Positions 1 to 64,000 of a DNA stretch of 64,000 nucleotides are shown here, piece by piece. How positions within the stretch are numbered: position 1 is the first letter of the stretch; each line of letters begins with the position of its first letter. The notes under the pieces are model-generated. The model saw only the letters and a list, made by a program, of their open reading frames with translations. It was not told the origin of the DNA and ran no database searches. Source of the DNA: an uncultured virus (IMG/VR IMGVR_UViG_3300035498_001541) (taxonomy: Duplodnaviria > Heunggongvirae > Uroviricota > Caudoviricetes); IMG/VR virus record IMGVR_UViG_3300035498_001541. One strand, written 5' to 3'. The position numbers and the translations under genes were made by a program.

Positions 1-872
1 TCTGAATCAACACAAGCCTGAATAGCAGCACCGACAGTCTGCATACTTCCTGTGCTAATATCATCCATCTTCAGAAGAACCTTGTTGTAAATACTGGTAC
101 AAATATTCTTCTTCAGTTTGTAGAACTCATCACTCGTGTCATAGCTAAACTGATAGTAGCTTCCGGCTGACATAACTTTATCAACGCCCTCTGCTAAATC
201 TACCTCAACCAGACGCTTAGCACCTCTTGCCATTGCATTTGCAACATTACCGAATCCCTGTAACAGAGTCCCGTTAAAGCCAATGGCAAAGAAGAAAATA
301 GACATAATCGTAGGAATACTTACCTTTAAAACATAGGTAGTTAATGTATCATCTTCCTGCAGATTATACATCATCTTCTCCGGATTGTAGTCCGAATATG
401 CCTTGATATCCGGCAACAGAGAAAGTAAAAATCCGACAATGGCATCAAGACCAACACCATAGTTACCCTGGAAAACCTCGCGGCCCATTGCACCGAAGCC
501 AAAGAACTTCTGGCCCCTGCCATGCTGTTTAAGGTCGTATACTCTGTCAAAGATAGCTTCATTACTCTTGTACAGCATTGTCAAAATCAATCTAAATGCC
601 GTCAGTACAAGACCAATCAAGCAAAATGCTGAAATCAAAAAGTTCAGTAATTTACCTAACCAGTTAAATTTAGAGAAAACTTCCCAGCTTCCAGTAAAAG
701 CTGTTGTCTCAAACAAATCCGTAAGTTCTGTACCATCTGCTGCGTGAGTAATCTCAGGAATCACAAAAGCACTCGCAATCAACATAACATACAGCAGTAA
801 GATTACATTGAAACGCTGCAGTACTAAAGGATTGATTTGAAATTCTTTCGCATTTTTCGCTTTAATACCCAT
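1..872 (-). CDS. Multi-pass membrane protein, 3'-partial (absent from the ORF track)
   Basis: Hand translation from ATG 872 (AGGAGG at 881-886): MGIKAKNAKEFQINPLVLQRFNVILLLYVMLIASAFVIPEITHAADG...WLGKLLNFLISAFCLIGLVLT...LLSLLPDIKAYSDY...IPTIMSIFFFAIGFNG. Open to the window edge; signal peptide plus several hydrophobic segments. Confidence 0.85.
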   Translation of the reverse strand, partial: MGIKAKNAKEFQINPLVLQRFNVILLLYVMLIASAFVIPEITHAADGTELTDLFETTAFTGSWEVFSKFNWLGKLLNFLISAFCLIGLVLTAFRLILTMLYKSNEAIFDRVYDLKQHGRGQKFFGFGAMGREVFQGNYGVGLDAIVGFLLSLLPDIKAYSDYNPEKMMYNLQEDDTLTTYVLKVSIPTIMSIFFFAIGFNGTLLQGFGNVANAMARGAKRLVEVDLAEGVDKVMSAGSYYQFSYDTSDEFYKLKKNICTSIYNKVLLKMDDISTGSMQTVGAAIQACVDS

Positions 873-884
873 AATTAATCCCTC

Positions 885-3800
885 CTAATTAAAGTTAATT
901 GCTACCAACATTACTAGCGTGCACATCAACATAATGGCACAAACCCTAGCTAATGGAGGATCATCGTCAAGTGAATAAATACCAAAGGTTAAAAACTTTA
1001 TTAAATCAAAACCACGTTGGGCTGATCTATTAGGTCCGGCTGCTAAAGCTTCTAGCAGAATCCTTAAACCTGCATGGTGAATCGCTAAGTATGCAATCCA
1101 GCTCATCACCACTAAGTAAGCAGCAATACACGTTATCACCATCAAGAACAAACTCTTAAAGTCACCCGCAAGAGCTTTCTGATAGTTTCTAACAAATTTA
1201 TTCTTTGCATTAGTAAAAGCAATAGACGGATTATACCTTGAACTGCTCACACTGATATCTGCGTACTGATCATCCTCATAGCTCAAACTTTCTGTATAGA
1301 ATGATGGTAAATCATCCCCTGTTCCGTAATTTCCAGAAGCAGTCGTACTAGTAAGCGTGTAGATTGTCTTCTCTGAATTGATGGGACGAACCTTCAGCTT
1401 ACCATCCAGTTTCAGCCTAATCGTCGTCATTGCATACCTACCAACTTCCGTTCCGGAAACTTTCTGCTTTGACTTCTTTTTCTTGTACCCGTATGCTTTG
1501 TTGTTCTCAGTATAAATCAATCCATACTTTCTGGTATTCTTCGTATTTCGTAGCGGTCCAACCTGTATACCGCTACTTGAGCCTTTCTTTCCTTTGTCCT
1601 TAATATAATTTGTGAAAGGATAGGCTCGACCATCGCACAGAACCACTAAATCCTTGAACGTGCTCTTTACAACAGACTTAAATCCTTTCTCATCCTTTGC
1701 TTTGTTAGTCCATTTTGCAGCATAGTTCCTAAGACCTTTTCTTGCTCCAATACTTCTAACTGCAACAGATGTAAGCCATTTGTTGCTGGAATCATCCTGC
1801 TTAGAATCACTATCAACAAAGAAACGAATATCGCCAATAGTAATCATATCGCCGGCATTCAACTCACTGAGATTTGTTGTCTGTACATAGTTAGCAATAA
1901 TAGACTCCTGCAAAGACTTCGTAATACTGTATGGATAATAGTTTCCGAAGCAAATAGCAGAAGACTTCTTGTGATGTGACAGCATACAGTCATTATCAGT
2001 TGTTGTACCACTTGATGCACCGGTCGTAGTGCTGTCCTCTGTGTAAACCGTCCATTCATCAACAGACAAATAGAAAACAGGAACACCATAAATTGTCTTC
2101 TTGTCATCAGACGTAGAACTACCAATAGCATTCACACGAAGAGAGCTATCTGGAGCAGACATATTCTGCAACTCTTCTCTTGTTGCCAATTTATTCTTAT
2201 CAGTATTTTTCTTAGAGTATACAGTGTTACTATGCTCCTTATTAGTCTTAGCTCTCAGCTTCAAACCAAAGAAATTCAAAGCTTCGTATAAAGTATTACG
2301 ATTGGTAGGCTTCTTGTTCACAATTTTATTTCTTGCACTAGTATCGTAGTCGTAGATTACAGTATTCTTTCCAACACAGCTAAGATTTCTTAGAGTAAAG
2401 CCATACAGTGTATCCTGATTGCTAAAGTGAAACGCGTAGTTATAGTCAAAATGGTATGGATGAGTCTTTGTCCCCAAGTACTCCTGTGCCCATGCATCCC
2501 AAACATCGCTGTACCCGTAATCAATCTTACTGGTAGTCAGCTGTTTATTCTTGTATGGTACAAACTTTGGATATACAGCTGTACCATCCCCACCTGACCA
2601 CAGCAACTTACCACCATTGTACAGTTCACTCGTTGTGTCTCTTACAATAGGTTTATCATATGGAACAAAAAGCAAATATGTTTGCTCAACAGTCTTCTTT
2701 TTCTTCTTAGTACTAATAGTCTTTGTCCCAACATACAACATCTTGTGATTTGTACCATTAGCATTATAGGTCACAGTAGTAGACCCAGCATTCAAACTAG
2801 CCTGTGAGGTAGTTCTCGTCTTCATCTTAATAAGACTAACTTTGCCTTTGGAATTTAGATTGTATACAACTCTCGTATCAGAGTCTAAATCCCTGTAAAC
2901 TACACCTGAAGCTGTTCTGAAATAGTGCTGGTCAACACTGTTTCCTGCCCAACTTGCATAGAACGTACCATCACCATTGGACTTATCTTTTCCATAGCAG
3001 AAACTAACCGTTCTGTAATCAGTAACCATACTCTGCAAAATTGAAGCTTCTTCTTCTGTTAAATCCATATCTGCAAAAGCCTCAGTCGGACTGAAGAATT
3101 TCTGATACCATGTCTTGATATCATCACCAAAGTACGCTGCCAACAAACTCTCATTGGAACTTGTACCATTGGAATCCCATGTCTGTGCTTTAAGTGGGTC
3201 TGACTTACGATTAAACATTGTGTTAATCCACTTAATATGTGAAGAACTACAACTGCTTGGCATCAGAATACTAATAGACGGAACTAAATACCCAGTGTTC
3301 ACATAGCAAACACCAGTGGTCCCGTAGACATAGTTACACAGCATATTACTTGCCATATAATTGCTATCCCACCAGTTCTCCAAAATCTTACTATTGGTAG
3401 GTCTTGTATACAACTCGGTCTGCAGAGTATTATCTGAATCACCAGTCGTAATGGCATCATACAAATCTGACACGCTCTCAAAATCCTCAACAGCAGGTAT
3501 TGCAAACTTCCAATCTATCACTAAGGTCAGTGTCTTTGTCTTTCCACCTAAAGAGCACTTGAAATCCTTTACAATTGTATTGATACCCTCTGTCACTGAA
3601 TTCACATTGTACATGTACAGAGTTTGTCCCTTACTATAAGTAGAGTCTTCTTCCTCTGACTTACCATCATCTGTACTAACAAGGTCTCCGTTAGCCAACT
3701 TAGCAAACTTCTTTGTCAGAGTGAAATTAGTTACGACTGCTTTACCAAAGTTAGCATCGTATTCAGACCTTACAACTGCTTTGTAATCCGCAACGGTGTC

Positions 3801-6260
3801 AGAGTTAGTAACAATTGCTCCTGTACCCAACTTCTGCTGAAAACTATCCTCTAAAATAGACTGAATAATCTTCATGTTGTAATACACTTCTCCGGACTCA
3901 TCAGTGTCTGTCATCAAGAACTCATCCTTGGTGAGAATTACAGTGTTACCAACTAAAGCGTATCCACTATCCGGCAAAATCACTGCCTGTGCCCCTGTCA
4001 CAGTATTCACAAGTACTTTGTCCTCAATCACTGAAATGTTACTCCATGTCTGCTTCATGGAACTCTGTGATACCATTGTGTATGTCGGGTCAGCTGACCC
4101 TGCTTTCTTTACCTTTGTCACAGCTGTAAGCTTTTTCGTATTAGCATCCACTGGGCACTTAAGATTCTTTTCAACTTTCTTTAAAGCTCCCGCGGCAGAA
4201 CCTGCCTTTACACTAAATACTACTTTGTAGCAAGGAACAGATGAACCATTAAACTTCGTATTTGTCACTTTAATACTCTTGATATCTGAAGGCTTATCTC
4301 CGCCATTCACAATATCAGAAAGCTTAGTAGTTCCGTATTTCCATGCTATACTCTTTGCTAAACGCTTTGTTACCAGATACGATGATGTATCAGCAGCTAA
4401 AGCTATCGGCACATCTATTGCCTGCTTGCTAAAGCTTGCTAAGCTCATCAGACTAAGCTCACCAATACTCACCTGTGCAACAGTTGTAACACTATCACTA
4501 CTTCCGCTCTTCTCTACGCTACCTTCATCCTGCGTAAATCCAGCAGCAACAGAGTATACAGCTAAATCATTAGCTCCGTACCCATTACTCTGCCAGAAGC
4601 TCTCGCCATCCGTCAGAGTAATCTTACTGAAATCATACCGGGCATCCTCATTAGCAACTCTGTAAAGAAGCTGATAAAGCTTTGCATAAGTTACTCTACT
4701 ATCAAGGTCGGAGTATTGGTCTCCGTCCTCAAAGCTCAAAATACCTTTTGAAATCAGAAAGCTCAAAGTCTTCTGTTGCTTTTCTGTGTAGGCTGACAAG
4801 TAGGTAATCCCGTATTTGTAAGTAATGATATCAGCTTCTGTATCAGTAATATCATCCTCTGAAATCCTGAGAACATCCTCAATATATTCTAAAGCTTCAC
4901 CATACGTAATAGACTCTGAATTAAAATACTTTGGATTCCTTGCTGTAATAGTGCCGCCCTTTGTGTACTTAATACTCTGTCCTAAAGCCTGGCTAACATT
5001 AGAATCGCAAAGACCACTCTCATTCCACCAAACTGGAGTAGTTCCCTTGGACAGCTTATTTATTGCTGAAGTGAAAGCCCTACCTGGACTGTCAGTTTCT
5101 CCAAACAAATTACCAGAATCTTCGTTATCACTGCGGAACTCATTCTTGTAAATGATTCCCTTATCTAACAGTGCTTTAAAGTACAGCTCGTATACATTGT
5201 TGCTTACATAGTAGTAATAGTCACCACTAGTAAAATCAGCATTATCTTTTCGCTTTGTTGTATCCCAGTAATCTCTTACAACCTTGTGACCATCAGTAGT
5301 CGTATAATACTTATTCAACTTGGTTATCAGCTTACCATCTTCCCACCAAGTACCGGTTGATTCACTGTACGTATTAGCATTTCTCACTGCAGTCTTGTTA
5401 AACACAATAGGTCTTGACTGAATAGAACCCCAAACAGACTTGTACAGCAACATCAGCAAATCAGATTTCCTAACCTTATCAGAATCAGCAACCACCATAT
5501 TATCATAGTGCATTTCCATAAGCTCTTTGAATTCTTCCATAGAACTCTCAAGCTCATCATGATAATTCTCTGAACTAGTCTTTCCAAGCCTGTAGTCTAA
5601 ATCTGCTGTTATCTCTTTGGTCTCTTCCTCTATCTCACTAAGCTGGTCATCAGTAAGCATCTTAGCTTCTTTCATCAGAGTAATAAGACCACCAGAACCA
5701 GTATCGCTCAAAACTGCATCTACATAATTCTCAAAAGCATTCTCGACTTTGGAAATCTTAGGGCTATCTGTATCAACGCTGTTCAAGCACTTGTTGTACT
5801 TTGTTGTAAACATCTTGTTCCAGCGAAGTTTTACATCCTCGTATCTGGTTGCACTCCACATACCGGTACTACTATCGTATGTCACAACCTCTTTTCTTGA
5901 AAGAATGTTATTGTTAATCAAATAAGACTTAGCAACCGCAACATCGGAGAGCTCACTCTTCTCGCTATCCTCATTTGTGTCTTGATAGCTATTTGTTCCA
6001 TTCACTAAATCTCTTGATGTACTTGTGATAACATACTTGTCAGACTCATCAGCTTCAATCTTACTCAAATAGCTGTATTGCATTAAACTGAGAATATCCT
6101 GCTGACTCTTCTCCGACAGTTTATAATCAATAGCAGTTACAGCATCGTTGATAGAGTGTGCTGCTGAAGTCGTATATCCATAAGTTCCTGCACTAACGCT
6201 TGCAGAATTCTGTAAACCCAGCATTAAAAGTAACGAACCTACTATCAAAGCTTTCTTCAA
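885..6260 (-). CDS. Very large secreted, C-terminally membrane-anchored surface protein with degenerate SLH-like motifs (~1791 aa)
   Basis: Probable TTG start at 6260 after AGGGGGTG (track uses GTG 6269). Signal peptide MKKALIVGSLLLMLGLQNSASVSA. SLH-like segments LISKGILSF...VTYAKLYQLLYRV, LLDKGII, ITYGEALEYI. Two hydrophobic segments at the C-terminus. Confidence 0.8.
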   Translation of the reverse strand: MKKALIVGSLLLMLGLQNSASVSAGTYGYTTSAAHSINDAVTAIDYKLSEKSQQDILSLMQYSYLSKIEADESDKYVITSTSRDLVNGTNSYQDTNEDSEKSELSDVAVAKSYLINNNILSRKEVVTYDSSTGMWSATRYEDVKLRWNKMFTTKYNKCLNSVDTDSPKISKVENAFENYVDAVLSDTGSGGLITLMKEAKMLTDDQLSEIEEETKEITADLDYRLGKTSSENYHDELESSMEEFKELMEMHYDNMVVADSDKVRKSDLLMLLYKSVWGSIQSRPIVFNKTAVRNANTYSESTGTWWEDGKLITKLNKYYTTTDGHKVVRDYWDTTKRKDNADFTSGDYYYYVSNNVYELYFKALLDKGIIYKNEFRSDNEDSGNLFGETDSPGRAFTSAINKLSKGTTPVWWNESGLCDSNVSQALGQSIKYTKGGTITARNPKYFNSESITYGEALEYIEDVLRISEDDITDTEADIITYKYGITYLSAYTEKQQKTLSFLISKGILSFEDGDQYSDLDSRVTYAKLYQLLYRVANEDARYDFSKITLTDGESFWQSNGYGANDLAVYSVAAGFTQDEGSVEKSGSSDSVTTVAQVSIGELSLMSLASFSKQAIDVPIALAADTSSYLVTKRLAKSIAWKYGTTKLSDIVNGGDKPSDIKSIKVTNTKFNGSSVPCYKVVFSVKAGSAAGALKKVEKNLKCPVDANTKKLTAVTKVKKAGSADPTYTMVSQSSMKQTWSNISVIEDKVLVNTVTGAQAVILPDSGYALVGNTVILTKDEFLMTDTDESGEVYYNMKIIQSILEDSFQQKLGTGAIVTNSDTVADYKAVVRSEYDANFGKAVVTNFTLTKKFAKLANGDLVSTDDGKSEEEDSTYSKGQTLYMYNVNSVTEGINTIVKDFKCSLGGKTKTLTLVIDWKFAIPAVEDFESVSDLYDAITTGDSDNTLQTELYTRPTNSKILENWWDSNYMASNMLCNYVYGTTGVCYVNTGYLVPSISILMPSSCSSSHIKWINTMFNRKSDPLKAQTWDSNGTSSNESLLAAYFGDDIKTWYQKFFSPTEAFADMDLTEEEASILQSMVTDYRTVSFCYGKDKSNGDGTFYASWAGNSVDQHYFRTASGVVYRDLDSDTRVVYNLNSKGKVSLIKMKTRTTSQASLNAGSTTVTYNANGTNHKMLYVGTKTISTKKKKKTVEQTYLLFVPYDKPIVRDTTSELYNGGKLLWSGGDGTAVYPKFVPYKNKQLTTSKIDYGYSDVWDAWAQEYLGTKTHPYHFDYNYAFHFSNQDTLYGFTLRNLSCVGKNTVIYDYDTSARNKIVNKKPTNRNTLYEALNFFGLKLRAKTNKEHSNTVYSKKNTDKNKLATREELQNMSAPDSSLRVNAIGSSTSDDKKTIYGVPVFYLSVDEWTVYTEDSTTTGASSGTTTDNDCMLSHHKKSSAICFGNYYPYSITKSLQESIIANYVQTTNLSELNAGDMITIGDIRFFVDSDSKQDDSSNKWLTSVAVRSIGARKGLRNYAAKWTNKAKDEKGFKSVVKSTFKDLVVLCDGRAYPFTNYIKDKGKKGSSSGIQVGPLRNTKNTRKYGLIYTENNKAYGYKKKKSKQKVSGTEVGRYAMTTIRLKLDGKLKVRPINSEKTIYTLTSTTASGNYGTGDDLPSFYTESLSYEDDQYADISVSSSRYNPSIAFTNAKNKFVRNYQKALAGDFKSLFLMVITCIAAYLVVMSWIAYLAIHHAGLRILLEALAAGPNRSAQRGFDLIKFLTFGIYSLDDDPPLARVCAIMLMCTLVMLVAINFN

Positions 6261-6265
6261 AATAG

Positions 6266-6703
6266 TCACCCCCTAACAACTTTCTTGGAGACACGAATTA
6301 GAAATGGCATATCTTTAAAAGCCTTTCGTACATCTGTGTTCTCTGGAACCAACTCTATTGAGTAAGGTAAAAAGTCTTTGTGTTTAAGTACCCTTTTTAA
6401 GGAATACTTGTATGAAGCATCAACTGAAATAACAACGCTCTTACACACCTCGTCCTTACCACTCATAGAAGTATTCCGGATAAGCTCTTTGTAAATCTGT
6501 GCAAGAAGAAGGTCTTTCAATTTCTCATCCCTCTGCATCAAACGAATATTATCCTCTTCCAAGCGTCTATTAAGACCTGTCTTGTAGAAATCAGTGTTAT
6601 GCCACATAGTGAGAAAGCCAGCCTGTATCTTGCCTAAAGGTTTGAGCTTTCTCAAATTCACTGATGCTTCAACGTCTAATTCTCTTCGTATTTTTACTCT
6701 CAT
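6266..6703 (-). CDS. Hypothetical protein (145 aa)
   Basis: ORF coupled to both neighbours; no motif recognised. Confidence 0.75.
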   Translation of the reverse strand: MRVKIRRELDVEASVNLRKLKPLGKIQAGFLTMWHNTDFYKTGLNRRLEEDNIRLMQRDEKLKDLLLAQIYKELIRNTSMSGKDEVCKSVVISVDASYKYSLKRVLKHKDFLPYSIELVPENTDVRKAFKDMPFLIRVSKKVVRG

Positions 6704-6705
6704 AC

Positions 6706-7914
6706 TTAATTAAACTGGTCTAATGATTTCGTTGACAAAGGCTTAAGTTTTCCGCGATAATCGCTCTGTTCAAAAGACGTAGCCTCCATCACTGCTTTTC
6801 TTGCTTCCACTTTTTCTTTTGCTGCTGTACTAGTATTCATAGTTACAACCTGACTCAATGTCTTTCCCTGTAAGACACTACGCAACTTAATAACAGCAAG
6901 CTTCACATCAGACTCAGTGCTATCCTTTCTCAGACCTTCAATGATCTGTATTATTTTTTGTAGTTCAACACTACTAATAAGGTTCTGTATTTCTCTAGCT
7001 TCCGATGCAGTGAAGTCGCACTTCACACCACCATCAATCAGAAAAGCTGCATCAACACAGAAATCCCTAAGTGACCTCACAAAAACATCTGTTGTCACTT
7101 TATCAATACAATCTTCCAACAGCTCTATCACAGTAGAAAAGCTGGAAAATTTCATTGCATTAAACAATGAGATAAACTCTCCGGTTCCAATCTCCTGCAA
7201 ATAGTCTCGCATCTCTTCAACACTGACATAGTTCTCCGAGGCAAAGTCTATAAGCTTCTCAATATCTCTTGGTATTCCTTTACTGTTCTTTACAATCATA
7301 GAAACAATTTCACCAGAAACAGTAACGTGCTTCTCGCTTGCAATCTTCTTGGCTAAGATTGTCGATTCCTTCTTGTTAAGACGGTTGAAAGTAAAAGGAA
7401 TTGCCCTGCTCCTCAAATCATTTGGGATATCATGAACTGCAGTTGTGCACATAATAATATAAACACCTTTGGGCATCTTATCTATCTCAGCAAGAAAGGC
7501 AGTAAATCCGCCCCTAATATTCTTGATAGCATGTGCTTCCTCAAAAATATACACCTGTTTACCATTGCCACTCTGCAAAACGAAAACATCCTTAATCAGA
7601 CTTTCAATATCCTCGAACTTACTTGTCTTTCCGAGATTCACTACCTTAACGTATGGTGAAACACCAACTTCTTCCAGTGCAAGCTTATTGGCTTTGCAGG
7701 CTTCGCACTCCAAACAGGGCTCCCCATCTACAGGATTCTGGCACGTCAGAGTCATTGCAGCAATTCCTGCACACGTACTCTTTCCAGTACCCAATACACC
7801 ACCGAAAATCGTGAACTTTTTAAACGTTTCATAGGTAAGTGATCTTTTCAGCAAATTGATAGTTGATGCATTACCTACGAGTGAACTAAACTTATATTTT
7901 CTCATAAAAGGCAT
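6706..7914 (-). CDS. dnaX: DNA polymerase III clamp-loader gamma/tau-like AAA+ ATPase
   Basis: RKYK-F-SLVG N-terminus, Walker A GVLGTGKST, Zn module CQNPVDGEPCLECEAC, Walker B YIFEEAH, sensor LRSRA, G-PRD motif. Confidence 0.9.
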   Translation of the reverse strand: MPFMRKYKFSSLVGNASTINLLKRSLTYETFKKFTIFGGVLGTGKSTCAGIAAMTLTCQNPVDGEPCLECEACKANKLALEEVGVSPYVKVVNLGKTSKFEDIESLIKDVFVLQSGNGKQVYIFEEAHAIKNIRGGFTAFLAEIDKMPKGVYIIMCTTAVHDIPNDLRSRAIPFTFNRLNKKESTILAKKIASEKHVTVSGEIVSMIVKNSKGIPRDIEKLIDFASENYVSVEEMRDYLQEIGTGEFISLFNAMKFSSFSTVIELLEDCIDKVTTDVFVRSLRDFCVDAAFLIDGGVKCDFTASEAREIQNLISSVELQKIIQIIEGLRKDSTESDVKLAVIKLRSVLQGKTLSQVVTMNTSTAAKEKVEARKAVMEATSFEQSDYRGKLKPLSTKSLDQFN

Positions 7915-7928
7915 AACCCCCTAAACGC

Positions 7929-7957
7929 AAAATAAGGGGACGGTTTTCGCCCCCTTA
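7929..7957 (-). terminator. Intrinsic terminator after the 553-aa gene
   Basis: Minus strand TAAGGGGGCG-AAAAC-CGTCCCCTTA followed by TTTT. Confidence 0.7.
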
Positions 7958-8049
7958 CTCAAAATTAGGATAGAGCCCTTTTCAAGCTCTACCCCACGTA
8001 ATATTTTTAACAACCAGTCTACGCTGGTCTATCACCGGTCAATGGTCAA

Positions 8050-9711
8050 TTAAGCAAGCTCAATCTCCATAGCCAGGTCGGACAGAGACTTGCTTCCGCC
8101 CTCAACAGAAACCTCTGAAGACAGAATAGACTTAAGGTAATCTGCTGCAGATACAACCTCTTTCTTCTTCTTGGAAGCTCTGTTGGATTTTGTAAATTTC
8201 TGAACCTCTTTGATGAAGTCGCTCGGGTCCATCTTAGTAGCCTGAATCAGATGAGCATATGTCTCCTGAGGACCGCCTGCCTCTCCAAGAGTAGTATACT
8301 CAAACGGATAGGTCTTCTTGCTGCCGTCTTTGGAAAGTTTCTCTCTGCGGACCGGAATGCGTACATCAGTAATCACATCATCATCACTTGAGCTGTCATA
8401 GCGTGTAACATTGATAGGAGTACCGTCATTAAACCATGTGGTCTCGAAGCTTCCGTCCGGTTTCTTACGAACCTCGGTCTTAGCCTCATCGCAAAGAGCA
8501 TCATACTTGGAATCATCCTTGCACAGTGCCTGTGCATGAAGGTTCAGCATCTTAACATCATCTGCACTGAGAGAGCCGGTAGAAACAGTCTTGTAAGTTC
8601 TGAGCGGGAAGTAGTTAGTCTCAGTAAGGAGAGACTTTCTGTGCTCCTTGTTGCCCAAAACGAAAGATGCAGCGAGGAAATCGCTGGTAGCTCCAGTAGC
8701 CTTATCTTTCTTGTGTCTCATCGTGTACTTCAGCTCAATGTCAGAAGCCGTAGCACCAACAATGCTCTCGTCCTCTTTAATACCGCCGTTGAAGTTTGAA
8801 GAAATGTAAGCATAAGCCTGCTCCTTAGAAAGCAGATGATAACGAAGGGTTGTATCATTGCTTACATCAACGTTTCCGTCACCCTGTACCTGTGACAGAG
8901 AAATATCGGAACCTGCCGGAACAGAAAGAGCAACACCAACAATAGCGCCGGGCTTAGCACTTCTGAATTTCAGGAACTTCTTTGTCTCTGACAATGACAT
9001 AGGCGGCTGCTTTGTGCCATCACTGTATTTCTGCTTATCCTCTTCGGATGCGTCTTTTCTTAAAACTCTCTTGCCGTCTGCACCTTTTACCGGAACATTT
9101 ACGGTAGCCAAACGAATTGCTGAATCCTGACGGGTAACGAAGAAAAGTAAACGACCGAGCTTCTTATTCTGAATGTAAGCACGAGAACGATCCGTTAAAG
9201 CAATATTCTGAGTTTTCTGACGAATGTCACGAACCTCTTTCTCCTTTGCTGTAAGGTCTTTGCCGTTAACTGTTGCCGGTGCGGGAGTAGCTGCTCCTGC
9301 ATTAAGAATGTCTGAACTGAATGAGCTCATGTCTGATGATGGATTAATTCCTGCCATACTATTATCCTCCTTAACATTTTTTGTTGTTTTGGGCTTTACC
9401 CCAATTCTCTTAGTAGTTACCAAACTCCCAGTTTCCGAGAGCTTCATAAAGGAAAATCCCTTGTTCTTTTTCCAATAGCCGATAATGGTATCATTACCAG
9501 AGTAAACTGCACTTGCCTCTTTAGCGGGCTTTCTCTTTGTCGTGGCTATCCATTTGTAATCATCGAGCACAACGACCTTCTCATTATTGCTTTGTTCCTC
9601 CTCGGTCAACTGTCTAAAAGAACTAATGGTAATCAAATCATTATTGGGAACCCTTACAACATCCAAGCTGCTGGGCACAGCACCAATACGTCTTAAATCT
9701 TCCAATTCCAT
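8050..9711 (-). CDS. Hypothetical lysine-rich protein (553 aa) with a strong internal in-frame start at 9357
   Basis: SD AGAAAGGA before ATG 9711; second SD AAGGAGG before in-frame ATG 9357; no family recognised. Confidence 0.85.
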   Translation of the reverse strand: MELEDLRRIGAVPSSLDVVRVPNNDLITISSFRQLTEEEQSNNEKVVVLDDYKWIATTKRKPAKEASAVYSGNDTIIGYWKKNKGFSFMKLSETGSLVTTKRIGVKPKTTKNVKEDNSMAGINPSSDMSSFSSDILNAGAATPAPATVNGKDLTAKEKEVRDIRQKTQNIALTDRSRAYIQNKKLGRLLFFVTRQDSAIRLATVNVPVKGADGKRVLRKDASEEDKQKYSDGTKQPPMSLSETKKFLKFRSAKPGAIVGVALSVPAGSDISLSQVQGDGNVDVSNDTTLRYHLLSKEQAYAYISSNFNGGIKEDESIVGATASDIELKYTMRHKKDKATGATSDFLAASFVLGNKEHRKSLLTETNYFPLRTYKTVSTGSLSADDVKMLNLHAQALCKDDSKYDALCDEAKTEVRKKPDGSFETTWFNDGTPINVTRYDSSSDDDVITDVRIPVRREKLSKDGSKKTYPFEYTTLGEAGGPQETYAHLIQATKMDPSDFIKEVQKFTKSNRASKKKKEVVSAADYLKSILSSEVSVEGGSKSLSDLAMEIELA

Positions 9712-9798
9712 ACCATCATTTCCTTTCTACTGATTTATAATTAAGAGCCCTTGGAAACCAGGCTTCTTAACCAAAGCAAGAACCCGAAAATTCATTCG

Positions 9799-10407
9799 CT
9801 AAACAGCAAAATTCTCCAGGTCACGTTTTAAAATTGAGATTGCCTGACTGACAACCTCTTCTGCACTGATAGTCCCCTCTGTGATTACATTCACATCGTA
9901 AGACACATTATCACTTGCGTCCTCCTCAAGCTTGTTCACTACGAAGTTCTTGACAACGCCATGCCGGCTGTTAATAATCACCAAGCTATCAGTATTCACG
10001 CCATTCTTCTTCAAGAAAGCTTCATTATCTTCCTTAGTATGCTTGCCACTGTCAAACCTGAAATAAACTGTGACATTCATTGGCGTGAAAACATGTAACA
10101 CCTCTGTAACATCGTAACTAATTACCCCAATCTCACCATTGGAAAATGCAGAAGCATTTAAAACATCCCTGCACAAATTCTTCCAAGTAACCAGCTTGTT
10201 ACCACCTGTGTAGCTGAAAGCCATAGACGAGATATTACCGATAAACTCAGTCATATCCTCCTCACACTTCTCGCTAATGTTAATCACATTGGAAGACTCT
10301 CCAACAGCAAAAGCAATAGGTCGTAAAGAATTCAACCTAGTCAAAGCTATCTGCCGAATAGAGTTTATTACCCCATCTGCAGTGTACCTATTCAACTTTA
10401 CTATCAT
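9799..10407 (-). CDS. rpoA: RNA polymerase alpha-subunit N-terminal-domain homolog (no alpha-CTD), 202 aa
   Basis: Colinear with the RpoA NTD as recalled: LNRYTADGVINSIRQIALTRL ([21 protein letters not shown]), EEDMTEFIGNI (VEDVTTIILHI), FRFDSGKHTKEDN (AQRGRGYTPADAN), VITEGTISAEEVVSQAISILKRDLENF ([27 protein letters not shown]). ATG 10407 follows AGGAGG. Confidence 0.8.
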   Translation of the reverse strand: MIVKLNRYTADGVINSIRQIALTRLNSLRPIAFAVGESSNVINISEKCEEDMTEFIGNISSMAFSYTGGNKLVTWKNLCRDVLNASAFSNGEIGVISYDVTEVLHVFTPMNVTVYFRFDSGKHTKEDNEAFLKKNGVNTDSLVIINSRHGVVKNFVVNKLEEDASDNVSYDVNVITEGTISAEEVVSQAISILKRDLENFAV

Positions 10408-10999
10408 AGTTACCTCCTGCAATCACTACTTTCTGCAAGCTGTCTGCTTTTCCTTCTTTCATTAAAACAGCAGCCGTAGTGTAGCTATTTATCTTCTTTT
10501 CAATATCTGCAGCACTGTCGCATTCGTTGAAAATATCAGCGTACTCGAAGGACTCCATCTGAGCAAAAATATCTTCTAGCCCTTCTCCGCCATTAGTCAC
10601 ACACTCAACCATGCTGGAGATTTTTGACTTAACCTCATCAAAATCATAAACACTTTCCGGAATCCCAAGGTCAACATCTATTAGGATACGTAGCTGAATA
10701 TCATTCTCGTTATTCACTAGGAACTTCGCCATATCTAAATAGAAATATCTCAGTGTCTTAATAGCGTATGAATAATACTTTCTATTTCCACTGAGATAGC
10801 GTAAAGCATTCACATATTCTGATAGGGGTCGATCATACAAATCAGAGGACACATTAAGATGCACCTGTGATTTCACGTAATTAGAATACCTAATCACTAA
10901 GCCATTCTCAGTAATAGAATACTCAGTACATAATCGGGTATTCTTCTCAGCTGCTGAAATAGCAACCAAGTGATCCACTCTCTCGTATCCTAAATCCAT
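10388..10999 (-). CDS. Hypothetical protein (203 aa)
   Basis: ORF in the operon; no motif recognised. Confidence 0.75.
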   Translation of the reverse strand: MDLGYERVDHLVAISAAEKNTRLCTEYSITENGLVIRYSNYVKSQVHLNVSSDLYDRPLSEYVNALRYLSGNRKYYSYAIKTLRYFYLDMAKFLVNNENDIQLRILIDVDLGIPESVYDFDEVKSKISSMVECVTNGGEGLEDIFAQMESFEYADIFNECDSAADIEKKINSYTTAAVLMKEGKADSLQKVVIAGGNYDSKVE

Positions 11000-11001
11000 T
11001 T

Positions 11002-12036
11002 TTAGAACTCCCTTATGAAACTGTCTAAATCTAATGTTTTTGTTGCTACTCGTGACTGATGCTGCAAATTCCTATCAGCTGCAAACTCCCCACTCGACAG
11101 CTTAGACGACTTCTCTCGCAGCATCTGTTTATCTTCTTCGGAAACAAAAGCCCTCTTAGCCCCAAGACTATTCAAGCTATCCTGGTCTCCGTAAAGTGTA
11201 AGAAATTTGTAAAACTTCTCTTTGTTCACATCATCAAAAAATACAGGCTTAATCTCGACACCTTCTGGCTTCTCTGCCGGATACACAAGCTTCACATTGT
11301 CGTATAGCACTTGAAACTCTTCCGGTGTAAAAAGACCACTGGTGTTGGCAAAAACTAAAGGTGTTTTCCAGAAAGAAGTTATCCAGTAATTATTACCATC
11401 TTCTCTCTGTGAAAGCCACTTAACAAATTCATAGTAAATCTGTTTTCCTTTCATACCATTAGAGAGTTTGATTCCCTTAATCTTGTCAGACGAGCATCCA
11501 CAGAAAGCCTTGTATGCACTGATGGTGTTAAACTTAATAGTCTCACCAATCTCAACTGACTCCACAAAATTTCCCGGATGAATACACCCAACACCCGGAA
11601 CAATGGACTTAAAGCGAACCCCCGGCTGAATACTGTGACACAAGTCATAGTCATTTCCGACAATCACAATATCATCGTATTTACCAACGCAATCTCTCAC
11701 TGCCCAATCGACAATATCATCTGCTTCAAAACCATCATACTTCTCGCACCTAATACCACAGCCAAGCATCCCATCGTAAATAGTCTCAATCTGCCCAATT
11801 ACCTCAGGAGACCTCTGCCGACCAGACTTATAATCCGGATTCATATCTTTCCGAAACGTAGGACTGTCAAAACAGAGCACTACGCTATCTCTGCAACAAA
11901 ACCCAACACACAGCTGACGCATCAGATAGTGGATTCCACCAACAGGATAATTATAGTATCTCCTATCCTTGAAAAACTTGGAATGTGACCCTGTATGAAC
12001 TAAAGCCGAAACATCAATTATCAGCAAATTATTCAC
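11002..12036 (-). CDS. Stand-alone 5'-3' exonuclease / flap endonuclease (Pol I N-terminal, T5 D15-like)
   Basis: LLIID, CFDSPTFRKDMNPDYKSGR, GFEADDIV, GNDYDL and GCSSDKIKGI (H3TH) motifs. Confidence 0.92.
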   Translation of the reverse strand: MNNLLIIDVSALVHTGSHSKFFKDRRYYNYPVGGIHYLMRQLCVGFCCRDSVVLCFDSPTFRKDMNPDYKSGRQRSPEVIGQIETIYDGMLGCGIRCEKYDGFEADDIVDWAVRDCVGKYDDIVIVGNDYDLCHSIQPGVRFKSIVPGVGCIHPGNFVESVEIGETIKFNTISAYKAFCGCSSDKIKGIKLSNGMKGKQIYYEFVKWLSQREDGNNYWITSFWKTPLVFANTSGLFTPEEFQVLYDNVKLVYPAEKPEGVEIKPVFFDDVNKEKFYKFLTLYGDQDSLNSLGAKRAFVSEEDKQMLREKSSKLSSGEFAADRNLQHQSRVATKTLDLDSFIREF

Positions 12037-13288
12037 TTATCTTACCTCCAATAGGTATCAGTGTATCAAGCAAAGCATCAATATCGCTGAGGTTCTGCTT
12101 CAAAGCATTCACATCTTCATCAGACTTCGCAATACGAGAATCCCCCTCCAAAACAAAGTTCATCAGAGAATCATCAAACAACGCTAAGCTCTGGTCATTC
12201 ACACCAATAATACCAATATCCTTTAATTCAAATGCAACATCAGAAAGCCTACCCTTGCACCCAAGTTTCTTTAAGAAAAACTCGGACGTCACACTGCTAA
12301 TCTTGCTACGCAAGTCAACAAGCATCCTAAAACTTTCCTCTGTCAATTCATCCAAATCAAGTGTCCCATTGTCAAAGGCTGTAACAAAAAACTGCCGGAC
12401 ACTAGCACTGCAATCATCCAGAATACCAAGTGCTTTATCAGCAGTAAACTTTTTCACTTTCACAACCTTACCGGAAGAAACAAACTCATTCATACACTGT
12501 TTGTACTTCTCAGTCTCTTCTCTACACTCATTAATCACAGCGTAGAGCACATTGGGATTGCGTTTATCCTTTACACTATCAAAAAGATTATAGACAATAT
12601 AAGTAATGCTGCTTGGCTTCCTCATAATAAGGTCAAAGAACGAAATACCGAAAACCATCTTACCGCCTGTTGCCCTTTCGGCACAATGCTTAATACAGTC
12701 TTCAATAAAATCTTGTCTGTCCGCAAAGTATTGCAAAGCATTTTTCTGATTCCCGCTCAAATGAATACTCTTTTCATCTGTCATGATAGAATCAGGAACA
12801 CACTTTGTCATACCGTAAGCTTCAGCCCATTCTGCCATAGTATCAACACTGGAATCTGTCAATCCTTTGTAAATCTTTTTCACTACATCAGAAATCTCAC
12901 CAATGCTAAACTCGCTTGAGCTAAATTCGCTCATCACTTTCTCAGACAAATCTTTGGAAACCTCTTTCCACTTTCCATTCTTTGAATTCCTAACCACAAG
13001 AGCCAGCACTTCATTACGCACTTCCTGTGCAAGCTGTACTACCAAGGTCTCTGGTTCTCCATCAATACTTCCATGTACTACCATACAGAAAGGTGTTAAG
13101 TCTTCACTTACCTTTCTTACCTTAGGCAACTCATACTGACAAACACTGCTAACCTTCTTTAGATAGATAAACTCTTTTCTAACATCGCTAGAGGCTGTAG
13201 ACAAATACTGTTGTAGTAACTCCTTGTCATCCTCAAGCAGCATAATAATCATAGGAGCAGGAAGCCCCCAAAAACTACCTATTCGCAT
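12029..13288 (-). CDS. Hypothetical protein (419 aa)
   Basis: Long ORF with GGAGG SD; no motif recognised. Confidence 0.8.
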   Translation of the reverse strand: MRIGSFWGLPAPMIIMLLEDDKELLQQYLSTASSDVRKEFIYLKKVSSVCQYELPKVRKVSEDLTPFCMVVHGSIDGEPETLVVQLAQEVRNEVLALVVRNSKNGKWKEVSKDLSEKVMSEFSSSEFSIGEISDVVKKIYKGLTDSSVDTMAEWAEAYGMTKCVPDSIMTDEKSIHLSGNQKNALQYFADRQDFIEDCIKHCAERATGGKMVFGISFFDLIMRKPSSITYIVYNLFDSVKDKRNPNVLYAVINECREETEKYKQCMNEFVSSGKVVKVKKFTADKALGILDDCSASVRQFFVTAFDNGTLDLDELTEESFRMLVDLRSKISSVTSEFFLKKLGCKGRLSDVAFELKDIGIIGVNDQSLALFDDSLMNFVLEGDSRIAKSDEDVNALKQNLSDIDALLDTLIPIGGKISE

Positions 13289-13345
13289 ACTTTACCTCCA
13301 AACACTTAACTATACGCACACCGCATCAAAACATAGGTGTAGACT

Positions 13346-14617
13346 TTAAAGCAAGGACACAGTAAAATCACACAGAAATTTTGATTTTGAACTCTGCACA
13401 TCATCACTGCTGATTGCGTATTTTTTACTAACGCTCTTCAGAAATTTGGAAGCATCTTTCTTACTGCTAAAGCTTCCTGTCACCTCAACTGTTGAAGACT
13501 CCACAGTAAAGTTTACATCTTTTGGTGTGCCACACTTCACAATATCACTAATCACTTGATAGCTTGACAACTGAGTGTCTGTGCCCTCCACAATCTTGTA
13601 AGCCTCAACCTGCGATACATTTTCGTTGTACTGTGTGCTCAGACTATTATAAGAGAGCTGCTTGTTCACGAGAGCATTGTTAAGATAACGCTCCCCAATA
13701 AAAGAGCCCATAATCAGAATCAGCTCAACCAGAATCAGAAACATGGAGAGACCATTAGGAAGCCCAAACTTTTTCTTTTTCTTCTTTTGCTTCTCCTCAT
13801 CATTGCCAATCTTTTCTTTCTTTGGCTTAGGCTGCTTCTTTGGCTGTTGCTTTGGTTGCTGCTTCGGCTGTGGCTTTTTCTTAGGCTCAACTTTCTCCTC
13901 CGGAATACTTAAATCCTCGAAAGTTTCTACCTCCTGAGTAGGCATTACAGGAATAGACTCGGGCTCCACAACCTCATCATTGCTAAACTGAAGGTTTCGA
14001 ATATTTCCTAAGCTAAAAGCCTTGTCAGTCATAGCAAAGCCAAAAACAGTAAGCTCTATTAAAGCCTTTCTGTCTCCCATCAAAGCTTCTGCATTTGCAA
14101 AATAGGAAACCAGCTCATTGGAAATGTAAGAATTAAGATTTACAACATTGGAAATCTGATACCGGTTGCGCATAGCTGCAACTGTATTGTACAAATTATC
14201 CTGCGTACAAATCTCCACGCATGAATCATTACCATTGACAGCAATGATATTGAATTTGTTATCAATCTCCTCGATTGCAATAAGCGGACCACCAAGACTA
14301 GCATACAAACTTGCATACTCAATAACCTCATAGTCACCTATCTGAAGCACCTCAAGAAGATGCACAATTGCATCCCGGTCTGACTTACTCTCCACATAGT
14401 ACAATCCATTGATTCCAACGGAATTTGCTGTCTCCCTGCTCTGCACCAGTCCATGGTTAATAACAATAACTTCATCAATTGGTAAACCAGACATTTTTGC
14501 ATAGAGCTCATCAATAAAGTTATCTGTATAGTCAAAATCCTCCATACCTACAACATAGCGGTCTTTTGTAAACAGAGTCACCACATTGTCAGAGAGGTCA
14601 ATATAAAATCTATTCAA
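13346..14617 (-). CDS. Bitopic membrane protein, PilM/PilN-like fusion candidate
   Basis: TTG 14617 after AAGGAGG. Cytoplasmic N-domain, K/P/Q linker, one TM, coiled coil, then C-terminal VEVTGSFSSKKDASKFLKSV...FTVSLL resembling PilN. Lies next to a PilB-like ATPase. Confidence 0.55.
   Translation of the reverse strand: MNRFYIDLSDNVVTLFTKDRYVVGMEDFDYTDNFIDELYAKMSGLPIDEVIVINHGLVQSRETANSVGINGLYYVESKSDRDAIVHLLEVLQIGDYEVIEYASLYASLGGPLIAIEEIDNKFNIIAVNGNDSCVEICTQDNLYNTVAAMRNRYQISNVVNLNSYISNELVSYFANAEALMGDRKALIELTVFGFAMTDKAFSLGNIRNLQFSNDEVVEPESIPVMPTQEVETFEDLSIPEEKVEPKKKPQPKQQPKQQPKKQPKPKKEKIGNDEEKQKKKKKKFGLPNGLSMFLILVELILIMGSFIGERYLNNALVNKQLSYNSLSTQYNENVSQVEAYKIVEGTDTQLSSYQVISDIVKCGTPKDVNFTVESSTVEVTGSFSSKKDASKFLKSVSKKYAISSDDVQSSKSKFLCDFTVSLL
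13825..13885 (-). repeat. Degenerate 12-bp tandem repeat encoding (PKQQ)n
   Basis: Protein KKKPQPKQQPKQQPKKQPKPKK. Confidence 0.7.
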
Positions 14618-14630
14618 TTTTCCTTCCTCC

Positions 14631-15221
14631 TTATTCATAAGAATTTGTAGAAGGACCTTCTGAGTCATCATCTACATCAGTACTGTCAGACGAAGTATCT
14701 GTGCTCTCCGTTGAGACATCGTCTGGAGTACTAAATACTGTGGCAATTACCAGCGTTGCTGATTTATCTCCGCAATCGATAATCATTGAGTCAGTTACTA
14801 AAGCTGATTCTTTCAATGATGCTACAAACTTACTCAAATCTGTAAGCTTCAGCTGAAAAGACATCTTCTTTGTTTCCTCACTGAAAAACTCAACATCATC
14901 TGGAGTGGAAACCTCTGAACACTCGAAAGTCTCGCCATCCTTAATTGCCAAAGACTTAATACTCTGAAGCTCTGCACCATCCAAATTATTCACTGCCAAA
15001 GCAATATCATAATTTGTGTCAAAGTCAAGACTGTCATACTTCTCCTGGTAATCTGCCAACTCTGAATCAACTGATGCAATCTGGTCTTTGATAGTCTGTA
15101 TCTCTTGCTTTACGCTGACGATACCATTCTTCAACTCCAGGATTGAACTTACCTTTGGCTGTACAACAACGACAGTAGCTACAGTGACAACTGCTAAAAG
15201 AATAGTTGGAAACTTAATCAT
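14631..15221 (-). CDS. PilO-like membrane protein (N-terminal TM, coiled coil, small alpha/beta domain)
   Basis: TM ILLAVVTVATVVVVQP, heptad stretch, FQLKLTDLSKFVASLKES resembling PilO; context with PilB-like ATPase. Confidence 0.5.
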   Translation of the reverse strand: MIKFPTILLAVVTVATVVVVQPKVSSILELKNGIVSVKQEIQTIKDQIASVDSELADYQEKYDSLDFDTNYDIALAVNNLDGAELQSIKSLAIKDGETFECSEVSTPDDVEFFSEETKKMSFQLKLTDLSKFVASLKESALVTDSMIIDCGDKSATLVIATVFSTPDDVSTESTDTSSDSTDVDDDSEGPSTNSYE

Positions 15222-15724
15222 ATTATATCCACCTCCACATTAGATGCCTTTCTCTCTTTACCCTCAACCGGAACATAGTCAGTCGGCATCGTTTCAACAT
15301 TGGTAGTCAGCTGTGACATATCAACATGAGCTCTTTCAATCACAGAACCATGAATTACGATTGGGTCAATACCTCCCTCAATAGCATCCATAATTACAAG
15401 CATAAAACTTGTATCTGGCTCAACCGAATATGTCAATGTTCCATTCTTAATCCGGCTAAATGTGGAATTGTTTCTGGAAACAGGTTTGCTCTTCGGCGCA
15501 GAAACTTTCTGTACCGGCTCTGCACTAGTCCACTCCTCAGTCACAGCACTCGGCTGGCTTCTTTGCACCTGTCTTGTCCTCTGTCCAGCTCCCTGTCTTG
15601 CCCCACCACTCCTTGTAGCACGTTTTGGCTCCTCGGTACTACTCTCTCTATTTGTGCGTAAATTTCTTCTACGACCTGTATCACTCGAAGGTGTAGAATC
15701 CTCTACTGGTCTTCTTCTAGTCAT
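15218..15724 (-). CDS. Hypothetical protein with Arg-rich disordered N-terminus (168 aa)
   Basis: AGGAGG SD; low-complexity N-half. Confidence 0.75.
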   Translation of the reverse strand: MTRRRPVEDSTPSSDTGRRRNLRTNRESSTEEPKRATRSGGARQGAGQRTRQVQRSQPSAVTEEWTSAEPVQKVSAPKSKPVSRNNSTFSRIKNGTLTYSVEPDTSFMLVIMDAIEGGIDPIVIHGSVIERAHVDMSQLTTNVETMPTDYVPVEGKERKASNVEVDII

Positions 15725-15744
15725 AATAACCTCCTATCTCATAT

Positions 15745-17331
15745 CTACAAAATACTATCCAGATTGTATGGATTAAATACTTCTGAACGAACTGCTTCTG
15801 TAAGGGAATCCTCGAAAGAGTTCCTATTCTTAATCACAGTCTCTTTCAGCACTTTCTCCATCTGGTAAGGCTGTTCGCACTCAAGCAACTTATCAGTAAG
15901 TTCACTGTCAAACTCTAAAAACTCAACGTATGGTTGGTCTTTACCAGGTACATTGCCAGTATTCTTACACCTTTCACAGCCATGATTCACACTGACACTA
16001 ACCACACCACGTTTCTTCAGAAACTCAGCAATATTTCTATCAAGCGTATCTACAAGAACCTTGTCCTTACAATACGGGCAGGGAACTTGATACATCTTCT
16101 GATTAAAGACACCATTAATCTGTGAAATAATATTCTTGTATTCTTCCCCATAGTATTCTTTCAACTTGTAAGGCAGATGCCAAATTCTATCCACGTGCAT
16201 AGTAGTGATTACATACACAGAAGAATTCACCAAATCCTGTACAGCGAAAGCTACCTCCTTGTTAGGCAACTCGTTAATAAAAGCCACGTTAATATCCTGC
16301 TTCTTTGCTAAACGAACAGCCTCCAACAACTCCTCCGGTTCCCCACCATAGTCAATCTGTGTGAATGGCATAAGAACCTCAATAGGATACTCATAGCTCA
16401 CAATCTTGATTGGCTGCTTTGTCAACTCATTAGCAAGAGCAAAAGCAGTGGTGTTCTTACCGGTACGAATTGCACCTGTAATAAACACAATTCCAGAACG
16501 CTTCTTAATCATATCCCTTAAAGCACTCTGTACAGTCTGAGAAAATCCTAACCGGTCAATGGTAAAGTTAAACGTCTCCTTCTTCTGAATACGAATAACA
16601 CACTGCCAGCCATCCAGCACTTTATTTGCCGCGATACGCAACTCAACTGCATTATTACCCAATGGGTCATTTGACATAGCAGTTACACCAGCCGGTGTAA
16701 TCAAATCCAGACTGTTAGCATTTGTCTTGTTCTCAATCAATGAACTGATAATAGACCTGTTAAGCTCTGCATCCAACTCAAAGAGCTCCATCTCGTAAAG
16801 CATACCATTCACCCTGTATTTTACAGGATACCGAATCACACCAAGCATAGGATGCTCTACACAGAAATGTAAATCTGTAGCACCTAAAGACAGAGCCTCC
16901 AGAAGAATCCTCTTAAACAGAATAGTTCTGTTGAAAACTTCAAACTTCTTATCCGGATCTTCTAAACACTTGAAATTGTATGGTGTTACAGCAATAAACT
17001 TCACGTCGCATTTATCCATCTCCAACTCAATGGCATTCTTGTCCACATCATCAAAGAAGGAATAGTATACTGTACACTTTGTATTCTGCCGTACAACTTT
17101 CACAGAGTACCGCTTTTCAATCCTGTTTACATCCGGATCAAAATCTTGCTCCAAACTCTCTACTGATAGCACCGGGTCTTCACACACTACTTCCAAATTA
17201 GCTATGATTGATGCTCTCGGACAAAACTTATACATCTCAAGAATCATCAACTGTTCTTCTAATTCTGTGATAGCCTCGTCTGTGAAGATTCTTAGTACCT
17301 CAGGAGTCCTAATAAAATCTTCTATCCTCAA
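15745..17331 (-). CDS. Type II/IV secretion (PilB/GspE-family) ATPase, divergent
   Basis: GATDLHF, YRVNGML, Walker A GAIRTGKNTT, Asp-box SYEYPIE, KQDINVAFINE, His-box TTMH, Zn motif CPYC...GCERC. Confidence 0.88.
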   Translation of the reverse strand: MRIEDFIRTPEVLRIFTDEAITELEEQLMILEMYKFCPRASIIANLEVVCEDPVLSVESLEQDFDPDVNRIEKRYSVKVVRQNTKCTVYYSFFDDVDKNAIELEMDKCDVKFIAVTPYNFKCLEDPDKKFEVFNRTILFKRILLEALSLGATDLHFCVEHPMLGVIRYPVKYRVNGMLYEMELFELDAELNRSIISSLIENKTNANSLDLITPAGVTAMSNDPLGNNAVELRIAANKVLDGWQCVIRIQKKETFNFTIDRLGFSQTVQSALRDMIKKRSGIVFITGAIRTGKNTTAFALANELTKQPIKIVSYEYPIEVLMPFTQIDYGGEPEELLEAVRLAKKQDINVAFINELPNKEVAFAVQDLVNSSVYVITTMHVDRIWHLPYKLKEYYGEEYKNIISQINGVFNQKMYQVPCPYCKDKVLVDTLDRNIAEFLKKRGVVSVSVNHGCERCKNTGNVPGKDQPYVEFLEFDSELTDKLLECEQPYQMEKVLKETVIKNRNSFEDSLTEAVRSEVFNPYNLDSIL

Positions 17332-18074
17332 AATATTCTCCCCTTAATCTCGTTTATACAGGACATGTACAAACACCTTGACTTAGCATCCAGCCTATTC
17401 ACTTGTTCCATAATGCGTATCAAAAGCCTATCGGAAGGCTCTTGTTTCTTCTCTCGTATCAGAAGCTCCCTAAAGTCTGCAACAAGCTGATTCTGCTCCT
17501 TGTACTTGTTCCATACAATATCAAACTGTAATGTATCCTCAAGAGAATCCACCATATGCACAGTTTCAAAAATCTCCGGAATAAAAGATGGAACAATCGG
17601 AACAAAATTTAAGGTAGGTGAACTAAACTCACCTACCTTGGCTTTTGGCTTCTCATGCAAAATATACGGCTCATAGTTATCAAGCAGGATGCTACCGTAA
17701 ATCATCTTATTTATCACTGTATCTGAAATATACTCAATGTTTGGGTGCAGACTAAAGTTTAGATTCTTAAACTTTCTTGCTACCTGTTCAAGCCCAGTTA
17801 TAGGTCCTCTGCACACAACAACAAACTTCTTACCAGATTCAAGTAAATTACACTTTCTGATAAACTCAATCAGTCCTCTGTATTCGGTTGAGCCCGTTCT
17901 TGGCATTTCCTCGTACACCACAGCATACCCCAAAATAGCTGTCACATTAGCATACATCAATCCCTTGCAAGCTCTCTCGGGATTCCCATACCCATGAATA
18001 GCAAAAGAGAACTTTTCAGCCTCATCAAAAAGTGCATCTAAATAATCCGGACTGATTACAAAAATTGACTTCAT
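17328..18074 (-). CDS. Hypothetical protein, possible pseudo-receiver N-terminal domain (248 aa)
   Basis: ATG 18074 after AGGAGG. Pattern EEMP...GLIEFIRK...KFVVV loosely resembles a REC fold with no phospho-acceptor Asp. Confidence 0.7.
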   Translation of the reverse strand: MKSIFVISPDYLDALFDEAEKFSFAIHGYGNPERACKGLMYANVTAILGYAVVYEEMPRTGSTEYRGLIEFIRKCNLLESGKKFVVVCRGPITGLEQVARKFKNLNFSLHPNIEYISDTVINKMIYGSILLDNYEPYILHEKPKAKVGEFSSPTLNFVPIVPSFIPEIFETVHMVDSLEDTLQFDIVWNKYKEQNQLVADFRELLIREKKQEPSDRLLIRIMEQVNRLDAKSRCLYMSCINEIKGRIF

Positions 18075-18082
18075 AAACCCTC

Positions 18083-19597
18083 CTAATTTTGCACTTGTAG
18101 TTTCAGTTTCCATGAGAAGAAAGGCTTCAGTAAAACATACTGACCAAAGTTCAAGCGATAATCGCTTTGAATCTCAAAATCTTCCCAAGAATACTTGTAA
18201 CCATAGTTGGTATTACGTTCCTTAATTGCACCAATAATCTGTTTACGCAGAAGCACAATAGGAACAGAGCTCCCTGCAAACTCATTGTATCTTGCAATAT
18301 CTCTAAACAATGCCTCGTCCGGGTACTGATAGTCCCAGTCAATCACAATAGGCTCGTTATCGACACCTTGGATTGAAAACTTCTCATCAATTCTTCTCAA
18401 ATCAATCAAGAACTCGTTGAAATCAAGAAAATTTATCTTGATACCAAAAGCTGCATTGTGCCCCTCTGCAAAACAAATCTGTTTAAATACCGGCAGATAG
18501 CTCCTACCAAACAAATCTCGGACACTCCCCTTGTATTTGTCCTTCATAGAGCAAACAACAACAGCAGTCTTACCGAAACGCTCTGAAAGCTGATTGGCAA
18601 CTAACCCTGTATAGTTCCAAAGCTTATTCAGCTCCACACTAATATACTGGTCTACTGAAGCTAAATCAGCAACCACGAAATTATTCATTTCCTTTACTGT
18701 AATGATATCGCTGACCTTTCCAATCATCTTTCGTGCCCCGGTGTAAATATCCTCAATAGCCTCAAGACACTTGGATTTCACCATCACATCGCTATCAACC
18801 AAAAACATCTGATTGATACACTCGAACTCTTCTGCTCTAAAACAGGCGTTGATTCTTGGTGAAAACCAATACCCAAAATATCTTGCATTAAACCTGTTGT
18901 ACTCCCCCAGAAAGTAAGTAACAGGCTTCGGCAATTCATCAATTGGCATATGTACACCAACGTAATAGATAGCACGATTTAAACTATTGTGCATATCCAT
19001 CACATCAGCAAACAGACTAACCGCAGCGTATGCAGCGAACTGGTATGGGAAAGGTCTGCCAAGCTCTTTGTACAGCAAATCCATCACAGTAAAGCACAAA
19101 GCGCCAGCACTTAGCCTATACTTGTCCTCATACCGATTTTCAATCATAGTATTCAATACAGCGAAGTCATCCCCATAATCTTCATAATTCATAGAAGTCA
19201 TATGGTGGTCAAGAATAATCACCTTAATTCCGTATGAATTTAAAGACTTTAAAATACCATAATCATTTGAACCTGCATCAGTAACAATAAAGTAATCATA
19301 GTGCCCTTGAATACACTGGCTGATAGCTACTCGGTCGACATTGTGAGACCTCTTACGATATTTATACATTCGCAGATTTTTTACACCAAGCTCAGTTAAG
19401 CCATCCTTCATAATGCAGGCACACATCAAGCCATCAACGTCATAATCGCTCTCGACATACACTGACCTTTGGTTCTCCACAATATCTATCAAGAAATCCC
19501 GAACTTTTGGCCAGTTATGATAATTTGGAGACTCATACTCCTCTTCCTTAAGAACGTCAAGTAACCCTGCATCCTCTAAAGCTTTATAGAAATCCAT
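18083..19597 (-). CDS. recJ: RecJ-like ssDNA 5'-3' exonuclease (DHH/DHHA1)
   Basis: DYDVDG, TDAG, ILDHH, LSAGAL, ADVM, PRINA, GSVR and GHNAAFG motifs. Confidence 0.92.
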   Translation of the reverse strand: MDFYKALEDAGLLDVLKEEEYESPNYHNWPKVRDFLIDIVENQRSVYVESDYDVDGLMCACIMKDGLTELGVKNLRMYKYRKRSHNVDRVAISQCIQGHYDYFIVTDAGSNDYGILKSLNSYGIKVIILDHHMTSMNYEDYGDDFAVLNTMIENRYEDKYRLSAGALCFTVMDLLYKELGRPFPYQFAAYAAVSLFADVMDMHNSLNRAIYYVGVHMPIDELPKPVTYFLGEYNRFNARYFGYWFSPRINACFRAEEFECINQMFLVDSDVMVKSKCLEAIEDIYTGARKMIGKVSDIITVKEMNNFVVADLASVDQYISVELNKLWNYTGLVANQLSERFGKTAVVVCSMKDKYKGSVRDLFGRSYLPVFKQICFAEGHNAAFGIKINFLDFNEFLIDLRRIDEKFSIQGVDNEPIVIDWDYQYPDEALFRDIARYNEFAGSSVPIVLLRKQIIGAIKERNTNYGYKYSWEDFEIQSDYRLNFGQYVLLKPFFSWKLKLQVQN

Positions 19598-19606
19598 AAC
19601 AACCCT

Positions 19607-20317
19607 CTACTTTAACAGTTCATAATCAACATTTACATACCCTTCATTGATATCCGCATTTTTGATGATGATACCAATATTTACCATAGTACCACCATCA
19701 TTACGGACGCTACACTCTCCGCTCTTAAACTTCTTGTAATTGTACGATTTGTCATACACATACCAAGAAGTGTCTGAGCAGTATTTATTCAAAATCCACA
19801 GTACTTCTTCTTTAGAAACACCGGCATCAGAACTCAACTGGAACGTTACATTCAAACGCTTTCTCTTACCATCGTGCCACTCTGTAAATACACCATCTAA
19901 GCCATTCATAGTGAAATTCTTTGGCTGTACCTCCTCGAAGTAAGCCCCAACAGAAACATCCCACTTTTCGTCCTCAGAGAAGCCAAGCATCTTAGCAACA
20001 CTTTCTAAACCGATTTTTCTAATCTTCTTTGTTTTATTTTTCTTCTCTTTTATAGACAGTTCTTCAAAAACTATACTAGCAGCTGTACTTGGCTCTGCAG
20101 TAATTACCACTTCCTCATCACCTACTATTTCTTCAGCAGGTGCCTCACTTGCAATTCCCCCTTCAGTAGCTATTACAGCAGAACCACTAGCCACATCAAC
20201 ACTTGAACCTTGTATACTTTGGAGCTTAAGGTAGCTGGGCAGCAAACTAATGCAGCCCCATACCTCAAATACAATAATCATAACTAGTAAATAAATATTC
20301 ACTTTATCTCGTGTCAT
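19607..20317 (-). CDS. Membrane-anchored hypothetical protein (236 aa)
   Basis: N-terminal hydrophobic segment; AGGAGG SD. Confidence 0.8.
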   Translation of the reverse strand: MTRDKVNIYLLVMIIVFEVWGCISLLPSYLKLQSIQGSSVDVASGSAVIATEGGIASEAPAEEIVGDEEVVITAEPSTAASIVFEELSIKEKKNKTKKIRKIGLESVAKMLGFSEDEKWDVSVGAYFEEVQPKNFTMNGLDGVFTEWHDGKRKRLNVTFQLSSDAGVSKEEVLWILNKYCSDTSWYVYDKSYNYKKFKSGECSVRNDGGTMVNIGIIIKNADINEGYVNVDYELLK

Positions 20318-20326
20318 AGTATCCTC

Positions 20327-20533
20327 CTAAAAAACTTTAAATGCCTTTTCAGCACTACAAAGCATAATGTATTCTTTCGACCAAACAATCTTGGCATTCT
20401 CGTGACTATCAATAAATTCCTGAATAGTCTCTTTTACTTTACTTGAATGCAAAAACTCTATTGTAGACTTACCTGACAAAAAAGCTACAAACCCTAAAAC
20501 ACGCAATTTAGCGACCGCAATAGTATCTCTCAT
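20327..20533 (-). CDS. Small hypothetical protein (68 aa)
   Basis: AGGAGG SD before ATG; fills the gap in the operon. Confidence 0.65.
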   Translation of the reverse strand: MRDTIAVAKLRVLGFVAFLSGKSTIEFLHSSKVKETIQEFIDSHENAKIVWSKEYIMLCSAEKAFKVF

Positions 20534-20541
20534 GGTTCCTC

Positions 20542-22938
20542 CTATAATGTGTCAATTAATTTCTGTAAAAAGGAATTCTTACCTAGCCCTACTACACCTA
20601 CAGACATATTCTTTTCTCCAGCTACCTCCTCTGTGGTCTCAGCAACTACTGGTTCTTCTAATTTCTTTGCAACTACTGGCTCTTCTGATTTCTCCACAAC
20701 GACTGCCTCCTCTGATTGCTCTGCAGCTACCGGTTCTTCCACCTCATCTTCAAAGTCATCGTCAAAGTCATTCTCGAAATCAAAATCATCAAAAGCTGCC
20801 ATGCTCTCAATCTTTTTCTTCTCCGGTTCCTTCGCTTCACTCTTAGAGTCTCTATCAAGAATCCTCTGCACGTAATAGCTTGGATTGCTCTTTGAATAGT
20901 ACAAATGCAGGTCATCAATAGCCCTTGTCAACACAACATACCAGAGTCTTGTCTCACTTTCTTTCAGTTCCAACTCAATATTCTGTGGGTACTGTCTGCT
21001 GCGAATCAGTGGGAAATTTGGGAAAATTCTATCATCAAGAAAAACAACGTATACGTGCTTAAACTCCAATCCTTTCAAACCGTGGAAGGTTGAAATTGTC
21101 ACACCTGCCTTACTTGCATTGTTATTCCTACAGATACTCATCCTCTTACTGTATTCATCAAGGAAATCCCCGAAAGTCTGACTGCTGCTAAAGAATCTCT
21201 TTACACGTTCTTCAAACAAATCATCGTAATCGTCGGACACCTTCATAGCCTTCTGTGACTTCTTGAAGTTCCAGAAATACTTGCACAGCATCTTGTAAAC
21301 ATCACCAAAATAGCTTGACATAGGAGCTGTAGTAATTATGCTTGAAATCTCTATCAATCTCTGCATAGCTTCAGCAAAACCAGACATTTGCATAAGTCTA
21401 CCATAGTCGTACTCTGCAAAGTGCCTATGTGTCTCCTCTGTGCTAAATTTGTGATGCTCAGCATCGTAACCGAAAATCTTAAAAATCTCGCTCTTCTTGC
21501 AAGGAAGAACCTTGTAGAGCTGAATACTAGCCTCCCTATCGTAAGGCATCTCAAGAGCACCGAGTACATCAATCACATGCCTGTACAACTCGTGAGACAT
21601 TGGTAAAACATTCTGCAGCGAATTGTACGGAACATTATTCTCCTCAAGCATTTCCGCCAATAGCTGAGAACACATCTGCTCCCTAAAGCAAATAACGGAA
21701 TCACGCTGCTCATCCGGAGTCATCTTCTTCAGTCTCTCAACGACATTGATAATCTGACCATCCAGTGAATTGTAGGGAATCAGCTCTACTGAGCCGCCGT
21801 CCTTGGTTCCAATCAGAGACTTATCAAACCTAAGAGTATTCTCTGATACAGCAAACAATGCTTCATCGAGAATCTTCTTTCTACACCTACGATTCTGCGT
21901 CAGAGTGTAAACTCTTCCTCCGCTAAAGTTATTCTCGAAATGCAAGAGCTCCTGAATACTTGCTCCGCGGAAATAATAAATCAGCTGGTCCTCATCACCG
22001 ATACACGTCAAAGGTGTACCATCATCAACAAACAACTGCAGAAGCTTCCACATTATTGGAGTAAAGTCCTGCACCTCGTCAACAATCACATAGTCGTAGT
22101 ACCGCTGTACCATATGCTTTGCATCCTCGTCTGTACTCAGCAGATTGTAAACCTTAATCAGCATATCGCAATAATCGTATTTGCGTTTCAGCTTCTTTGC
22201 GGCTTCATACCGCTCAAAGCATTTCTCAACCACAGGCAATTCAACACCTAAATCCTTGAACTTATCGGTATTTGTCATTTCTGCTGGTTCTTTAAAAGAC
22301 TCCTTGCACAGATTGTAAAAAGACAGCATATTCTTCTCACTAATTATTACAGAGTTCTCAACACCAAGCATCTTCTTTGCAATATTGATTGACCGGTACA
22401 TCATTGGTAAAGACTGATTATCCTCAATTAAATTAAAGCCAACAAGACCAAGCTGTGCTGTGTACTGCTTACGCCAAAACTCGCAAAAGCTGTGCATAGT
22501 ACACGCATGAATCTTGTCGTCAATATCTAAACCTTTAATCCCAGCCAGACGAAGCCTTGTCACAAACTGTTTATGCCGCGTCTCCATATCGGTAACATTA
22601 TGCCTGTTATACACAAGACTAAGAATCTTATCACCCTTAATCTTTCCCTTACCTGTCTTGCTAGGCATTATCAGTTTCATTAAAACTGCAACGACCTGTG
22701 ACCATGTTGTCTTGCCACTGCCAGCAGTCGAAATTACTAACCTAGACCTTGCAGAAGAAATAGATGCTAGAGCAACATCTGGGGTCAAATCCAAATCCAA
22801 AACATCGTACAGCATCTTCACATAATTCAGCCTAATCCTCGGAGCCGGTAATTCGCACCCTGGCTCATCCTCTACAAGGTCAACGACTGAATCTAAATCT
22901 CTCTGCATAATATCTAGTGGTGTATCATTCTTAAACAT
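20542..22938 (-). CDS. UvrD/PcrA-family SF1 DNA helicase with acidic repeat tail
   Basis: AGSGKTT, CTMHSF, VDEVQD, IGDEDQLIYYFRGA, LTQNRR, STFHGLKGLEF, RLWYVVLTRA. Confidence 0.95.
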   Translation of the reverse strand: MFKNDTPLDIMQRDLDSVVDLVEDEPGCELPAPRIRLNYVKMLYDVLDLDLTPDVALASISSARSRLVISTAGSGKTTWSQVVAVLMKLIMPSKTGKGKIKGDKILSLVYNRHNVTDMETRHKQFVTRLRLAGIKGLDIDDKIHACTMHSFCEFWRKQYTAQLGLVGFNLIEDNQSLPMMYRSINIAKKMLGVENSVIISEKNMLSFYNLCKESFKEPAEMTNTDKFKDLGVELPVVEKCFERYEAAKKLKRKYDYCDMLIKVYNLLSTDEDAKHMVQRYYDYVIVDEVQDFTPIMWKLLQLFVDDGTPLTCIGDEDQLIYYFRGASIQELLHFENNFSGGRVYTLTQNRRCRKKILDEALFAVSENTLRFDKSLIGTKDGGSVELIPYNSLDGQIINVVERLKKMTPDEQRDSVICFREQMCSQLLAEMLEENNVPYNSLQNVLPMSHELYRHVIDVLGALEMPYDREASIQLYKVLPCKKSEIFKIFGYDAEHHKFSTEETHRHFAEYDYGRLMQMSGFAEAMQRLIEISSIITTAPMSSYFGDVYKMLCKYFWNFKKSQKAMKVSDDYDDLFEERVKRFFSSSQTFGDFLDEYSKRMSICRNNNASKAGVTISTFHGLKGLEFKHVYVVFLDDRIFPNFPLIRSRQYPQNIELELKESETRLWYVVLTRAIDDLHLYYSKSNPSYYVQRILDRDSKSEAKEPEKKKIESMAAFDDFDFENDFDDDFEDEVEEPVAAEQSEEAVVVEKSEEPVVAKKLEEPVVAETTEEVAGEKNMSVGVVGLGKNSFLQKLIDTL
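20621..20740 (-). repeat. Degenerate 27-bp tandem repeat (EEPVVAEKS-like) in the helicase tail
   Basis: EEPVAAEQS-EEAVVVEKS-EEPVVAKKL-EEPVVAETT-EEVA. Confidence 0.75.
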
Positions 22939-22943
22939 CTACA

Positions 22944-24623
22944 CTACCTCCAAGCTTCCGGTGAAACATTCACGTTTATTTGAGTTGCTGGATGTGGACC
23001 ACCAAAGTATGTAAGAAACCCTGACTTCCACGCAGCAATATTTGTAATTCTATCCAATATCTTTCGTGCTCCTAATCCTCTAAGCTGATTAGTGATTGGG
23101 GACCATACACCAATCTCGGCAACAGTAGCCTTACTGTCCTCTTTAAGCATACCATTGTGAATAGCAACCCTTGAATGGATTACACCCTTTGCATAGTCTC
23201 TAAAGGGTACAACGGACTCATCTCTGGTCATAGTACCCTTACTAATCATCCGCTCTCTAAACAGATTTCCATCTGCCAGAACACTGAAATCGAAAACTGA
23301 ATTCAGACTCTTATGTCGCACAACAGTTGCCTCAAAAGACTGGTCATAATCCTTCACAGCGTACGGTATACTAATCTGCTTTGATGCAATATACCCCACG
23401 TACTTCTTACTGCCAACCTCAAACAGAAGCAAATTGTTAAAGCATACCGGAATATCAAGACTCTCACCAATAAACTCTGATAGAGAAATCTCAAACTCTG
23501 TACAGAACTTATTGATAGCCCTGAACCCCTCAACAGCTGTATTCCAATCTCTTGAGCAAACACTGAACACATCCTCAACATTCAACACAGTAACATCCGA
23601 TGCATTGTACTGCGTATGTCTAATGGAACTATCGTCAAAGTATGACCTCAAACCATCCTCAACAAACTCTGCTTGTATTACTTTAATAACAGCCTGCTGT
23701 TTGCCCAAATCAGCTAAGCTGCATACAAAAGCATCCCCATTTCTGAATGAGAATCCCTTTCTCAGAGGATGCTGCATCAGTCTTACAAAATCACTTGCAA
23801 AGCAATACCTAGAACTCAGCAGCTTTTCAGCAGAACTCATATAGTAATACTGAACATCGCCCTTTGGCACATCAAACTTAAAGTGTCTGACACACGTAAA
23901 GTACGCCGCAAGTGAAGCGAAAATCTCATCACACCGAATCTTTGTTGTACCTACACAATTTGTCAAATTCCTGCTGTAATAAAACATAACATTTGGACCA
24001 TTCAATTTCTCAATCTCTTCAGCAATCTCATTGATAGTACGTACATCTTGATTAGTTGACAGCGAATTCATATTGTGTCTGTTAAAGATTTCTGCAACAT
24101 CAATCATGGTCGTGTTCTTTACATTACGACGAGCATATACAATCTCTTTCTTGTAAGGCTTAAAGCCTCTATTCAAGAATACTTTACCTGGAAACAATTC
24201 TCCTACCAGCTCATTGTCCTGCTCAATACCGGTGCCATATTTGTCATAGACCTTTTCAATAACAATGCAGTCAAAATCCTCACAGTCGCAATCATAGCAC
24301 GCTTGTGCAATTGCGTCATTCAAAGCATCCGGATTCACCAAATCATTCTCTGTGAGAATCAGCATATGCTTTTTAGATTCCAAGTCCATTACTTCACCAT
24401 CGAAGTAAATGCCATAACTGTTGTACACACTAAAGTCTGTGTATACATACTTACTACGGTCAGGACCAGACAACTTCTCTATCACGTATACGTCTTTCTG
24501 ACTATGATTTTTATAAAACTCATATATCTGGAACAAAGCATCTTTCTTCAAGTCAAACTCGCAATCTAAGTCCTTGTTTGGCAATTCAGAGATTGCTATT
24601 GTCCTTTGATTCATTTGAGACAT
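22944..24623 (-). CDS. Hypothetical protein (559 aa)
   Basis: Long ORF with AGGAGG SD; no motif recognised. Confidence 0.8.
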   Translation of the reverse strand: MSQMNQRTIAISELPNKDLDCEFDLKKDALFQIYEFYKNHSQKDVYVIEKLSGPDRSKYVYTDFSVYNSYGIYFDGEVMDLESKKHMLILTENDLVNPDALNDAIAQACYDCDCEDFDCIVIEKVYDKYGTGIEQDNELVGELFPGKVFLNRGFKPYKKEIVYARRNVKNTTMIDVAEIFNRHNMNSLSTNQDVRTINEIAEEIEKLNGPNVMFYYSRNLTNCVGTTKIRCDEIFASLAAYFTCVRHFKFDVPKGDVQYYYMSSAEKLLSSRYCFASDFVRLMQHPLRKGFSFRNGDAFVCSLADLGKQQAVIKVIQAEFVEDGLRSYFDDSSIRHTQYNASDVTVLNVEDVFSVCSRDWNTAVEGFRAINKFCTEFEISLSEFIGESLDIPVCFNNLLLFEVGSKKYVGYIASKQISIPYAVKDYDQSFEATVVRHKSLNSVFDFSVLADGNLFRERMISKGTMTRDESVVPFRDYAKGVIHSRVAIHNGMLKEDSKATVAEIGVWSPITNQLRGLGARKILDRITNIAAWKSGFLTYFGGPHPATQINVNVSPEAWR

Positions 24624-25307
24624 CTAATCCCTCCTGTCAAAATCTTTTACATCTGTCATTACAGCACATTCTTCTCCTGTATCATATTTCAGTTCAAACT
24701 GCCGCCTGGGTAAGTCAACGTACAGAGTTGGATTCTGCGACACCAAGATAATCTGCATTTCATCATCCACAATTTTCTGGTCAATAATATCTCCAATACT
24801 AGACAAATTGTTCTGTGATGCTACACCAAAAGCTTCATCAATAAAAAGGTTATGTACACCCAAGCTTTTGGCAATACCTGTTACAGCTGAAAAGCTTATC
24901 AAGTACTGCATCAACTTACCATTGCTAATATGCGGACTAAAAACATTTCCATTATCATCTTTCAATAGAAGCTTCACAGTATTCTTTCGCTTAAAGTCAC
25001 ACTGAACTTCTACTGTCAACTTACGCTCTGGGAAGATACGCTTAACCCCTTCAGTAATTACACCATTAAGATGCTCCATACGACGAGTTCGAAAATCATC
25101 GTTCTCTTTTATCAGCCGGCTCCTCAGCTCTCGTAATTTATCATAGTATTCTTTCAAATCGTTATATAACATCTCTGACTCTATCTTCTCAGCTATCAGT
25201 TTTTCTCTTGTTTCATTCATAGCCTTGGACTTAGCAATCTGTATCCTCAAGTCCTCAAGCTTTCTGCGATAAAGCTCTTTATTTCCCTTTACAACTGAAT
25301 AATTCAT
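24624..25307 (-). CDS. SbcC/Rad50-like ATPase, C-terminal half
   Basis: N-terminal coiled coil, signature-like SNGKL, Walker B LFIDEAF, H-loop position ILVSQ; no Walker A. Confidence 0.8.
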   Translation of the reverse strand: MNYSVVKGNKELYRRKLEDLRIQIAKSKAMNETREKLIAEKIESEMLYNDLKEYYDKLRELRSRLIKENDDFRTRRMEHLNGVITEGVKRIFPERKLTVEVQCDFKRKNTVKLLLKDDNGNVFSPHISNGKLMQYLISFSAVTGIAKSLGVHNLFIDEAFGVASQNNLSSIGDIIDQKIVDDEMQIILVSQNPTLYVDLPRRQFELKYDTGEECAVMTDVKDFDRRD

Positions 25308-25318
25308 ATCACAGCCAC

Positions 25319-26320
25319 CTACCAAACTATAGTGTATTCATCTTGGTCAAACTGAATAAAAGACTTCTTTTGCCTAAGAAAATACTCAGTACCTTTCAAC
25401 TGATTAAGCATACCGAAAATCACAGCCGCCGGCACTCTGAAATCATCGACCTCTGCACCTTCAGCAATCTCGACAACATCTAAGTCAATCGGTATCTTAA
25501 AAGTGGAATTGAATCCCTCAACCTCGACACACTTATCCTTTGCATTCACATACACACTGTCAATCTTAATATGAGTTTTCGCAAAGAAATTGAGAAGAAA
25601 CCTAAAATTCACCCGAACAATACACTTGGCACCAAACTTCTTATCATGAAGCAATGCGTATTCTTGATTACCAAGCTCATTCACTTTTCTTGCCAATACG
25701 CTAAATTCATTACGCTTGGCAAACAGGAAATTCTTAATACTCACAAACTCTTTATTGCACTTTCTCAGAGCACTAATTGTATCACCTGTCATTGAAAAGC
25801 TTCTCTTTGTAGAAACCTTCTTGTACATTCTCGGTCCACTACGAAGCACCACTCCAGCAACACCAGAGTCTACAGCAACATAGCTGTTAAACATTTTGGC
25901 AACCTTTGACACATCAAGAAATTGGTCAGAGTCAATAAACACCTCTGAATCACACTCTTCAATAATGCTAATCCGGTCGCTGTACAAGGTATCGTATACC
26001 ACCTGTTTTCCAAACCTACAGGAATAGTACAGCTGACCGGAGCTATGTAGAAAGTACAACACAATCTCATCACCATTGCAGTCCAATCTCAAGATGCTAT
26101 CCTCTGAAATACTCTTGAGAATCTTTGAGTGAACCCTGCACGAAAAATCCTTGCTATCTCTTGAACAATCCGCCTTAACGTCCAAACACGCAAAGACCTC
26201 ATTAGTACTACTGATAAAACGAACCTTGCTCTCGGCACAGAAAACATCAACGTACTCAACATCGTTCACAGATAGAAAATCACTCAAATCTCTTGTACTT
26301 GAAAAAGAAATACTATACAT
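25319..26320 (-). CDS. Probable DNA sliding clamp (beta/DnaN-like), divergent, 333 aa
   Basis: Length and three repeated alpha/beta units. VRFISSTNEVFACLDVKA...RVHSKILKSI (cf. LxATDLE...VPAKxLxxI), SVLARKVNELGNQEYALL (cf. SRLIEGxFPDYxxVI), FRVPAAVIFGML (cf. FNxKYLLDAL). dnaX and holA homologs lie in the same window. Confidence 0.6.
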   Translation of the reverse strand: MYSISFSSTRDLSDFLSVNDVEYVDVFCAESKVRFISSTNEVFACLDVKADCSRDSKDFSCRVHSKILKSISEDSILRLDCNGDEIVLYFLHSSGQLYYSCRFGKQVVYDTLYSDRISIIEECDSEVFIDSDQFLDVSKVAKMFNSYVAVDSGVAGVVLRSGPRMYKKVSTKRSFSMTGDTISALRKCNKEFVSIKNFLFAKRNEFSVLARKVNELGNQEYALLHDKKFGAKCIVRVNFRFLLNFFAKTHIKIDSVYVNAKDKCVEVEGFNSTFKIPIDLDVVEIAEGAEVDDFRVPAAVIFGMLNQLKGTEYFLRQKKSFIQFDQDEYTIVW

Positions 26321-26600
26321 TGAATTCTCCCTCTAAATAAGAATGTAATGTTTCCACCACACCCCTCAAACTCTCTTTACAACTGTCTAAATATTCTTTG
26401 TCAGTCTTGCAACGCTCAACGTCAAAGCTTAGAGCAGTCCGGACATTAATCCCTCTGTCCGCAAGCAACTGAACATCTTCTTCAGAAATCTCATCACGTA
26501 TCTGGTTAATATCCTTGCAAGCTTTTTCCATATCAGCAACTGCATTCTGATACTTCACACGCTCAATCATCAATCTATCTCTAATTTCCTTAGTTGTCAT
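26313..26600 (-). CDS. Small coiled-coil protein (95 aa)
   Basis: AGGAGG SD; helical heptads; lies between SbcD and the SbcC C-half. Confidence 0.75.
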   Translation of the reverse strand: MTTKEIRDRLMIERVKYQNAVADMEKACKDINQIRDEISEEDVQLLADRGINVRTALSFDVERCKTDKEYLDSCKESLRGVVETLHSYLEGEFNV

Positions 26601-27654
26601 AAAACCTCCTATTGTATCTAAAATTCAAACTCTCACCGATTGGGTCAACTGGCTCATGCAACAACCCATCCACAATCTTCAGCATATAGGCATCTTCAGC
26701 ATAGTAGGCTCGCAAGCTCTCCATAGGGTCATCATCCAAAGGTGAGTAGCTACGAGCAAGCTTCATAACCTTTGCCTGCTGATAGTTCTCTTTATTCAGC
26801 AAAACCTTGGAATGATCTATACACTCCTCGTATGATGGCAGCCTAATAAAATTATCATCAATGCCATCAAACTTACTGTCAACAACCTTCACAACTGGAA
26901 GATTCCTCTCCAGCTGATTATCATTCACCTCAGTCACGCTTGTTCTACACAGAGAAGCTAAATAGCACAGCACTGTTCCGTTCTCCAACTTCCACGTTCC
27001 GTAGATAGAGTGCATATGACCAAAAAAGCAATAATCATACCCATCGAAAACATCCGTACTCTCGAAGTCAGTTACTGTCCCCCAAATATCGGAACCAAGC
27101 CTAGCTTCTGCAGCCTTCTTTATTTGACTGCACACAACATCTTGATGAAACAGCCCAATATTGATAGAGCCATCAACCTCCGGTCTACTAATGCCTGCAC
27201 GATTATGGTTAAAATAAAATCTGACATTTCCGCACTCTAAGCTATCTACAACCCTAATCACAGGAAGTAGACCGTTAGGAGCCCATACTCTATCACTGAC
27301 ACCAGCCAGCTTCTGCGACTCTATCTCACTTACCAGAGAAAAGAACGGGTTCGACTTATAATACGAAAGTTCATGATTCCCTACAACGGAGAAGCAGTCG
27401 CCAATCTTCTCACGCCACATTATAAAGAAACTGCAATCATACATTGCAGAGTCAACCTTCACATAGCTTCTGTGAAATACATCCCCAAGCAACAACAGAT
27501 TCACTTTCTCAAAACCATTCTGTTTGTATCGAAGTGCCGTCTTCACAAGTTCTTCCCTAATCTGCATGGTCTCACTAACATAGTCCTTGTGGCTGGAAAT
27601 ATTCTTGAAATACAAATGTAAATCAGACGCTATCAGCCAAGCAATCTTTTCCAT
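26590..27654 (-). CDS. sbcD: SbcD/Mre11-like metallophosphoesterase nuclease
   Basis: SDLH, LGDVFH, VGNHE, FHQD, FGHMH, YLASL; probable ATG 27654. Confidence 0.88.
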   Translation of the reverse strand: MEKIAWLIASDLHLYFKNISSHKDYVSETMQIREELVKTALRYKQNGFEKVNLLLLGDVFHRSYVKVDSAMYDCSFFIMWREKIGDCFSVVGNHELSYYKSNPFFSLVSEIESQKLAGVSDRVWAPNGLLPVIRVVDSLECGNVRFYFNHNRAGISRPEVDGSINIGLFHQDVVCSQIKKAAEARLGSDIWGTVTDFESTDVFDGYDYCFFGHMHSIYGTWKLENGTVLCYLASLCRTSVTEVNDNQLERNLPVVKVVDSKFDGIDDNFIRLPSYEECIDHSKVLLNKENYQQAKVMKLARSYSPLDDDPMESLRAYYAEDAYMLKIVDGLLHEPVDPIGESLNFRYNRRFYDN

Positions 27655-28813
27655 CGAAAACCACCTTTCCGTAGATAGGGCACTCCACTGTTTCTCCACT
27701 ATTCTCAAATTGCTGTTCTAAATCTTTCACAGAAATCTCAGCTTCTTTTACACCAGCTATATCAATAGACGCTACCCTTGTCACAACGCTTTCCACTGCG
27801 TCCAAAACATTGAGTATTCGTAACTTCTCATCCTGTTCACCACTTACTGTGTCAAGACCACTCATTCTCTCTAAAGCTTTCTCAAGTTCTTCGAGAAAAT
27901 CAACTGTACCAATACTTACTGGCTCCTTAACACTAACAAACAAAGATTCAATCCTGTCGTCCAAACACTCAAGTCTTCCCAATACATCGGCTACTTCAAT
28001 AGGACATGGCTCTTTCACCACACCTAATGCTCCCAAGCTACCTTGCATTATCTCAAGCTTCTCCAACAGCTCCTCAATCTCTATCATCTTGTCAAAATCC
28101 ATAGCCCTGTAAACATCATCAACAAACTTTTCCTCAAGACAATCCAACACATCCATTGTGCTATACATCATATTGAAAACACTTGTCAGAAACTCCTGTT
28201 TATTCTCCAAAGCTTCTACATCCTGATACTGATTAGCTGCAATCTCCCTCTCGTAAAAGCACATACTATCCAAAGCTCTATCAAGCATAGTCTTACTCTC
28301 AGTCAACCGCTCATCTGTTCTCTCCTGCAAAACATCAAGGTCCTCGTTAAAGACAAGCATCTTAATCAAATCGTAATTATACGAAATCGCAGGATTCACC
28401 AACAACAAGTCTTGGTCAGCATCAATAATATTTGCAACAAAACTCCCTTGCACATCAGACAGCATCCCCATCTTTGCAAGCATCTGCTCTGGTGGCTCTA
28501 TACCGGAAATCACAGGAGATTCCTTTGTCTCTTGATAAGCATAGATTACTCTATCCCTAAAGATTTTCATTATAGCTACAGATGCATCTGTAAACTCAAA
28601 GAGAACCATCCCAAACTCAGCACCATGCCGAATCAATTCTTCTCTATCCCTACGACTATAGTAGTTTGGACAGCCCACCAACTTCAGAACCTTGAACAAT
28701 ACGCTTTTTCCTGTATCATTCTCAGCAACTATAACATTCAATCTATCTGTTGCCAGCTCATACGTAACATCCTTACAAGATTGGCAGTCTAACAGTCTAA
28801 TACTCTTTATCAT
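27623..28813 (-). CDS. SbcC/Rad50-like ATPase, N-terminal half ending at a degenerate hook
   Basis: MIKSIRLLDCQS, Walker A AENDTGKS, LIRHG, Q-loop DQD, long coiled coil, terminal CPIYG...C. Confidence 0.82.
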   Translation of the reverse strand: MIKSIRLLDCQSCKDVTYELATDRLNVIVAENDTGKSVLFKVLKLVGCPNYYSRRDREELIRHGAEFGMVLFEFTDASVAIMKIFRDRVIYAYQETKESPVISGIEPPEQMLAKMGMLSDVQGSFVANIIDADQDLLLVNPAISYNYDLIKMLVFNEDLDVLQERTDERLTESKTMLDRALDSMCFYEREIAANQYQDVEALENKQEFLTSVFNMMYSTMDVLDCLEEKFVDDVYRAMDFDKMIEIEELLEKLEIMQGSLGALGVVKEPCPIEVADVLGRLECLDDRIESLFVSVKEPVSIGTVDFLEELEKALERMSGLDTVSGEQDEKLRILNVLDAVESVVTRVASIDIAGVKEAEISVKDLEQQFENSGETVECPIYGKVVFDGKDCLADSV

Positions 28814-28832
28814 GTCATACCCCTTAACAAAC

Positions 28833-28860
28833 AAAAGAGGAGGCTATTAACCTCCTCTCT
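28833..28860 (-). terminator. Intrinsic terminator after the 474-aa gene
   Basis: AGAGGAGG-TTAATAG-CCTCCTCT followed by TTTGTTTG. Confidence 0.75.
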
Positions 28861-28883
28861 CAAAAATAGGCTGAAAACACCTA

Positions 28884-30308
28884 TTAAGCTTCAACATTCA
28901 GGTCGACGTCGTCGAAATCACCCATGTCCTCGGTATCACTGAAATCGGAGCTGGTCAAATCATACTCCTTAGCTTCTTTCTGTGAAGCACTCTCATCCAG
29001 ATTACCCTCGGAATGCTCTGTGATTCCAGCATCAACAGACTCCAGTAGCTCGTCACCCTCTTCACCGAAAATAAGTGAGATAACTTCTGAATTACTCTGC
29101 AGAACTTTCTTCGTAATATATGGGTCATTGTGCAGGTCAATCACCGTAGCCAGAGAGTTAAACAGCATAGACTCAACTGACTCGTCATAGACAGAAATCA
29201 TCATAGACCGACGAACCTTTTCCTCGACGTTCAGGTCTTTGTCAACAAAGTTGCGAACAGCCTGCACTAAAGGCATTGTGGTCAGTTCACCACCAGCCTC
29301 ATACTCAGAATCTTTCAATGTTGTGGTAGGCTTCTCAAATTTGGTATCACGACCAATCTCAGCCTTACCTGCCATTGTGCTGTCATCACCGGTAGACGGG
29401 CAGGTCATATCAACCTCCCAGAAATCGAAGAACTTGTCAAACTTGGACAGTGAGCCTTCCTGATAGCTCTCAATAATCTGTCTGATACCCTTCTTGTAGC
29501 GGGAAACAACCTCGAAGTCCTTTACAATCTCATTGGCTTCGCTCATCACGCACCGCTCTGTGTTCACGGAATAGTTCTTCTCCAGAGGAATCTCGAACAT
29601 CTGCACATAGTTAATATGTCTGTCATCAGAAACCGGGCAATTGCCGCGAACATCCTGTTTGTACTTCGCCTGCTGGTCTGCCGTATGTGTAATCTCTTTA
29701 TTCGCAATCTTATCTTCGTACTCTTTTATCTGCTCGTAAGCCTTGTCATTGAAAAACTTGCTTACCTTGAGCCATGACGGTGCTTCGCCAACAACCTCAC
29801 CTGTCTTAGGGTCACGAGCAATAGTCACTGCATAGTCACGCCCGAAACGACCTGTACCCATAGCCGGAATATTAATATGTGTAGCAATCACCGTAAAAAT
29901 CTTAGGAACTCTGTAAGGTGCAAAAACCTTCCAGTCAGTATCTGTAAACACACCGGAATCACTTGTATCCCACTCGCTTACACCGGAACGCTTCAGAAGT
30001 ACAGCCTTAGTAGCCTCATTCTTGTTAGCTAAATCCTTCATTGCAAGTGCCACCGTAGTTGCACTCATTGGAGGACGATACTTGTTATCGTTGTTGAACT
30101 TCTCGTCAGCAACACCAGTCTCCGGATTAAACGGAAACGCCAACTCAGTCAACACCAGCAGCTTACTCTTCTTTCTGAGTGCATTCTTAAGTGTAGGGAT
30201 TCTCGGAATCCTCACTTTGTTCTGAATACTCTCAGACCGCATATGCAATGAGCTTGAGCCATCGCAACCTGCATCCTCCATCATCTTTGTCATCTCATCC
30301 ATTGTCAT
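28884..30308 (-). CDS. Hypothetical protein with acidic C-terminal tail (474 aa); SSB or annealing-protein candidate
   Basis: AGAAAGG SD; tail DFSDTEDMGDFDDVDLNVEA; own terminator; position between primase and SbcCD. Function is inferred. Confidence 0.8.
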   Translation of the reverse strand: MTMDEMTKMMEDAGCDGSSSLHMRSESIQNKVRIPRIPTLKNALRKKSKLLVLTELAFPFNPETGVADEKFNNDNKYRPPMSATTVALAMKDLANKNEATKAVLLKRSGVSEWDTSDSGVFTDTDWKVFAPYRVPKIFTVIATHINIPAMGTGRFGRDYAVTIARDPKTGEVVGEAPSWLKVSKFFNDKAYEQIKEYEDKIANKEITHTADQQAKYKQDVRGNCPVSDDRHINYVQMFEIPLEKNYSVNTERCVMSEANEIVKDFEVVSRYKKGIRQIIESYQEGSLSKFDKFFDFWEVDMTCPSTGDDSTMAGKAEIGRDTKFEKPTTTLKDSEYEAGGELTTMPLVQAVRNFVDKDLNVEEKVRRSMMISVYDESVESMLFNSLATVIDLHNDPYITKKVLQSNSEVISLIFGEEGDELLESVDAGITEHSEGNLDESASQKEAKEYDLTSSDFSDTEDMGDFDDVDLNVEA

Positions 30309-30348
30309 AATTTTGTACCAACCTTTCTTTAAATAATTGATTTACTAG

Positions 30349-30395
30349 AGTACCCGAAGGCACTAAATTACTGGTAAAGCTTCTCACCTTACCAG
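30349..30395 (-). promoter_or_regulatory. Two-hairpin 5' leader including a C(UUCG)G tetraloop
   Basis: Minus strand CTGGTAAGG-TGAGAAG-CTTTACCAG (30371-30395), then AGTGCC-TTCG-GGTACT (30349-30364). Confidence 0.55.
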
Positions 30396-30410
30396 CACTT
30401 TTTAATACAC

Positions 30411-30434
30411 AAAAATAAAGCCGCAAAGGGCTTT
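30411..30434 (-). terminator. Probable intrinsic terminator after the primase gene
   Basis: AAAGCC-CTTTGC-GGCTTT followed by ATTTTT. Confidence 0.55.
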
Positions 30435-30457
30435 TGTTTCTAACTATTGTTCTACAT

Positions 30458-31210
30458 TTAATTAGGGTCATTTGCAAGATTGCGTAGTTCCCTTATTGCT
30501 TGCTCTCTATACTCAGACTTAAGTAAACCATCCACATCCTTCTGATACTTCTGCCTAAATAATTTGAGATTCTTAACTCTCAATCCAAGTTCTCTCTGCA
30601 ACTTCAAACCGGCATCGTCGTTATCAGCAGCAAGTATCACATGCTTAACAAAACGAAGCAAAGTCACATTCTCATTAGTCAGTGAAGAACCCATCAATGC
30701 TGCCGAGTTAAACCCGGCTTCTCTCAGACTGATTGCATCGAACAATCCGTCAACAACCACAATATAGCCGTCGGTCAATGCCTTCTCATATGAATCCAAA
30801 GGGCAATACAAATACGACCCTTTCTTAAAAATCTGCTTTGAGCTGTACTGATAATACAGAATAGACCAATCACCAGTCTCATGTGCCTGCACGTAGTTCA
30901 ATGGATTAAAACCACCTAGACCGGCTATCTTTCCTGCAACATTGAAAATTGGAACAATCAAATTATTATTCCAAATACAGTTACCATCAAAGTCATAGCA
31001 TCCAAGTTCCGGATTACGTATAGCATCTCCGCAGTACAAAGCCAAATAATCATCATTAGGTACAAAGACCATTCCGTATCTCTCTGTATCGAAAAGCTCC
31101 ATACCTCTTGCCTTGCAAATCACCTTTGTAAAGTTCCTCTGGCTCTGTGCATCCTCTTTCCAAATCCTCTGTATTCCGGAAAGCACTAAACTGCTCATTT
31201 CTTCTATCAT
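30458..31210 (-). CDS. DnaG-like primase catalytic core (Toprim) without Zn-binding or helicase-binding domains
   Basis: LIVPIFNVAGKIAGLGG, FKKGSYLY, VVVDGLFDAISL, MGSSLT, AADNDDAG. Confidence 0.88.
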   Translation of the reverse strand: MIEEMSSLVLSGIQRIWKEDAQSQRNFTKVICKARGMELFDTERYGMVFVPNDDYLALYCGDAIRNPELGCYDFDGNCIWNNNLIVPIFNVAGKIAGLGGFNPLNYVQAHETGDWSILYYQYSSKQIFKKGSYLYCPLDSYEKALTDGYIVVVDGLFDAISLREAGFNSAALMGSSLTNENVTLLRFVKHVILAADNDDAGLKLQRELGLRVKNLKLFRQKYQKDVDGLLKSEYREQAIRELRNLANDPN

Positions 31211-31950
31211 AGCAAATACACCATGTTCTCTTTCTGATAGTCTTCCCTAGTTGTCTCTGTGCATGTAAAGCTACAATGCAGATTTGTTCCCTTACTCAAA
31301 GTAGGAAACTCCTTATCATACTCTGTAACTTTACCATCATCACATTTACCATTTACAAAAGTTAAAGGCAGTACAACTGACCGCTCCAAAATCCTCTTAA
31401 TCAGATAAGCATACACCATATCTTTAAAAGAATTTCGATTAGACTCTATGCTGTTCGTGTTCTTTGTCAGCCAATTTAGCACCTGCCCTTCAGTGCTGAA
31501 TCTAAGGAGCATCCCATCGTCAGGATTCAACACTCTCGAAACAACCTTGCCATCTTTCAACTTAAAGACTGAGCCAAAATACCCGTCTCTAATCAAGGCT
31601 GCTCCAGATTCATACTTCTTCTCCTTAGCAACAACAGTAAAGTCTGTCAAATCCAAGGTCTCCAGACCCAAAGGCGTTCCCCATACGAAAACATTCAGAT
31701 TATCAATCTGCTCTGTAGTTTCAATCTGGGACCTAACTCCATCAAGCACACTGAGGAAACCATTGATACTGTTAAGCACCTCTTCACTGCCATTGTAATC
31801 CTTCATCATCATCTGACGCAGACGAATCATACTTTTGTCATCACCAAGAAGCTTCACTAAAAAATCTCGTTTGGAAAGACCATCACCTTTCTTACTATAG
31901 GTTTTCTCTAAATCTTTCCAAACATTCATCACCTTATCTACATTACTCAT
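31207..31950 (-). CDS. Hypothetical protein (247 aa)
   Basis: AGGAGG SD; no motif recognised. Confidence 0.8.
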   Translation of the reverse strand: MSNVDKVMNVWKDLEKTYSKKGDGLSKRDFLVKLLGDDKSMIRLRQMMMKDYNGSEEVLNSINGFLSVLDGVRSQIETTEQIDNLNVFVWGTPLGLETLDLTDFTVVAKEKKYESGAALIRDGYFGSVFKLKDGKVVSRVLNPDDGMLLRFSTEGQVLNWLTKNTNSIESNRNSFKDMVYAYLIKRILERSVVLPLTFVNGKCDDGKVTEYDKEFPTLSKGTNLHCSFTCTETTREDYQKENMVYLL

Positions 31951-31959
31951 GATAACCTC

Positions 31960-32676
31960 CTATTTAGAATGAAGACCTTTTACATAGTTCAAATGATGCT
32001 GTCTAAGAATTTCGCTGTTCTTATCAAAAGCTTCTTTTACGTGCTTCATGCAATCCATATCCCAAACAGCTTCTCCTGGATTACGAAGGTATGATATCAA
32101 AGTATCCTCAGTCAAACAGGGCATCTCTTGCTTTGCTGCACGAGAACGCTTATCCACCAACTCGCCATTACTGAAATTAAACATACACATCTGAACTAAG
32201 GGTGTTCTCCCTTTAAGAGTGAAACCGTCAAGCCATGGCTCAAGAACTCCCTTGTGCAAAAGACTCTGCTTGTAAACATCAAACCCATTTCCAGAATCAC
32301 GTTTCAAAATCCCCTGCCCAATCAGCTCTTTGTTACCTGCGTATGATTTACACTCGAAAATATACACGCACTCAGTGGTGAATAACATAAAGTCTATCTC
32401 CGTAAAAAAGTTCTTCTGAATATGCACTCTATCTTTCAATACAGTGCCTTTGCAAAACAACCAATCACGTGCAGAGCTATTTCTCTTAATCTCATCACGA
32501 ATTAAAATCTCCAGAACACACTCGCAAATCTCTCCATGAATAGCCTGCTTAAACTTTACATTGTCAGCATACTTCTGTGAATGAAAAACATCATGTGCTT
32601 TCTGCAAAGTTTGCTTACCACCGTACTTGGCATACCAATCCATCATCTGCTTGTGCGTAGCATCTTTATATGTCAC
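31960..32676 (-). CDS. NERD-domain (PD-(D/E)xK) nuclease
   Basis: GEICE, TEIDFMLFT, VYIFECKSYAG, YKQSLLH; probable GTG 32676 after GAGGTG. Confidence 0.82.
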   Translation of the reverse strand: MTYKDATHKQMMDWYAKYGGKQTLQKAHDVFHSQKYADNVKFKQAIHGEICECVLEILIRDEIKRNSSARDWLFCKGTVLKDRVHIQKNFFTEIDFMLFTTECVYIFECKSYAGNKELIGQGILKRDSGNGFDVYKQSLLHKGVLEPWLDGFTLKGRTPLVQMCMFNFSNGELVDKRSRAAKQEMPCLTEDTLISYLRNPGEAVWDMDCMKHVKEAFDKNSEILRQHHLNYVKGLHSK

Positions 32677-32689
32677 ACCATTCACCTCA

Positions 32690-33931
32690 TCACTTCTTTT
32701 TCGGTTTAATTGTAAAATGCGATGTAATATAACCATCGCATGAAACCGTAATCTTAATCTTTGTTTTCTTTTTCAGCTTCTTTTTCAAAGATAGCTTAAA
32801 AGTACCGTCCTCCATTGTTCCGGAATAGGTTTTACCAAAAACTCTTATCTTCAGTAGTGCACCAGGTGTAATTCGTCCTGTAATCCTCTTTGTCCCAATC
32901 TTTGCTTTTACATCAGTAAGCGTACAACGCTTTACATTTGTTGTCTCTGTTGCGATAGAGTTTCTATCAGTGTTTGGATTCATTGCAGTTGGTTTAAAGG
33001 AAATCTCACAGAACCTTGGGTAATTCACCTCTACATAGTAAGTGCCTTTTGCTAAAGCACTAGTTAAATCTGTCAGGGTATTTGATGAATCCTCTGCTTC
33101 ATAAGTGTTGCTGTATACCTTAGTGCCTGCACTATTGTAGATAACTGTATCGTATGAAAGTGCAGTAGACAAATTACTTGGTCTTGTAATACTCAGTGCA
33201 AAATACAAAGCCTTCCGCTTACTCAGCTTAACTTTGAAATATTGCTTTGTGATAGAATTGCTGGTTACAGCTATTGTCTGGCTATTCATTACAGTTAAAC
33301 CAGTAATATTTCCGTATGAGGTCTTCCCATTCTTCGTAGGAATAGCAGTCTTCATAGATGCTCCTGTTTTACTGCCAGTTCTTGCTTTCATCTTCTGTGC
33401 ATTGATACCAATATTTACACACGGATTAGCCACAAAAGAAGGCTCCTCTTTATTCCTACTCTGCTTGTAGATTGTAACCTTGAGATAGTATGTACCGGCT
33501 TCTAAAGCTGTCTCAAAACTATCAGTTGCCTTACTGTAATCACCATCAACAGTAGTTGTACTACCTATCAAAGTATTCACATAACTGGGATTCTCACCGA
33601 GATAAAACTCTGAGTAACACAATGAACTCTCGTAAACTGATGCATTGTATTGAATATTTACATAGCTATTCTTCTCAAGAGTAAAACTGTACTGCACATC
33701 AAAGCTACCTGACAAAACACCATTTGCCGGTGTGAAAACATCAGTCCCCAAAACCGTATTCGTTGACAAATTCACAGAAGATGAAATTGCCTTCTGGTAT
33801 ACAGGAACAACTTCTCCACCATCAACAAAATTGAAACTAGCTGCTGACACCTTCTTGGTAAAATCAATACCAGAGAAGCACCCCAATAACAATGCCGCTA
33901 TCAAAATACCACTAAATAATTTCTTCATCAT
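32690..33931 (-). CDS. Secreted surface protein with PPC-like beta domains and a Lys-rich C-terminal Ig-like domain
   Basis: Signal peptide ending VSA; repeated LEAGTYYLKV / LAKGTYYVEV; C-terminal ITGRITPGA...DGTFKLSLKKKLKKKTKIKITV. Confidence 0.8.
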   Translation of the reverse strand: MMKKLFSGILIAALLLGCFSGIDFTKKVSAASFNFVDGGEVVPVYQKAISSSVNLSTNTVLGTDVFTPANGVLSGSFDVQYSFTLEKNSYVNIQYNASVYESSLCYSEFYLGENPSYVNTLIGSTTTVDGDYSKATDSFETALEAGTYYLKVTIYKQSRNKEEPSFVANPCVNIGINAQKMKARTGSKTGASMKTAIPTKNGKTSYGNITGLTVMNSQTIAVTSNSITKQYFKVKLSKRKALYFALSITRPSNLSTALSYDTVIYNSAGTKVYSNTYEAEDSSNTLTDLTSALAKGTYYVEVNYPRFCEISFKPTAMNPNTDRNSIATETTNVKRCTLTDVKAKIGTKRITGRITPGALLKIRVFGKTYSGTMEDGTFKLSLKKKLKKKTKIKITVSCDGYITSHFTIKPKKK

Positions 33932-33939
33932 TAACCTCC

Positions 33940-35706
33940 TTACGCTTGAAACTCTGGAATCTTCTTTACAGACTTAATGAACTCTTCCATGCTGGAGATT
34001 GGTGGTTCCGTTACTGACTCAAGACCATTAGCCTTGCAGTAGCAGCATACAGCGTATCTGCACAAAGACGAAACTTTTAAGAACTGTGTTCCAGACATCT
34101 TTACATAACTTAAGTATGTACCATTGGAAAAATCTTCGGTATCAACTAAGCTGTTGTAAATAATAATACCCCTGTACTCATCGTCAAACTTACAATCATG
34201 TATCATTTGCTGAATGGCGATACTTACTTCTTCTGGCACATTAGAAAACACAACTGTGCTATGTGCTAAATTCCTATCCTCATCATAGAAAGCCACAATT
34301 GTCTTGTCATACACAGCCATGCACGCAACATACCACTTTGCTACTTTCTTTGTTGGATAATACACAGAGTCAGAAAATGGTTCCGGTTCGACAACTCCAA
34401 TCTTTGACTTGTTCTGTCTAACTGAATCTTTAAACTTAGTCATCAGCTCTTCATCAGCAATGCCATAGTTATACCCCAGCTCAAATGACATTGCTAAAGG
34501 ACTCCAGTCATCCACAAAGATTGTGCTGAAATCCTCCAGAATCCAAATATCCTTTAGTACTCTCTTACTAATCTTAAAGACTGGCTCATCATGCCTTACA
34601 AGATAAATACTGATATCATCTTCTGTATACCCAAGTCTATAAAACCTATCAAGAATCTCATTTACAGTCCTAATAATCATCTCACTGGTACCGGTCTGTA
34701 TTGGAGCATTCAATGCTCTATTTACTGTATCCGTCTTTTTGTATTGAATTGGGCTTGACTCCTCATACCCAAAATAACTGGTCAAGGCAACAGGCAACCC
34801 TAAATCATGTGCGTCATTCAGACGATTGTAATACTCCACATACCGCGGACACATACTTAGGAAGTTTGAGAACATAGAAATAAATCCCTTATCCTCCTCA
34901 ATCACTGAGTTCCTTGTACCGTACATTACAGCAAGTGTATTCTTCTTATAAACTTGACGCTGCTCCAAGAACTTCTCCTTGTCAAACTTCTCACCAAGCT
35001 TATTTGAGATAATACGAGCAAGAGCTTCATACTTATCATCATACTTGTTCATGATTTCGTCATTCTCTTTGCTACGTAAAAACAAATTATATGCAATTCT
35101 GAAATCTGACTGCGCAAAATCACCCCAAGCCAGAAAATACCCGTCCTCCACACCAATACACTTTGAAATCTCTTTTGGTATCTGAGCAATAACATCATGA
35201 TTGGAATAATTAAACCTGAGATTCACTTGCTGACGAGCAGTGTACCCCAACTTAGCCAGCATCTTTCCATTCCTGTCAGCAATCTCAGGCGCCGGTGTAT
35301 TCTTAATCAATGAAGCAGCACGCTCACTCCTAGACTTCAAAGACTTATACCCAGTGTAGTATGCAAGAAACTCAGTAGCATACCCATTCTGCATCAGAGG
35401 TCCTAAAACCTTTTTCATATCCAGTGAAAGCGACTGTGTTTTCCTTGATGTAAAATAGTGATAAGGACAAAACTCGTAGTCAATCAGATATTTGATAATG
35501 CAATCTTTGGTAGTAATTCTTAATCTACCATGACTCTTCTGTATCATTAAGTCTGTGAACATAGACAGCATTGCACTAGACTTGCTGGACAACTCACGTT
35601 GATACATTCCCATTGCATCTTTATCGTACAAAATATACTGATTCCTATTTATCCTCTCAGCGTATTTCTCAACGTCAATAGTATCATTTTTACTATACTT
35701 TACCAT
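33940..35706 (-). CDS. Short family-A DNA polymerase (no exonuclease domains), atypical motifs A and B
   Basis: Motif A GDFAQSDFRI, motif B RQVYKKNTLAVMYG, RALNAPIQTG, motif C RHDEPVF; extra ~150-aa C-terminal domain. Confidence 0.88.
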   Translation of the reverse strand: MVKYSKNDTIDVEKYAERINRNQYILYDKDAMGMYQRELSSKSSAMLSMFTDLMIQKSHGRLRITTKDCIIKYLIDYEFCPYHYFTSRKTQSLSLDMKKVLGPLMQNGYATEFLAYYTGYKSLKSRSERAASLIKNTPAPEIADRNGKMLAKLGYTARQQVNLRFNYSNHDVIAQIPKEISKCIGVEDGYFLAWGDFAQSDFRIAYNLFLRSKENDEIMNKYDDKYEALARIISNKLGEKFDKEKFLEQRQVYKKNTLAVMYGTRNSVIEEDKGFISMFSNFLSMCPRYVEYYNRLNDAHDLGLPVALTSYFGYEESSPIQYKKTDTVNRALNAPIQTGTSEMIIRTVNEILDRFYRLGYTEDDISIYLVRHDEPVFKISKRVLKDIWILEDFSTIFVDDWSPLAMSFELGYNYGIADEELMTKFKDSVRQNKSKIGVVEPEPFSDSVYYPTKKVAKWYVACMAVYDKTIVAFYDEDRNLAHSTVVFSNVPEEVSIAIQQMIHDCKFDDEYRGIIIYNSLVDTEDFSNGTYLSYVKMSGTQFLKVSSLCRYAVCCYCKANGLESVTEPPISSMEEFIKSVKKIPEFQA

Positions 35707-35718
35707 TGTGTATCCTTT

Positions 35719-35943
35719 CTACTTACCAAGCATTATCAAAACAGCACTGACAATGCCAAGCACTAAAATCCCGCCAACCAATGTGCCTAATGATGCACAC
35801 AACGACACAAGCACCACATCAAGCACTGACCTATGGCTGACAATCATAAAGACTAATACAGCAACAAAAACAACAATCGCTAAGTAAATCAACATCTTAG
35901 AGCAAAAGGTTAATCTCTTGTTCCATTTTTCACTAAACTGCAT
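35719..35943 (-). CDS. Small two-TM membrane protein (74 aa)
   Basis: Two hydrophobic segments; GAGG SD. Confidence 0.75.
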   Translation of the reverse strand: MQFSEKWNKRLTFCSKMLIYLAIVVFVAVLVFMIVSHRSVLDVVLVSLCASLGTLVGGILVLGIVSAVLIMLGK

Positions 35944-35965
35944 ACCTCTATCACTCCTCTCAAAT

Positions 35966-35997
35966 TAAAAAGATAGTCAGCTTCTACACTGGCTATC
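35966..35997 (-). terminator. Intrinsic terminator after the FtsK/EssC-like gene
   Basis: GATAGCCAG-TGTAGAAG-CTGACTATC followed by TTTTT. Confidence 0.7.
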
Positions 35998-36046
35998 CTA
36001 CTATTTTTTTAATACAAACTCAAAAGTACCAACAGGGTAATCATCA

Positions 36047-38212
36047 TCAGATAATTTCACCATCATGCAGCATCTTCTTAAACTTCTTGCATGGATTTAT
36101 TGAGTCGCTCTTGTCCCACAATACCGCAAGCTTGTTTAATACTGTATCTGGATAATACTCGCTGCATTTTATCTTGTTAATCTCAGATGTTGTTAAACTT
36201 TCCATCAATACCCAGCGTATTCCACCAAGCAAGGCATTGATATCTTCCATTGATGCTGTAACAATAATAAACCTACAAGCAACAGCAGAACTATCCTGCA
36301 ACACCTTCAAGTATTCCTGCACATATTTTGACTTTGATGAACGGCCTAAACCAATAATCCTGTCAATACCAATATCCCAGAAATAAGCTGGTGGCAAATC
36401 CTTAAGTGTTACAAGCTTCTCTGAACACCCAAACTGCTTGCACATAGTCAGGCAATTCTTAGCAAAGTTTATCATCTCTGTAGAAATCTTTAACTGTCCT
36501 GCAGAGTTTGCATTCTCGACCAAACCTAAACCAACCTGTGTGCTTGTATCGGAACTCATCAAACGTAAGTAGTGAGAAAATCTCTCCCTAAATGTCGTGG
36601 TTTGAAATTCTGGACTGTCTTTAAGATGCTCATCAAACAACTGATTAGATACTTCAGTTGAGCACTTAATACCATTTGACAACATCTTATCCGCTTCAAG
36701 AATCATCCTGCGTTTGTAAACCGTTGTCTTTGCTATTGCATAGAAATTAGAGCCATCGTACTGTTTCTCTTCAAAAAACAAACGACCTGCTAACTCCGAA
36801 ATATTGGAAATCCTATCAATCTCGTTACGCACGCAATTCACAACATTAGTTACTCCCTGTTGCAGTTCGAGATTCTTCTTTATCATTATTACATAGCGAG
36901 ACATTGCATAGTCAGTTGGTGCATCAATCAGAATATTCTCAATATCATCACCAACTAGTTCTAGCTTTACGCACTGGTCTTTATCATGCATTACAAAAGA
37001 AGGCTCCCCTAAAAGAATCCGGTCTTTCCCATACGTAAACCTTTTGAGATAATCTGTATAGTTGCGCGTGTACACCATTGCTTCTTCATCGTAAAAGCTC
37101 ATAATTGGTGTAACTTCCATCTCTTTTCCTTTGTTAATTATTGTTGATGACATTTCTTTTATCTGGTCTGGACTAGGAAATGGTACTCTGTACAAAACAT
37201 TATTCTCACCCTTCTCATCGCCGCCACCACCAGTGTTAAGATACATATAACCCTGCTTACCATAGTTGTCATATCCTTTGGGATTACCAAGCACCATCGT
37301 ACTTACATCCTTACCGCACCCCATTGCCATACGAACCTTAATATTTGACAATGTAGCTTTTGGGATATCACTACCTAACTCCTGTGATGCCATCAACAAA
37401 TGAAAACCGGTGTTACGACCAAGTCTTGCAAAATCATCAAGATACCCTGTTAGCTTACTTGCTTTCTTCTTAGCATTACTAAACATGGCTTGAAACTCGT
37501 CGATATCAATGATAATCCTTGGCAAAGCTAAACCAGTTACTTTCTTGAAATCCTCTATCTTCTTTACTTCCTTACCAAAAACTTCCGAAGCTTTTGTGAA
37601 AATACTATTGCGGTCCTTCATAGCTTGTGCTTGGTCTCCCATTACTGAGATAAGATAATCTGCATCCTGTGTAGCACCAACAGCTATAATCTGTGGCATA
37701 GGATTATTCATAGCAATACTTTTAAACTCTACAATCTTTGCATCGCAGAGAACAAAGTTAAGCTCCCATGGCGGATAAATATAATTGGCTCCGTAAATCA
37801 AAGCATTCTGCGTTACGGATTTACCTTGACCGGTGGCCCCAACTAAAATACCATGGATATCTTTATCGCCAAGAGCAACATCACACATATATCTACTGTC
37901 ACCATTCTTGTAACCGCACAATAACGTAGTCCCTTGCGTAGTCTCACCAAACCACATCTCACCGTATGGACCCTCAATAGGTTTTTCAATGGTAATCACT
38001 CTGCTAGGCTCAAAATCACCAAGTAGCATCTCAGGCACTGACTTTGGAAATTTGACCTGGTATGGATATTTCTTAGCAACTTTCTTAGACATTCTTGGTA
38101 TAATCTTCTGCAAGAAATCCTTCTCGGTGAAAGCTGCTCCCCTTGAGTTCTTGTAAGCATCCACAAACAAATCAGTATTCTTCTGTAAATCTAAATTACT
38201 CAGAGATAGCAC
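36047..38212 (-). CDS. FtsK/SpoIIIE-family (EssC/EccC-like) ATPase: one intact and one degenerate domain, no TM
   Basis: IHGILVGATGQGKS, ELNFVLCDAK, LPRIIIDIDEFQ, ARLGRNTGFHLLMASQ; second domain begins ILLGEP...ENILI and has no Walker A. Confidence 0.88.
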   Translation of the reverse strand: MLSLSNLDLQKNTDLFVDAYKNSRGAAFTEKDFLQKIIPRMSKKVAKKYPYQVKFPKSVPEMLLGDFEPSRVITIEKPIEGPYGEMWFGETTQGTTLLCGYKNGDSRYMCDVALGDKDIHGILVGATGQGKSVTQNALIYGANYIYPPWELNFVLCDAKIVEFKSIAMNNPMPQIIAVGATQDADYLISVMGDQAQAMKDRNSIFTKASEVFGKEVKKIEDFKKVTGLALPRIIIDIDEFQAMFSNAKKKASKLTGYLDDFARLGRNTGFHLLMASQELGSDIPKATLSNIKVRMAMGCGKDVSTMVLGNPKGYDNYGKQGYMYLNTGGGGDEKGENNVLYRVPFPSPDQIKEMSSTIINKGKEMEVTPIMSFYDEEAMVYTRNYTDYLKRFTYGKDRILLGEPSFVMHDKDQCVKLELVGDDIENILIDAPTDYAMSRYVIMIKKNLELQQGVTNVVNCVRNEIDRISNISELAGRLFFEEKQYDGSNFYAIAKTTVYKRRMILEADKMLSNGIKCSTEVSNQLFDEHLKDSPEFQTTTFRERFSHYLRLMSSDTSTQVGLGLVENANSAGQLKISTEMINFAKNCLTMCKQFGCSEKLVTLKDLPPAYFWDIGIDRIIGLGRSSKSKYVQEYLKVLQDSSAVACRFIIVTASMEDINALLGGIRWVLMESLTTSEINKIKCSEYYPDTVLNKLAVLWDKSDSINPCKKFKKMLHDGEII

Positions 38213-38217
38213 TACAC

Positions 38218-38904
38218 TCACCTCCGAAATGCGTTCATAGGACGACTTTTCTCATCATACTTGATATTTTGAAACTCCCTAACATACTGATTGCAGAGGT
38301 CTCTCCACTCAACCAACTTCTCGAAAGGACTTGTCTCCTTTAAATACCTAATTGCGCTGTTGGGGTCGATTCTTCCCCACTCAGATAACGCCCGAATATT
38401 CGGTACATTACCTATGGAAGAAAAAGCGTAACCCATCTCATAAGCAAAGTTAATCTCAACCTGTTCCTCTGCCATACTAAATATCAAATCATTGACGACA
38501 GATGAATTATTAGTAGGAATCATGAAAAACTGATACATCTTTGCTACAAAGCTATCGCCTGGTACTAAATACATAGCGTCGCTAACCGCATGAACTACTT
38601 TATCCATACACTCACCAATTGGCAATGTAAGAGCTAACACGTAAAGCATAATTCGTGGGTCATCCGCAACAATGTTGATATCCTTAAGCAGACCGTTAAA
38701 CCAATTCTTGTGCCAACCTTCAAGAGTATAAATATTTCCGTATTTTACAGTATCGTAAAGACACGCAGTTGTACACATAAAGAATGCAGGTGAAGGTTCT
38801 TTCTGACCATTAAAGTCACCAAGGTATGACTCGTTAGGCATAGCACAATCCGGCACACCAAATCGCTCTGTTCTTATCATATCATCGAACTCTGGTATAA
38901 TCAT
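38218..38904 (-). CDS. Hypothetical protein (228 aa)
   Basis: AGGGGGTG SD; adjacent to the FtsK-like gene. Confidence 0.8.
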   Translation of the reverse strand: MIIPEFDDMIRTERFGVPDCAMPNESYLGDFNGQKEPSPAFFMCTTACLYDTVKYGNIYTLEGWHKNWFNGLLKDINIVADDPRIMLYVLALTLPIGECMDKVVHAVSDAMYLVPGDSFVAKMYQFFMIPTNNSSVVNDLIFSMAEEQVEINFAYEMGYAFSSIGNVPNIRALSEWGRIDPNSAIRYLKETSPFEKLVEWRDLCNQYVREFQNIKYDEKSRPMNAFRR

Positions 38905-38918
38905 CTTTTCACCCCCTT

Positions 38919-38958
38919 AAAAATTAAAAGCGCTCCCAGCCTAAACTGGAAACGCTTT
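38919..38958 (-). terminator. Intrinsic terminator after the 825-aa gene
   Basis: AAAGCGTTTCCAG-TTTAGG-CTGGGAGCGCTTT followed by TAATTTTT. Confidence 0.75.
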
Positions 38959-38965
38959 ACTCTCA

Positions 38966-41443
38966 CTACACATGCTCAGCTCTAAACTTCTCAATCTGAG
39001 ACATGGTATCTTTGATAGAATCTCTGTATTTGATAATAGAATTGTTGTTCACGAAGTATGCCTTAATAGCACCGGGTCTACCAGCACTTACTGCATACAA
39101 ATCCTGAATCAATACAGGGAAAACTTTAAGAATGGAGACACTACCATCTCCAACCTGCTCAACAGGCACAGAGTTCAAGTACTCATTATCCACGAAAATA
39201 TACTTCTTAACACTCTTGCCATTCTCTTCACAAATCTCTTTGGTGTACCCACCAATCCTCTCACCAGTGAAGTCTGTAAGCTTTGTGAAAACAGCTCCTG
39301 GCTTAATGCTACGTAACAAAATGCCACCAGCTTCCTGAGTAGGCTGAGCGGGTGTAGCACTTGCTGTCGCAGACTGAACATTCTCAAATGTACTCATATT
39401 TTGTACCTCACTACCTAAACTTTCTTTCTTGACCTCCTGCTCCGGCTCTGGCTGTTTCTCTTCTTCAACACTAGCAGTCCTCCAGAAACTGTTAAGGTCA
39501 ATACCATCTCCTACAACGCTACTCCAAATATCGAACAAGCTCTGCACTGACTTATCACTTTCAACCCACATCTTCTCAGCTTTCAGTAATACCGGCATCA
39601 AAATACTTGCAAGATTTACAATCAAGGCATCGGACACTGAGTTGATACTTCCGTTCAGCATCTTTGCTTTTAAATCCGACATATCAGACAATGCAAAGGT
39701 CGTAAACTCCTGCTGAAGCATCGGGTCACAAATAGCATCATTCATCATTGCAATCAAGTTCTGATTCTGTACATTCTTGCCAGTACCAAACTTGAGACAC
39801 AAATCAACAAGCTCTTTATCCCGATAGAATGGATTCTGCAGAAAACTGTCTGCATCCCCAGAGTAGTCATCAATTAAATCTCTGATAGTCAAGACGTGCT
39901 GAATTTCACAGTTAGCCACAATCTTACCATCGACATAGTCAACGCCAGCAATAGAGAGCTCTCCGTCTTTCACCATTCTGACAGCATCATTAAATGGTAC
40001 GTATTGCGGAATCTTAATGCTCTCCTCACCTTTGGTCATCACTGTATTTACAATCAAACCAACCGGTACAGTAAACTCTTCAATGCCGAAACTCTTGTCA
40101 GCAACCTTACTGCGGAATGTAATTACACCTTTCATATTGTGCTGTTTACCATCTGTCACCTTAACGGTATAATCACTGATATTACCAAGATTTCTCTTGA
40201 TAGTATTGTCGCCAAGGTTAAACATCACATCCAAACCGTCGAACACTAAAGCAGTACACTTACGTGTTCCCCATCTCGCAAGCTTAATTACTGCCTCAAC
40301 ATAAACCTTGTACCCAAGCTTGCTGGACGCATCCTCAAGAAACTGCTCCAATACAAGAAGACCGTTGTTAATCCTAAACTCCTCGCCTTCTTCGTACTGA
40401 TACCCGTACCGAGAAGTAGCACCGCTGTCACTCTCTGAATCAAAGCCATCATCGGAATCACTGTCATCTTCTTCATCCGCAAAGTTCACAGGAATATTCT
40501 TGTTGTGCTGCCAATGCCAAGCATAAAGCCTGTCGGCAAGCTCAGTCAAATACGACCTTGAAAGCTCATCAATCACATTTCCGTCAGCACCCTCACCAAA
40601 GTCTTCCTTAATATTAAACTCAACCCATTTGCACAGAGCATCATAGTATTTCTGCTCATTCTCCTGTATAGCAAGTGTGTTGTTTGCAGAATTTCCTTCA
40701 ATCATAGGTATCAAGTATTTTGCAACTGTATTTGCGTATTTTGGAGAGTACGCATTTACATCCGAGTATGGATTGCAGACACTTGACCGCCCCGGAATAA
40801 TTGTGCTGTACTTAATTGTCTCATCAAGAAGCAGAAGGTTTCTGTCTGGTATCTCAATAAACAGGTCATCTGTGCACTCATTCTGAAACAGTGTTACATT
40901 ATCTTCCGGTTTGATAATAGCTGCTCCTGTAAAAGCCGCATTGTGCTGTTCAATACGGTTATTTGTCATAACAGCTAAATCTTCATAGAGCATAACACCA
41001 ACCTTAATTGGAAATGCAAGAGCATCTTCTGTAAGTCCTTCATATTTCAACTCACGAATACACATTGCAATTCTCTGTGATGCCTCTTCTTTCCCATACC
41101 GCTGAGATACAGCATCCAACATCCTTGACATTATCTCTTTAGGTATCTCGCCATTATTTTGTTCCCAGGCTTTGCTAACTAATCCCCATACATCTGAGAC
41201 ATTAATAACTTTCTCCTGATTCACGCTATCGTAATCACACGTAATCAGTGGGTATTCCCTATCCGGCAGCCATGCAACAGAAATCTCCTCATCTGTCCCC
41301 TTAAAAGTGCCTAAGATTTCCGGACCACGCAGAAGCTCCATTGGTCCTGCATCCAATCCATCGTTAGTTCTTGCATTAAGTATTACCGGTATTGTTTCCT
41401 CAAATCCCGGAATTTCAACATCTAAAGCATAGAAATATAACAC
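38966..41443 (-). CDS. Large acidic hypothetical protein (825 aa)
   Basis: GTG after AGGAGG; no motif recognised. Confidence 0.85.
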   Translation of the reverse strand: MLYFYALDVEIPGFEETIPVILNARTNDGLDAGPMELLRGPEILGTFKGTDEEISVAWLPDREYPLITCDYDSVNQEKVINVSDVWGLVSKAWEQNNGEIPKEIMSRMLDAVSQRYGKEEASQRIAMCIRELKYEGLTEDALAFPIKVGVMLYEDLAVMTNNRIEQHNAAFTGAAIIKPEDNVTLFQNECTDDLFIEIPDRNLLLLDETIKYSTIIPGRSSVCNPYSDVNAYSPKYANTVAKYLIPMIEGNSANNTLAIQENEQKYYDALCKWVEFNIKEDFGEGADGNVIDELSRSYLTELADRLYAWHWQHNKNIPVNFADEEDDSDSDDGFDSESDSGATSRYGYQYEEGEEFRINNGLLVLEQFLEDASSKLGYKVYVEAVIKLARWGTRKCTALVFDGLDVMFNLGDNTIKRNLGNISDYTVKVTDGKQHNMKGVITFRSKVADKSFGIEEFTVPVGLIVNTVMTKGEESIKIPQYVPFNDAVRMVKDGELSIAGVDYVDGKIVANCEIQHVLTIRDLIDDYSGDADSFLQNPFYRDKELVDLCLKFGTGKNVQNQNLIAMMNDAICDPMLQQEFTTFALSDMSDLKAKMLNGSINSVSDALIVNLASILMPVLLKAEKMWVESDKSVQSLFDIWSSVVGDGIDLNSFWRTASVEEEKQPEPEQEVKKESLGSEVQNMSTFENVQSATASATPAQPTQEAGGILLRSIKPGAVFTKLTDFTGERIGGYTKEICEENGKSVKKYIFVDNEYLNSVPVEQVGDGSVSILKVFPVLIQDLYAVSAGRPGAIKAYFVNNNSIIKYRDSIKDTMSQIEKFRAEHV

Positions 41444-41467
41444 AATACTACCTCCTACTTGTTTTAA

Positions 41468-41851
41468 TTATTTTGCGTAATACCCTAGCGGACTAGAGTA
41501 AAATTTCATAACATTACAATCTGTTCTAAAGGGTTTATTGAGAGGCTCAATAACTAGAACATAGCAGTTGTTCTTCTCGAGCACCTCATCGCATACACTC
41601 ATAAAGTCATCTACAGAAATCCCAATGAAGAAATCAATCACAAAGACAGTGTCCTTCATATTCTTCATATAGTGACTCCAGTTTCTTGTATCCAAGCACT
41701 TAATATTTAATTCACACTTAGCCTTCCCCGCTAACAATACCTTAAACAGCATACACCTTCCATAGCTTACAAACCCGCTTATCAGATTAACCCTGCTCTT
41801 TAAGCTACAATCAAAAGTATAAGTGTTAGTCCTAATTAAAATATCCACCAC
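41468..41851 (-). CDS. Degenerate P-loop-like small protein (127 aa)
   Basis: RVNLISGFVSYGRCML occupies a Walker A position without GKT; DTVFVID is Walker-B-like. Confidence 0.55.
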   Translation of the reverse strand: MVDILIRTNTYTFDCSLKSRVNLISGFVSYGRCMLFKVLLAGKAKCELNIKCLDTRNWSHYMKNMKDTVFVIDFFIGISVDDFMSVCDEVLEKNNCYVLVIEPLNKPFRTDCNVMKFYSSPLGYYAK

Positions 41852-41910
41852 TATAGCTCCTACCTCTCTAATTAGTTTTCTAAGTGCTTACATCATACCC
41901 CCATAGAATG

Positions 41911-41943
41911 AAAAGAGGAGGGCCCTTTTAAAGACCCTCCTCT
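41911..41943 (-). terminator. Intrinsic terminator after the WXG100-like pair
   Basis: AGAGGAGGG-TCTTTAAAAGG-GCCCTCCTCT followed by TTT. Confidence 0.75.
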
Positions 41944-41962
41944 AAGAAACCCACACAGAAAA

Positions 41963-42295
41963 TTAAATATTCACTGAACCGGGGTTAAGACCTTTCGTCT
42001 CGAAACCTGCATCTGTGGTAGAAAGTTCACCAACGCTTGCTTTCTCCATATGCTCTGCGTACTCGAAAGACTCATCAAACACTTTAATCAAGCTATCAAT
42101 AGCCGGCTTGAATGTCTGATTGTAAACAGCCTGATACTTCTTACACTGCTCAAGCAATGTGTCTTTCAAAGCATTATCGCCTTCGTTAGCGATAGATGCA
42201 GCGAGTTTATTGATGTCCTCAAGAACATCCTCGTTAGCGGCTTTACGTACAATGCCGATACCATCCTCAAATTCCTGTTTGCTTAAAGAGACCAT
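41963..42295 (-). CDS. WXG100-like helical hairpin protein candidate (110 aa)
   Basis: AAGGAGG SD; two amphipathic helices with central ANEGDNA turn; no literal WxG; EssC-like context. Confidence 0.55.
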   Translation of the reverse strand: MVSLSKQEFEDGIGIVRKAANEDVLEDINKLAASIANEGDNALKDTLLEQCKKYQAVYNQTFKPAIDSLIKVFDESFEYAEHMEKASVGELSTTDAGFETKGLNPGSVNI

Positions 42296-42330
42296 ATCTG
42301 AATCCTCCTTTCTTTAGATTTTATTTTTCA

Positions 42331-42606
42331 CTAGTACTCGATACTAAACGTATCGAAGAATGCCTTAGCCTGTGAGCAGTAATCCTCAAAAAGCTCAAGC
42401 AACTCTTCTGTAGCCTTTGTGAAAGCCGGAACACCTACTTCGGCGCAGTTATTACAGTTCTGAATAATAACAGGTAAACCTGCTTTTTCTGCCTGCTCTT
42501 TAACTGTATCGATAGCTCCGGGAAGCTTAGCAATAGCTCCGCCACGCACTTCTTCGATCATTGACTTTACCTGACGGTAAACATCCGGTTCAAAATTCTG
42601 TGCCAT
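42331..42606 (-). CDS. WXG100-like helical hairpin protein candidate (91 aa)
   Basis: AAAGGGGG SD; helical with central KAG turn; tandem with the 110-aa protein. Confidence 0.55.
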   Translation of the reverse strand: MAQNFEPDVYRQVKSMIEEVRGGAIAKLPGAIDTVKEQAEKAGLPVIIQNCNNCAEVGVPAFTKATEELLELFEDYCSQAKAFFDTFSIEY

Positions 42607-42687
42607 ACAGCATACCCCCTTTCATCATTATTACTTTTTTATAGAAAGTAGGGTCTTGCCCCATAGGTCGTATCTTCTAAAGGAAAA

Positions 42688-44502
42688 CTATGCTTTTTCC
42701 TCCTCCAGACGTTCAAGTATCCAGTCTTTTGCTCTGGACTGAATACCACTCTCAGTAAGTAGGTAAATTCTGCCTACATTGTCCAACAATGAATGTGCGT
42801 TAGTACCTAAAGAATAGAAGTCTCCTTCCCTCATAAACAGATGGTAATACATTCCGACACTTGCACCATTCCTCAACTGCTGAACTAATGCCTTGTTAGC
42901 TAACACTCTATCACTAGGGTCTATGATAAAGATAAAGTGATAACTCTCTGTCAGAGACTGTATACTCAGCATAAACTTGTTATACTCATCAATGTTTTCG
43001 TATCCTGTAATAATTGTGTTAATCTTTCGACCAAGCTCCTCACTATACTCCTTTACGCTCTGAGAAAAGTCACTCTCATCAGTGAAAATCCTAAACAGAT
43101 TTCCAAGCATAGCGGCCTCTTTATCATTCTTAGGAACTGGCTTAAAAGCCAAATAGCTACTTCCAAGATTCGTTGGGTCGAACACATCAACACTGAACAT
43201 ATTCGGTTTAAGTTTCACACGCAACTGCAGATTAATCAGTCTAACAAAGTCTGACACAATCTTTTCATCTGTGTACAGACACAGGAATGATGTAAGTGGA
43301 TGCTGAAAGAAAACAGGCTTACTGTTCTCAACATCAATAATAAAGTTCTTGTCCAAAGTCATAGAAGACCCAATAGCTTCATAATTCAGATAGCTGTACT
43401 GAATATTACCAACCATCTTATCAAGCTCTTTTTGCAGCTCTTCCAACTTCTCATACAATCCCTTAATCTTCTTATCATCCTGCTGTATTGCATCATTTAT
43501 TTCATCTTCACGATGCTCTTTCTGTCTTACGGTAGCTTCGTAAATCTCTCGAATCTGATTATCATCAAAAACAAAAGAGCTTTCAGAATTCTGAGCCAAT
43601 TGCTCTATCTTAGAATTTAAACCACCAATCTCAGACTCAAGAGCAGCACGCTCTCCCTCAAACTTCTTATTCTCTTCTGTAGTCCGCCTATCTAGCTCCT
43701 CTAGTACTTGCTGCCGAAACATTTCCTCGATGCTGTCAACATTGTCTCTGATAGTCTTTTGAACCAGAATTATTTTCAGCACCTTATAGTTCCGGTAAAT
43801 ATTAAAACCAGCAATCACCAAAAGAAAAGTCAGATAGAATGGAAACACATACTTGTAGCACAGTATGGTTATCACTAAAAGAGCTACGGAAATACCGATA
43901 GTTCCTCCTGTGCTAATCTGAATACCAGAGCTATCTATCCCAACTAGCACTTGTTGTACAGTGTCAATCACACCAACCATTTTACCACTTCCAGATGAAA
44001 TCTTAGATATCTCGTCACTGCAAGCATTAAAGTAGGAAACCATCTCATCGAGGTTCTCTTCCTCAATCTTTATCTCTTGAGTCTCAAGCTGGCTCTCTAG
44101 TTCATTGCAAAACCTCTTACCAACAACATCAATAATTACCTCATGAAGTCTGTCAGCCGACTCTTTTACTTCATTCAGAATATCCTGCCTGCTTGAACAC
44201 TGTTGCATCAAATTATCCTCAGTCAAACTATTCAGTTCGTCCTCGTGATTCTTCTTTAGCTCCTCAAGCTTCTTTTGTGCATCAGCTCTTTTCTGCTCAT
44301 AAGGCTTCAACAACTCCTGCTTATGTCTTTCTTTTGCAGTCTGTTGCTCCTTGGTGTAATTCTGTTGGTAATTCTGTCTTGCACTATCTTTCTCACCAGA
44401 AATATCAGTCAGCTCTTTCTCAAGGGAAAGCTTGTGACTCCTTAGCTTGCTTACCGCTCGCTTGGTCTTGTTAATCTCATCTTTCAGTGTAGCATATTCC
44501 AT
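42688..44502 (-). CDS. Coiled-coil, two-TM protein with a C-terminal degenerate FtsK-like domain (EssC N-half-like)
   Basis: Long heptads flanking two TMs; C-terminal VDVFDP...NIDEYNK...YHFIFIIDP...LRNGASVGMYYHL parallels FtsK motifs but has no Walker A. Confidence 0.65.
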   Translation of the reverse strand: MEYATLKDEINKTKRAVSKLRSHKLSLEKELTDISGEKDSARQNYQQNYTKEQQTAKERHKQELLKPYEQKRADAQKKLEELKKNHEDELNSLTEDNLMQQCSSRQDILNEVKESADRLHEVIIDVVGKRFCNELESQLETQEIKIEEENLDEMVSYFNACSDEISKISSGSGKMVGVIDTVQQVLVGIDSSGIQISTGGTIGISVALLVITILCYKYVFPFYLTFLLVIAGFNIYRNYKVLKIILVQKTIRDNVDSIEEMFRQQVLEELDRRTTEENKKFEGERAALESEIGGLNSKIEQLAQNSESSFVFDDNQIREIYEATVRQKEHREDEINDAIQQDDKKIKGLYEKLEELQKELDKMVGNIQYSYLNYEAIGSSMTLDKNFIIDVENSKPVFFQHPLTSFLCLYTDEKIVSDFVRLINLQLRVKLKPNMFSVDVFDPTNLGSSYLAFKPVPKNDKEAAMLGNLFRIFTDESDFSQSVKEYSEELGRKINTIITGYENIDEYNKFMLSIQSLTESYHFIFIIDPSDRVLANKALVQQLRNGASVGMYYHLFMREGDFYSLGTNAHSLLDNVGRIYLLTESGIQSRAKDWILERLEEEKA

Positions 44503-45114
44503 TTAGTAACACCGCTTTCTGTTTGCTGCTAAATACAACCATGTTATCATTGAATCGTATAGTGCATTGTGAAACTTAATACTACTATCCATACCGGAAA
44601 TTCTCAGCAGCTTCTGATACATAGAGTCAAGCTTCCCCTGCGAGTATTTCATCTTACGAACACAAGCGGAAAGTTTCTCGTAGTAGTCAATACCATTCAA
44701 AGAAGAATACAGCTTCATCACATCAAAGTAATAGACGCCAGAAGTCTTCCCTAAACGCCGTATCTCTTGCCCGAAATCGTGAGCATCCAGACCATTGTGC
44801 GTAAGAGTGTTATTAATGGCATTTTTATCGAAAACACCATTCCATCCGCACCAAACTAAATCTGGAATCTGAAACAAATCACTTGCACAATAAAAATCCT
44901 CGAAAAACTTTCCGCCACTCAGCTCATGCACTTTTTCAGCAGTCAAACCTGTAATTGTAGATGCCTCATGATTAAAGGGCACCTGTGTATAGCAGAAGCA
45001 GTTATACACTTTCTGCAGTTTCATTTCATCATCAAGGAGCAATGCACTAAATTGTACTACCTCATCTTTCTGTGTGACGCCAGTGGTCTCACAATCAAAA
45101 ACAGCGTAATTCAT
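44503..45114 (-). CDS. DEDDh 3'-5' exonuclease (Pol III epsilon-like)
   Basis: FDCETTG, WNGVFD, HNALYD. Confidence 0.92.
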   Translation of the reverse strand: MNYAVFDCETTGVTQKDEVVQFSALLLDDEMKLQKVYNCFCYTQVPFNHEASTITGLTAEKVHELSGGKFFEDFYCASDLFQIPDLVWCGWNGVFDKNAINNTLTHNGLDAHDFGQEIRRLGKTSGVYYFDVMKLYSSLNGIDYYEKLSACVRKMKYSQGKLDSMYQKLLRISGMDSSIKFHNALYDSMITWLYLAANRKRCY

Positions 45115-46093
45115 CAGTACCTCCACTCACCGTCTTTACAAACTTTAGCTTAGCTTCCTCCGGCTTTGGCACACAATCAAGCTTCTGTTGAGCACCTAGG
45201 TTACTCTCAATCATCTGCACAAACAAATGCTCTGGTTCAATACGCCAGCAATTTGACTTTGTCTTGTAATACATCACCTGAGCACCATCAATCTCCTCTA
45301 AATAGTAGAAGGCATACCCAGTCAGTTCATAAGCCTTAATCAAATCCGGTATCTGAACGCCGAACTGTGCCATTATCTCTGCATAGCTAACACCCTTTAT
45401 CATTGCGTAATCAAGTACCTTCAGATACAATGCTTTGTTGGCATCGAATAGCACAGCCTTATCTGCAAAGGACAATCTCGAAACCTGTCGCATTACAGAA
45501 CCAGAATTAGTAGCCAACTGAATAGCCAATTCCTGCACAGACCTCTGTTCCTCCGCACTAAGCTCTTCCCTAGTGTATAGCACACCGTTATACACCATAG
45601 GCTCTACATCCTTCACACCAAACTTCACAAGGCAATGCTTGGCACAAGGAGAGTTCATTATCTTAGCCGGAGACAACCTTGAATTCTGCTCTAACCATGC
45701 ACCAAAAGGTAGTCGTCGATTCTCTTCTTCAACAAGATTACTTGGGTCTTCTCTGTAATAAGCAGCAACTAAATCTCCCATCTCACTGAATTTCTTCTTG
45801 TGCTTGCCCATTGGTACACGAGCAACCTTCAATCTCTTACCTGCTTCTTTTGCTTCAATACTGTCAAGGTATTCGCTGGCATCTCTACCAGTAGACAACA
45901 ATCGTCGCAACTCCACGAGAGAAACAGAACTCTCGGCATCATCATACCCTAACAACCTAAACAACAGCTCCTCTTTACTCTCACCTGTAAGCTTACAGTT
46001 CTCCGAAATTTTCTCACCGAGAGTAGTTTCCTCAATCCCGTCGAAAGAACCATTACGCTCAAAGTAATTACGAACTAAAACATTGAAAAGCAT
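45095..46093 (-). CDS. Hypothetical protein (~332 aa)
   Basis: ATG 46093 after AGGAGG. Confidence 0.8.
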   Translation of the reverse strand: MLFNVLVRNYFERNGSFDGIEETTLGEKISENCKLTGESKEELLFRLLGYDDAESSVSLVELRRLLSTGRDASEYLDSIEAKEAGKRLKVARVPMGKHKKKFSEMGDLVAAYYREDPSNLVEEENRRLPFGAWLEQNSRLSPAKIMNSPCAKHCLVKFGVKDVEPMVYNGVLYTREELSAEEQRSVQELAIQLATNSGSVMRQVSRLSFADKAVLFDANKALYLKVLDYAMIKGVSYAEIMAQFGVQIPDLIKAYELTGYAFYYLEEIDGAQVMYYKTKSNCWRIEPEHLFVQMIESNLGAQQKLDCVPKPEEAKLKFVKTVSGGTDELRCF

Positions 46094-46104
46094 TGTTAAT
46101 CCTC

Positions 46105-46851
46105 CTATAATACACACTTGAACAAAGCATCCACTACTGTCTCAAACTCGCAATCCAGGTCAAAACCACGCTTCTTCAACTCCAAAACTTTATCTGCTAA
46201 CAGACACTGCACCATTGTACACAGCAATCCTGGTGCCACGCTGTATTTCGTAGCCAGAATACTTACAATACTGTTCAGCCTATTATCAGTGTAGTAGACA
46301 CCTTTGGACAAAATCTTCATAATATCGTACACATCTTCATCACTCGGCCAAATCTTTAGATTATTTTCTGCATCCCGATTTGACCTAATCAAATAAGCAG
46401 CTGGTATAGCAATATTACATACGCTTTCCTTCGGAATTGCTCCTTCTTTTTCACTGAAAATCACACGCTTAACAGCAAAGATTTCTTCATCAGAGTCATA
46501 CACAGCGTTAAAGACTTTCTGCGTCATTTCCTCATCCTTTGCACCAACATAATTACCACACAATCCGGCAATCTCTTCGTACAAACTATTAGGAGCTTCT
46601 CGAACAAAATACAGTACCAAACCAAGAATACCTTTGCACTCCATGCTACTGATAAATCTTTGCATAATACGCTTCACAGTGTGCTTACCAGACTCTGACA
46701 GCCTATTAACCAAATCATTCTCCCCACGCTGCATATAATCCAAAAAATTCATCAGTGCTAATTCTTCCACAGACGCATAGTGTTTTACAGTAATAGGAAG
46801 ATCGTTTGGATCATACTCAACGTAACTTTTTGTATAGACACCTAAAAGCAT
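46105..46851 (-). CDS. Hypothetical protein (~248 aa)
   Basis: ATG 46851 after AGGAGGTG. Confidence 0.8.
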   Translation of the reverse strand: MLLGVYTKSYVEYDPNDLPITVKHYASVEELALMNFLDYMQRGENDLVNRLSESGKHTVKRIMQRFISSMECKGILGLVLYFVREAPNSLYEEIAGLCGNYVGAKDEEMTQKVFNAVYDSDEEIFAVKRVIFSEKEGAIPKESVCNIAIPAAYLIRSNRDAENNLKIWPSDEDVYDIMKILSKGVYYTDNRLNSIVSILATKYSVAPGLLCTMVQCLLADKVLELKKRGFDLDCEFETVVDALFKCVL

Positions 46852-46863
46852 AGCCCTCACCTC

Positions 46864-48033
46864 CTACTGAATCACTAATTTAGCCTCACTCACGTATGTC
46901 CATAATTTTGCAACTGTAGTATCGTTCTTGTTATCAAGAATTGATGCACCAATATGTGTCAGCCTAGAATGATTATCCATGCACAGCACATACAAGCTAT
47001 CAACCTCTTGAAAATCCATCAACTCTTTAATTGTCCCTTCAAGAACCTCTCTCTTATCCGGGTCTGTTGTACTGTCAAGCTTCTCCTTATAGAAACTTAC
47101 TATTTCCTGGAAATTCTTTTTTGTGTACCTATTTTTCATCTTCGTCTCGCCAATAGGTTCCTCCATCCTAACCATAAACTTTGTGTTCTTGTTAGGAAAT
47201 TCTGAGTACATCGGGTACAACAACCCTAAAAATACCTGATACAGCACTGCAGGAGTAAACCGCATAAAATTGCTCATACCTAAAGCCTTGCAAATCTCCA
47301 GATGTGTAAGGAAATAGCAGGAGATATTATCAACTTTCACAAACCGGTTTTTCTCCACAGCGGTCTTGTATAACTTTGACATAGTAACGTCTTTGTTATT
47401 CTCGCCTATTGGATTGTAAACTTTATCATAGTTAATAAACACCGGAATAAAAGACCGCTGAATATTGTAGAATCTATTATTCTTCTGTAGCTTGTTTACA
47501 AACCTAGAGGAATTATTAGAATACACTAAATCTCCGTAGGTCTTAAAACTTTCACGCTCAAAGGCTTTGCACAGCTCGCTGAGAATCTCTCCGCTAACCA
47601 GAACATCACCAAACTTGAAAGACACAACCTTACTCTTTCCAAGGTTCACAACTTCCTTAACATTTCGGTATAGCCTTGATTCAAAAATCATTACTCTGGC
47701 ATTATCACAAACGTCAATATGACACATAGAAGCAAAGTTCACGTTATCTGCATTCGTTGCAGCTACACCATCAATCTCTGTCCTGTTCAACCGTTTGTGA
47801 ATAGTATCGAGAGCATTGTATACTTCTTCCTCTCCGGCATCCTTTGCAGACTTATTATTCTTCGTGTAAAAAATCAATGCCGGAACATCACTGTCTTTGC
47901 TAAACCTCAGCTTTACATACACCATCTTTGATGCATAGGTATAATACGCACCATCAATTATAATTGCACAATCACGAATAGTGTGAGTCTTTAACAAATC
48001 AACAATTCTTGACCTAACCGTTTTATCACTCAT
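46864..48033 (-). CDS. Hypothetical protein (389 aa)
   Basis: Long coupled ORF; no motif recognised. Confidence 0.8.
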   Translation of the reverse strand: MSDKTVRSRIVDLLKTHTIRDCAIIIDGAYYTYASKMVYVKLRFSKDSDVPALIFYTKNNKSAKDAGEEEVYNALDTIHKRLNRTEIDGVAATNADNVNFASMCHIDVCDNARVMIFESRLYRNVKEVVNLGKSKVVSFKFGDVLVSGEILSELCKAFERESFKTYGDLVYSNNSSRFVNKLQKNNRFYNIQRSFIPVFINYDKVYNPIGENNKDVTMSKLYKTAVEKNRFVKVDNISCYFLTHLEICKALGMSNFMRFTPAVLYQVFLGLLYPMYSEFPNKNTKFMVRMEEPIGETKMKNRYTKKNFQEIVSFYKEKLDSTTDPDKREVLEGTIKELMDFQEVDSLYVLCMDNHSRLTHIGASILDNKNDTTVAKLWTYVSEAKLVIQ

Positions 48034-49216
48034 AGCTGCTTATTCCTTTCATAACTTGTGTGTAACCACCAACCTCTGAGCCAAAGAAAAAAGGCTTAAT
48101 TGCAGAAGTTAGTGGTCTCCTCGAAATTAGAGAAAACATCCTAATTTTGTAAGTAAAAATATCTGCGTAAAACCTCTCTGTCTCAAGTCTCTTAAGCACC
48201 TCATTCAGATTCTCCATCATTTCCGCACTGGATTCTGATACTTTAGCCACTAATGCAACATTCAATGCTGTATACATATACTCTGGTGAACCACCACTAG
48301 CTAAAATCTCTTTCCTTACATCATCAAAGCTATCAGACTTAGCACACATACCTAAAATCTGAGCCGCAAGCTCTGTTGGCTGACTAAGAACTTTAGCAGA
48401 TGGCTTAAAGTTGATAGTATCTGTAACCTCGCGAGGCTTATCTCCACCTGCCCATTCTGGTTTCTCAATCTTAATACCAAGTTGCTCACAGAAAATCCCT
48501 TTGTAAGCTTTCAGTACCTTAATTGCTGACTTGCTCCTTACAGACACCGTACACGCCTTGTTAATCAACGGCGGTACAATCTTATTCAGAGATTCAAACA
48601 CCTCTGTTACATCTGACCTGTATACACTGTATTGCACATTATTCACTACAATCCGCTTCACAAAAGTACAGTCAGGTATCACCTCTTTGTAATCATCCGG
48701 AACCAAGAAGTGAAATGGAACTATCTTAATCAGCCCATCTTTCACCTTTACTAAAGGTTTGTGATACAGTCTGTTATCTATCATCATTTTTACATAGATT
48801 GACATAGAAGACTGGCTAAACAACACATTCCGGAAAGAAACTATTCCATTTCCTTTCCATGAATCATGCTCAAGCACCTCTTCGTCAACTACATAAAACC
48901 TATTTTTCACGCCTAATTCTAAGAGAGAATAGAGGGAGAAGCTTTTCTTGTCAAAGCAGTTAATCTCTTCATCTACTTTAACTATGTCGTGATATTCCAC
49001 ACGATTCACCTCATTACAACATTTAAGGAACCCATCCTCAATCTTGAAATCGGTGAGGTATTCTTCATCATTGCTGTAAGCAACCAATTCATCAAAGCCG
49101 ACAATCTTCAATCTGACATTGATGAAATTTGCGTCGCTAAATACCAGCTCATAATACAGAGTCTCATCGTTAAAATCTGTATAAATACCATTAAGGTAAC
49201 AAAGCTTATCCCTCAT
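48026..49216 (-). CDS. Hypothetical protein (396 aa)
   Basis: AGGAGG SD; no motif recognised. Confidence 0.8.
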   Translation of the reverse strand: MRDKLCYLNGIYTDFNDETLYYELVFSDANFINVRLKIVGFDELVAYSNDEEYLTDFKIEDGFLKCCNEVNRVEYHDIVKVDEEINCFDKKSFSLYSLLELGVKNRFYVVDEEVLEHDSWKGNGIVSFRNVLFSQSSMSIYVKMMIDNRLYHKPLVKVKDGLIKIVPFHFLVPDDYKEVIPDCTFVKRIVVNNVQYSVYRSDVTEVFESLNKIVPPLINKACTVSVRSKSAIKVLKAYKGIFCEQLGIKIEKPEWAGGDKPREVTDTINFKPSAKVLSQPTELAAQILGMCAKSDSFDDVRKEILASGGSPEYMYTALNVALVAKVSESSAEMMENLNEVLKRLETERFYADIFTYKIRMFSLISRRPLTSAIKPFFFGSEVGGYTQVMKGISSYE

Positions 49217-49227
49217 ATCAAATCCTC

Positions 49228-50700
49228 CTAGTTGTCTGAGTCAATAGCGGCTTCTACTGCTGCGACAAAGACCTTCTTTCTATCTTTAGCCCAACTATTC
49301 ATATGTTTCTTTCTAGTTGCTGCGTTACTATCGTAATACTGACCATAATCTTTGGCAGTCATATACCCACACTCAACAATCAATGTGGGGACAGTTGCCC
49401 AGTTCAGTGTAGTATAGCCAGGACTCACTGTATTCTCATCTGAAAAGAAACTCTTTCCTGCATCATACATTGCTTTGGCTACATCCTTAGACAAACTTCC
49501 AACATCCGAATACGGTTTTGTTGGTGAGTAGGTATGTAACCCTTTCTTACTACCACCTGACGAATCCCAATGAATATTGAGATGTATAGCGGCTCCCTCA
49601 GAAGCAGCCATTTCTGACATATTTTTGTTTGTTAGTGCTTTACCATTACTCAACTTTGTGCTGGATACATCTGTCTTTTCATAAACAATCTTGTACCCTT
49701 CTTTCTTTAGCACAGCACCAACAGCTTTCATTGTTTCATAGTTAATCTTGTACTCACTAAAACCATTATAAGAGCCACCGCTCGTACACCTAGCCTTAAA
49801 GTACTTACTACTTGTTGGCTCACTACTTCCAGAGCTTGTATGCCCACTAAGAAAAGTCTTAATCTGGCCATATGATGAGTCATCAAAACTCTTATTAAGC
49901 TTTGCAAGCAACTTGTCCAACTTAGCACCATTCTTCTTGTAAAACTGTTTGCACGCTTTGTTAGACGGTGTTGAATCGCTAATAGCTGAGGCGTCAAACT
50001 TACCATTCTTACCAGTAAGCACGCCATACTTCACAAGCTTCTGATACAGAGACTTCACTTCTGTCTCTAAATATACACTTGCCATATCATCCTTATCGCC
50101 AGTCAGCATTTTATACAACTGATTACGAAGAGCCGTACTTCCGTTTGTGATACTCATACCAGTCAACAAATCATTGGAATCTGTTGGCGATTTATAGCAA
50201 GCCTTTAAAACATCTCGAGCAAAATAGTAATACCCCATCTTGCTCATCAGTTCCACCTTAGAATCCCCACCATCAATATGTCCGCATGACAATACAACAA
50301 CGGTGCTAGTATTATCATTGCTCTTGTTATTTGTAGTCCCGCTATTACCCTTTGGCACATTACTACCGCTGGATTCAGCAGCACTATTTGATTTTGAAGT
50401 CTGTGTAACACCACCATTCTCTGGTCCAGTAAAATCATACTCTTTCTTCTCAGTCTCCGGAGCATCAGCCACTTCTTTCACATTGTAGTCATCAAATCTG
50501 TATGCTTCTGTGTTAGACTGTGGCTCTGCTTCATCCTCTCCACCGAAAATCCCGGTATGACCTGTACCAAAAACATCTTCACCCAACTTTAAAATATAGG
50601 TACCAGTAGTACCAAAATAATCCTTGTCACTATCGCATCCTGTGAGCATTAGACAGCAACACAGGAGCAGACAACTAAACTTTCTTAAAACTTTGATAAT
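49228..50700 (-). CDS. N-acetylmuramoyl-L-alanine amidase (amidase_3) lipoprotein with a large insertion
   Basis: VVVLSCGH, SEYKIN, LNIHWDS, PTLIVECGYMT; lipobox LTGC preceded in frame by IIKVLRKFSCLLLCCCLM, implying a non-AUG start near 50700. Confidence 0.85.
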   Translation of the reverse strand: MIKVLRKFSCLLLCCCLMLTGCDSDKDYFGTTGTYILKLGEDVFGTGHTGIFGGEDEAEPQSNTEAYRFDDYNVKEVADAPETEKKEYDFTGPENGGVTQTSKSNSAAESSGSNVPKGNSGTTNNKSNDNTSTVVVLSCGHIDGGDSKVELMSKMGYYYFARDVLKACYKSPTDSNDLLTGMSITNGSTALRNQLYKMLTGDKDDMASVYLETEVKSLYQKLVKYGVLTGKNGKFDASAISDSTPSNKACKQFYKKNGAKLDKLLAKLNKSFDDSSYGQIKTFLSGHTSSGSSEPTSSKYFKARCTSGGSYNGFSEYKINYETMKAVGAVLKKEGYKIVYEKTDVSSTKLSNGKALTNKNMSEMAASEGAAIHLNIHWDSSGGSKKGLHTYSPTKPYSDVGSLSKDVAKAMYDAGKSFFSDENTVSPGYTTLNWATVPTLIVECGYMTAKDYGQYYDSNAATRKKHMNSWAKDRKKVFVAAVEAAIDSDN

Positions 50701-51581
50701 GACACACCCCCAACATAAGAGCTGGTTCCGAGTACCATACTATTGTTCACCAAAATCAGATTCACATTGGTAATAGCACTGTTAATAGCACTCAGCACCA
50801 GATGACTATAAATGTGAGATGGTTTTGAAATACCTGCCATTGCTTTTGATGCATCCATTATCACACCGCGAAGAGAATCCCCCATCCACTTAGCATTGAT
50901 TGAAGTTAGATAGTCAAAATTCTTTGTAGACTCCAGCACTCCATAAACATTGGAATTCCTCTTGGTAACAAAAAGAGTTTCCATAGTTGTAAAGAGCACT
51001 TTAGCTAAACACTTTGAATCAATCCCCGAAATATTGTAGTACCCACTGATAGTGGCAAATGCAAGCTCAAAGACTTTCATAAAGGCTCCAACTCTACCCT
51101 GCCCAATATTATCCAGTGAAGCAGTACCCCACTCAGGATTCAAAGACCAATCATCCCCAAAGATAATCTTACCGGTTTGAACTATCTCCTCATCGCCGTA
51201 TTCCATCTTTCCAATAAATCGCGAATAGTCGAAAGCACCATTGTATGCTTCAATACCAAAGGCACCGTCAATCACCAAGCTCAGTGAACCATTAAACTCC
51301 TGCGCAACGAATTTAAGTCTCACTGGCCTGTTCTTGAAACTGGAAAGTTTGATACCGCAGAAAGCAAAATCTTTCACATCAAAGAGTCTTGCACAAACAA
51401 TATTGGAATTTACATCTTTCAAATAAAACTTGGCAAAACCACTCTGCTGCTTAGTTGTTCCTGGAGTTGCTGATGTAACCAATGCAATCTTAGTGTAGAC
51501 TTTTCCTTCAACAAGCTGAGTAATATCTAAATAGTCTGCCTGATTCTCCCCATTAACTCCATTCATTTCCTCAAGATTCAT
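50685..51581 (-). CDS. YhaM/Cbf1-like OB-fold protein with no recognisable HD motif
   Basis: GTTKQQSGFAKFYLKD...ARLFD...EFNGSLSLVI resembles the YhaM OB fold; helical C-domain has no HD. Confidence 0.6.
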   Translation of the reverse strand: MNLEEMNGVNGENQADYLDITQLVEGKVYTKIALVTSATPGTTKQQSGFAKFYLKDVNSNIVCARLFDVKDFAFCGIKLSSFKNRPVRLKFVAQEFNGSLSLVIDGAFGIEAYNGAFDYSRFIGKMEYGDEEIVQTGKIIFGDDWSLNPEWGTASLDNIGQGRVGAFMKVFELAFATISGYYNISGIDSKCLAKVLFTTMETLFVTKRNSNVYGVLESTKNFDYLTSINAKWMGDSLRGVIMDASKAMAGISKPSHIYSHLVLSAINSAITNVNLILVNNSMVLGTSSYVGGVSLSKF

Positions 51582-51978
51582 AATCTTCCAACTCACTTTC
51601 ATAGTAATAATTTGCTTTATCCAATAAAATGAATGCAACATAAATTACATCCAAAGCTATAAGGATAATAAAGACAACCCAATTTACGCTCAGCTTACGT
51701 AACAGATAATAACCTGCCTGTGCCATGCGTATAAGTCCTATCTGAACAATTGGGACTGATACTTCATACTTTATCTTTCCATCCTCATCAGCCGAAACCT
51801 GTCTCTTAAAATATCCAAGATGTGATAGCAAACCATAAACCCAAAACCCCATGATAACAAACTGAAAAATATTTACATTAATCAGCTTATCGCTATACAA
51901 TGGTAAGAATAGATTACACAGGATAATAATGCTAAACAACAATCTTGAAATCCAGAGATTCACTAATAGCTTCTTCAT
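51571..51978 (-). CDS. Membrane protein (135 aa, ~4 TM)
   Basis: Hydrophobic segments; overlaps both neighbours. Confidence 0.8.
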   Translation of the reverse strand: MKKLLVNLWISRLLFSIIILCNLFLPLYSDKLINVNIFQFVIMGFWVYGLLSHLGYFKRQVSADEDGKIKYEVSVPIVQIGLIRMAQAGYYLLRKLSVNWVVFIILIALDVIYVAFILLDKANYYYESELEDYES

Positions 51979-52337
51979 TCTCCCTCATCACCTGCCTCAT
52001 AGATTGCTGACATAAATTCATCTGCACTAATGAAATCCTCCTCAAAGTCATCATTACTATCACTAAAGGAGATTGGTTCTTCCTGCCCAGCCTGTTCCTG
52101 TTCCTCTGGCTTCTCAACCTGTTCAGTTTGCACTGGTTCCTCTACCGATTCTTTCACCGGTTCTTCAGCTTCTACTGTAGGCTCTTCTTCTGCAACATCA
52201 CCATTCTCCTCAGCAGATTCCTCACTGTCATCAAAGTATAACAATCGCTCTGTTGATTCATCCAATGCTAAATGGGACATATCAACAGAGCATACAATCA
52301 GAACAATAGCACCCATTATGATAAACCTAATAAGCAC
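51975..52337 (-). CDS. Membrane-anchored acidic protein (120 aa)
   Basis: GTG after AGGAGG; N-terminal TM; Glu-rich tail. Confidence 0.75.
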   Translation of the reverse strand: MLIRFIIMGAIVLIVCSVDMSHLALDESTERLLYFDDSEESAEENGDVAEEEPTVEAEEPVKESVEEPVQTEQVEKPEEQEQAGQEEPISFSDSNDDFEEDFISADEFMSAIYEAGDEGE

Positions 52338-52505
52338 TTATGCGTCCCCTCCTGTAGTTGTGTTACTGCTGCCACCACTGCTACTACTTCCGCCACCGCT
52401 GCTTCCGCCGCTTCCACCTCCGTCATTCTTGAAAACATTCTTTCCGGAGAATGCAATGCACAGACCTGCTACAATAGCAATCACAATCACTGTACCCATT
52501 TCCAT
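52338..52505 (-). CDS. 55-aa single-TM protein with a Gly/Ser tail (absent from the ORF track)
   Basis: AGGAGG + ATG 52505; MEMGTVIVIAIVAGLCIAFSGKNVFKNDGGGSGGSSGGGSSSSGGSSNTTTGGDA; TAA at 52338 abuts the next start. Confidence 0.8.
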   Translation of the reverse strand: MEMGTVIVIAIVAGLCIAFSGKNVFKNDGGGSGGSSGGGSSSSGGSSNTTTGGDA

Positions 52506-52510
52506 AATAG

Positions 52511-52918
52511 TTACCTCCTAAAATTAATGAATTTAATTATTGTTTCAGGGTCATTTAGATCTATCTCCTTTTCGCCTGTACCAGTAAGAATTACCAGACG
52601 ATAATCAGCAATAGCTCTAACAGCCAGAAGCGAATCAACCGAAAGCTCGAAATCACCTATTCTGGTCATTACACCTTCAACAAAACAATAGAGAGGGATA
52701 GATTGTCCCTCTCTACCAAAATCTCTATTGTGAAAGAATACTAATTCATCTTCTGAAGTAATACCATCAATCCTCAAGCATGGGTACTCAATCTTTTCCT
52801 CACACTTTTTCTGATAACCCTCGTCTAAATCAACTTCTTCCAGTAGAACATCATCTACTAAGTTACTGGTGCCGGCATCTAAGTCCTCATCTAAAAGGTC
52901 ATAATCAAAATCGTCCAT
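52511..52918 (-). CDS. Acidic hypothetical protein (135 aa)
   Basis: AGGAGG SD; Asp/Glu-rich N-terminus. Confidence 0.8.
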   Translation of the reverse strand: MDDFDYDLLDEDLDAGTSNLVDDVLLEEVDLDEGYQKKCEEKIEYPCLRIDGITSEDELVFFHNRDFGREGQSIPLYCFVEGVMTRIGDFELSVDSLLAVRAIADYRLVILTGTGEKEIDLNDPETIIKFINFRR

Positions 52919-52927
52919 AGATTCCTC

Positions 52928-53530
52928 CTACACTCTATCAGGAAGTACCTCCAGATACAGCTGTCCATCAGATGTTTGGTACAGTCTCTCTTTGTAATTT
53001 CTGAAAATAGCCATCAAGTATGTCCACTCATCCTGAGACAACTGCAATGTTACATACTCCTTACCATCATACTCAACGGAGACATTTAATGACTCCTTGA
53101 AAGGCAGACCAGAAGAAAGCACTTTGATAATCCTTGCTTTGTACCCATCAATAATCTTCTTACGAAGATGATGTGACATAGCAAAACGCTCACCGTCGAA
53201 CTCATAGATATCATGTCTCTCCAGCTTCGTAACCTCCGGAGCAATATGACCCATCTCTAAAGGAATCACTGACAGACCAGTACACTCCTCTAAAGACTCA
53301 ATCAAATCCGAGATTCTACCGTAGTCGTCCCTAATCTCCTCCAGCTCAATAACTTCTGTATCAACACGTGAAAAGTCTACGTCAATAGGAGAAATCTCCG
53401 GCCCCTGTTCCTCCTCTTCTTCCGGAAGCAGATTCTCGTTCTCCTCGAAATCCACCTCTTTAGAAATCTTCTCGCTCTCTTTAGCCCTCTTAATAATCTC
53501 TGCAATACCTGCACCCATCAACTTACTCAT
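52928..53530 (-). CDS. Hypothetical protein (~200 aa)
   Basis: ATG 53530 after GAGGAGG. Confidence 0.8.
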   Translation of the reverse strand: MSKLMGAGIAEIIKRAKESEKISKEVDFEENENLLPEEEEEQGPEISPIDVDFSRVDTEVIELEEIRDDYGRISDLIESLEECTGLSVIPLEMGHIAPEVTKLERHDIYEFDGERFAMSHHLRKKIIDGYKARIIKVLSSGLPFKESLNVSVEYDGKEYVTLQLSQDEWTYLMAIFRNYKERLYQTSDGQLYLEVLPDRV

Positions 53531-54170
53531 ATTGTTCCTCCTCATTAACAAATTCTTGTTCTCCTCTGTCCAGGATTCCTGATTTAATCAAAGAATCCAG
53601 CTTTTGATTTAATGTAATAAAAAAACAAATCCTGAGCAACGGAACAAAAGCCAAGAAATAGTAGGCAGCTTCCGTTACACGAAATCTTTCATTAAACTCG
53701 TCCATAATAATTCTGTTTACTGACCGCATTACCCCCACAAGACCTGCTCCAAGCACAAAGTTTGTCACTACTAAAAGTAGAATTGCGATAACAACCCAGT
53801 TGTACCCCCAACCAATCATGGTCTTTACACTGAGTACTCTACCAATAATAGTTAAGGGAATCCGGCTAATCAAAGCTGCTGCTATTGTCAAAGCAACACC
53901 GATAATCGTCAGCACTGCAAAAGGTGGATGCAACATCTGAATCTCATTCCACAACGGAATAAACCGAGAAAAGCCTGCATCAACCTCATTGATAGCATAG
54001 TACTTTTTGTACACCACCGGTACAACCAAAAGGCACTGTGCGAAAAGAGTAATCCCCACAATAATACCTGCCGGAATCATCATTGTGCCATAATAAAAGG
54101 CAACACTTAAAATCACGATTGCGATAGCAACCACCAGAATCAGAATCTTATCCTTATCTCTTCTACTCAT
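53523..54170 (-). CDS. Polytopic membrane protein (215 aa, ~5 TM)
   Basis: Multiple hydrophobic segments; FIPLWN and FVPLL motifs. Confidence 0.8.
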   Translation of the reverse strand: MSRRDKDKILILVVAIAIVILSVAFYYGTMMIPAGIIVGITLFAQCLLVVPVVYKKYYAINEVDAGFSRFIPLWNEIQMLHPPFAVLTIIGVALTIAAALISRIPLTIIGRVLSVKTMIGWGYNWVVIAILLLVVTNFVLGAGLVGVMRSVNRIIMDEFNERFRVTEAAYYFLAFVPLLRICFFITLNQKLDSLIKSGILDRGEQEFVNEEEQYE

Positions 54171-55068
54171 TCAAACCACCATCCTTACTGTAACTCTCAG
54201 AAAACCTAACCAGTGAATCCAGTAATTTAGTAATACGAATATAGTCAGTGTCGGACTCAGCGCTCTGTACATAGTGCTTGATAAACTCCTTGAGCATTGT
54301 CGGTGAGAACTTATCGACATACTCGATTGCGTAAGGAATTCCATCCTCCTGCAGAATATATGACTCTGCAAACTCACTTGTCTCAAGCTTGTTAGCGGCC
54401 TCGTTAATATAATTTGCAAAATCAACCAGAGAGTTAAATGGAACCTTCACAGCTTCACCGCCTGCAAGGCTTGGCGGGATTGTCACTGAAATACTGTTGG
54501 ACACCGGCTGTTCCACTGTTTCTGCCGGAACTGCACTTACTACACTCTCCGGAATATCAACAGCCACCGGTCTTTCTTCAACTGCAGACTCTTCAACTGC
54601 AACATCTTCAATAGGCTCTTCATCACCACCAAAGAAATCCGGAATAACTTCCTCCTCAGCACTTGCAGCAAAATCAACTACCGGCTCTTCGATCTCCTCC
54701 GGGATTGCTTCGTCCTCCATACCAAGATTCAGATTCTTCGTTCTGTGATAGTAGTCTAAAAACTCCTGCACACCGCCATAGTTTGAAACAAACTCTCTAG
54801 TGTAGCTCGGAATCTTCATAGTAGAAGCAACAAGCTTCATAGCGAGTTCTCCCTGCCCATCATCAATCTGTGAGCAAGCGTAATCTGCAATCTTCTTGCA
54901 ATTCTCCTTAATCCAACCTTTTACATTGTCAATCTGTGCATACTGACAAATAATGCACAAATCAATCTCCGGGTCATGCTTACTGCACTGCTCAACAATA
55001 AAACCCCCATCGAGATTATCAGCTTCTTGCTGGCTTGCAACCTCTAAAAACTTACAAATTTCTAACAT
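54163..55068 (-). CDS. Acidic hypothetical protein (301 aa)
   Basis: AGGAGG SD; two domains joined by an E/P/V linker. Confidence 0.8.
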   Translation of the reverse strand: MLEICKFLEVASQQEADNLDGGFIVEQCSKHDPEIDLCIICQYAQIDNVKGWIKENCKKIADYACSQIDDGQGELAMKLVASTMKIPSYTREFVSNYGGVQEFLDYYHRTKNLNLGMEDEAIPEEIEEPVVDFAASAEEEVIPDFFGGDEEPIEDVAVEESAVEERPVAVDIPESVVSAVPAETVEQPVSNSISVTIPPSLAGGEAVKVPFNSLVDFANYINEAANKLETSEFAESYILQEDGIPYAIEYVDKFSPTMLKEFIKHYVQSAESDTDYIRITKLLDSLVRFSESYSKDGGLNE

Positions 55069-55964
55069 TAATTTCCTCCTAACTTGATAAGCTGAATCAG
55101 CTTATACAACCCCAGCTTATCCCTCTTAGATATTGAATCAATAACACTTTTTACGTAATATACATACTCAAGAGACACTTCCCCAAAACTACGTAGTATT
55201 CTCTTAAGACGATATTCAGACAACTTCTGTATATCCTTGTCTTCACTCAAAGAGCTAAATTCATGATAGTTCTTTAGTGAGAGCTCACTACTCCCTGCGT
55301 AAGTAAGCACCTTGACATACAGATTCAGTTGCTGGCTAATTGTGGTCAACAACCAACTTTGAGCAAACCTAAATTCATAAACCAACTCTATTAAGTCCTC
55401 TTTCTTTACCCCCGGTCGGTTAATTCTTAGAATCCACTCAATAATATTTTGCACAGTGACATGCTGTACCTTATCCACATAAAGATTCACCTCGGCAACA
55501 CCAACATAGTCAAGCATAGAAAGAGTCCTTACGCTTGTCATAATATTTCCAAGTCTGCCATTGGTACGATTATAAATTCGGTTTGCAATCTCTGTACTAC
55601 ACTCCAGCTCCTCAACAATCCAAGTAATAACATCCTTAGTCTCCAACGCATGATTATCAACCACAGTAGGCTTTAGCTCTTCAAACTCCTTAGCCTTTGC
55701 CTCCAACTCATCAAAAGACCGAACCTTAAATACTATCTTATTGCTTGGAGCTAAACTCTCAAGCTTCTTAATACTGTATGGCTTCACACCTGAGTCGCAC
55801 TCTAAAAGCCACCCGTCATTAAACAAGGGTGGCTTAGAATACACTGATACAATATCATTAGCTCTATCACGTCTCGAAATCTGTCCTCTCGACGACGCAA
55901 CATAACTGCTATACAGCTCATCCATAAAAGGAATTAGAACATTATCAAATAAAAGTAGAACCAT
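55068..55964 (-). CDS. holA: DNA polymerase III delta (HolA)-like clamp-loader subunit
   Basis: SKPPLFNDGWLL (cf. xxPFFxxxRLV); WIVEEL...IANRIYNRTNGRLGNIMTSVRTL...VGVAEVNLYV (cf. WI...A..L....GxDL..L..ELEKL...ITxxDV). Confidence 0.65.
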   Translation of the reverse strand: MVLLLFDNVLIPFMDELYSSYVASSRGQISRRDRANDIVSVYSKPPLFNDGWLLECDSGVKPYSIKKLESLAPSNKIVFKVRSFDELEAKAKEFEELKPTVVDNHALETKDVITWIVEELECSTEIANRIYNRTNGRLGNIMTSVRTLSMLDYVGVAEVNLYVDKVQHVTVQNIIEWILRINRPGVKKEDLIELVYEFRFAQSWLLTTISQQLNLYVKVLTYAGSSELSLKNYHEFSSLSEDKDIQKLSEYRLKRILRSFGEVSLEYVYYVKSVIDSISKRDKLGLYKLIQLIKLGGN

Positions 55965-56052
55965 GGGATTTCACTCACTTTCTTACTTTTTTATAATAAA
56001 CATACATTGTATGCAAGGTGTTCACTTTCAACAATTTTTTAGACAAACTGTA

Positions 56053-59000
56053 CTATTCCAACAAACTTTTCATTTTCTCGGACCTAACATACATCTGAAT
56101 CTCATCCAGCATATCATCTGGGTCTCTACTTGGGTCAACACCATCCTCAGCAAGCATACTTTCCACTTCTGTATTCAACTCTTCAGCATAGTCAAAAACC
56201 TCATCTTTCTGATAGACAGAATCTGTGGTATAAATAAACCGATTGGTGTATGACTCCAAAAGCTTAGTTACACTTGCAAGAGCTCCTGTAACATAGTTTC
56301 CGTTTAGAATCCTGTTAAAATCCTGCATAGAATTAAAATCCACTGCAAGATTCTGCTGACCAGCAATATCTGAATCAATTACGTTAAGCAGTTCATCCGA
56401 AACATTTAAAAGTCTCTTGGAAAAATCAAGAGAATATCTCGAAATCAACTCTGATACAATCTTACTGATAAACATTGTTGGTGCAAAAGACTTGTAGGTG
56501 ATACTGCTAATATTGCTACCTAAAACAACATTCAGTACATCCTCGGAAAATTTCTCAAACTCCTTACTGAAATCGTATGAGTTATGTACATTAAACCCAT
56601 TAACTTCAGAAGCACTTTCACGCATCTCACTGAATCTAGTCATAAATGCTTCTGGTGTCTCGCCTTCCAGACGCTTTGGAACCCACCTGCCAAAAACGAA
56701 GTGCCTTACTCTATCATCAATAGAAGCAACCTCATCCTTGCTAAATTCTGAAAGGAAATATTCACCCTCTGACTTACTTACAACATCCCTTGTAGCATCC
56801 CTAATCCTGCAAATTGACAATCGCAACTCTGTAGTAAAATGGTCGGTCACATAGCTATCCAAAGCCTTTGAACCTCCCTCTCCAGAAAAGCTACTATCAA
56901 TAGTCACTGCAAGTTTCTCAATCTCTTTACAGAATCTATAGAAGTTTTGCCCCTTTACATAAAGAAGGGCCTCCCTAAGAGTAGCGTGCTCCTCAATCAC
57001 AGGATAAGAGAATGTCAGCACGTTATTGGTAAACATAGGATTGTTACCAACGTATTTCTCAAGCATCTTGCTAATCTTCTTACGTGACTCGGCTAAACCG
57101 GAAGAATTTGTCAACTGACTCTTGAGAGTAGTGACATTCATAATCTTCATTGGTTCCCAATAGCTGTAAAAATCACCGGCAAGGTTATTTACAATCATCC
57201 TATCTGCAATACTGTTAAAGAGATTTAGTACCTCTTCTGACGGAATATACTTATCAAAGTCACTCAGCTTGTACGAAGATAAGTTAATCATTGGGCAGTA
57301 CCCTAAAGACTCCTCACCTTCACGCAGCTTATCAATCCAGTATTCATACTCAGAAAATCTATCATCTAATCTCTGTTGCAATATCTCCGGATTCTCTTTT
57401 AGAAGCTTAATCACTTCATCATCCTGTACTGGCTTGCCACCAAGAGCTTCAGAAGCCATGGAACTAAGCATACTGAGTTTTTCAGCACTAACAGCACCAA
57501 TGCCCTTACCTACATCCATCTCAGATACAAATGCAATATTATCTTGGAGCAACCAAATATCCGAGTAATCCAACTTTGCACGCAAGAACGGATTCTCCTG
57601 AAAATAGAACAGCAATGAGAACAATGCCTGGTTATGCAAGCTATCATAGTCCTTACTCAGAACACTCGCAAAATATCTTGCAACCTCAGAATAGCTTATC
57701 TTTCTATAAGGGCTTGCAAGGTACTCAGCTACAGCATCATCCTCTGCTAAACTCTCCTCACTAAGCTCCTCACCCAGTTCCTTACCGGACTGCTTACCAT
57801 CACTAACAATTGGTCTCCTCGTAGTAACGCTAAGGCACTTTAGCCGCTTATAGAACTCATCGCCAGCTCGTTTCATTTCCAAGTCATCCACAAAGTATAC
57901 TTCCTTATCTTCAGCAATGCTAGCTACTGCCACATCACCTATTGCCTTCTGAATAAAAACATCAGGCACTGCCTTCTCAATAATAGAGATTGGTGGCTCA
58001 ATCTTCAGATAAGCTGCTCCTTTACAAATCAAAGGAATTACCTGTGTAGCATCATCAATCCCCTTTGAATCGCTCTTAATAGCAGTGGTAAACATATTCT
58101 TGTAATCATCCTTTGTGAATACTAAATCTGTACCGCACTCACATGAATACACACGTGGCAGTTGAAAAATATTCTTGTTCACACCGCTACGGCTATCACG
58201 AGTTTCTGTTGATACTCTAAGAATGGCGAATGGTACCTTTTCCATTATCACCTGCTTACCGCACACTGGGCACTTAGTTACATACCCATCACTTGTCTGC
58301 AATACCTGCCTAATTACTCTTGTCTTTTTGGCATTCGCATTTAAAATCATAGAATTGCTGATTGCAACTTCATCCTTCATAATAAAATTGGCAACCTGCT
58401 TTCTACCACTCTCTTGATGCTGTAACATCATGCTAGATACATTGTCAGAATCCAGCAACATAGGAACAATAGTCTCCAAAGCATTGTATAAATCCACAGT
58501 ACTCCAGTCACCAATCCTGTCCAAATATTCGACTCTTTTCCTAATAGCATTGAATACTGAATCAACACTAACTTCTCCATGCTGAGACTTTTGTTCATTG
58601 ATAATATTCTCAACAATAATGGAAAGCTTACTGTAATTATCATCTACAAAAACATTGGATTTCAAATCACTTGATACAGCAGCAATCTTATTGCTATCTT
58701 CAAGTGTTGCTGAAGACAATGCAAGCAGCTCCTTAGCACTCCTGCACTCTTCTGCTGCATACATTACAGCATCAGCCACTACCTGCTGCTCATGCTCTTC
58801 ATCCCTTAGCTTCTTTTCTCGCTTCACCAAAAACTCAACATTGCTAAAGTCTAAATCATCGGTATCTTCATACCCGGCTTCTTTGAGGAAACTCTGCATT
58901 TCATTGTATTCCTCTAAATCCTCATCTTCATCAAGGTCTGATACTTCATCCGCAAATACACCAAATTCAAGGTCTTCTGGTGATAAACTCACAGCAAAAG

Positions 59001-59253
59001 AATTATCGTCTACCTGTTGGGACTTGATAATTTTACCAACATCAACTTTGTCAGTTGTATCTAAAAGGTCGTCATCGCCGAAGTCGTCTCCGAAGTCTCC
59101 GCTACTTCCTGCTGACTCCGCAAAGTCGTCAAGGTCGTCGAAGTCTTCGTCGAAGTCCCCGGATTCAAAGTCTCCTCCATTGAGTCCTGCACTATTTGCC
59201 AAAACATCTCCGGTAGACCCTCCTGTCCCCTCAGTTCTCTCAACTCGTTCCAT
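56053..59253 (-). CDS. Large hypothetical protein with an acidic N-terminus and a Zn ribbon (1066 aa)
   Basis: AGAAAGGA SD; CPVCG...CECG; DDF-rich N-terminal region. Confidence 0.85.
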   Translation of the reverse strand: MERVERTEGTGGSTGDVLANSAGLNGGDFESGDFDEDFDDLDDFAESAGSSGDFGDDFGDDDLLDTTDKVDVGKIIKSQQVDDNSFAVSLSPEDLEFGVFADEVSDLDEDEDLEEYNEMQSFLKEAGYEDTDDLDFSNVEFLVKREKKLRDEEHEQQVVADAVMYAAEECRSAKELLALSSATLEDSNKIAAVSSDLKSNVFVDDNYSKLSIIVENIINEQKSQHGEVSVDSVFNAIRKRVEYLDRIGDWSTVDLYNALETIVPMLLDSDNVSSMMLQHQESGRKQVANFIMKDEVAISNSMILNANAKKTRVIRQVLQTSDGYVTKCPVCGKQVIMEKVPFAILRVSTETRDSRSGVNKNIFQLPRVYSCECGTDLVFTKDDYKNMFTTAIKSDSKGIDDATQVIPLICKGAAYLKIEPPISIIEKAVPDVFIQKAIGDVAVASIAEDKEVYFVDDLEMKRAGDEFYKRLKCLSVTTRRPIVSDGKQSGKELGEELSEESLAEDDAVAEYLASPYRKISYSEVARYFASVLSKDYDSLHNQALFSLLFYFQENPFLRAKLDYSDIWLLQDNIAFVSEMDVGKGIGAVSAEKLSMLSSMASEALGGKPVQDDEVIKLLKENPEILQQRLDDRFSEYEYWIDKLREGEESLGYCPMINLSSYKLSDFDKYIPSEEVLNLFNSIADRMIVNNLAGDFYSYWEPMKIMNVTTLKSQLTNSSGLAESRKKISKMLEKYVGNNPMFTNNVLTFSYPVIEEHATLREALLYVKGQNFYRFCKEIEKLAVTIDSSFSGEGGSKALDSYVTDHFTTELRLSICRIRDATRDVVSKSEGEYFLSEFSKDEVASIDDRVRHFVFGRWVPKRLEGETPEAFMTRFSEMRESASEVNGFNVHNSYDFSKEFEKFSEDVLNVVLGSNISSITYKSFAPTMFISKIVSELISRYSLDFSKRLLNVSDELLNVIDSDIAGQQNLAVDFNSMQDFNRILNGNYVTGALASVTKLLESYTNRFIYTTDSVYQKDEVFDYAEELNTEVESMLAEDGVDPSRDPDDMLDEIQMYVRSEKMKSLLE

Positions 59254-60257
59254 GAATTCACCATCCTTTCTAAAAAGCTGTAAAATGTATCTGTATGCAT
59301 CAGCACTGGATGTGTACCAAACTCATCAGTTATCACATCTCGTCGCTGTCCTACAACAAACTTTAAATCTCCTGACTCTCTCGAATACAAAATAAAAGGA
59401 TTACTCTCCTTAGCACTCGTCATCTTAATTTCCAACAAAGATGCCCCATTACTATCAATGCAGAGCTCATTGCACTTCTTCAGATACTTCTCCTTAGTTG
59501 TACTCTGACCATTCAGTGAAATACTACCTGTCATACACACATTGAACTTCACCATACCTTCACACCGGATAGACTTGCCAAAAAGCGAGTATGCAACAGC
59601 TAAATCTATCACACTATGCCTGAGATTATAAGCTACAGACGGTGCATAGAATCCCTTACTTGCACAAAAGGCTGATACACTACCTGCCTTCTTAATAGCA
59701 TCGTATACCTCTCCAAAAGACTTAAATCCTTCAAAGAGAACTTCTGCATCCTTGCTTAAATCTGGAATAGCCAAATTGCTAGCTAAATGTGAAAATGTAA
59801 TGCTCTCTTTCTTAATACTCTGGCAGGCAACAAAGAAATCACTTGCAATGCTAAGGTCAGAGATAGAAGGAGGGTATTCTTCCCAAGGAATATTTACAAC
59901 CTCGACATAAGACTTTGTTTCAAAAAGCCCTTTCTCTCCTGCATCCTTTAGCCGCTTATCCTTAGCAAGCAAAGCCCCGTATATCTTACTACACGAGGCT
60001 TCTTTCAAGCCCTTCACACCAAACCTTGAAAGCATCTCAGCTATGGCAAAACCCATCTTTACGCGACACCGCGGGTCACAGCACATAATCTGAGTACGAG
60101 AACTCTTAATGATATTCTCACTGCCACACTCACAATAATCCGGAAAATAATCATGGAAACCCTCTGGGATAAGCCCAAGCTCCTTGGCTCCACTCACAGA
60201 AACCCACCCAGAGAATGCTTTCTCTTTATCATCCTCCATCAATTCAGAAAATGTCAT
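59061..60257 (-). CDS. NAD-dependent DNA ligase C-terminal module only (Zn finger, HhH, BRCT-like)
   Basis: PDYCECGS...CCDPRC, SRFGVKGL, LASNLAIPDL...LFEGFKSF, VCMTGSI; no adenylation (KxDG) or OB domain. Confidence 0.78.
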   Translation of the reverse strand: MTFSELMEDDKEKAFSGWVSVSGAKELGLIPEGFHDYFPDYCECGSENIIKSSRTQIMCCDPRCRVKMGFAIAEMLSRFGVKGLKEASCSKIYGALLAKDKRLKDAGEKGLFETKSYVEVVNIPWEEYPPSISDLSIASDFFVACQSIKKESITFSHLASNLAIPDLSKDAEVLFEGFKSFGEVYDAIKKAGSVSAFCASKGFYAPSVAYNLRHSVIDLAVAYSLFGKSIRCEGMVKFNVCMTGSISLNGQSTTKEKYLKKCNELCIDSNGASLLEIKMTSAKESNPFILYSRESGDLKFVVGQRRDVITDEFGTHPVLMHTDTFYSFLERMVNSWNELRELRGQEGLPEMFWQIVQDSMEETLNPGTSTKTSTTLTTLRSQQEVAETSETTSAMTTF

Positions 60258-60269
60258 AATGACCTCCAA

Positions 60270-61088
60270 TCAATCACTAGAATCTTCTTCCTCAGCAACA
60301 ACCTGCATATAGGATATTACTTGACCACCATTCTCTAAATACAGAATCTCAATCTCTACCCTGCAAATTCCAGTCTCATCCATATCTTTGAAATAGTAGA
60401 AAGGACACTGCACTCTGTACTGCTTTCCTTTGTAATCAACATCAAGCCAGTACATCTCCATGCCATCGTCAATGATTGCTCTCTTAGCTGTGTAAGACAC
60501 ATGAGCAGTGATATACTCTCTGTGGTCCACACTATAGATAGCACTGACGTCCTCACCTTCGAGGTCTTTTACATAATCATCTGCAGAGAAATATTTTGCA
60601 GTTGTCTCATTCTTACTACTATCGCTGTAATTGTTATCACCCTGTACATATTTGTTTTCCGGCTCTGATGTTTCCTCTGCCCCATTTACCGGTTTATTAT
60701 CATCATCTACCTGTGTGTAATCCTCATACACACCAGTACCTCCAGCTTCACCAGAAGAAGACCCATCGCCATCACCAGTTTCACTTGTCACCTCCGAAGA
60801 CACATCAACAGGAGTCTCATTACTACTGCTGCTAAACACAAACATCTTCAGTACGATTATCACAGCAACAACAGCTACAACTACGACACCGATAATTATT
60901 TTTGTTTTCATATCATTACCAGAGTCACTGTACTCTTCCTCCTGTGAAAGGTCATCTATCTCATCATTTCTTTGTGGCGGTCTTCCCCCACCCTGCGGTC
61001 TTCCTCCACCCTGTGGCTGTCTTCCACCACTCTGAGACGGTCTGTTACTTGGACCGCCACCACCTCCATTATTAAAACCTATTGCCAT
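60270..61088 (-). CDS. Bitopic membrane protein with a G/Q/R/P-repeat N-terminus (272 aa)
   Basis: QGGGRP repeats, TM IIIGVVVVAVVAVIIVL, acidic linker, beta-rich C-domain. Confidence 0.85.
   Translation of the reverse strand: MAIGFNNGGGGGPSNRPSQSGGRQPQGGGRPQGGGRPPQRNDEIDDLSQEEEYSDSGNDMKTKIIIGVVVVAVVAVIIVLKMFVFSSSSNETPVDVSSEVTSETGDGDGSSSGEAGGTGVYEDYTQVDDDNKPVNGAEETSEPENKYVQGDNNYSDSSKNETTAKYFSADDYVKDLEGEDVSAIYSVDHREYITAHVSYTAKRAIIDDGMEMYWLDVDYKGKQYRVQCPFYYFKDMDETGICRVEIEILYLENGGQVISYMQVVAEEEDSSD
60977..61040 (-). repeat. Degenerate 18-bp tandem repeat encoding QGGGRP
   Basis: cggtcttcccccaccctg / cggtcttcctccaccctg on the plus strand. Confidence 0.75.
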
Positions 61089-61094
61089 CTTTTA

Positions 61095-64000
61095 TCAACC
61101 TCCATTAGTTACATCTGCAACCATGTTCTGAAGCTTCCCTAAATTAACATTCTTGCTAATTGAATTAGCATACACAAAATGCCCATTTGGTTCACAGAAC
61201 AAAATACGTGTATCAGTTCCAGGATACTTCTCTAAAGTTCTTGAGATAATCCTTTGTTGCTTAATTGTATCAACATCAATCAGAACAAGATTCTGAATAG
61301 TACAAACTCTATCCCTTTCCTCTGACACAAGATACTCCACAAACTTATCCAGCACACCAATATCGTAGCTATCAGAAACCTTTTCCCATCGGTCAAAGAC
61401 ACCAGGGCACTTCACAATTACCCTGCATCCCGACGGAACAACATCATTTCTGAGAAACTCCTTAACACTGTCAATCTGGCTATTGTTCTTTACAGAAACA
61501 ACAATCTGACCATTCAGCTTTTTAACATGGTGATACTTTTCCTTTACCACTGTCATAGCAGTAACATCATCTGCATCCTTGTTATCATAGTTAAATACAA
61601 GTTCGTCCTCTTCAAACTTCTCTACAGACTCATCACGACACTCCTCGTCATAGACCAGCTGAGCACTGTCCTCATCAAAACTCCAGTTCTCTTCTTCCTC
61701 CCCGGAGTCTTTATCAAACAGCTCGTCGTAATCAACAAAGTCTTCATCGAAATCATCAGACTCCTGCTCTTCTTCTACTGCTTTAGTTACTACATATGTC
61801 TCCTCACCCAACTTAAAAGACACCGGCTTATCAAACTTCGACAATGCCCATGTCTCCAATCTCTTTATCCACTTTAAGTCCTCGAACAAACTTTCCTCAT
61901 AGCTATTGCTTGGCTTGAAGTCTGGTTCACCGTTCATCTCGTAATCATTCACGTATGCACGAACCGTATAATTAGTAAACTCAACAAGCAACTCATCCAA
62001 ATCTAAAGGCTTCTCCGGAAAATCTGGTTGTAGTGTCTTAATTACCTCACCAATTCTGTCCTCAACATACTGAGCCCTTAATGGCTTAATCAAATCATCC
62101 CAAGGATGCTCAAATACTGTCTTCTCTCTAAACTCTCCGGCATCATACCTCTTTATCATTCTCTCCACAAAGTACACTGGAGCCTCTCTTGCATCATCCT
62201 TGCACTCGCCCCAAGAATCTCCCATATTGATACCCACAAAATACTTAGTGTGACCCTTCATTGTAATCATACAAGCTTTCTTTACAATCTTGTAAATAAG
62301 CATAGGGTTTACGTCATTCTTAACACTGCAAAGTAGCTCATCATGAATCAACATATACCACTTTACTTTGTCTTGAATCCCATATTTTTCACACTCTTGA
62401 TAAAAGCGTATCAGGATTATTCTAAAGATCTCTGCGGCAGTTGCCTGTATTGGATAGTTACCTGCCTTACGTCTAATACTAGCTTCCTCCGGCGTGTATT
62501 CACCCTGCGCCCTTCTTGCAGCACCGGCTGGTGACAAATCCACACCCTCAAGACTAAAGGTACGATAAAAACCAAGAATATTCTCACACTTGCTGATAGG
62601 CGAAGGAATCTTCTTACCCTCTGCATCAAGCAAGTACTCCCCATTCTCATCCTTCTTGTAGGCATCCATAAACTCTCTCAAGTCATCACTAATCTTCCAC
62701 TCTGTAAGAGCTTCAGCACGTGACTTCTCAAGCAAGTCAATAATAGGTTTGTTCTGTTGACGCCACTTATGCAAGGTAACTCTAGTCTCCACCATATGCT
62801 CCTTGCTCCTATCCTTAAACATCGTCTCACACATACTGGCATCACCCAAACCGTAAGGAACGCCGAAAGACACACTCTTTGCTTTCTTTCTCTCTTTCTT
62901 AGAAATACGGTATGCAGGCTTACCCTCAACCATAGAAGCTGTCTCTGTATGGTAGTCATTCTCTGGATTGCACATCTTCTTAATCATTGGTTCAAACTTT
63001 GCTAAAGAAAGCATGATACGGTATTCAATCTGAGCCATATCAAAATCCAACAAATAGTCATCATCCGAATAGGGCTTCACAACTGCTTTCAAGCTTCCTT
63101 TCATTGTCTGACCCGGATTAGAGATTCTTCGAGTTTCGATACGAGCCATATTATAGCCCTTAAAAATCTTGCCCTCCAGATTGTTCTCTGCCATTGGTTT
63201 GTAGTACCCTGTGTACTCTTTATTCAGCTCTGTGTACTTCTGAATTATCAGAGCCAGCGGGTATTTAAGACTGTTAAACTGTTTGGCACTAATCAATACC
63301 AAACTATCAGCCTTCTTACCCTTGCCCTCAGCTCTCAGCTTTGCAACCTCGGCATGAGTAGCACCATACACCAAAATATCAGCCTGCAACTTTCTTGGTG
63401 CTATGTCACCCTCTTTCAGCTCATCCCTCAGCAACTTAGAAATAGCGTACTTGTCAATCTTAGGCAACCGTTTCTTTCCCTCAGTGTAAGCCTTTATTGG
63501 GTATTTCATAATATCGTACAGTACAGTTCTCAGCTGAGCCGGTTTAAACTCAAACTCATATCTAGCATTTGGGTCAGGAACTACTGCATCAACTGCAGCT
63601 TTGTATTCTTCCTCACTCTTAAACTTGCCAGACTCCCAAGCCAGCTTCAAAACCTTTAGCTCATTAGAGTATTGAACAAAAACACCAACATAGGAATACA
63701 TAGCATTTTTCAGAATCTCAATATTCTGATAGTTCTGCTCTGCCAACTCCTGCACTTTCTCCTGCACTGTATTCATTCCCCAGTACTCAGACTGATACAG
63801 AATATTATCCATTGGAACATCCTGTCTCTGATACCAGTAATACATCTTGTCAGACATCAAAGACCTCAGCTTATAGAAGCAAGCCAAAGTATAGTCTGCA
63901 TCAGCGCAACCGTATATCTCTGCAACTTCCCTGTCAGCTAAATATCGGTACTTGTCCTCATTACCCTTTCCTAACACATCTTCCAACTCTGGAGTCTCGT
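61095..64000 (-). CDS. polA: Large family-A DNA polymerase with 3'-5' exonuclease and a long C-terminal extension, 5'-partial
   Basis: ExoIII YGCADAD, motif A DFDMAQIEYR, motif B RKKAKSVSFGVPYG, NYPIQATAA, motif C LIHDELL; frame open to the right edge. Confidence 0.93.
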   Translation of the reverse strand, partial: ETPELEDVLGKGNEDKYRYLADREVAEIYGCADADYTLACFYKLRSLMSDKMYYWYQRQDVPMDNILYQSEYWGMNTVQEKVQELAEQNYQNIEILKNAMYSYVGVFVQYSNELKVLKLAWESGKFKSEEEYKAAVDAVVPDPNARYEFEFKPAQLRTVLYDIMKYPIKAYTEGKKRLPKIDKYAISKLLRDELKEGDIAPRKLQADILVYGATHAEVAKLRAEGKGKKADSLVLISAKQFNSLKYPLALIIQKYTELNKEYTGYYKPMAENNLEGKIFKGYNMARIETRRISNPGQTMKGSLKAVVKPYSDDDYLLDFDMAQIEYRIMLSLAKFEPMIKKMCNPENDYHTETASMVEGKPAYRISKKERKKAKSVSFGVPYGLGDASMCETMFKDRSKEHMVETRVTLHKWRQQNKPIIDLLEKSRAEALTEWKISDDLREFMDAYKKDENGEYLLDAEGKKIPSPISKCENILGFYRTFSLEGVDLSPAGAARRAQGEYTPEEASIRRKAGNYPIQATAAEIFRIILIRFYQECEKYGIQDKVKWYMLIHDELLCSVKNDVNPMLIYKIVKKACMITMKGHTKYFVGINMGDSWGECKDDAREAPVYFVERMIKRYDAGEFREKTVFEHPWDDLIKPLRAQYVEDRIGEVIKTLQPDFPEKPLDLDELLVEFTNYTVRAYVNDYEMNGEPDFKPSNSYEESLFEDLKWIKRLETWALSKFDKPVSFKLGEETYVVTKAVEEEQESDDFDEDFVDYDELFDKDSGEEEENWSFDEDSAQLVYDEECRDESVEKFEEDELVFNYDNKDADDVTAMTVVKEKYHHVKKLNGQIVVSVKNNSQIDSVKEFLRNDVVPSGCRVIVKCPGVFDRWEKVSDSYDIGVLDKFVEYLVSEERDRVCTIQNLVLIDVDTIKQQRIISRTLEKYPGTDTRILFCEPNGHFVYANSISKNVNLGKLQNMVADVTNGG

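What the first reader, a model, noticed from the sequence alone, without database searches (positions are those of the whole stretch)
1..64000. Core of a giant Firmicutes extrachromosomal element with its own divergent replication, repair, transcription and envelope machinery
Seen: ~57 co-oriented genes, about half unrecognisable, with deeply diverged homologs of dnaX, holA, clamp, dnaG, dnaQ, two polA, recJ, uvrD, sbcCD, ligA-C and rpoA, plus pilus-like and T7SS-like genes. No virion, integrase or metabolic gene. Known: chromosomal copies of these genes are well conserved and sit in fixed operons, and jumbo phage RNAPs generally lack alpha. Inference: this is a megaplasmid-like or phage-like replicon family of Clostridia that may be poorly described.
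Basis: partly seen in the sequence, partly recalled or inferred. Interest (0 to 1): 0.85.

Follow-up and report, generated by a model that had tools for sequence, protein, structure and literature searches.

The report
Giant integrative element with own RNA polymerase
This window is the conserved core of a very large mobile DNA island of gut Lachnospiraceae that carries its own DNA-copying and RNA-making machinery plus a probable cell-to-cell transfer apparatus, but no recognisable virus-particle genes, and no description of it was found.

Summary
The observation largely holds. The window has 54 co-oriented, tightly packed genes. Deeply diverged dnaX, rpoA (N-terminal domain only), 5'-3' exonuclease, PilB-type ATPase, recJ, pcrA/uvrD, sbcD, dnaG-Toprim, FtsK-type ATPase, dnaQ, amidase, a LigA C-terminal half and a giant PolA are confirmed. 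"Clamp" and "holA" could not be verified. The second polA and sbcC are weak.

Relatives occur in Lachnospiraceae genomes and in 51 metagenome loci with strict synteny. Just upstream of the window's PolA, relatives carry a fused beta-beta' RNA polymerase (33 of 33 loci), plus sigma, GreA-like, DnaB-like, Hsp70, TubZ, sortase and adhesins.

The element is not seen as a free replicon. In a Wujia MAG it is a 180.4 kb insertion in tRNA-Met, with a tyrosine integrase and 24 bp att repeats, and the same site is empty in related genomes. In a second MAG it abuts a serine recombinase and a truncated spore-protein gene.

No capsid, portal or terminase was found, and there are no relatives in IMG/VR. A probable VirB4 ATPase with membrane proteins and wall hydrolases points to conjugation, but no relaxase was found.

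Best reading: a giant, self-transcribing, self-replicating ICE-like element. I found no description of it in five literature searches.

The parts
3..872 (-). Polytopic membrane protein (3 predicted TM segments). 3'-truncated by the window edge; orthologs are 379-402 aa. It lies in the gene string that leads to the VirB4-like ATPase in relatives.
   Evidence: TM scan. Orthologs at 44-48% identity. No family hit.
885..6269 (-). 1,794 aa protein with an N-terminal hydrophobic segment and two C-terminal TM segments. Probably a large surface or channel-associated protein of the transfer module.
   Evidence: Orthologs of 1,437-1,745 aa at 28-35% identity. No family hit.
6706..7914 (-). Clamp-loader ATPase (DnaX-like).
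   Evidence: Pfam DNA_pol3_delta2 E 2.9e-15, phrog_5846 E 3.6e-25, TIGR02397 E 2.7e-40. Walker A at residue 39.
9799..10422 (-). RNA polymerase alpha-subunit N-terminal (assembly) domain homolog. No C-terminal domain.
   Evidence: NCBIfam rpoA E 1.5e-7. Family profile vs PDB: 24 of 24 hits are RNAP alpha, best E 1.5e-7.
11002..12036 (-). 5'-3' exonuclease / flap endonuclease.
   Evidence: Pfam 5_3_exonuc_N E 4.7e-16.
15745..17331 (-). PilB/GspE-family secretion ATPase.
   Evidence: Pfam T2SSE E 6.8e-28; TIGR02533 E 1.7e-26. 43-52% identical orthologs.
18083..19597 (-). RecJ-like ssDNA exonuclease.
   Evidence: phrog_2484 E 2.3e-53; TIGR00644 E 3e-39.
20542..22938 (-). UvrD/PcrA-family helicase.
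   Evidence: Pfam UvrD-helicase E 7.7e-38; TIGR01073 E 1e-47.
26590..28834 (-). SbcD-like phosphoesterase (26590-27708), followed by a P-loop protein with a weak Rad50/SMC/OLD-like N-terminus (27623-28834).
   Evidence: Metallophos E 6.5e-8; sbcD_Staph E 1.2e-4; Rad50 E 5.4e-3; Walker A at residue 37. PDB profile search found nothing significant.
28884..30308 (-). Highly conserved 474 aa acidic protein of unknown function. There is a weak lead to phage gp32-type ssDNA-binding proteins. It is the only part of window 14001-34000 covered by contigs of an RNA library.
   Evidence: Orthologs at 35-43% identity. Atlas score 0.85, lead only. Three RNA-library contigs, >=99% identical, at 28995-30064.
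30458..31210 (-). DnaG-type primase catalytic (Toprim) part. The zinc-ribbon part is a separate gene elsewhere in relatives.
   Evidence: Toprim_2 E 5.2e-10; TIGR01391 E 5.4e-17. Zn_ribbon_DnaG gene at c1 171446-172069.
31960..32736 (-). NERD-domain nuclease-related protein.
   Evidence: Pfam NERD E 3.9e-7.
33940..35706 (-). Diverged family-A-polymerase-like protein, possibly inactive.
   Evidence: Pfam DNA_pol_A E 4.8e-5 (below cut-off). hhalign vs the PolA family E 0.0032 over 183 columns. No HDE motif.
36047..38221 (-). FtsK/SpoIIIE-type ATPase with a single ATPase domain and no predicted TM segment. Candidate DNA translocase or coupling protein.
   Evidence: Pfam FtsK_SpoIIIE E 2.3e-18; phrog_1358 E 3.5e-27; TIGR03924 E 2.3e-19. 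TM scan.
42688..45126 (-). Coiled-coil SbcC/SMC-like protein (weak), followed by a DnaQ-like 3'-5' exonuclease (44503-45126).
   Evidence: phrog_77 E 1.2e-4; RNase_T E 5e-7; phrog_192 E 2.8e-17.
45095..59253 (-). Block of 14 genes, all unknown except an Amidase_3 wall hydrolase (49228-50649). Includes small membrane proteins, very acidic proteins, and a conserved 1,066 aa protein with an invariant CxxC...CxC motif (56053-59253).
   Evidence: Conserved next to PolA in 31-33 of 34 metagenomic loci for 56053-59253, 55068-55964 and 53523-54170.
59061..60269 (-). C-terminal half of an NAD-dependent DNA ligase (Zn-finger, HhH, BRCT). This is one half of a split LigA.
   Evidence: hhalign of the 36-sequence family vs host LigA: 95.7% probability, E 9.6e-9, LigA columns 393-662. 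The adenylation half is a separate gene in relatives.
61095..63998 (-). Giant family A DNA polymerase. The window holds the C-terminal 967 aa; the family is ~1,300-1,450 aa, and some members carry a 3'-5' exonuclease domain.
   Evidence: Pfam DNA_pol_A E 5.6e-32; phrog_17 E 9.4e-43. 238 relatives scored E<=0.001; the 120 best listed are 43-65% identical, apart from one 99% cluster that is probably the window's own protein.

Best explanation
The window is the conserved core of a family of very large (about 150-180 kb) integrative mobile elements of gut Lachnospiraceae.

Shown:
- The element inserts site-specifically into the chromosome. In one host it sits in tRNA-Met with a tyrosine integrase and 24 bp att repeats. 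In another it lies next to a large serine recombinase.
- It carries a bacterial-type RNA polymerase set: an alpha-NTD in the window, and a fused beta-beta', a sigma factor and a GreA-like protein just outside it in relatives.
- It carries a near-complete replisome and repair set: a giant PolA, clamp loader, DnaB-like helicase, split DnaG, split LigA, FEN, RecJ, PcrA/UvrD, DnaQ-like exonuclease and SbcD.
- It carries a TubZ partition GTPase, sortase and very large adhesins.
- It has no recognisable virion gene.

Inferred:
- It moves between cells by conjugation. The apparatus would be a diverged Gram-positive type IV secretion system: a probable VirB4 ATPase, polytopic membrane proteins including the window's first two genes, NlpC/P60 and amidase wall hydrolases, and FtsK-type and PilB-type ATPases.
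- After excision it would replicate and segregate on its own.
- It would transcribe its ~150 co-oriented genes with its own polymerase and sigma factor, so that it depends little on the host's machinery.
For: Synteny. 41 of 54 and 40 of 54 window proteins have co-linear homologs at 21-57% identity in two Lachnospiraceae contigs. In 51 metagenome loci, RpoBC lies upstream of PolA in 33 of 33 loci with full flanks, and w52 and w53 lie downstream in 34 of 34.

Integration.
- The first ~143 kb of the G002 contig is ordinary chromosome, followed by a serine recombinase and then the element.
- In G001 there is a tyrosine integrase, with an exact 24 bp repeat at 65,793 and 246,153. The right copy is the 3' end of an intact tRNA-Met.
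- In the relatives G018 and G011 the left flank runs directly into a single att core, and alignments stop exactly at the core; G013 also lacks the insert (1 mismatch in the core region, left flank placed only).

Extra copies. Host PolA, rpoB/C, LigA, DnaN and HolA lie elsewhere in the same genomes.

RNA polymerase. The fused beta-beta' is intact, with open frames of 2,751-2,878 aa in 3 genomes. The alpha-NTD is supported, and sigma and GreA_N.

Transfer apparatus.
- The 659 aa protein scores 0.98-0.99 by Atlas features, with TM 0.56-0.72 to TraC/VirB4 clusters.
- It is conserved in 3 of 4 genomes.
- Its neighbours are a 1,472 aa protein with 5 TM segments, a 2-TM protein and a membrane-anchored NlpC/P60.

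No virion genes. Pfam and PHROGs found no capsid, portal or terminase in 54 window proteins, 78 element proteins of c1 and 78 arm proteins of the delimited G001 element. Two IMG/VR scans found no relatives. VirB4 has no match in phage records.
Against: - No relaxase or oriT was found with Pfam, PHROGs or NCBIfam.
- No VirD4-type coupling protein was found. The FtsK-type ATPase lacks the TM segments usual for TcpA-type coupling proteins and lies ~35 kb from the VirB4.
- The VirB4 call is not backed by Pfam at E<=1e-3. A local hhalign test barely separates it from other P-loop ATPases: E 7e-4 to 4e-3 against references, 2e-3 to 0.3 against controls.
- About two thirds of the genes are unassigned, so virion genes too diverged for sequence profiles cannot be excluded.
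- Several accessory genes have a phage flavour: dNMP kinase, thymidylate synthase, an Apyc1-like hydrolase, a TubZ/PhuZ-like tubulin and an internal tRNA.
- The window's own contig ends were not seen, so its own state (integrated or free) is unknown.
- Both integration junctions come from MAG contigs. In the cultured isolate the element is split over scaffolds and no junction was found.
Confidence: 0.6

Rival explanations
1. It is a giant temperate phage (prophage). Its capsid, portal and terminase would be too diverged to be recognised by sequence profiles. Its RNA polymerase and replisome would serve a lytic cycle, as in jumbo phages and SPbeta-like phages.
For: - The gene content has a phage flavour: its own multisubunit RNAP, a PolA replisome, TubZ/PhuZ-like tubulin (phrog_4733), dNMP kinase, thymidylate synthase, an Apyc1-like hydrolase and an internal tRNA-Gln.
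- An amidase sits next to small membrane proteins in the window, which could be a lysis cassette.
- It integrates in a tRNA gene or through a serine recombinase at a spore gene, as SPbeta and skin do (recalled).
- The nearest Atlas clusters are labelled mostly 'Viruses'.
- 36 of 54 window genes are unassigned.
Against: - No terminase, portal, capsid or tail family was found in 54 + 78 + 78 proteins by PHROGs or Pfam. The only 'tail' or 'structural' hits are an NlpC/P60 domain, an MBL domain and Ig domains.
- The large terminase is usually found even in very diverged phages (general knowledge).
- No member of the family is in IMG/VR or in 50,697 phage records.
- A probable VirB4, sortase and LPXTG-type adhesins are typical of conjugative elements.
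Confidence: 0.2
2. It is, mainly an extrachromosomal megaplasmid-like replicon. It would be kept by its own replisome and TubZ, and the integrated copies would be an occasional or resting state.
For: - A full replisome and a TubZ partition protein make sense only for an autonomous replicon.
- The nearest (very distant) relatives of both PolA and VirB4 in the plasmid collection are circular 215 kb and ~350 kb Bacillus megaplasmids.
- In the cultured isolate the element lies on scaffolds made wholly of element genes, with no junction found.
- The window's own contig context is unknown.
Against: - Two independent assemblies show junctions with chromosomal genes and an integrase at the element's end.
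- One insertion is delimited to the nucleotide, with empty sites in relatives.
- At least 20 of the 51 metagenome loci lie on contigs of 250-670 kb, larger than the element.
- No contig examined showed terminal overlap (two contigs).
- There are no Rep_3 or ParAB genes.
Confidence: 0.12
3. It is a non-transmissible chromosomal island, or a domesticated remnant of an old element. It would be inherited vertically, with its diverged machinery serving a host function such as a developmental programme like sporulation.
For: - In G002 the element abuts a truncated alpha/beta-type spore protein gene, with a large serine recombinase at the junction. This recalls sporulation-excised intervening elements.
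- No relaxase was found.
- Gene order is very conserved at low identity.
Against: - The same site is empty in related genomes, so presence varies.
- Different hosts carry it at different sites with different integrases.
- The genes are intact, with no stops in the 2,751-2,878 aa RNAP frames.
- It occurs in several genera: Wujia, Lachnoclostridium and unnamed Lachnospiraceae.
Confidence: 0.08

Closest known systems
Integrative and conjugative elements of Firmicutes (Tn916 / ICEBs1 type, recalled)
   Same: Site-specific integration with a tyrosine or serine recombinase, in one case in a tRNA gene with att repeats. A probable VirB4 ATPase sits next to a membrane-anchored NlpC/P60 hydrolase and polytopic membrane proteins. 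There is an FtsK-family ATPase, and a PcrA/UvrD-type helicase is involved.
   Different: It is roughly ten times larger than the recalled sizes of those ICEs. It brings its own multisubunit RNA polymerase and a near-complete replisome instead of using the host's. No relaxase was found. There is no resistance or obvious metabolic cargo in the window.
Hodor conjugative megaplasmids of gut Bacillota (preprint PMC12934698; abstract, sections 5 and 7 and passages read)
   Same: Giant (>200 kb) capsid-less elements of gut Firmicutes that were overlooked or filed with huge phages. They have VirB4, several sortases and giant surface proteins.
   Different: As described, Hodors are circular plasmids with Rep_3, ParA/ParB/ParM, VirD4, a MOBH-like relaxase and SecY/E/G. 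None of these was found here. 'RNA polymerase' does not occur in that text. This element is integrated. I could not make a sequence comparison because no Hodor sequence was on hand.
Inocle giant extrachromosomal elements of oral Streptococcus (PMC12340149; passages read)
   Same: A giant Firmicutes element with VirB4, sortase A, LPXTG proteins, signal peptidase and wall enzymes. Most genes are unknown.
   Different: Inocles are reported as extrachromosomal, with VirD4 and a Pol III alpha. 'RNA polymerase' and 'integrase' do not occur in the text. This element uses PolA, has an RNAP and is integrated.
Jumbo-phage multisubunit RNA polymerases (PBS2/AR9, phiKZ type, recalled) and SPbeta-like giant prophages (recalled)
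   Same: A mobile element that encodes its own beta/beta'-type RNAP and replication genes. SPbeta-like phages also integrate with a large serine recombinase in a sporulation-related gene.
   Different: Jumbo-phage RNAPs are split beta/beta' pieces without alpha (recalled). Here beta and beta' are fused in one 2,750-2,880 aa protein and are accompanied by an alpha-NTD homolog, a sigma-70-type factor and a GreA-like protein. No virion genes were found. The best phage matches to the RNAP are ~24-32% identical.
Bacillus megaplasmids of 215 kb (B. velezensis / amyloliquefaciens) and ~350 kb (B. thuringiensis), e.g. NZ_CP076292.1, NZ_CP045024.1
   Same: They give the best plasmid matches for the PolA and 21 of the 22 matches for the VirB4-like ATPase. 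They have long runs of co-oriented hypothetical genes and are typed 'non-mobilizable' by MOB-suite.
   Different: Identity is only 22-28%. The family-specific proteins w24 and w51 have no match there. None of these plasmids was among the 15 listed RNAP matches. They are circular plasmids.

Membership tests
Integrative and conjugative element (ICE) | Site-specific integration: an integrase at one end, flanking att repeats, and an empty site in related genomes | tested here: met
   In relative G001 there is a tyrosine integrase, an exact 24 bp repeat at 65,793 and 246,153, an intact tRNA-Met at attR, and empty sites in G018 and G011 at nucleotide level, with G013 also lacking the insert. The window itself holds no end.
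Integrative and conjugative element (ICE) | VirB4-family ATPase of a type IV secretion system | tested here: inconclusive
   Atlas features 0.98-0.99 and TM 0.56-0.72 to TraC/VirB4 clusters. No Pfam hit at E<=1e-3. hhalign E 7e-4 to 4e-3 vs references against 2e-3 to 0.3 vs controls.
Integrative and conjugative element (ICE) | Relaxase and oriT | tested here: not met
   No relaxase family at E<=1e-3 among the window's 54 proteins (Pfam, PHROGs; NCBIfam at E<=0.01). None among c1 element proteins (Pfam at E<=1e-5 and <=1e-3; PHROGs at <=1e-4). None in the G001 arms (Pfam at <=1e-6, PHROGs at <=1e-4). Genes that span a locus boundary in c1 were not scanned: 15 contig-wide, of which four element genes have no scanned counterpart.
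Integrative and conjugative element (ICE) | Coupling protein (VirD4 or TcpA/FtsK type, membrane-anchored) | tested here: inconclusive
   An FtsK_SpoIIIE ATPase is present (E 2.3e-18) but has no predicted TM segment. No VirD4 family hit.
Integrative and conjugative element (ICE) | Transfer between cells | not testable with these tools
   Needs mating assays.
Tailed-phage prophage (Caudoviricetes) | Large terminase, portal and HK97-fold major capsid protein | tested here: not met
   None found by Pfam or PHROGs in 54 + 78 + 78 proteins. No relatives in IMG/VR.
Hodor megaplasmids | Rep_3 initiator, ParA/ParB, VirD4, MOBH-like relaxase, SecY/E/G module, circular >200 kb plasmid | tested here: not met
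   None of these families was found in the window or the c1 element proteins. The element is integrated.
Bacterial-type multisubunit RNA polymerase | alpha, beta, beta' and sigma subunits | tested here: met
   The alpha-NTD is in the window. In relatives, a fused beta-beta' carries 9 Rpb1/Rpb2 Pfam domains, is intact in 3 genomes and lies upstream of PolA in 33 of 33 loci. I did not look for omega. The alpha C-terminal domain is absent.
NAD-dependent DNA ligase LigA | Adenylation, OB, Zn-finger, HhH and BRCT domains in one chain | tested here: not met
   The gene is split. Zn-finger/HhH/BRCT is at window 59061-60269. The adenylation part (model positions 10-315) is a separate gene beyond the RNAP in relatives.
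Sporulation-gene intervening elements (skin / SPbeta type, recalled) | Large serine recombinase at the edge of an element that splits a sporulation gene | tested here: inconclusive
   In G002 an alpha/beta SASP gene matches PF00269 positions 1-52 of 59 and runs into the recombinase gene. The missing tail was not found. G001 uses tRNA-Met instead.

The most novel reading that the evidence does not exclude
This would be an undescribed class of capsid-less giant mobile element. It is integrative and probably conjugative, and it carries a complete bacterial-type transcription apparatus (alpha-NTD, a single-chain beta-beta', sigma, Gre factor) together with a PolA-based replisome. That gives it virus-like autonomy from the host's core machinery without being a virus. 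It is widespread in human-gut Lachnospiraceae and missed by both virus and plasmid catalogues. It may be distantly related to unexplained Bacillus megaplasmids.
Probability: 0.5. Interest if true: 0.88.

Novelty: new variant of a known kind. Interest (0 to 1): 0.8.

Why it matters
Mobile elements other than viruses are generally thought to borrow the host's RNA polymerase and replisome. If this reading holds, a 180 kb integrative element that is common in gut Lachnospiraceae brings a full bacterial-type RNAP and a replisome of its own.

That would blur the line between conjugative elements and jumbo phages. It would offer a new, naturally fused beta-beta' polymerase and a giant PolA for biochemistry. 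It would also show a blind spot in current virus and plasmid detection pipelines.

One carrier is a cultured isolate, so excision, transfer, particle formation and polymerase specificity can all be tested directly.

Tried and rejected
Searches that found nothing
- Megablast of window 20000-44000 against phages and plasmids: no match.
- A single-protein IMG/VR scan and a profile IMG/VR scan with PolA: no relatives.
- Earlier-findings look-ups by place, sequence and words: nothing.
- tblastn of w24 and w51 against plasmids: no match. Kinship with the Bacillus megaplasmids therefore rests on PolA and VirB4 only.

Profile searches against PDB sequences
- Families w40, w24, w51, w23, w41 and w20: nothing significant.
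- The same search for w52 also failed. A profile-profile comparison with host LigA then succeeded.

Other profile tests
- hhalign of 38 unassigned window families against host DnaN and HolA: nothing credible. The SSB references were fetched but never compared.
- hhalign of the VirB4-like family against six host ICE ATPases: not clearly better than controls.

Boundaries
- The empty-site test for G002 failed because its relatives are too diverged.
- Direct repeats of >=13 bp at the G002 ends: the longest shared words were 13 bp, none by a junction.
- The missing SASP tail was not found in the rest of c1.
- The att test in the isolate: the tRNA-Met 3' end occurs once.
- Terminal overlap or inverted repeats on two contigs: none.

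Other
- A promoter consensus from 14 intergenic regions: too few sequences.
- The first local hhalign script timed out.
- The RNA-library run covers only 3 of 30 bins of window 14001-34000. The uncovered parts say nothing.
- Hodor and Inocle were considered as the family and rejected on the gene sets described in those papers. I could not compare sequences.
- Chance PDB hits (E 0.05-0.9) mean nothing.

Full report
**1. What is in the window**

The window holds 54 non-overlapping ORFs of 91-1,794 aa, all on the minus strand. Only 1,625 bp lie in the 14 intergenic gaps of 30 bp or more. GC is 0.385-0.420, and the coding strand is G-rich in every 4 kb bin (skew -0.20 to -0.34). There are no tRNAs and no Rfam family. 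Intergenic gaps show GGAGG-type ribosome sites and hairpin-plus-T-run terminators. No whole genome is held for the window.

**2.

I ran Pfam, PHROGs and NCBIfam on all 54 proteins.

Confirmed:
- a DnaX-like clamp loader
- a 5'-3' exonuclease
- a PilB/GspE ATPase
- RecJ
- PcrA/UvrD
- an SbcD-like phosphoesterase
- the Toprim part of DnaG
- a NERD protein
- an FtsK/EssC-type ATPase
- a DnaQ-like exonuclease
- an Amidase_3 hydrolase
- a family A polymerase, cut by the window edge

Every NCBIfam score is far below its curated cut-off. For example, dnaX scores 139 bits against 250 and rpoA scores 31 against 228 or more, so 'deeply diverged' is accurate.

Other calls:
- **rpoA (9799-10422).** Weak on its own. 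A four-sequence family profile hits only RNAP alpha chains in the PDB (24 of 24, best E 1.5e-7) and covers only the N-terminal assembly domain.
- **ligA-C (59061-60269).** No family hit and no PDB hit. A 36-sequence family profile aligns to the Zn-finger/HhH/BRCT part of the hosts' LigA at 95.7% probability, E 9.6e-9.
- **Second polA (33940-35706).** Three weak, concordant signals and no motif C.
- **sbcC.** Weak.
- **Clamp and holA.** Not verified.
- **'Pilus-like' and 'T7SS-like'.** Each rests on one ATPase.

In all, 36 of 54 genes remain unassigned.

**3. Relatives and synteny**

The PolA belongs to a large unnamed family. 238 proteins scored E<=0.001; the 120 best listed are mostly ~1,300-1,450 aa and 43-65% identical, apart from one 99% cluster that is probably the window's own protein. 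They sit on contigs of up to 333 kb.

There are no relatives in IMG/VR. Matches in the phage and plasmid records are at most 29% identical.

Among species-representative genomes, the PolA occurs in a Wujia MAG, an uncultured Lachnospiraceae MAG, a cultured Lachnospiraceae isolate and a Lachnoclostridium MAG. Each of these also has an ordinary PolA elsewhere.

I rebuilt three contigs. 41 of 54 and 40 of 54 window proteins have co-linear homologs at 21-57% identity.

In 51 metagenome loci (some record titles say human gut), the neighbourhood of PolA is conserved:
- The RNAP lies upstream in 33 of 33 loci with a full flank.
- w53 and w52 lie downstream in 34 of 34.
- w50 and w48 lie downstream in 33 of 34.
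- w51 lies downstream in 31 of 34.

**4. What lies around the window in relatives**

Upstream of PolA is a single 2,751-2,878 aa protein with nine Rpb2 and Rpb1 domains in the order beta then beta'. It is intact in three genomes and distinct from the host rpoB/rpoC.

The same element also encodes the following:
- a sigma-70-type factor and a GreA_N protein
- a DnaB-like helicase
- the DnaG zinc ribbon, as a separate gene
- Hsp70
- an SNF2 helicase
- a RuvC-like resolvase
- the adenylation half of LigA
- TubZ
- signal peptidase and sortase
- SpaA and TQ-ester adhesins of 1,568-2,409 aa
- NlpC/P60
- an Apyc1-like hydrolase

So the ligase and the primase are both split. The weak alpha call in the window is also backed by a full RNAP set next door.

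**5. Integrated, not free**

*G002.* The first ~143 kb of the 310 kb contig is plain chromosome: flagella, mutSL, mreBCD, minCD, L21, obg and the his operon. A large serine recombinase sits at 143,087-144,769, and element genes follow.

*G001.* Chromosomal genes (butyrate pathway, mreB, folA/thyA, ispF) run to ~62 kb. A tyrosine integrase sits at 65,881-67,143. An exact 24 bp repeat lies at 65,793 and 246,153. The right copy is the 3' end of an intact tRNA-Met, followed by a tRNA cluster.

*Empty sites.* In the relatives G018 and G011 the left flank and the tRNA-Met flank are contiguous with a single core, and alignments stop exactly at the core. G013 also lacks the insert; its core region has one mismatch and its left flank was placed only by the genome search.

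The G001 element is therefore a 180.4 kb site-specific insertion. Many metagenomic contigs that carry the family are 250-670 kb, which agrees with integration.

*Still open.* The far end in G002 could not be found, and neither could any junction in the isolate. The window's own ends are unknown.

**6. Phage or conjugative element?**

I found no terminase, portal or capsid family in the window (54 proteins), in 78 other element proteins of G002, or in 78 proteins of the two arms of the delimited G001 element. The few 'tail' or 'structural' hits are NlpC/P60, MBL or Ig domains.

For conjugation:
- A conserved 659 aa protein next to the NlpC/P60 hydrolase is a probable VirB4/TraC ATPase. Atlas features score 0.98-0.99, all ten best family hits agree, and TM to TraC clusters is 0.56-0.72. 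It is present in 3 of 4 genomes.
- Its gene string contains a 1,472 aa protein with five TM segments, a two-TM protein, and the orthologs of the window's first two genes: a polytopic membrane protein and a 1,745-1,794 aa anchored protein.
- Its only matches in the plasmid collection are 22 records, 21 of them Bacillus megaplasmids, which include those that gave the best PolA hits. It has no match among phages.

Against conjugation:
- No relaxase and no VirD4 were found.
- The FtsK-type ATPase has no TM segment.
- My independent hhalign test of the VirB4 call was inconclusive.
- Some accessory genes (dNMP kinase, thymidylate synthase, an internal tRNA-Gln) have a phage flavour.
- Fold searches could not be run.

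**7. How it most likely works**

*Shown:* site-specific integration by exchangeable integrases, a complete extra transcription and replication gene set, and co-oriented genes with terminators between them.

*Inferred:* the element excises to a circle and is copied by its own PolA-based replisome. The helpers would be DnaB-like helicase, split primase, clamp loader, FEN, split ligase, RecJ, PcrA, SbcD and DnaQ. TubZ would segregate it. Its own alpha/beta-beta'/sigma polymerase would read its ~150 genes. It would pass to new cells through a diverged Gram-positive type IV secretion system, aided by sortase-anchored adhesins and wall hydrolases. The FtsK-type ATPase would act as a candidate DNA pump.

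I put this at 0.6. The rivals are a cryptic giant prophage (0.2), a mainly extrachromosomal life (0.12) and a non-mobile island (0.08).

**8. Comparison with what is known**

I made five literature searches. None turned up a description of an integrative or conjugative element with a multisubunit RNAP.
- **Hodor megaplasmids** (PMC12934698; abstract, sections 5 and 7 and passages read) share size, VirB4, sortases and giant surface proteins. They are defined by Rep_3, ParAB, VirD4, MOBH and SecYEG, none of which was found here.
- **Inocles** (PMC12340149; passages read) share VirB4, sortase, LPXTG proteins and signal peptidase. They are extrachromosomal Streptococcus elements with Pol III alpha.

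Supplements of both papers were not consulted, and they may list genes not named in the text. Jumbo-phage RNAPs lack alpha and are split (recalled).

I file the element as a new variant of the giant conjugative and integrative elements of Firmicutes.

**9. Expression**

One gut metatranscriptome run holds three short contigs (>=99% identical). They lie only on the conserved unknown gene at 28884-30308. This shows that the same element occurs in a gut sample and hints that this gene is transcribed. It shows nothing more.

Noticed in passing
L012:2998-3153 (G002 contig C1 142,998-143,153, + strand): An alpha/beta-type small acid-soluble spore protein gene matches the SASP model only to position 52 of 59. 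Its frame then runs ~110 nt into the 3' end of the convergent large serine recombinase gene at the element's edge. An intact paralog elsewhere in the genome has 10 more residues after that point. This looks like a sporulation gene interrupted by the element.
   Followed up: partly
Plasmid records NZ_CP076292.1, NZ_CP071971.1 (215 kb) and NZ_CP045024.1 and kin (~350 kb); L040: These Bacillus megaplasmids, typed non-mobilizable, give the best PolA matches in the plasmid collection and 21 of the 22 matches for the VirB4-like ATPase (22-28% identity). The stretch I inspected is a long run of co-oriented hypothetical genes. They may be free-replicating distant cousins.
   Followed up: partly
window 59061-60269 with c1 271,732-272,976; window 30458-31210 with c1 171,446-172,069: Two replication enzymes are split into separately encoded halves that lie far apart. 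LigA is split into an adenylation part and a Zn-finger/HhH/BRCT part. DnaG is split into a zinc ribbon and a Toprim part.
   Followed up: partly
L038:10975-11047 (G001 element); L115:8743-8818 and 12531-12606 (isolate scaffold C37): There are tRNA genes inside or next to the element's variable arm: tRNA-Gln in G001, and tRNA-Met and tRNA-Pro on the isolate's scaffold. The 64 kb core window, the G002 contig and the isolate's 103 kb scaffold have none.
   Followed up: no
L030:9954-10865 (G001) and L012:14666-15676 (G002): A metallo-beta-lactamase-fold protein with weak similarity to the anti-Pycsar protein Apyc1 (below the Pfam cut-off) is conserved near the integrase end of the element in both genomes. 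It may be a counter-defence gene.
   Followed up: no
window 35707-36046 and 52338-52510: Two of the longer 'intergenic' gaps appear to hold small unannotated ORFs. One encodes a hydrophobic peptide and the other a Gly/Ser-rich peptide.
   Followed up: no
window 59061-59253: The ORF calls for the 1,066 aa protein and the LigA-C gene overlap by 193 nt. The start of the 1,066 aa protein is probably further downstream than the longest ORF suggests.
   Followed up: no
window 41963-42606: Two small (110 and 91 aa) acidic proteins lie just upstream of the FtsK/EssC-type ATPase region. They have the size of WXG100 substrates but no WXG motif and no family hit.
   Followed up: partly
G002 contig C1 290,000-310,254: Beyond the element's adhesin genes there is a low-GC stretch (0.347) with a D-Ala-D-Ala ligase-like gene, a tyrosine integrase, GmrSD-type restriction genes and DUF4116 repeat proteins. 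These are probably other islands stacked at the same place.
   Followed up: no

Follow-up and report, generated by a model that had tools for sequence, protein, structure and literature searches.

In bacterial RNA polymerase the amino-terminal domain of the alpha subunit (alpha-NTD) seeds the assembly of beta and beta', and the carboxy-terminal domain (alpha-CTD) contacts UP elements and activators. In some bacteria, eg Helicobacter, rpoB and rpoC are fused. Polymerases of the beta/beta' type are also encoded by jumbo phages (phiKZ, AR9 and PBS2 type); as described in the excerpted text of PMC7598289, these consist of split beta/beta' pieces and are without alpha and omega. Other phages disable the alpha-CTD of the host, T4 through ADP-ribosylation by Alt and ModA and phiKMV through Rac (excerpts of PMC7824862 and PMC7552054). 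Where alpha is mentioned in the excerpted text of the reviews PMC7824862 and PMC13282480, it is either a target in the host or a bacterial component. Our search of the literature, which may have missed subscription papers and recent preprints, returned no account of an alpha-NTD encoded by a phage or plasmid, nor of elements such as those considered here. The DNA analysed, referred to below as the window, is a stretch of 64,000 nt from an uncultured virus record. It contains a gene whose product, of 202 amino acids, is homologous over its full length to the alpha-NTD of bacterial RNA polymerase.

The longest open reading frame listed at the locus (9799..10422, minus strand) starts at a TTG and encodes 207 amino acids. 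Read from the sequence, an ATG at 10407-10405 and a TAG stop at 9801-9799 delimit a frame of 202 amino acids, and the amino termini of 19 relatives line up with the methionine at 10407. With this common methionine and a ribosome-binding site 5' of it (Table 1), the frame proposed in a first-pass annotation of the window is a real gene, and its product is an alpha-NTD homolog.

The only Pfam family matched by the protein was RNA_pol_L (PF01193), with an E value of 4.8e-5 and a score of 23.4 bits, just below the 24-bit cut-off; the match was split across residues 13-196, the same split as is seen in alpha subunits. A phmmer search of the PDB with the single sequence gave 28 sequences at E<=10, of which 26 were RpoA chains, matched weakly (E 0.3-1). 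The alignment was colinear, with residues 15-200 of the window alpha corresponding to residues 41-231 of E. coli alpha. A PHROGs search with the window alpha gave nothing useful. Relatives were collected with HMMER, which found 113 representative clusters (50% identity) at E<=1e-3; of these, 67 reached <=1e-10 and 13 reached <=1e-30. Alignment A1 was made from 104 of these representatives and the window protein, 105 members in all. The nine omitted were six fragments (P0021, P0022, P0055, P0076, P0087 and P0109), P0111 (235 amino acids, with two matching stretches), P0074 (569 amino acids) and P0114 (repetitive, 878 amino acids). PF01193 is matched by 26 of the 105 members, with a best E of 8.9e-7. 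The model of the insert domain, PF01000 (RNA_pol_A_bac), is matched by none of the 105 at E<=0.01; nonetheless, the profile and structural alignments span that region. Against solved structures the A1 profile gave 58 matches at E<=1, comprising 56 bacterial alpha chains and two Rpb11 chains. The best E with alpha chains was 2.8e-15, and profile positions 6-201 were aligned with chain residues 30-228 or 56-252.

An AlphaFold2 model built with alignment A1 had a pLDDT of 96.3 and a pTM of 0.90 (a model from the single sequence, with a pLDDT of 33.5, was discarded). The best Foldseek match of the model was 4yln_A (E 4.6e-13, TM 0.80), and every entry listed at ranks 1-49 contains a bacterial RNA polymerase or alpha subunit. 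Comparison with 48,161 representative chains by VIA-align gave 4noi_B at Z 18.4, with 195 of the 202 residues aligned at an rmsd of 2.3. Three bacterial alphas scored 18.4, 17.7 and 17.7, the Campylobacter subunit having the first of these values and the E. coli subunit Z 17.7. Tobacco plastid alpha scored 16.2, archaeal D 12.1-12.3, Rpb3-type subunits about 11 and L/Rpb11 about 8. Bacterial and plastid alphas (Z 15-18) therefore outrank archaeal D (12), Rpb3 (11) and L/Rpb11, which identifies the window protein as an alpha-NTD of the bacterial type, apparently with both domains. Identity with cellular alphas in the structural alignments is 14-20%. The first-pass annotation had described a protein colinear with the RpoA NTD throughout and stopping at the start of the linker, and both points are borne out by these alignments: residue 202, the last of the window alpha, is also where the match to the NTD runs out, and a linker would follow only beyond it.

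The same architecture is found throughout the family. The 105 aligned members range from 190 to 233 amino acids, and a Pfam scan found the alpha-CTD (PF03118) in none of them, nor any other recurrent domain. In the control, the cellular alpha P0074 recovered by the same search, PF03118 was matched at E 6.3e-28. Residues R18, R29, P30, E50, D51, G121, N128, S147 and H149 are near-invariant in the family. Residue 19 aligns to the second arginine of the N-A-L-R-R segment of E. coli alpha (R45, needed there for beta binding); it is glutamine in 67 of the 105 members, and arginine is outside the five commonest residues at this position. Such family-specific substitutions at positions conserved in cellular alphas would fit co-evolution with a divergent partner. 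To judge from the alignment, the short alpha is a conserved family rather than a decayed fragment. The contigs which carry its members reach 523 kb. One cluster member is annotated by JGI's pipeline as "DNA-directed RNA polymerase alpha subunit".

Table 1. Features at and around the alpha gene in the window.
Feature	Position	Strand	Evidence and remarks
Clamp loader (DNA pol III delta'-like AAA+)	6706..7914	(-)	Pfam DNA_pol3_delta2, E 2.9e-15; PHROG clamp loader, E 3.6e-25
Terminator-like hairpin + T run	7966..7996	(-)	After the 553-aa gene; terminator scan
553-aa gene, function unassigned	8050..9711	(-)	3' of alpha, last gene of the transcription unit; adjacent in 6/6 loci
Alpha-NTD-only gene; dimerisation/assembly domain and probable insert domain, without linker or CTD	9799..10407	(-)	ORF, Pfam, profile, AlphaFold2, Foldseek, VIA-align
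203-aa gene, function unassigned	10388..10999	(-)	5' of alpha; beside alpha in 6/6 loci; stop overlaps alpha by 20 nt
Shine-Dalgarno sequence AGGAGG	10413..10418	(-)	5 nt 5' of the alpha ATG; strong; read from the sequence
5'-3' exonuclease (FEN-like)	11002..12036	(-)	Two genes 5' of alpha; Pfam 5_3_exonuc_N, E 4.7e-16; position conserved

The gene lies within a block of replication genes, away from other transcription genes. The first-pass annotation had pointed to the absence of rpsK, rpsD and rplQ beside it, and indeed the rpsM-rpsK-rpsD-rpoA-rplQ context is not found; the neighbours are a FEN-like exonuclease, two proteins without a known family and a clamp loader. The overlap between the 203-aa gene and alpha suggests translational coupling. 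No Pfam or PDB match was obtained for the 203-aa protein. An Atlas search gave one lead, a cluster with a score of 0.90 in which 16% of members have Sigma70_r2. A sigma-like nature was not borne out, hhalign giving a probability of 0.4% against three ECF sigmas and the PDB profile search an E of 0.12. PDB, Pfam and Atlas searches gave no assignment for the 553-aa protein. A second GC-rich hairpin with a T run lies in the same 135-nt spacer after the 553-aa gene as the hairpin in Table 1.

Fifty-two long open reading frames were taken as genes in the window, all on the minus strand. GC content is 0.40, and the skew holds steady near -0.27. Most of the recognisable genes serve DNA replication and repair; they include, besides the clamp loader and the FEN-like exonuclease, a family-A polymerase, RecJ, a UvrD-type helicase, a Mre11/Rad50-like pair, a Toprim primase and a DnaQ-like exonuclease. 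Others encode a type II/IV secretion-type ATPase, an FtsK-like ATPase and an amidase, and 33 of the 52 frames are without a Pfam match (E<=0.01). Capsid, portal and terminase families were not matched by any of the 52 (Pfam, PHROG). Sigma-70-like promoters are not enriched in the window (32, against 35.4 expected). Three studies of animal guts each contributed one metatranscriptome run with contigs near-identical to the window; DNA carry-over is possible in these. Those with 99-100% identity, from the three runs, cover 8012-9754, mainly the 553-aa gene, which is the best represented part; a single 261-nt contig spans the start of alpha (10240-10500). None of the RNA-library contigs falls on 6000-7334 or 10539-14000, and they are uninformative on expression there.

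A search of the replicon for rpoB, rpoC and sigma homologs, as proposed in the first-pass annotation, was negative for a catalytic subunit within the 64 kb. The motif D-x-D-[GA]-D is absent from all six frames, the D-x-D-x-D sites present have no polymerase context, and there are no RNA polymerase Pfam domains other than that of alpha. The frames of 1794, 1066 and 825 amino acids were considered as hidden polymerases, and none had a PDB sequence match. The relatives gave a different result. A narrower alignment (A2) and pattern scans led to four metagenome loci (L001-L004), one of them (L002) on a contig of 211 kb (211281 bp), and to a fifth locus, L005, on the 103-kb contig C12 of the Lachnospiraceae assembly G001. 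Gene order is the same at 6/6 loci, namely FEN - 203 aa - alpha - 553 aa - clamp loader. In 44 ordered protein pairs the window and C12 are collinear (1.5 to 70.7 kb), and the window is therefore a fragment of a longer element. Other products of C12 are a 154-aa protein with a GreA_GreB_N domain (E 1.1e-10), Hsp70, a DnaB-like helicase and an SNF2 helicase.

A second contig of the same assembly, C37 (45 kb), has an open reading frame of 2751 amino acids which is a fused beta-beta' with the NADFDGD site intact and eight Pfam domains (Rpb2_45, Rpb2_6, Rpb2_7 and Rpb1_1 to Rpb1_5). The host genes are elsewhere: C11 (GC 0.54) has rpoB and rpoC, and C52 has rpoA at full length. C37 and C12 both have a GC content of 0.37, and the magnitudes of their skew are 0.25 and 0.23. 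Their tetranucleotide correlation, r = 0.99, is the same as that between the two halves of C12, and r against host pieces of G001 is -0.1 to 0.3. The G001 alpha and beta-beta' genes are on separate contigs, joined by composition only. C37 also encodes a PBP, a ligase, an ABC1 kinase, HEPN/nucleotidyltransferase pairs and two tRNAs. No Pfam match to sigma region 2 or to omega was found on C12 or C37. Contig C60 of G001, with three sigma genes, was considered as a part of the element and rejected, since its composition differs (GC 0.44).

A search with the G001 beta-beta', covering proteins above about 1500 amino acids (1496-aa filter), gave 763 matches at E<=1e-3. The best 120 of the 763 are mostly about 2400-3200 amino acids long, with two of 1725 and 1880, and they come from contigs of up to 310 kb; some of the clusters run to hundreds of members. 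Across 20 aligned members NADFDGD is invariant, as are many further residues of the catalytic core. The nearest solved relatives are beta' chains of Firmicutes (E 2.9e-69), and identity with cellular rpoB and rpoC is about 25-28% (tblastn). Linkage to alpha was apparent from the length of the longest contig of each cluster. This length is identical for the alpha cluster member P0253 and the beta-beta' cluster member P0167 (215521 bp), for P0254 and P0302 (99424 bp), for P0255 and P0301 (97525 bp), and for P0004 and P0323 (131978 bp); P0004 is 42% identical to the window alpha, the third-best of the 113. Four exact matches of contig size are beyond chance, and alpha and the fused beta-beta' therefore share contigs in at least four assemblies. 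Among the best 120 of the 763 matches (proteins above about 1500 amino acids), no cluster has a contig of 132703 bp or 211281 bp; the former is the length of the longest contig in the cluster to which the window protein belongs, the latter that of the L002 contig. The beta-beta' of the window's clade could lie outside these 120, be split into proteins below the 1496-aa filter, or be absent.

The window alpha as a single query had no match in viral, genome or metagenome contigs, and the A2 alignment had none in IMG/VR. No alpha match was found in GenBank phages or in PLSDB plasmids, and a 12-kb megablast against phages was also negative. With beta-beta' as the query, GenBank phages gave only matches of 24-30% identity resembling cellular rpoB and rpoC, and IMG/VR only matches of 20-39% identity. 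Five phage records in IMG/VR encode a distantly related fused beta-beta', and the alpha profile matched none of the five. G001 alone, among 401 genomes sampled from its family, has the short alpha. In a sample of the class, 21 of 399 genomes matched alpha, and 20 of these matches were host rpoA, in frames of 318-363 amino acids.

Taken together, the window protein probably serves as the assembly subunit in an alpha2-beta-beta' polymerase encoded by the element. By analogy with bacterial RNA polymerase, two short alphas would dimerise through domain 1, and the dimer would nucleate the fused beta-beta' encoded elsewhere on the element, giving an alpha2-beta-beta' core in which the two gene products bind each other. 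The enzyme would then transcribe genes of the element, probably served by the element-encoded GreA-like factor. Since its alpha has neither linker nor CTD, such an enzyme should be unable to use UP elements or activators that depend on the alpha-CTD. The window element's own beta-beta' gene presumably lies outside the 64 kb. An element-specific multisubunit polymerase was one of two readings in the first-pass annotation; it is supported for the element family, by the beta-beta' on C37, the GreA-like gene on C12 and the four shared contig sizes, and by extension probably applies to the window's own element, in whose 64 kb neither beta nor beta' was found.

The other reading in that annotation, a dominant alpha without a CTD acting on host RNA polymerase, is the weaker one, and we give it a small chance. 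The short alpha would join the host enzyme, as a homodimer or as a heterodimer with host alpha, and remove one or both alpha-CTDs, so that host promoters dependent on UP elements and activators lose to element genes. E. coli alpha reduced to its NTD can still be incorporated into core enzyme, and the window gene has retained the whole assembly domain and nothing more, on a stretch without a beta/beta' gene. The rpoA NTDs of Clostridia hosts also match the A1 profile more closely (E 1e-16 to 6e-20) than E. coli alpha does (about 1e-9), which fits an origin in the host lineage. A hijacker would, however, be expected to retain the residues of the host interface, whereas the invariant motifs of the family replace residues conserved in cellular alphas, to which overall identity is only 14-20%. 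Moreover, the relatives have a cognate partner, with a fused beta-beta' on the same contigs and a Gre factor. Action on the host enzyme may occur, especially early after entry.

Much less probable is a role outside transcription, with the alpha-NTD fold recruited to the replication machinery of the element as a dimeric scaffold. The gene order from FEN to clamp loader, conserved in 6/6 loci, and the two flanking proteins without known family would suit such a role, but the protein matches alpha from one end to the other in both fold and sequence, the E-D pair at 50-51 is typical of RNA polymerases, and the co-location with beta-beta' in relatives is a simpler account; we know of no precedent for the alpha-NTD fold outside RNA polymerases. 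That the contigs are a very reduced cellular genome, and the gene its rpoA, is the least credible of the readings, for although relatives encode PBP, Hsp70, FtsK, GreA and a full replication set and alpha-bearing contigs reach 523 kb, tRNA genes are lacking from both the window (64 kb) and C12 (103 kb) and number only two in C37, and there are no ribosomal-protein genes among the Pfam matches of the 52 window and 72 scanned C12/C37 frames, no Pfam match for 33 of the 52 window frames, genes on one strand only, and a GC content of 0.37 for the G001 contigs inside a Lachnospiraceae assembly of about 0.54.

The element-encoded alpha2-beta-beta' polymerase can be placed in a wider picture, which we offer tentatively. 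The contigs may represent a widespread class, not described before, of extrachromosomal elements (100-500 kb) in gut Clostridia with autonomous transcription of the bacterial type, based on an alpha dimer without CTDs, a fused beta-beta' and a Gre factor of their own. Without a recognisable sigma or omega, promoters would need another, unrecognised factor, for which the 203-aa protein coupled to alpha is a candidate. No virion genes were detected across about 210 kb surveyed, and the elements may therefore be neither ordinary phages nor ordinary plasmids.

If the alpha2-beta-beta' reading is right, the elements provide a natural minimal core without the alpha-CTD, and a compact bacterial-type polymerase for the study of assembly and of CTD-independent promoter use. 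The short alpha and the fused beta-beta' would be a pair of markers by which big elements of gut Firmicutes, a large and uncharted group, could be recognised, and an example of a mobile genome capturing and streamlining the transcription machinery of its host. The element enzyme could differ from host RNA polymerase in drug sensitivity and regulation, which bears on the persistence of the elements in gut bacteria.

Compared with the NTD of bacterial RpoA (residues ~1-235 in E. coli; PF01193 and PF01000), the window alpha has a colinear sequence and the same two-domain fold over 188-197 of its 202 residues (Z 15-18), and the role presumed to be common to both is that of a dimeric platform for beta and beta'. 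It differs in belonging to a family without linker or CTD and with invariant motifs of its own, and in being encoded on a mobile element, outside the ribosomal-protein operon. Archaeal D and eukaryotic Rpb3/AC40 are likewise assembly platforms without an alpha-CTD and have a common core fold (Z 10.8-12.3), but they pair with L/Rpb11 as heterodimers, many have extra domains, and the window alpha is closer to bacterial and plastid alpha. The alpha1/alpha2 subunits of Francisella resemble it in lacking a canonical CTD or in being a second copy, but their genes are chromosomal; the window alpha, in contrast, is on a mobile element and has its own beta-beta' in relatives. Cellular rpoBC fusions also have beta followed by beta' in a single polypeptide, whereas the beta-beta' of the elements is a separate divergent group on low-GC contigs of 100-300 kb. 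T4 Alt/ModA and phiKMV Rac, as the excerpted reviews present them, would reach the same end as the window protein acting on the host enzyme, ie transcription freed from control by the alpha-CTD; they are, however, enzymes which modify host alpha, and the window protein is itself an alpha homolog. Lastly, the jumbo-phage polymerases share with these elements a mobile genome with its own beta/beta'-type polymerase. In the excerpted text of PMC7598289 the missing alpha platform is treated as a defining oddity of phage multisubunit RNA polymerases. Compared with the enzymes as described there, the relatives have one fused canonical beta-beta', of 2400-2900 amino acids, and an alpha homolog. Here a mobile element appears to carry both the platform and a fused catalytic subunit.

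All 52 of the ORFs taken as genes in the window lie on a single strand, and over the same interval (1-64000) the GC skew is constant at about -0.27. No Pfam match was found for 33 of these 52 ORFs. Capsid, portal and terminase families were matched neither in the window nor in 148 kb of the Lachnospiraceae relative G001, ie its contigs C12, which is collinear with the window, and C37, which encodes a fused beta-beta' subunit. The coordinates of the features are given in the table. Interspersed with the window's replication genes are those for a type II/IV secretion-type ATPase (T2SSE match, E 6.8e-28), an FtsK/SpoIIIE-like ATPase and an Amidase_3 protein, all of which could be parts of a DNA-transfer, packaging or cell-wall-crossing apparatus. 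Two genes, both on the minus strand, resemble family-A DNA polymerases. The match of one of these is weak and falls under the Pfam cut-off, and this gene may therefore be a divergent or inactivated paralog.

Features of the window and of the related G001 contigs
Feature	Location	Strand	Remarks
1794-aa ORF	885-6269	-	kept in related metagenome locus L002 and in G001 C12
553-aa gene	8050-9711	-	directly downstream of alpha; without known family
Type II/IV secretion-type ATPase	15745-17331	-	
Family-A DNA polymerase-like, weak	33940-35706	-	E 4.8e-5
FtsK/SpoIIIE-like ATPase	36047-38221	-	
Amidase_3 protein	49228-50649	-	
Family-A DNA polymerase-like, strong	61095-63986	-	E 5.5e-32; continues past window end
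154-aa GreA/GreB-like factor	L021:8014-8478 (C12)	+	GreA_GreB_N, E 1.1e-10
Bifunctional penicillin-binding protein (transglycosylase + transpeptidase) and further genes	L012:17741-19759; L013 (C37)	- (L012)	beta-beta' contig

The 553-aa gene is followed on its 3' side by two terminator-like hairpins. In an 8-kb stretch compared with assembled contigs from gut RNA libraries, in which DNA carry-over is possible, it was the part covered at 99-100% identity in all three libraries; the element may express its product at a very high level. Counterparts of the 1794-aa ORF have 1794 aa in L002 and 1656 aa in C12, and comparison of the window ORF with Pfam, PHROG and PDB sequences gave no match.

Contig C12 also encodes Hsp70, a DnaB-like helicase and an SNF2 helicase; the window element's counterpart of the GreA/GreB-like region lies beyond position 1, ie outside the window. 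Contig C37 further encodes an ABC1 kinase, a BspA-type LRR protein and HEPN/nucleotidyltransferase pairs, together with tRNA-Met and tRNA-Pro.

Two observations come from the protein clusters of P0005 and P0132. Contigs with the short alpha attain lengths of 523,076, 415,529 and 374,029 bp, and within one beta-beta' cluster shorter products occur in pairs on the same contigs, such as 853 and 1466 aa on one of 40,670 bp; such pairs could represent split, interrupted or frameshifted versions of the protein. A distant match in the search for the short alpha family, P0074 (569 aa), is a cellular-type alpha in which the dimerisation domain and the insert domain each occur in two stretches ahead of a single CTD, an apparent tandem duplication of the NTD.

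Follow-up and report, generated by a model that had tools for sequence, protein, structure and literature searches.

To our knowledge, the glutamate that serves as steric gate is treated as constant across the family A DNA polymerases, and engineering of this gate is the standard way to RNA-synthesising variants of Taq, in which the exchange E615D reportedly relaxes the exclusion of rNTPs. Passages of PMC6158600 place the gate residue (E615 in Taq, E2335 in Pol theta) next to the C2' of the incoming sugar and state that E615 'tolerated mainly conservative substitutions', so that a change from Glu to Asp can be compatible with ordinary DNA synthesis; in the literature searched we found no polymerase paper on this change (E710D, E615D, E480D or E895D). 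At the preceding residue, the available part of PMC4854868 lists the Taq variants I614K and I614N:L616I with better rNTP incorporation, in line with the statement in a first-pass annotation of the DNA studied here that a hydrophilic residue at I614 relaxes rNTP exclusion. The residue F762 of E. coli (position B3 of motif B) has been described as a steric-gate assistant in a 2026 preprint, whose accessible passages call rNTP uptake by natural polymerases with Leu at this position an open question (bioRxiv 10.64898/2026.05.20.726624). Leu at position 762 is already known in active DNA polymerases: five of eight natural Leu762 PolAs extended primers with dNTPs (PMC9069017, in part), and among several PolA subfamilies Leu at B3 is recognised as natural variation (PMC10201439, in part).

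Several natural enzymes are relevant to the locus described below. The repair PolAs Pol theta and Pol nu do not proofread; they retain the Glu gate (in Pol theta E2335; excerpts of PMC6158600) and an exonuclease-like domain that is inactive. CCPol-MP of the staphylococcal SCCmec, like related Pol-SSB pairs of Bacillota, places an exonuclease-less A-family polymerase in a mobile-element replication module, and the accessible text of PMC7581432 indicates that CCPol keeps the equivalents of E710 and F762 and uses dNTPs. In phages, the exonuclease is retained in all PolAs according to the available part of Czernecki et al., and the accessible sections of a jumbo-phage review (PMC7824862) hold no passage on a second PolA. 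Mycobacterial DinB2, as presented in extracts of PMC4176160, is a natural accessory DNA polymerase made rNTP-adept by a Leu steric gate.

The polymerase analysed here, P0001 (the small PolA; Table 1), is encoded in a window of 64,000 nucleotides, the whole stretch of DNA that was studied, from an uncultured virus (IMG/VR IMGVR_UViG_3300035498_001541). It has neither the inactive exonuclease-like domain nor the Glu gate of Pol theta and Pol nu, and it carries Asp and Leu where CCPol has Glu and Phe. The likeness to CCPol is one of domain make-up and of setting, a replication module on a mobile element, not of sequence comparison. The CCPol gene order (polymerase, OB-fold SSB, helicase) is absent at the small-PolA locus, as judged from ORF and Pfam assignments of the neighbours, and an OB fold may lie elsewhere. 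DinB2 belongs to the Y family and has another gate residue than P0001. The engineered Taq and Stoffel variants that use rNTPs (I614K, I614N:L616I and the E615G sets, in the sources as excerpted) are changed at the same two positions of motif A as P0001; they are, however, laboratory mutants, mostly Glu to Gly, whereas the Asp of P0001 is natural, fixed, and accompanied by Leu and Arg.

Table 1. Features of the small PolA and of neighbouring genes in the window.
Feature	Position	Strand	Basis
Small exonuclease-less family A polymerase P0001, 588 aa	33940..35706	minus	ORF and translation; AF2 model
Polymerase domain (thumb, palm, fingers), residues 6-418	34453..35691	minus	VIA overlay on Klenow; Foldseek
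TGR-like motif region NLRFNYSNHDVIAQIPK, Arg164 at the R668 position	35173..35223	minus	re-translated; P0240-Klenow alignment
Motif A DFAQSDFR: catalytic Asp196, Ser200 (I709 position), Asp201 (E710 steric-gate position)	35098..35121	minus	re-translated
Codon of Ser200	35107-35109	minus	re-translated
Codon of Asp201	35104-35106	minus	re-translated
Motif B RQVYKKNTLAVMYG: Arg250, Lys254, Leu258 (F762 position), Tyr262, Gly263	34918..34959	minus	re-translated
Codon of Leu258	34933-34935	minus	re-translated
Motif 6 LNAPIQTGTSE: Asn333 (N845 position), Gln337 (Q849 position)	34681..34713	minus	re-translated
Motif C RHDE: Arg371 (V880 position), His372, Asp373, Glu374	34585..34596	minus	re-translated
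C-terminal domain, residues 432-588: RNase H-like, acidic residues not conserved	33943..34413	minus	separate model, pLDDT 81
Large canonical PolA, C-terminal 967 aa, N-terminus beyond the window	61095..63998	minus	Pfam DNA_pol_A, 111.6 bits
DnaG-type primase catalytic core (N-subdomain and Toprim), 250 aa	30458..31210	minus	Pfam Toprim_2; TIGR01391
NERD-domain nuclease-like protein, conserved downstream neighbour	31960..32736	minus	Pfam NERD; 7/7 related loci
FtsK/EssC-like ATPase, directly upstream of the small PolA	36047..38221	minus	Pfam FtsK_SpoIIIE; 7/7 related loci
Stand-alone DnaQ-like 3'-5' exonuclease, 207 aa	44503..45126	minus	Pfam RNase_T; PHROG 'DNA polymerase exonuclease subunit'
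Stand-alone 5'-3' (FEN-type) exonuclease	11002..12036	minus	Pfam 5_3_exonuc_N, 59.4 bits
DnaX-like clamp loader	6706..7914	minus	Pfam DNA_pol3_delta2; TIGR02397, E 2.7e-40

The match of P0001 to the Pfam family DNA_pol_A (PF00476) scores 22.9 bits (E 4.8e-5), below the curated cutoff of 34.3 bits, and the protein is placed in family A by transitive homology and fold rather than by its own Pfam score. Of its family, 35 of 48 members matched PF00476 at E<=0.01 (best 4.3e-9), and eight of 14 distant clade members, for example P0240 at 68.8 bits, lie above the curated cutoff. A search of the PDB with the P0001 sequence gave one chance match only (E 0.55) and the family profile gave none at E<=0.01, while by tblastn P0001 matched nothing in either the phage or the plasmid collection; in a pattern scan of IMG/VR 30 stretches were matched and none was confirmed. 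Homologs are nevertheless abundant: one search returned 202 at E<=1e-3, with a length of about 590 aa throughout, and a second one, over representatives clustered at 50% identity, returned 410 at E<=1e-3 and 206 at E<=1e-30, so the open reading frame is not a chance frame. Judged by sequence, the small PolA belongs to a large uncharacterised PolA clade, which occurs on hundreds of gut metagenome contigs. Among cultivable bacteria, Acetivibrio ethanolgignens and Lachnospiraceae 47-T17 harbour relatives. As a side observation, one gut RNA library contained three identical 151-nt contigs on positions 30000-39000, two of them within the small-PolA gene; these are too few to interpret, and carry-over of DNA is possible.

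The AF2 model of P0001 is confident (pLDDT 93.5, pTM 0.86) and contains the thumb-palm-fingers fold of Klenow-type enzymes, with residues 6..418 superposing on Klenow 524..928 (VIA; Z 23.8-23.9, rmsd 3.5, 371 aligned). The best 50 of 999 chains matched by VIA are all family A DNA polymerases, and the best Foldseek match is Bst Pol I (E 5.7e-15). Among the top structural matches, Pol nu (Z 25.2) and Pol theta (Z 24.2), which, as predicted for P0001, work without proofreading, are tied within about 1 with Klenow in these best 50 of 999. Since the model begins at the thumb/palm boundary, at the equivalent of Klenow residue 524, the small PolA has no exonuclease domain; none stands N-terminal to the polymerase domain in the model, and P0001 has no match to an exonuclease Pfam family. 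Behind the polymerase domain lies an additional C-terminal domain, for which the best 50 rows of a wide VIA search are all RNase H-like folds, weakly matched (Z 5.6-7.8), and Foldseek gave an integrase core (E 6e-4, TM 0.3-0.4). This domain has no conserved acidic residues and is predicted to be catalytically dead, and Pro451 is its sole invariant residue in the homolog alignment.

Residue numbers of P0001 were tied to those of Klenow by aligning P0001 with P0240 and then P0240 with Klenow. The HMMER alignment of P0240 to Klenow (E 4.5e-10) prints the residue pairs D/E710, L/F762 and R/V880 and pairs P0240 'stgry' with Klenow 'atgrl', which identifies the Arg of the TGR-like motif; through P0240, D196, H372, D373 and E374 of P0001 map to D705, H881, D882 and E883. 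This alignment and the overlay of the model on Klenow make Asp201 the equivalent of E. coli E710 and Leu258 that of F762. Compared with Klenow, KlenTaq and the Bst large fragment, P0001 folds alike throughout the domain (Z about 24) and shares the catalytic Asp and Asp-Glu, the Arg, Lys, Tyr and Gly of motif B, the Asn and Gln of motif 6, and the TGR Arg. It differs from bacterial Pol I, to which it is 13-17% identical, in lacking the 3'-5' and 5'-3' exonuclease domains, in its extra RNase H-like C-terminal domain, and in having Asp for E710, Leu for F762, Arg for V880 and Ser for I709. In P0001 the family A Glu gate at position A2, five residues past the motif A Asp, is replaced by Asp, and the Phe or Tyr at B3 by Leu, while the catalytic carboxylates, the motif B Arg, Lys and Tyr-Gly, the motif 6 Asn and Gln, and the TGR Arg are present. 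Asp at A2 may also occur among the 19 clusters of PMC10201439. By their position, the altered residues line the sugar pocket.

The nearest cultured phage PolAs do not show this combination. The SPO2-like and KPP25-like PolA clades, from Firmicutes mobile elements and phages, have Leu at the F762 position as P0001 does, and the nearest cultured relatives are the PolAs of Listeria phage LP-010 and Enterococcus phage EC99P1, which retain a Glu gate (DFSQQEPR), as does the PolA of Thermus phage P74-26 (DYASMELV). The LP-010/EC99P1-type enzymes have Val before HDE, a 3'-5' exonuclease domain and 755-854 aa, and P0001 differs from them in all three respects. To a distant clade member, these cultured phage PolAs are only 23-27% identical, over 40-48% of that protein.

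The substitutions are fixed in the homologs. In a set of 120 homologs with 38-55% identity, D196, D201, R203, R250, K254, L258, Y262, G263, N333, Q337, R371, H372, D373 and E374 are present in all 120, as is P335, and Q199 and S200 are each found in 119. In the wider clade the gate Asp occupies 129/129 aligned rows and Leu 132/132, and Arg stands ahead of HDE in 127/132; R164, invariant in homolog alignment A1, is found in 128/128. A regex-based count over 291 sequences likewise gave the gate Asp in all of the 271 that could be parsed (20 could not), and the remaining canonical PolA residues that contact DNA and metal are all retained in the clade. The residue at the Ser200 position (709) is more variable (Ser 52, Ile 38, Ala 34, Val 3, Met 2), and the Ser is typical of a narrow subfamily only, the signature of the whole clade being the Asp gate, the Leu and the Arg before HDE. 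Re-translation and these alignments thus bear out what the first-pass annotation had read from the letters, namely a motif A with Ser-Asp in place of Ile-Glu, Leu at the F762 position, intact catalytic Asp residues in motifs A and C and a polymerase without an exonuclease domain. Its proposal that homologs be compared at Ser-Asp gives a divided answer, in that the Asp is invariant but the Ser holds only within the subfamily, with Ile or Ala elsewhere. Its use of Leu762 as a hint of rNTP use stands as far as the residue is real and sits in the sugar pocket; taken alone, the Leu is no sign of such use, because active DNA polymerases of phages commonly have it by nature.

The small PolA is not the only family A polymerase of the element. 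The large PolA keeps the canonical residues (DFDMAQIEYR, RKKAKSVSFGVPYG and LIHDELL, that is QIE, Phe and IHDE), as had been noted of its QIE, and its orthologs (1251-1433 aa) share a contig with the small PolA in 5/5 related genomes, which agrees with the earlier view of the small PolA as a second, specialised paralog. One of the two large-PolA orthologs examined matched DNA_pol_A_exo1. The order FtsK-like ATPase, small PolA, NERD protein and Toprim core is kept in seven related loci, with 3-4 kb between small PolA and primase core in six of the seven, and a 413-aa signal-peptide protein between the small PolA and the NERD gene is found in the window only. The DnaQ-like exonuclease is syntenic in 4/7 loci, and phmmer of three large neighbour proteins against the PDB gave no match.

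The primase near the small PolA had been read as truncated, and this does not hold: it is a conserved DnaG catalytic core of 250-260 aa in 7/7 loci, with DGxFD, DNDxAG and KDxD invariant. The core matches positions 198-354 of 414 in TIGR01391 (dnaG), and all six acidic Toprim positions are filled, the first by Asp instead of Glu. It has no helicase-binding domain, and Pfam and TIGR profiles found no zinc ribbon (CHC2) within the polypeptide. A separate Zn_ribbon_DnaG protein of 206-245 aa is encoded on the element contig in four of five relatives, while the remaining one has it on a different contig, indicating that in the relatives of this element DnaG is split, with its zinc-ribbon half as a gene of its own.

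The element, a giant of at least 130-250 kb that resembles a jumbo phage or a plasmid, belongs to gut Lachnospiraceae. Its gene set comprises the large PolA, a clamp loader, the split DnaG primase, FEN, RecJ, UvrD and SbcCD-like proteins, and the neighbourhood of the small PolA is rich in break-processing genes. Relatives have a DnaB-like helicase; one encodes a NAD ligase, thymidylate synthases and a dNMP kinase, one a fused beta-beta' RNA polymerase with a sigma factor, and the window itself an RpoA-like protein. A PHROG match to 'ribonucleotide reductase' turned out to be a pyridine-nucleotide oxidoreductase. The Pfam families Terminase_6N and HK97-capsid had no match on the element contigs of five relatives, and no capsid, portal or terminase PHROG was matched at E<=1e-5 in 151 of the 182 ORFs of at least 120 aa in a 250-kb relative (the other 31, at 140-185 kb, lay outside the scan, and ten border-crossing ORFs were dropped before the 182 were counted); as virion genes were not found in these scans of relatives, the element may be either a phage or a plasmid.

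Taken with the conserved residues, the fold and the gene context, the first-pass interpretation of the locus is partly supported. The small PolA is predicted to be an active, template-dependent family A polymerase, composed of a polymerase domain and a dead RNase H-like C-terminal domain, and would serve as the second, accessory polymerase of the element beside the large exonuclease-bearing PolA. Its sugar pocket appears rebuilt, with Asp for the Glu gate, Leu for the aromatic residue beneath the sugar and Arg for the Val before His-Asp-Glu, to which this subfamily adds Ser for Ile. From these changes we infer that a shorter carboxylate and the loss of the aromatic platform would lower the barrier to a 2'-OH, and from the gene neighbourhood we infer a role in primer extension or repair. 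On this view primers would be extended or gaps filled by an enzyme that does not proofread and discriminates less against rNTPs, possibly at RNA-primed sites, in a job like that of Pol alpha or Pol I next to FEN, ligase and the primase core, or possibly in break repair. The reading we favour, and hold with about even confidence, is thus that of an accessory polymerase that does not proofread, whose sugar pocket is remodelled and whose exclusion of rNTPs is probably relaxed, and which would serve to extend primers, fill gaps or repair DNA.

A quite plausible alternative, which we rate as somewhat short of an even chance, is an ordinary accessory DNA polymerase that uses dNTPs only, in gap filling, Okazaki maturation or recombination, and in which Asp, Leu and Arg form the same gate in compensated form. 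The clade pairs Asp with Arg371 and the outgroups pair Glu with Val or Ile, a joint occurrence that fits a compensatory pair, and rNTP discrimination could persist because Asp is still a carboxylate and Arg371 may refill the pocket. The canonical catalytic residues are retained, and so are all the residues that check the minor groove, as in faithful DNA polymerases, which counts against relaxed selection. The Leu762 clades are active DNA polymerases (PMC9069017 and PMC10201439, each in part), and the stand-alone FEN of the element is in keeping with such a role, as are the NAD ligase, thymidylate synthases and dNMP kinase of the relative. On the other hand, other Leu762 PolAs retain Glu, so that Leu needs no Asp; the substitutions cluster on the sugar pocket; and hydrophilic residues at position 709/614 raise rNTP use by Taq (the accessible part of PMC4854868).

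A stronger version of the reading that we favour would make ribonucleotides the biological substrate. The clade would then be a natural family A lineage whose Glu gate became Asp at five residues from the catalytic Asp, the D-x4-D spacing that serves RNA-dependent RNA polymerases in reading the 2'-OH. Its members would synthesise RNA or mixed RNA/DNA and extend or make primers for the replisome of giant phage-like elements, as an analogue of Pol alpha-primase in bacterial viruses; we consider this unlikely, though worth stating.

Less probable again, and only a slight chance in our estimate, is a primase-polymerase of the CCPol-MP type that would start chains de novo, either unaided or helped by a partner, for which the Toprim core, the zinc-ribbon protein and its own C-terminal domain are candidates. 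CCPol, itself exonuclease-less and of the A family, primes once bound to the OB-fold protein MP (accessible parts of PMC7581432 and PMC10061031), the small PolA lies close to the primase core in most related loci, and its extra C-terminal domain has no assigned role. The element, however, already owns a conserved DnaG core with a full set of acidic Toprim positions, relatives add the zinc-ribbon protein and a DnaB-like helicase, and downstream of the small PolA there is no Pol-SSB-helicase operon but a secreted protein and the NERD nuclease. Moreover Glu and Phe are unaltered in CCPol, which works with dNTPs and is the one priming PolA to have been characterised (PMC7581432, in part), and an altered gate is therefore no mark of its mechanism.

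A PolA-derived, DNA-dependent RNA polymerase transcribing the genes of the element is very improbable. In RNA-dependent RNA polymerases motif A reads D-x4-D, with the second Asp reading the 2'-OH, a spacing matched by the Asp at +5 from the catalytic Asp of P0001, and single-subunit RNA polymerases have the Klenow fold in common; but no RNA polymerase is among the best 50 of 999 structural matches, motif C is the HDE of DNA polymerases, no promoter-recognition domain is evident in the small PolA, and a relative has its own fused beta-beta' enzyme and sigma factor, and the window an RpoA-like protein. A decaying or inactive paralog, the outcome against which the first-pass annotation had set its claim, might be read into the Pfam score under the cutoff and the failure of sequence and family profile to match the PDB, yet it deserves almost no credence, as active-site residues invariant in the homologs and the wider clade show the altered residues to be fixed by selection, which excludes decay, and the model is confident and the length steady.

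On the reading that we favour, the small PolA may be a natural ribonucleotide-tolerant polymerase, a suggestion drawn from its residues. Whatever its substrate, it stands for a natural clade of considerable size, with 410 representatives at 50% identity, the Asp gate and Leu in all aligned rows and, in most members, a new Arg beside the catalytic Asp of motif C. Such a clade amounts to an experiment of nature in how family A polymerases select the sugar, and it opens to testing the question raised in the 2026 preprint, whether natural Leu762 polymerases incorporate rNTPs. If selectivity proves normal, the clade would show that the steric gate can be built in a second way. If it proves relaxed, these small, exonuclease-free enzymes, with a core of about 420 aa, would be of biotechnological interest, and in giant elements a replicase that proofreads would share the work with a sugar-tolerant helper.

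Re-translation of the exact codons returned the altered motifs of the small PolA, a protein of 588 aa (P0001), where the first-pass annotation had placed them, and the large PolA carries canonical motifs (DFDMAQIEYR, RKKAKSVSFGVPYG and LIHDELL), including the QIE already ascribed to it. By sequence alone, the family A membership of P0001 is weakly marked: it scored 22.9 bits against Pfam DNA_pol_A (cutoff 34.3), had no match in PHROG, and the PDB sequence search returned nothing for it or for its 48-sequence family profile. We assign it to family A because of its Pfam-matching relatives, an alignment that bridges to Klenow, and the overlay of its predicted model. PF00476 was matched at E<=0.01 by 35 of the 48 family members, and the curated cutoff was passed by 8 of the 14 more remote clade members examined. 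P0240, a distant member of the wider clade, aligned with E. coli Klenow at E 4.5e-10; its two motif A Asp residues fall opposite D705 and E710, its Leu opposite F762, its Arg opposite V880 and its His-Asp-Glu opposite H881-D882-E883, and the P0001/P0240 alignment is unambiguous at all these motifs.

The AlphaFold2 model of P0001 (48 homologs; mean pLDDT 93.5, pTM 0.86) superposes through residues 6-418 on Klenow 524-928 (Z 23.8-23.9, rmsd 3.5 Å, 371 residues aligned). Every one of the 50 best structural matches listed is a family A DNA polymerase, including Pol nu, apicoplast Pol, Pol theta, mycobacterial Pol1, Klenow, Bst, T7, Aquifex and Taq, and the top Foldseek match is Bst Pol I (E 5.7e-15). 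Since the entire polymerase domain is present with nothing N-terminal of it, the small PolA is without an exonuclease domain, as had been proposed. Its cluster in the protein atlas is labelled mostly viral, and the public names are 'hypothetical protein' or 'family A palm domain-containing protein'.

Features of the window and their coordinates
Feature	Coordinates	Strand	Detail
Very large ORF	885-6269	-	1794 aa
RNA polymerase alpha N-terminal-domain-like protein	9799-10422	-	207 aa
PilB/GspE-type secretion ATPase	15745-17331	-	T2SSE 97.8 bits
DnaG-type primase core	30458-31210	-	250 aa; TIGR01391 positions 198-354 of 414
NERD-domain protein	31960-32736	-	
413-aa protein	32690-33931	-	
Small PolA	33940-35706	-	
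Motif C RHDE	34585-34596	-	exact codons re-translated
Motif 6 LNAPIQTGTSE	34681-34713	-	exact codons re-translated
Motif B RQVYKKNTLAVMYG	34918-34959	-	exact codons re-translated
Motif A DFAQSDFR	35098-35121	-	exact codons re-translated
FtsK/EssC-like ATPase	36047-38221	-	
Very large ORF	56053-59253	-	1066 aa
Large PolA	61095-63998	-	at the end of the window; N-terminus beyond it

Residues 432-588, modelled separately from 8 sequences (pLDDT 81), form a C-terminal domain with a predicted beta-beta-beta-alpha-beta... topology. In an exhaustive structural search its 50 best matches were all RNase H-like folds (integrase core, PIWI, RNase H1, UvrC endonuclease domain), at Z scores of only 5.6-7.8, and Foldseek gave E about 6e-4 with TM 0.3-0.4. 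The homolog alignments revealed no conserved acidic residue in this domain, with Pro451 the sole invariant position, and we take it for an RNase H-like module without catalytic function that may serve as a docking surface. In the more remote clade members the C-terminus differs, and their match covers only profile positions 1 to about 460.

The small PolA is consistently a second polymerase, in agreement with the first-pass annotation, since an ortholog of the large PolA (open frames of 1251-1433 aa) shares its contig in all five relatives searched whole; a DNA_pol_A_exo1 domain was found in one of the two orthologs tested. Always paired with a proofreading PolA, it is set among primase, nuclease and ATPase genes. 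The window, whose genes are all on the minus strand, also encodes a DnaX-like clamp loader, a UvrD-like helicase, an SbcC-like protein, FEN-type, RecJ-like and DnaQ-like exonucleases, an SbcD-like phosphoesterase, and RpoA-like and PilB-like proteins, the latter an ATPase that lies within the replication-gene region and recurs in the 250-kb relative. GC skew is strongly negative throughout 1-64000 (-0.12 to -0.38 per 2 kb), with essentially all long ORFs on that strand. Seven related loci, all in GTDB genomes of Lachnospiraceae and other Clostridia, keep the order DnaQ-like exonuclease, SbcC-like protein, 825-aa protein, FtsK-like ATPase, small PolA, NERD protein, Toprim core, 474-aa protein and SbcD-like protein, and in all seven the ATPase and NERD protein flank the small PolA as a conserved trio. 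The 413-aa protein between the window's small PolA and NERD genes (signal-peptide-like N-terminus, weak PPC/Big/CHU_C matches) has no counterpart at that position in any of the seven and is probably an inserted cargo gene. Neither very large ORF had a Pfam, PHROG, NCBIfam or PDB sequence match.

On the syntenic contig of the 250-kb relative (G002:C37; 250,423 bp, GC 0.339), 205 of the 214 ORFs share a strand and the 10 tRNAs cluster at one end. The contig encodes a fused beta-beta' RNA polymerase, a TubZ/PhuZ-like tubulin, an NAD ligase, a dNMP kinase, two thymidylate synthases, an integrase, a sigma factor and an RF-1-domain protein. Because no virion gene (capsid, portal, terminase) was recognised in the scans of the relatives' element contigs, this one included, the element may be either a jumbo phage or a giant plasmid. 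One protein cluster recurs on contigs of about 260-268 kb, a hint of a discrete replicon of that size. The element may have its own multisubunit RNA polymerase, given the alpha-like protein in the window (TIGR02027 E 1.6e-7; Pfam RNA_pol_L 23.3 bits, just below cutoff) and the relative's 2877-aa fused beta-beta' protein (L025:10047-18680).

A word-indexed search returned 202 homologs of the small PolA, nearly all 585-600 aa long and 38-54% identical, and we aligned the 120 listed. All 120 retain D196, D201, R203, R250, K254, L258, Y262, G263, N333, P335, Q337, R371, H372, D373 and E374, and 119 retain Q199 and S200. An exhaustive profile search over 50%-identity representatives gave 410 at E<=1e-3, of which 265 reached E<=1e-10 and 206 reached E<=1e-30; the wider-clade alignment comprised P0001 and 132 of the 150 representatives listed, the remaining 18 being already in the first set. 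There the gate column is Asp in all 129 rows covering it, the F762 column is Leu (132/132), and the residue ahead of His-Asp-Glu is Arg in 127 of 132 rows, with Lys in 3 and Leu and Val in 1 each. The column of I709 varies (Ser in 52 rows, Ile in 38, Ala in 34, Val in 3 and Met in 2). A regular-expression count permitting Asp or Glu at the gate found Asp in 271 of 271 parsed sequences (291 in the clade, 20 unparsed). Free variation, which the first-pass annotation had taken as a sign of decay, was thus not seen at the gate, Leu or Arg positions; of its Ser-Asp pair, Asp is fixed clade-wide and Ser is confined to the window's subfamily, leaving Asp, Leu and Arg as the clade's signature. By fold and conservation, the small PolA has a template-dependent polymerase core that is intact and under selection, and it lacks proofreading. 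RNA-dependent RNA polymerases have a D-x4-D motif A, parallel to this Asp gate, and reverse transcriptases place a Tyr/Phe gate at the equivalent +5 position. The Taq E615D result cited in the first-pass annotation reportedly comes from Patel and Loeb (2000).

Residues contacting metal, triphosphate, template and minor groove are otherwise all canonical in the clade, the changes being confined to the surroundings of the incoming nucleotide's sugar. The nearest cultured-phage PolAs share only 23-27% identity, and that with a distant clade member. Those of Listeria phage LP-010 and Enterococcus phage EC99P1 combine DFSQQEPR with a B3 Leu and with Val-His-Asp-Glu, whereas that of Thermus phage P74-26 has DYASMELV and Phe at B3. 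Leu at B3 therefore coexists with a Glu gate and does not require Asp; the Asp-Arg pair, as judged from these comparisons, is peculiar to the small-PolA clade. The literature search found no paper on a natural Asp-gate PolA, the 2023 reclassification into 19 clusters being compared by its text alone; that text gives A2 as the steric gate and describes every phage PolA as retaining the 3'-5' exonuclease (PMC10201439).

As described for Glu615/Glu2335, the gate points to C2' of the incoming sugar and is hydrogen-bonded with the motif B Tyr (PMC6158600). In the small PolA, the Asp201 carboxylate would lie about one methylene further from C2', Leu258 would take away the aromatic platform pressing the sugar against the gate, and Ser200 would make the pocket more polar. 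The simplest prediction is weakened rNTP exclusion, and Taq I614K and I614N:L616I are reported to incorporate rNTPs better than wild type, with Klenow I709F listed likewise (PMC4854868). Leu762 is described as frequent in viral PolAs, with primers extended by 5 of 8 expressed Leu enzymes (PMC9069017), and as present in several PolA subfamilies (PMC10201439); in a 2026 preprint, F762 is termed a steric-gate assistant and rNTP incorporation by Leu polymerases is stated to be still undetermined (bioRxiv 10.64898/2026.05.20.726624). We give about even chances to an accessory polymerase with relaxed sugar selectivity, whose likely job would be to extend primers or fill gaps at RNA-primed sites, or to act in break repair, settings where fidelity and sugar purity matter less. 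Arg371, a new residue, may pair with Asp201, and the main alternative is that Asp and Arg rebuild a normal gate in an ordinary dNTP-only helper, for which the chance seems real though short of even.

De novo priming, the other activity suggested by the first-pass annotation, appears unlikely. CCPol of SCCmec, an exonuclease-less A-family polymerase, is reported to prime de novo in complex with MP, an OB-fold protein (PMC7581432, PMC10061031); it is described as using dNTPs and retaining the E710 and F762 equivalents (PMC7581432), whereas the small PolA has Asp and Leu. Nor was the nearby primase found to be truncated: across the seven loci its core measures 250-260 aa, with DGxFD, DNDxAG and KDxD invariant (7/7) and the first Toprim Glu replaced by Asp in the window and in related loci L001, L002 and L004-L007. 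In the 250-kb relative, which also encodes a DnaB-like helicase, the DnaG zinc ribbon is on a separate 244-aa protein (PF01807, 50.1 bits) about 57 kb from the core, and its orthologs (206-245 aa) are on the element contig in four of five relatives, whereas the fifth carries its copy on a different contig. The conserved core and separate zinc-ribbon gene therefore make the primase look split rather than defective, and the small PolA need not stand in for it; by synteny, the element's own zinc-ribbon gene would lie outside the window. That the small PolA is a transcription enzyme seems very improbable.

The altered motifs thus stand, and their interpretation as those of an rNTP-incorporating or priming polymerase is supported in part only. 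On present alignments the small-PolA clade is a new and large variant among family A polymerases, and its defining mark is Asp at the steric gate. This gate is not yet evidence for ribonucleotide use, and the clade that carries it is worth a bench test.
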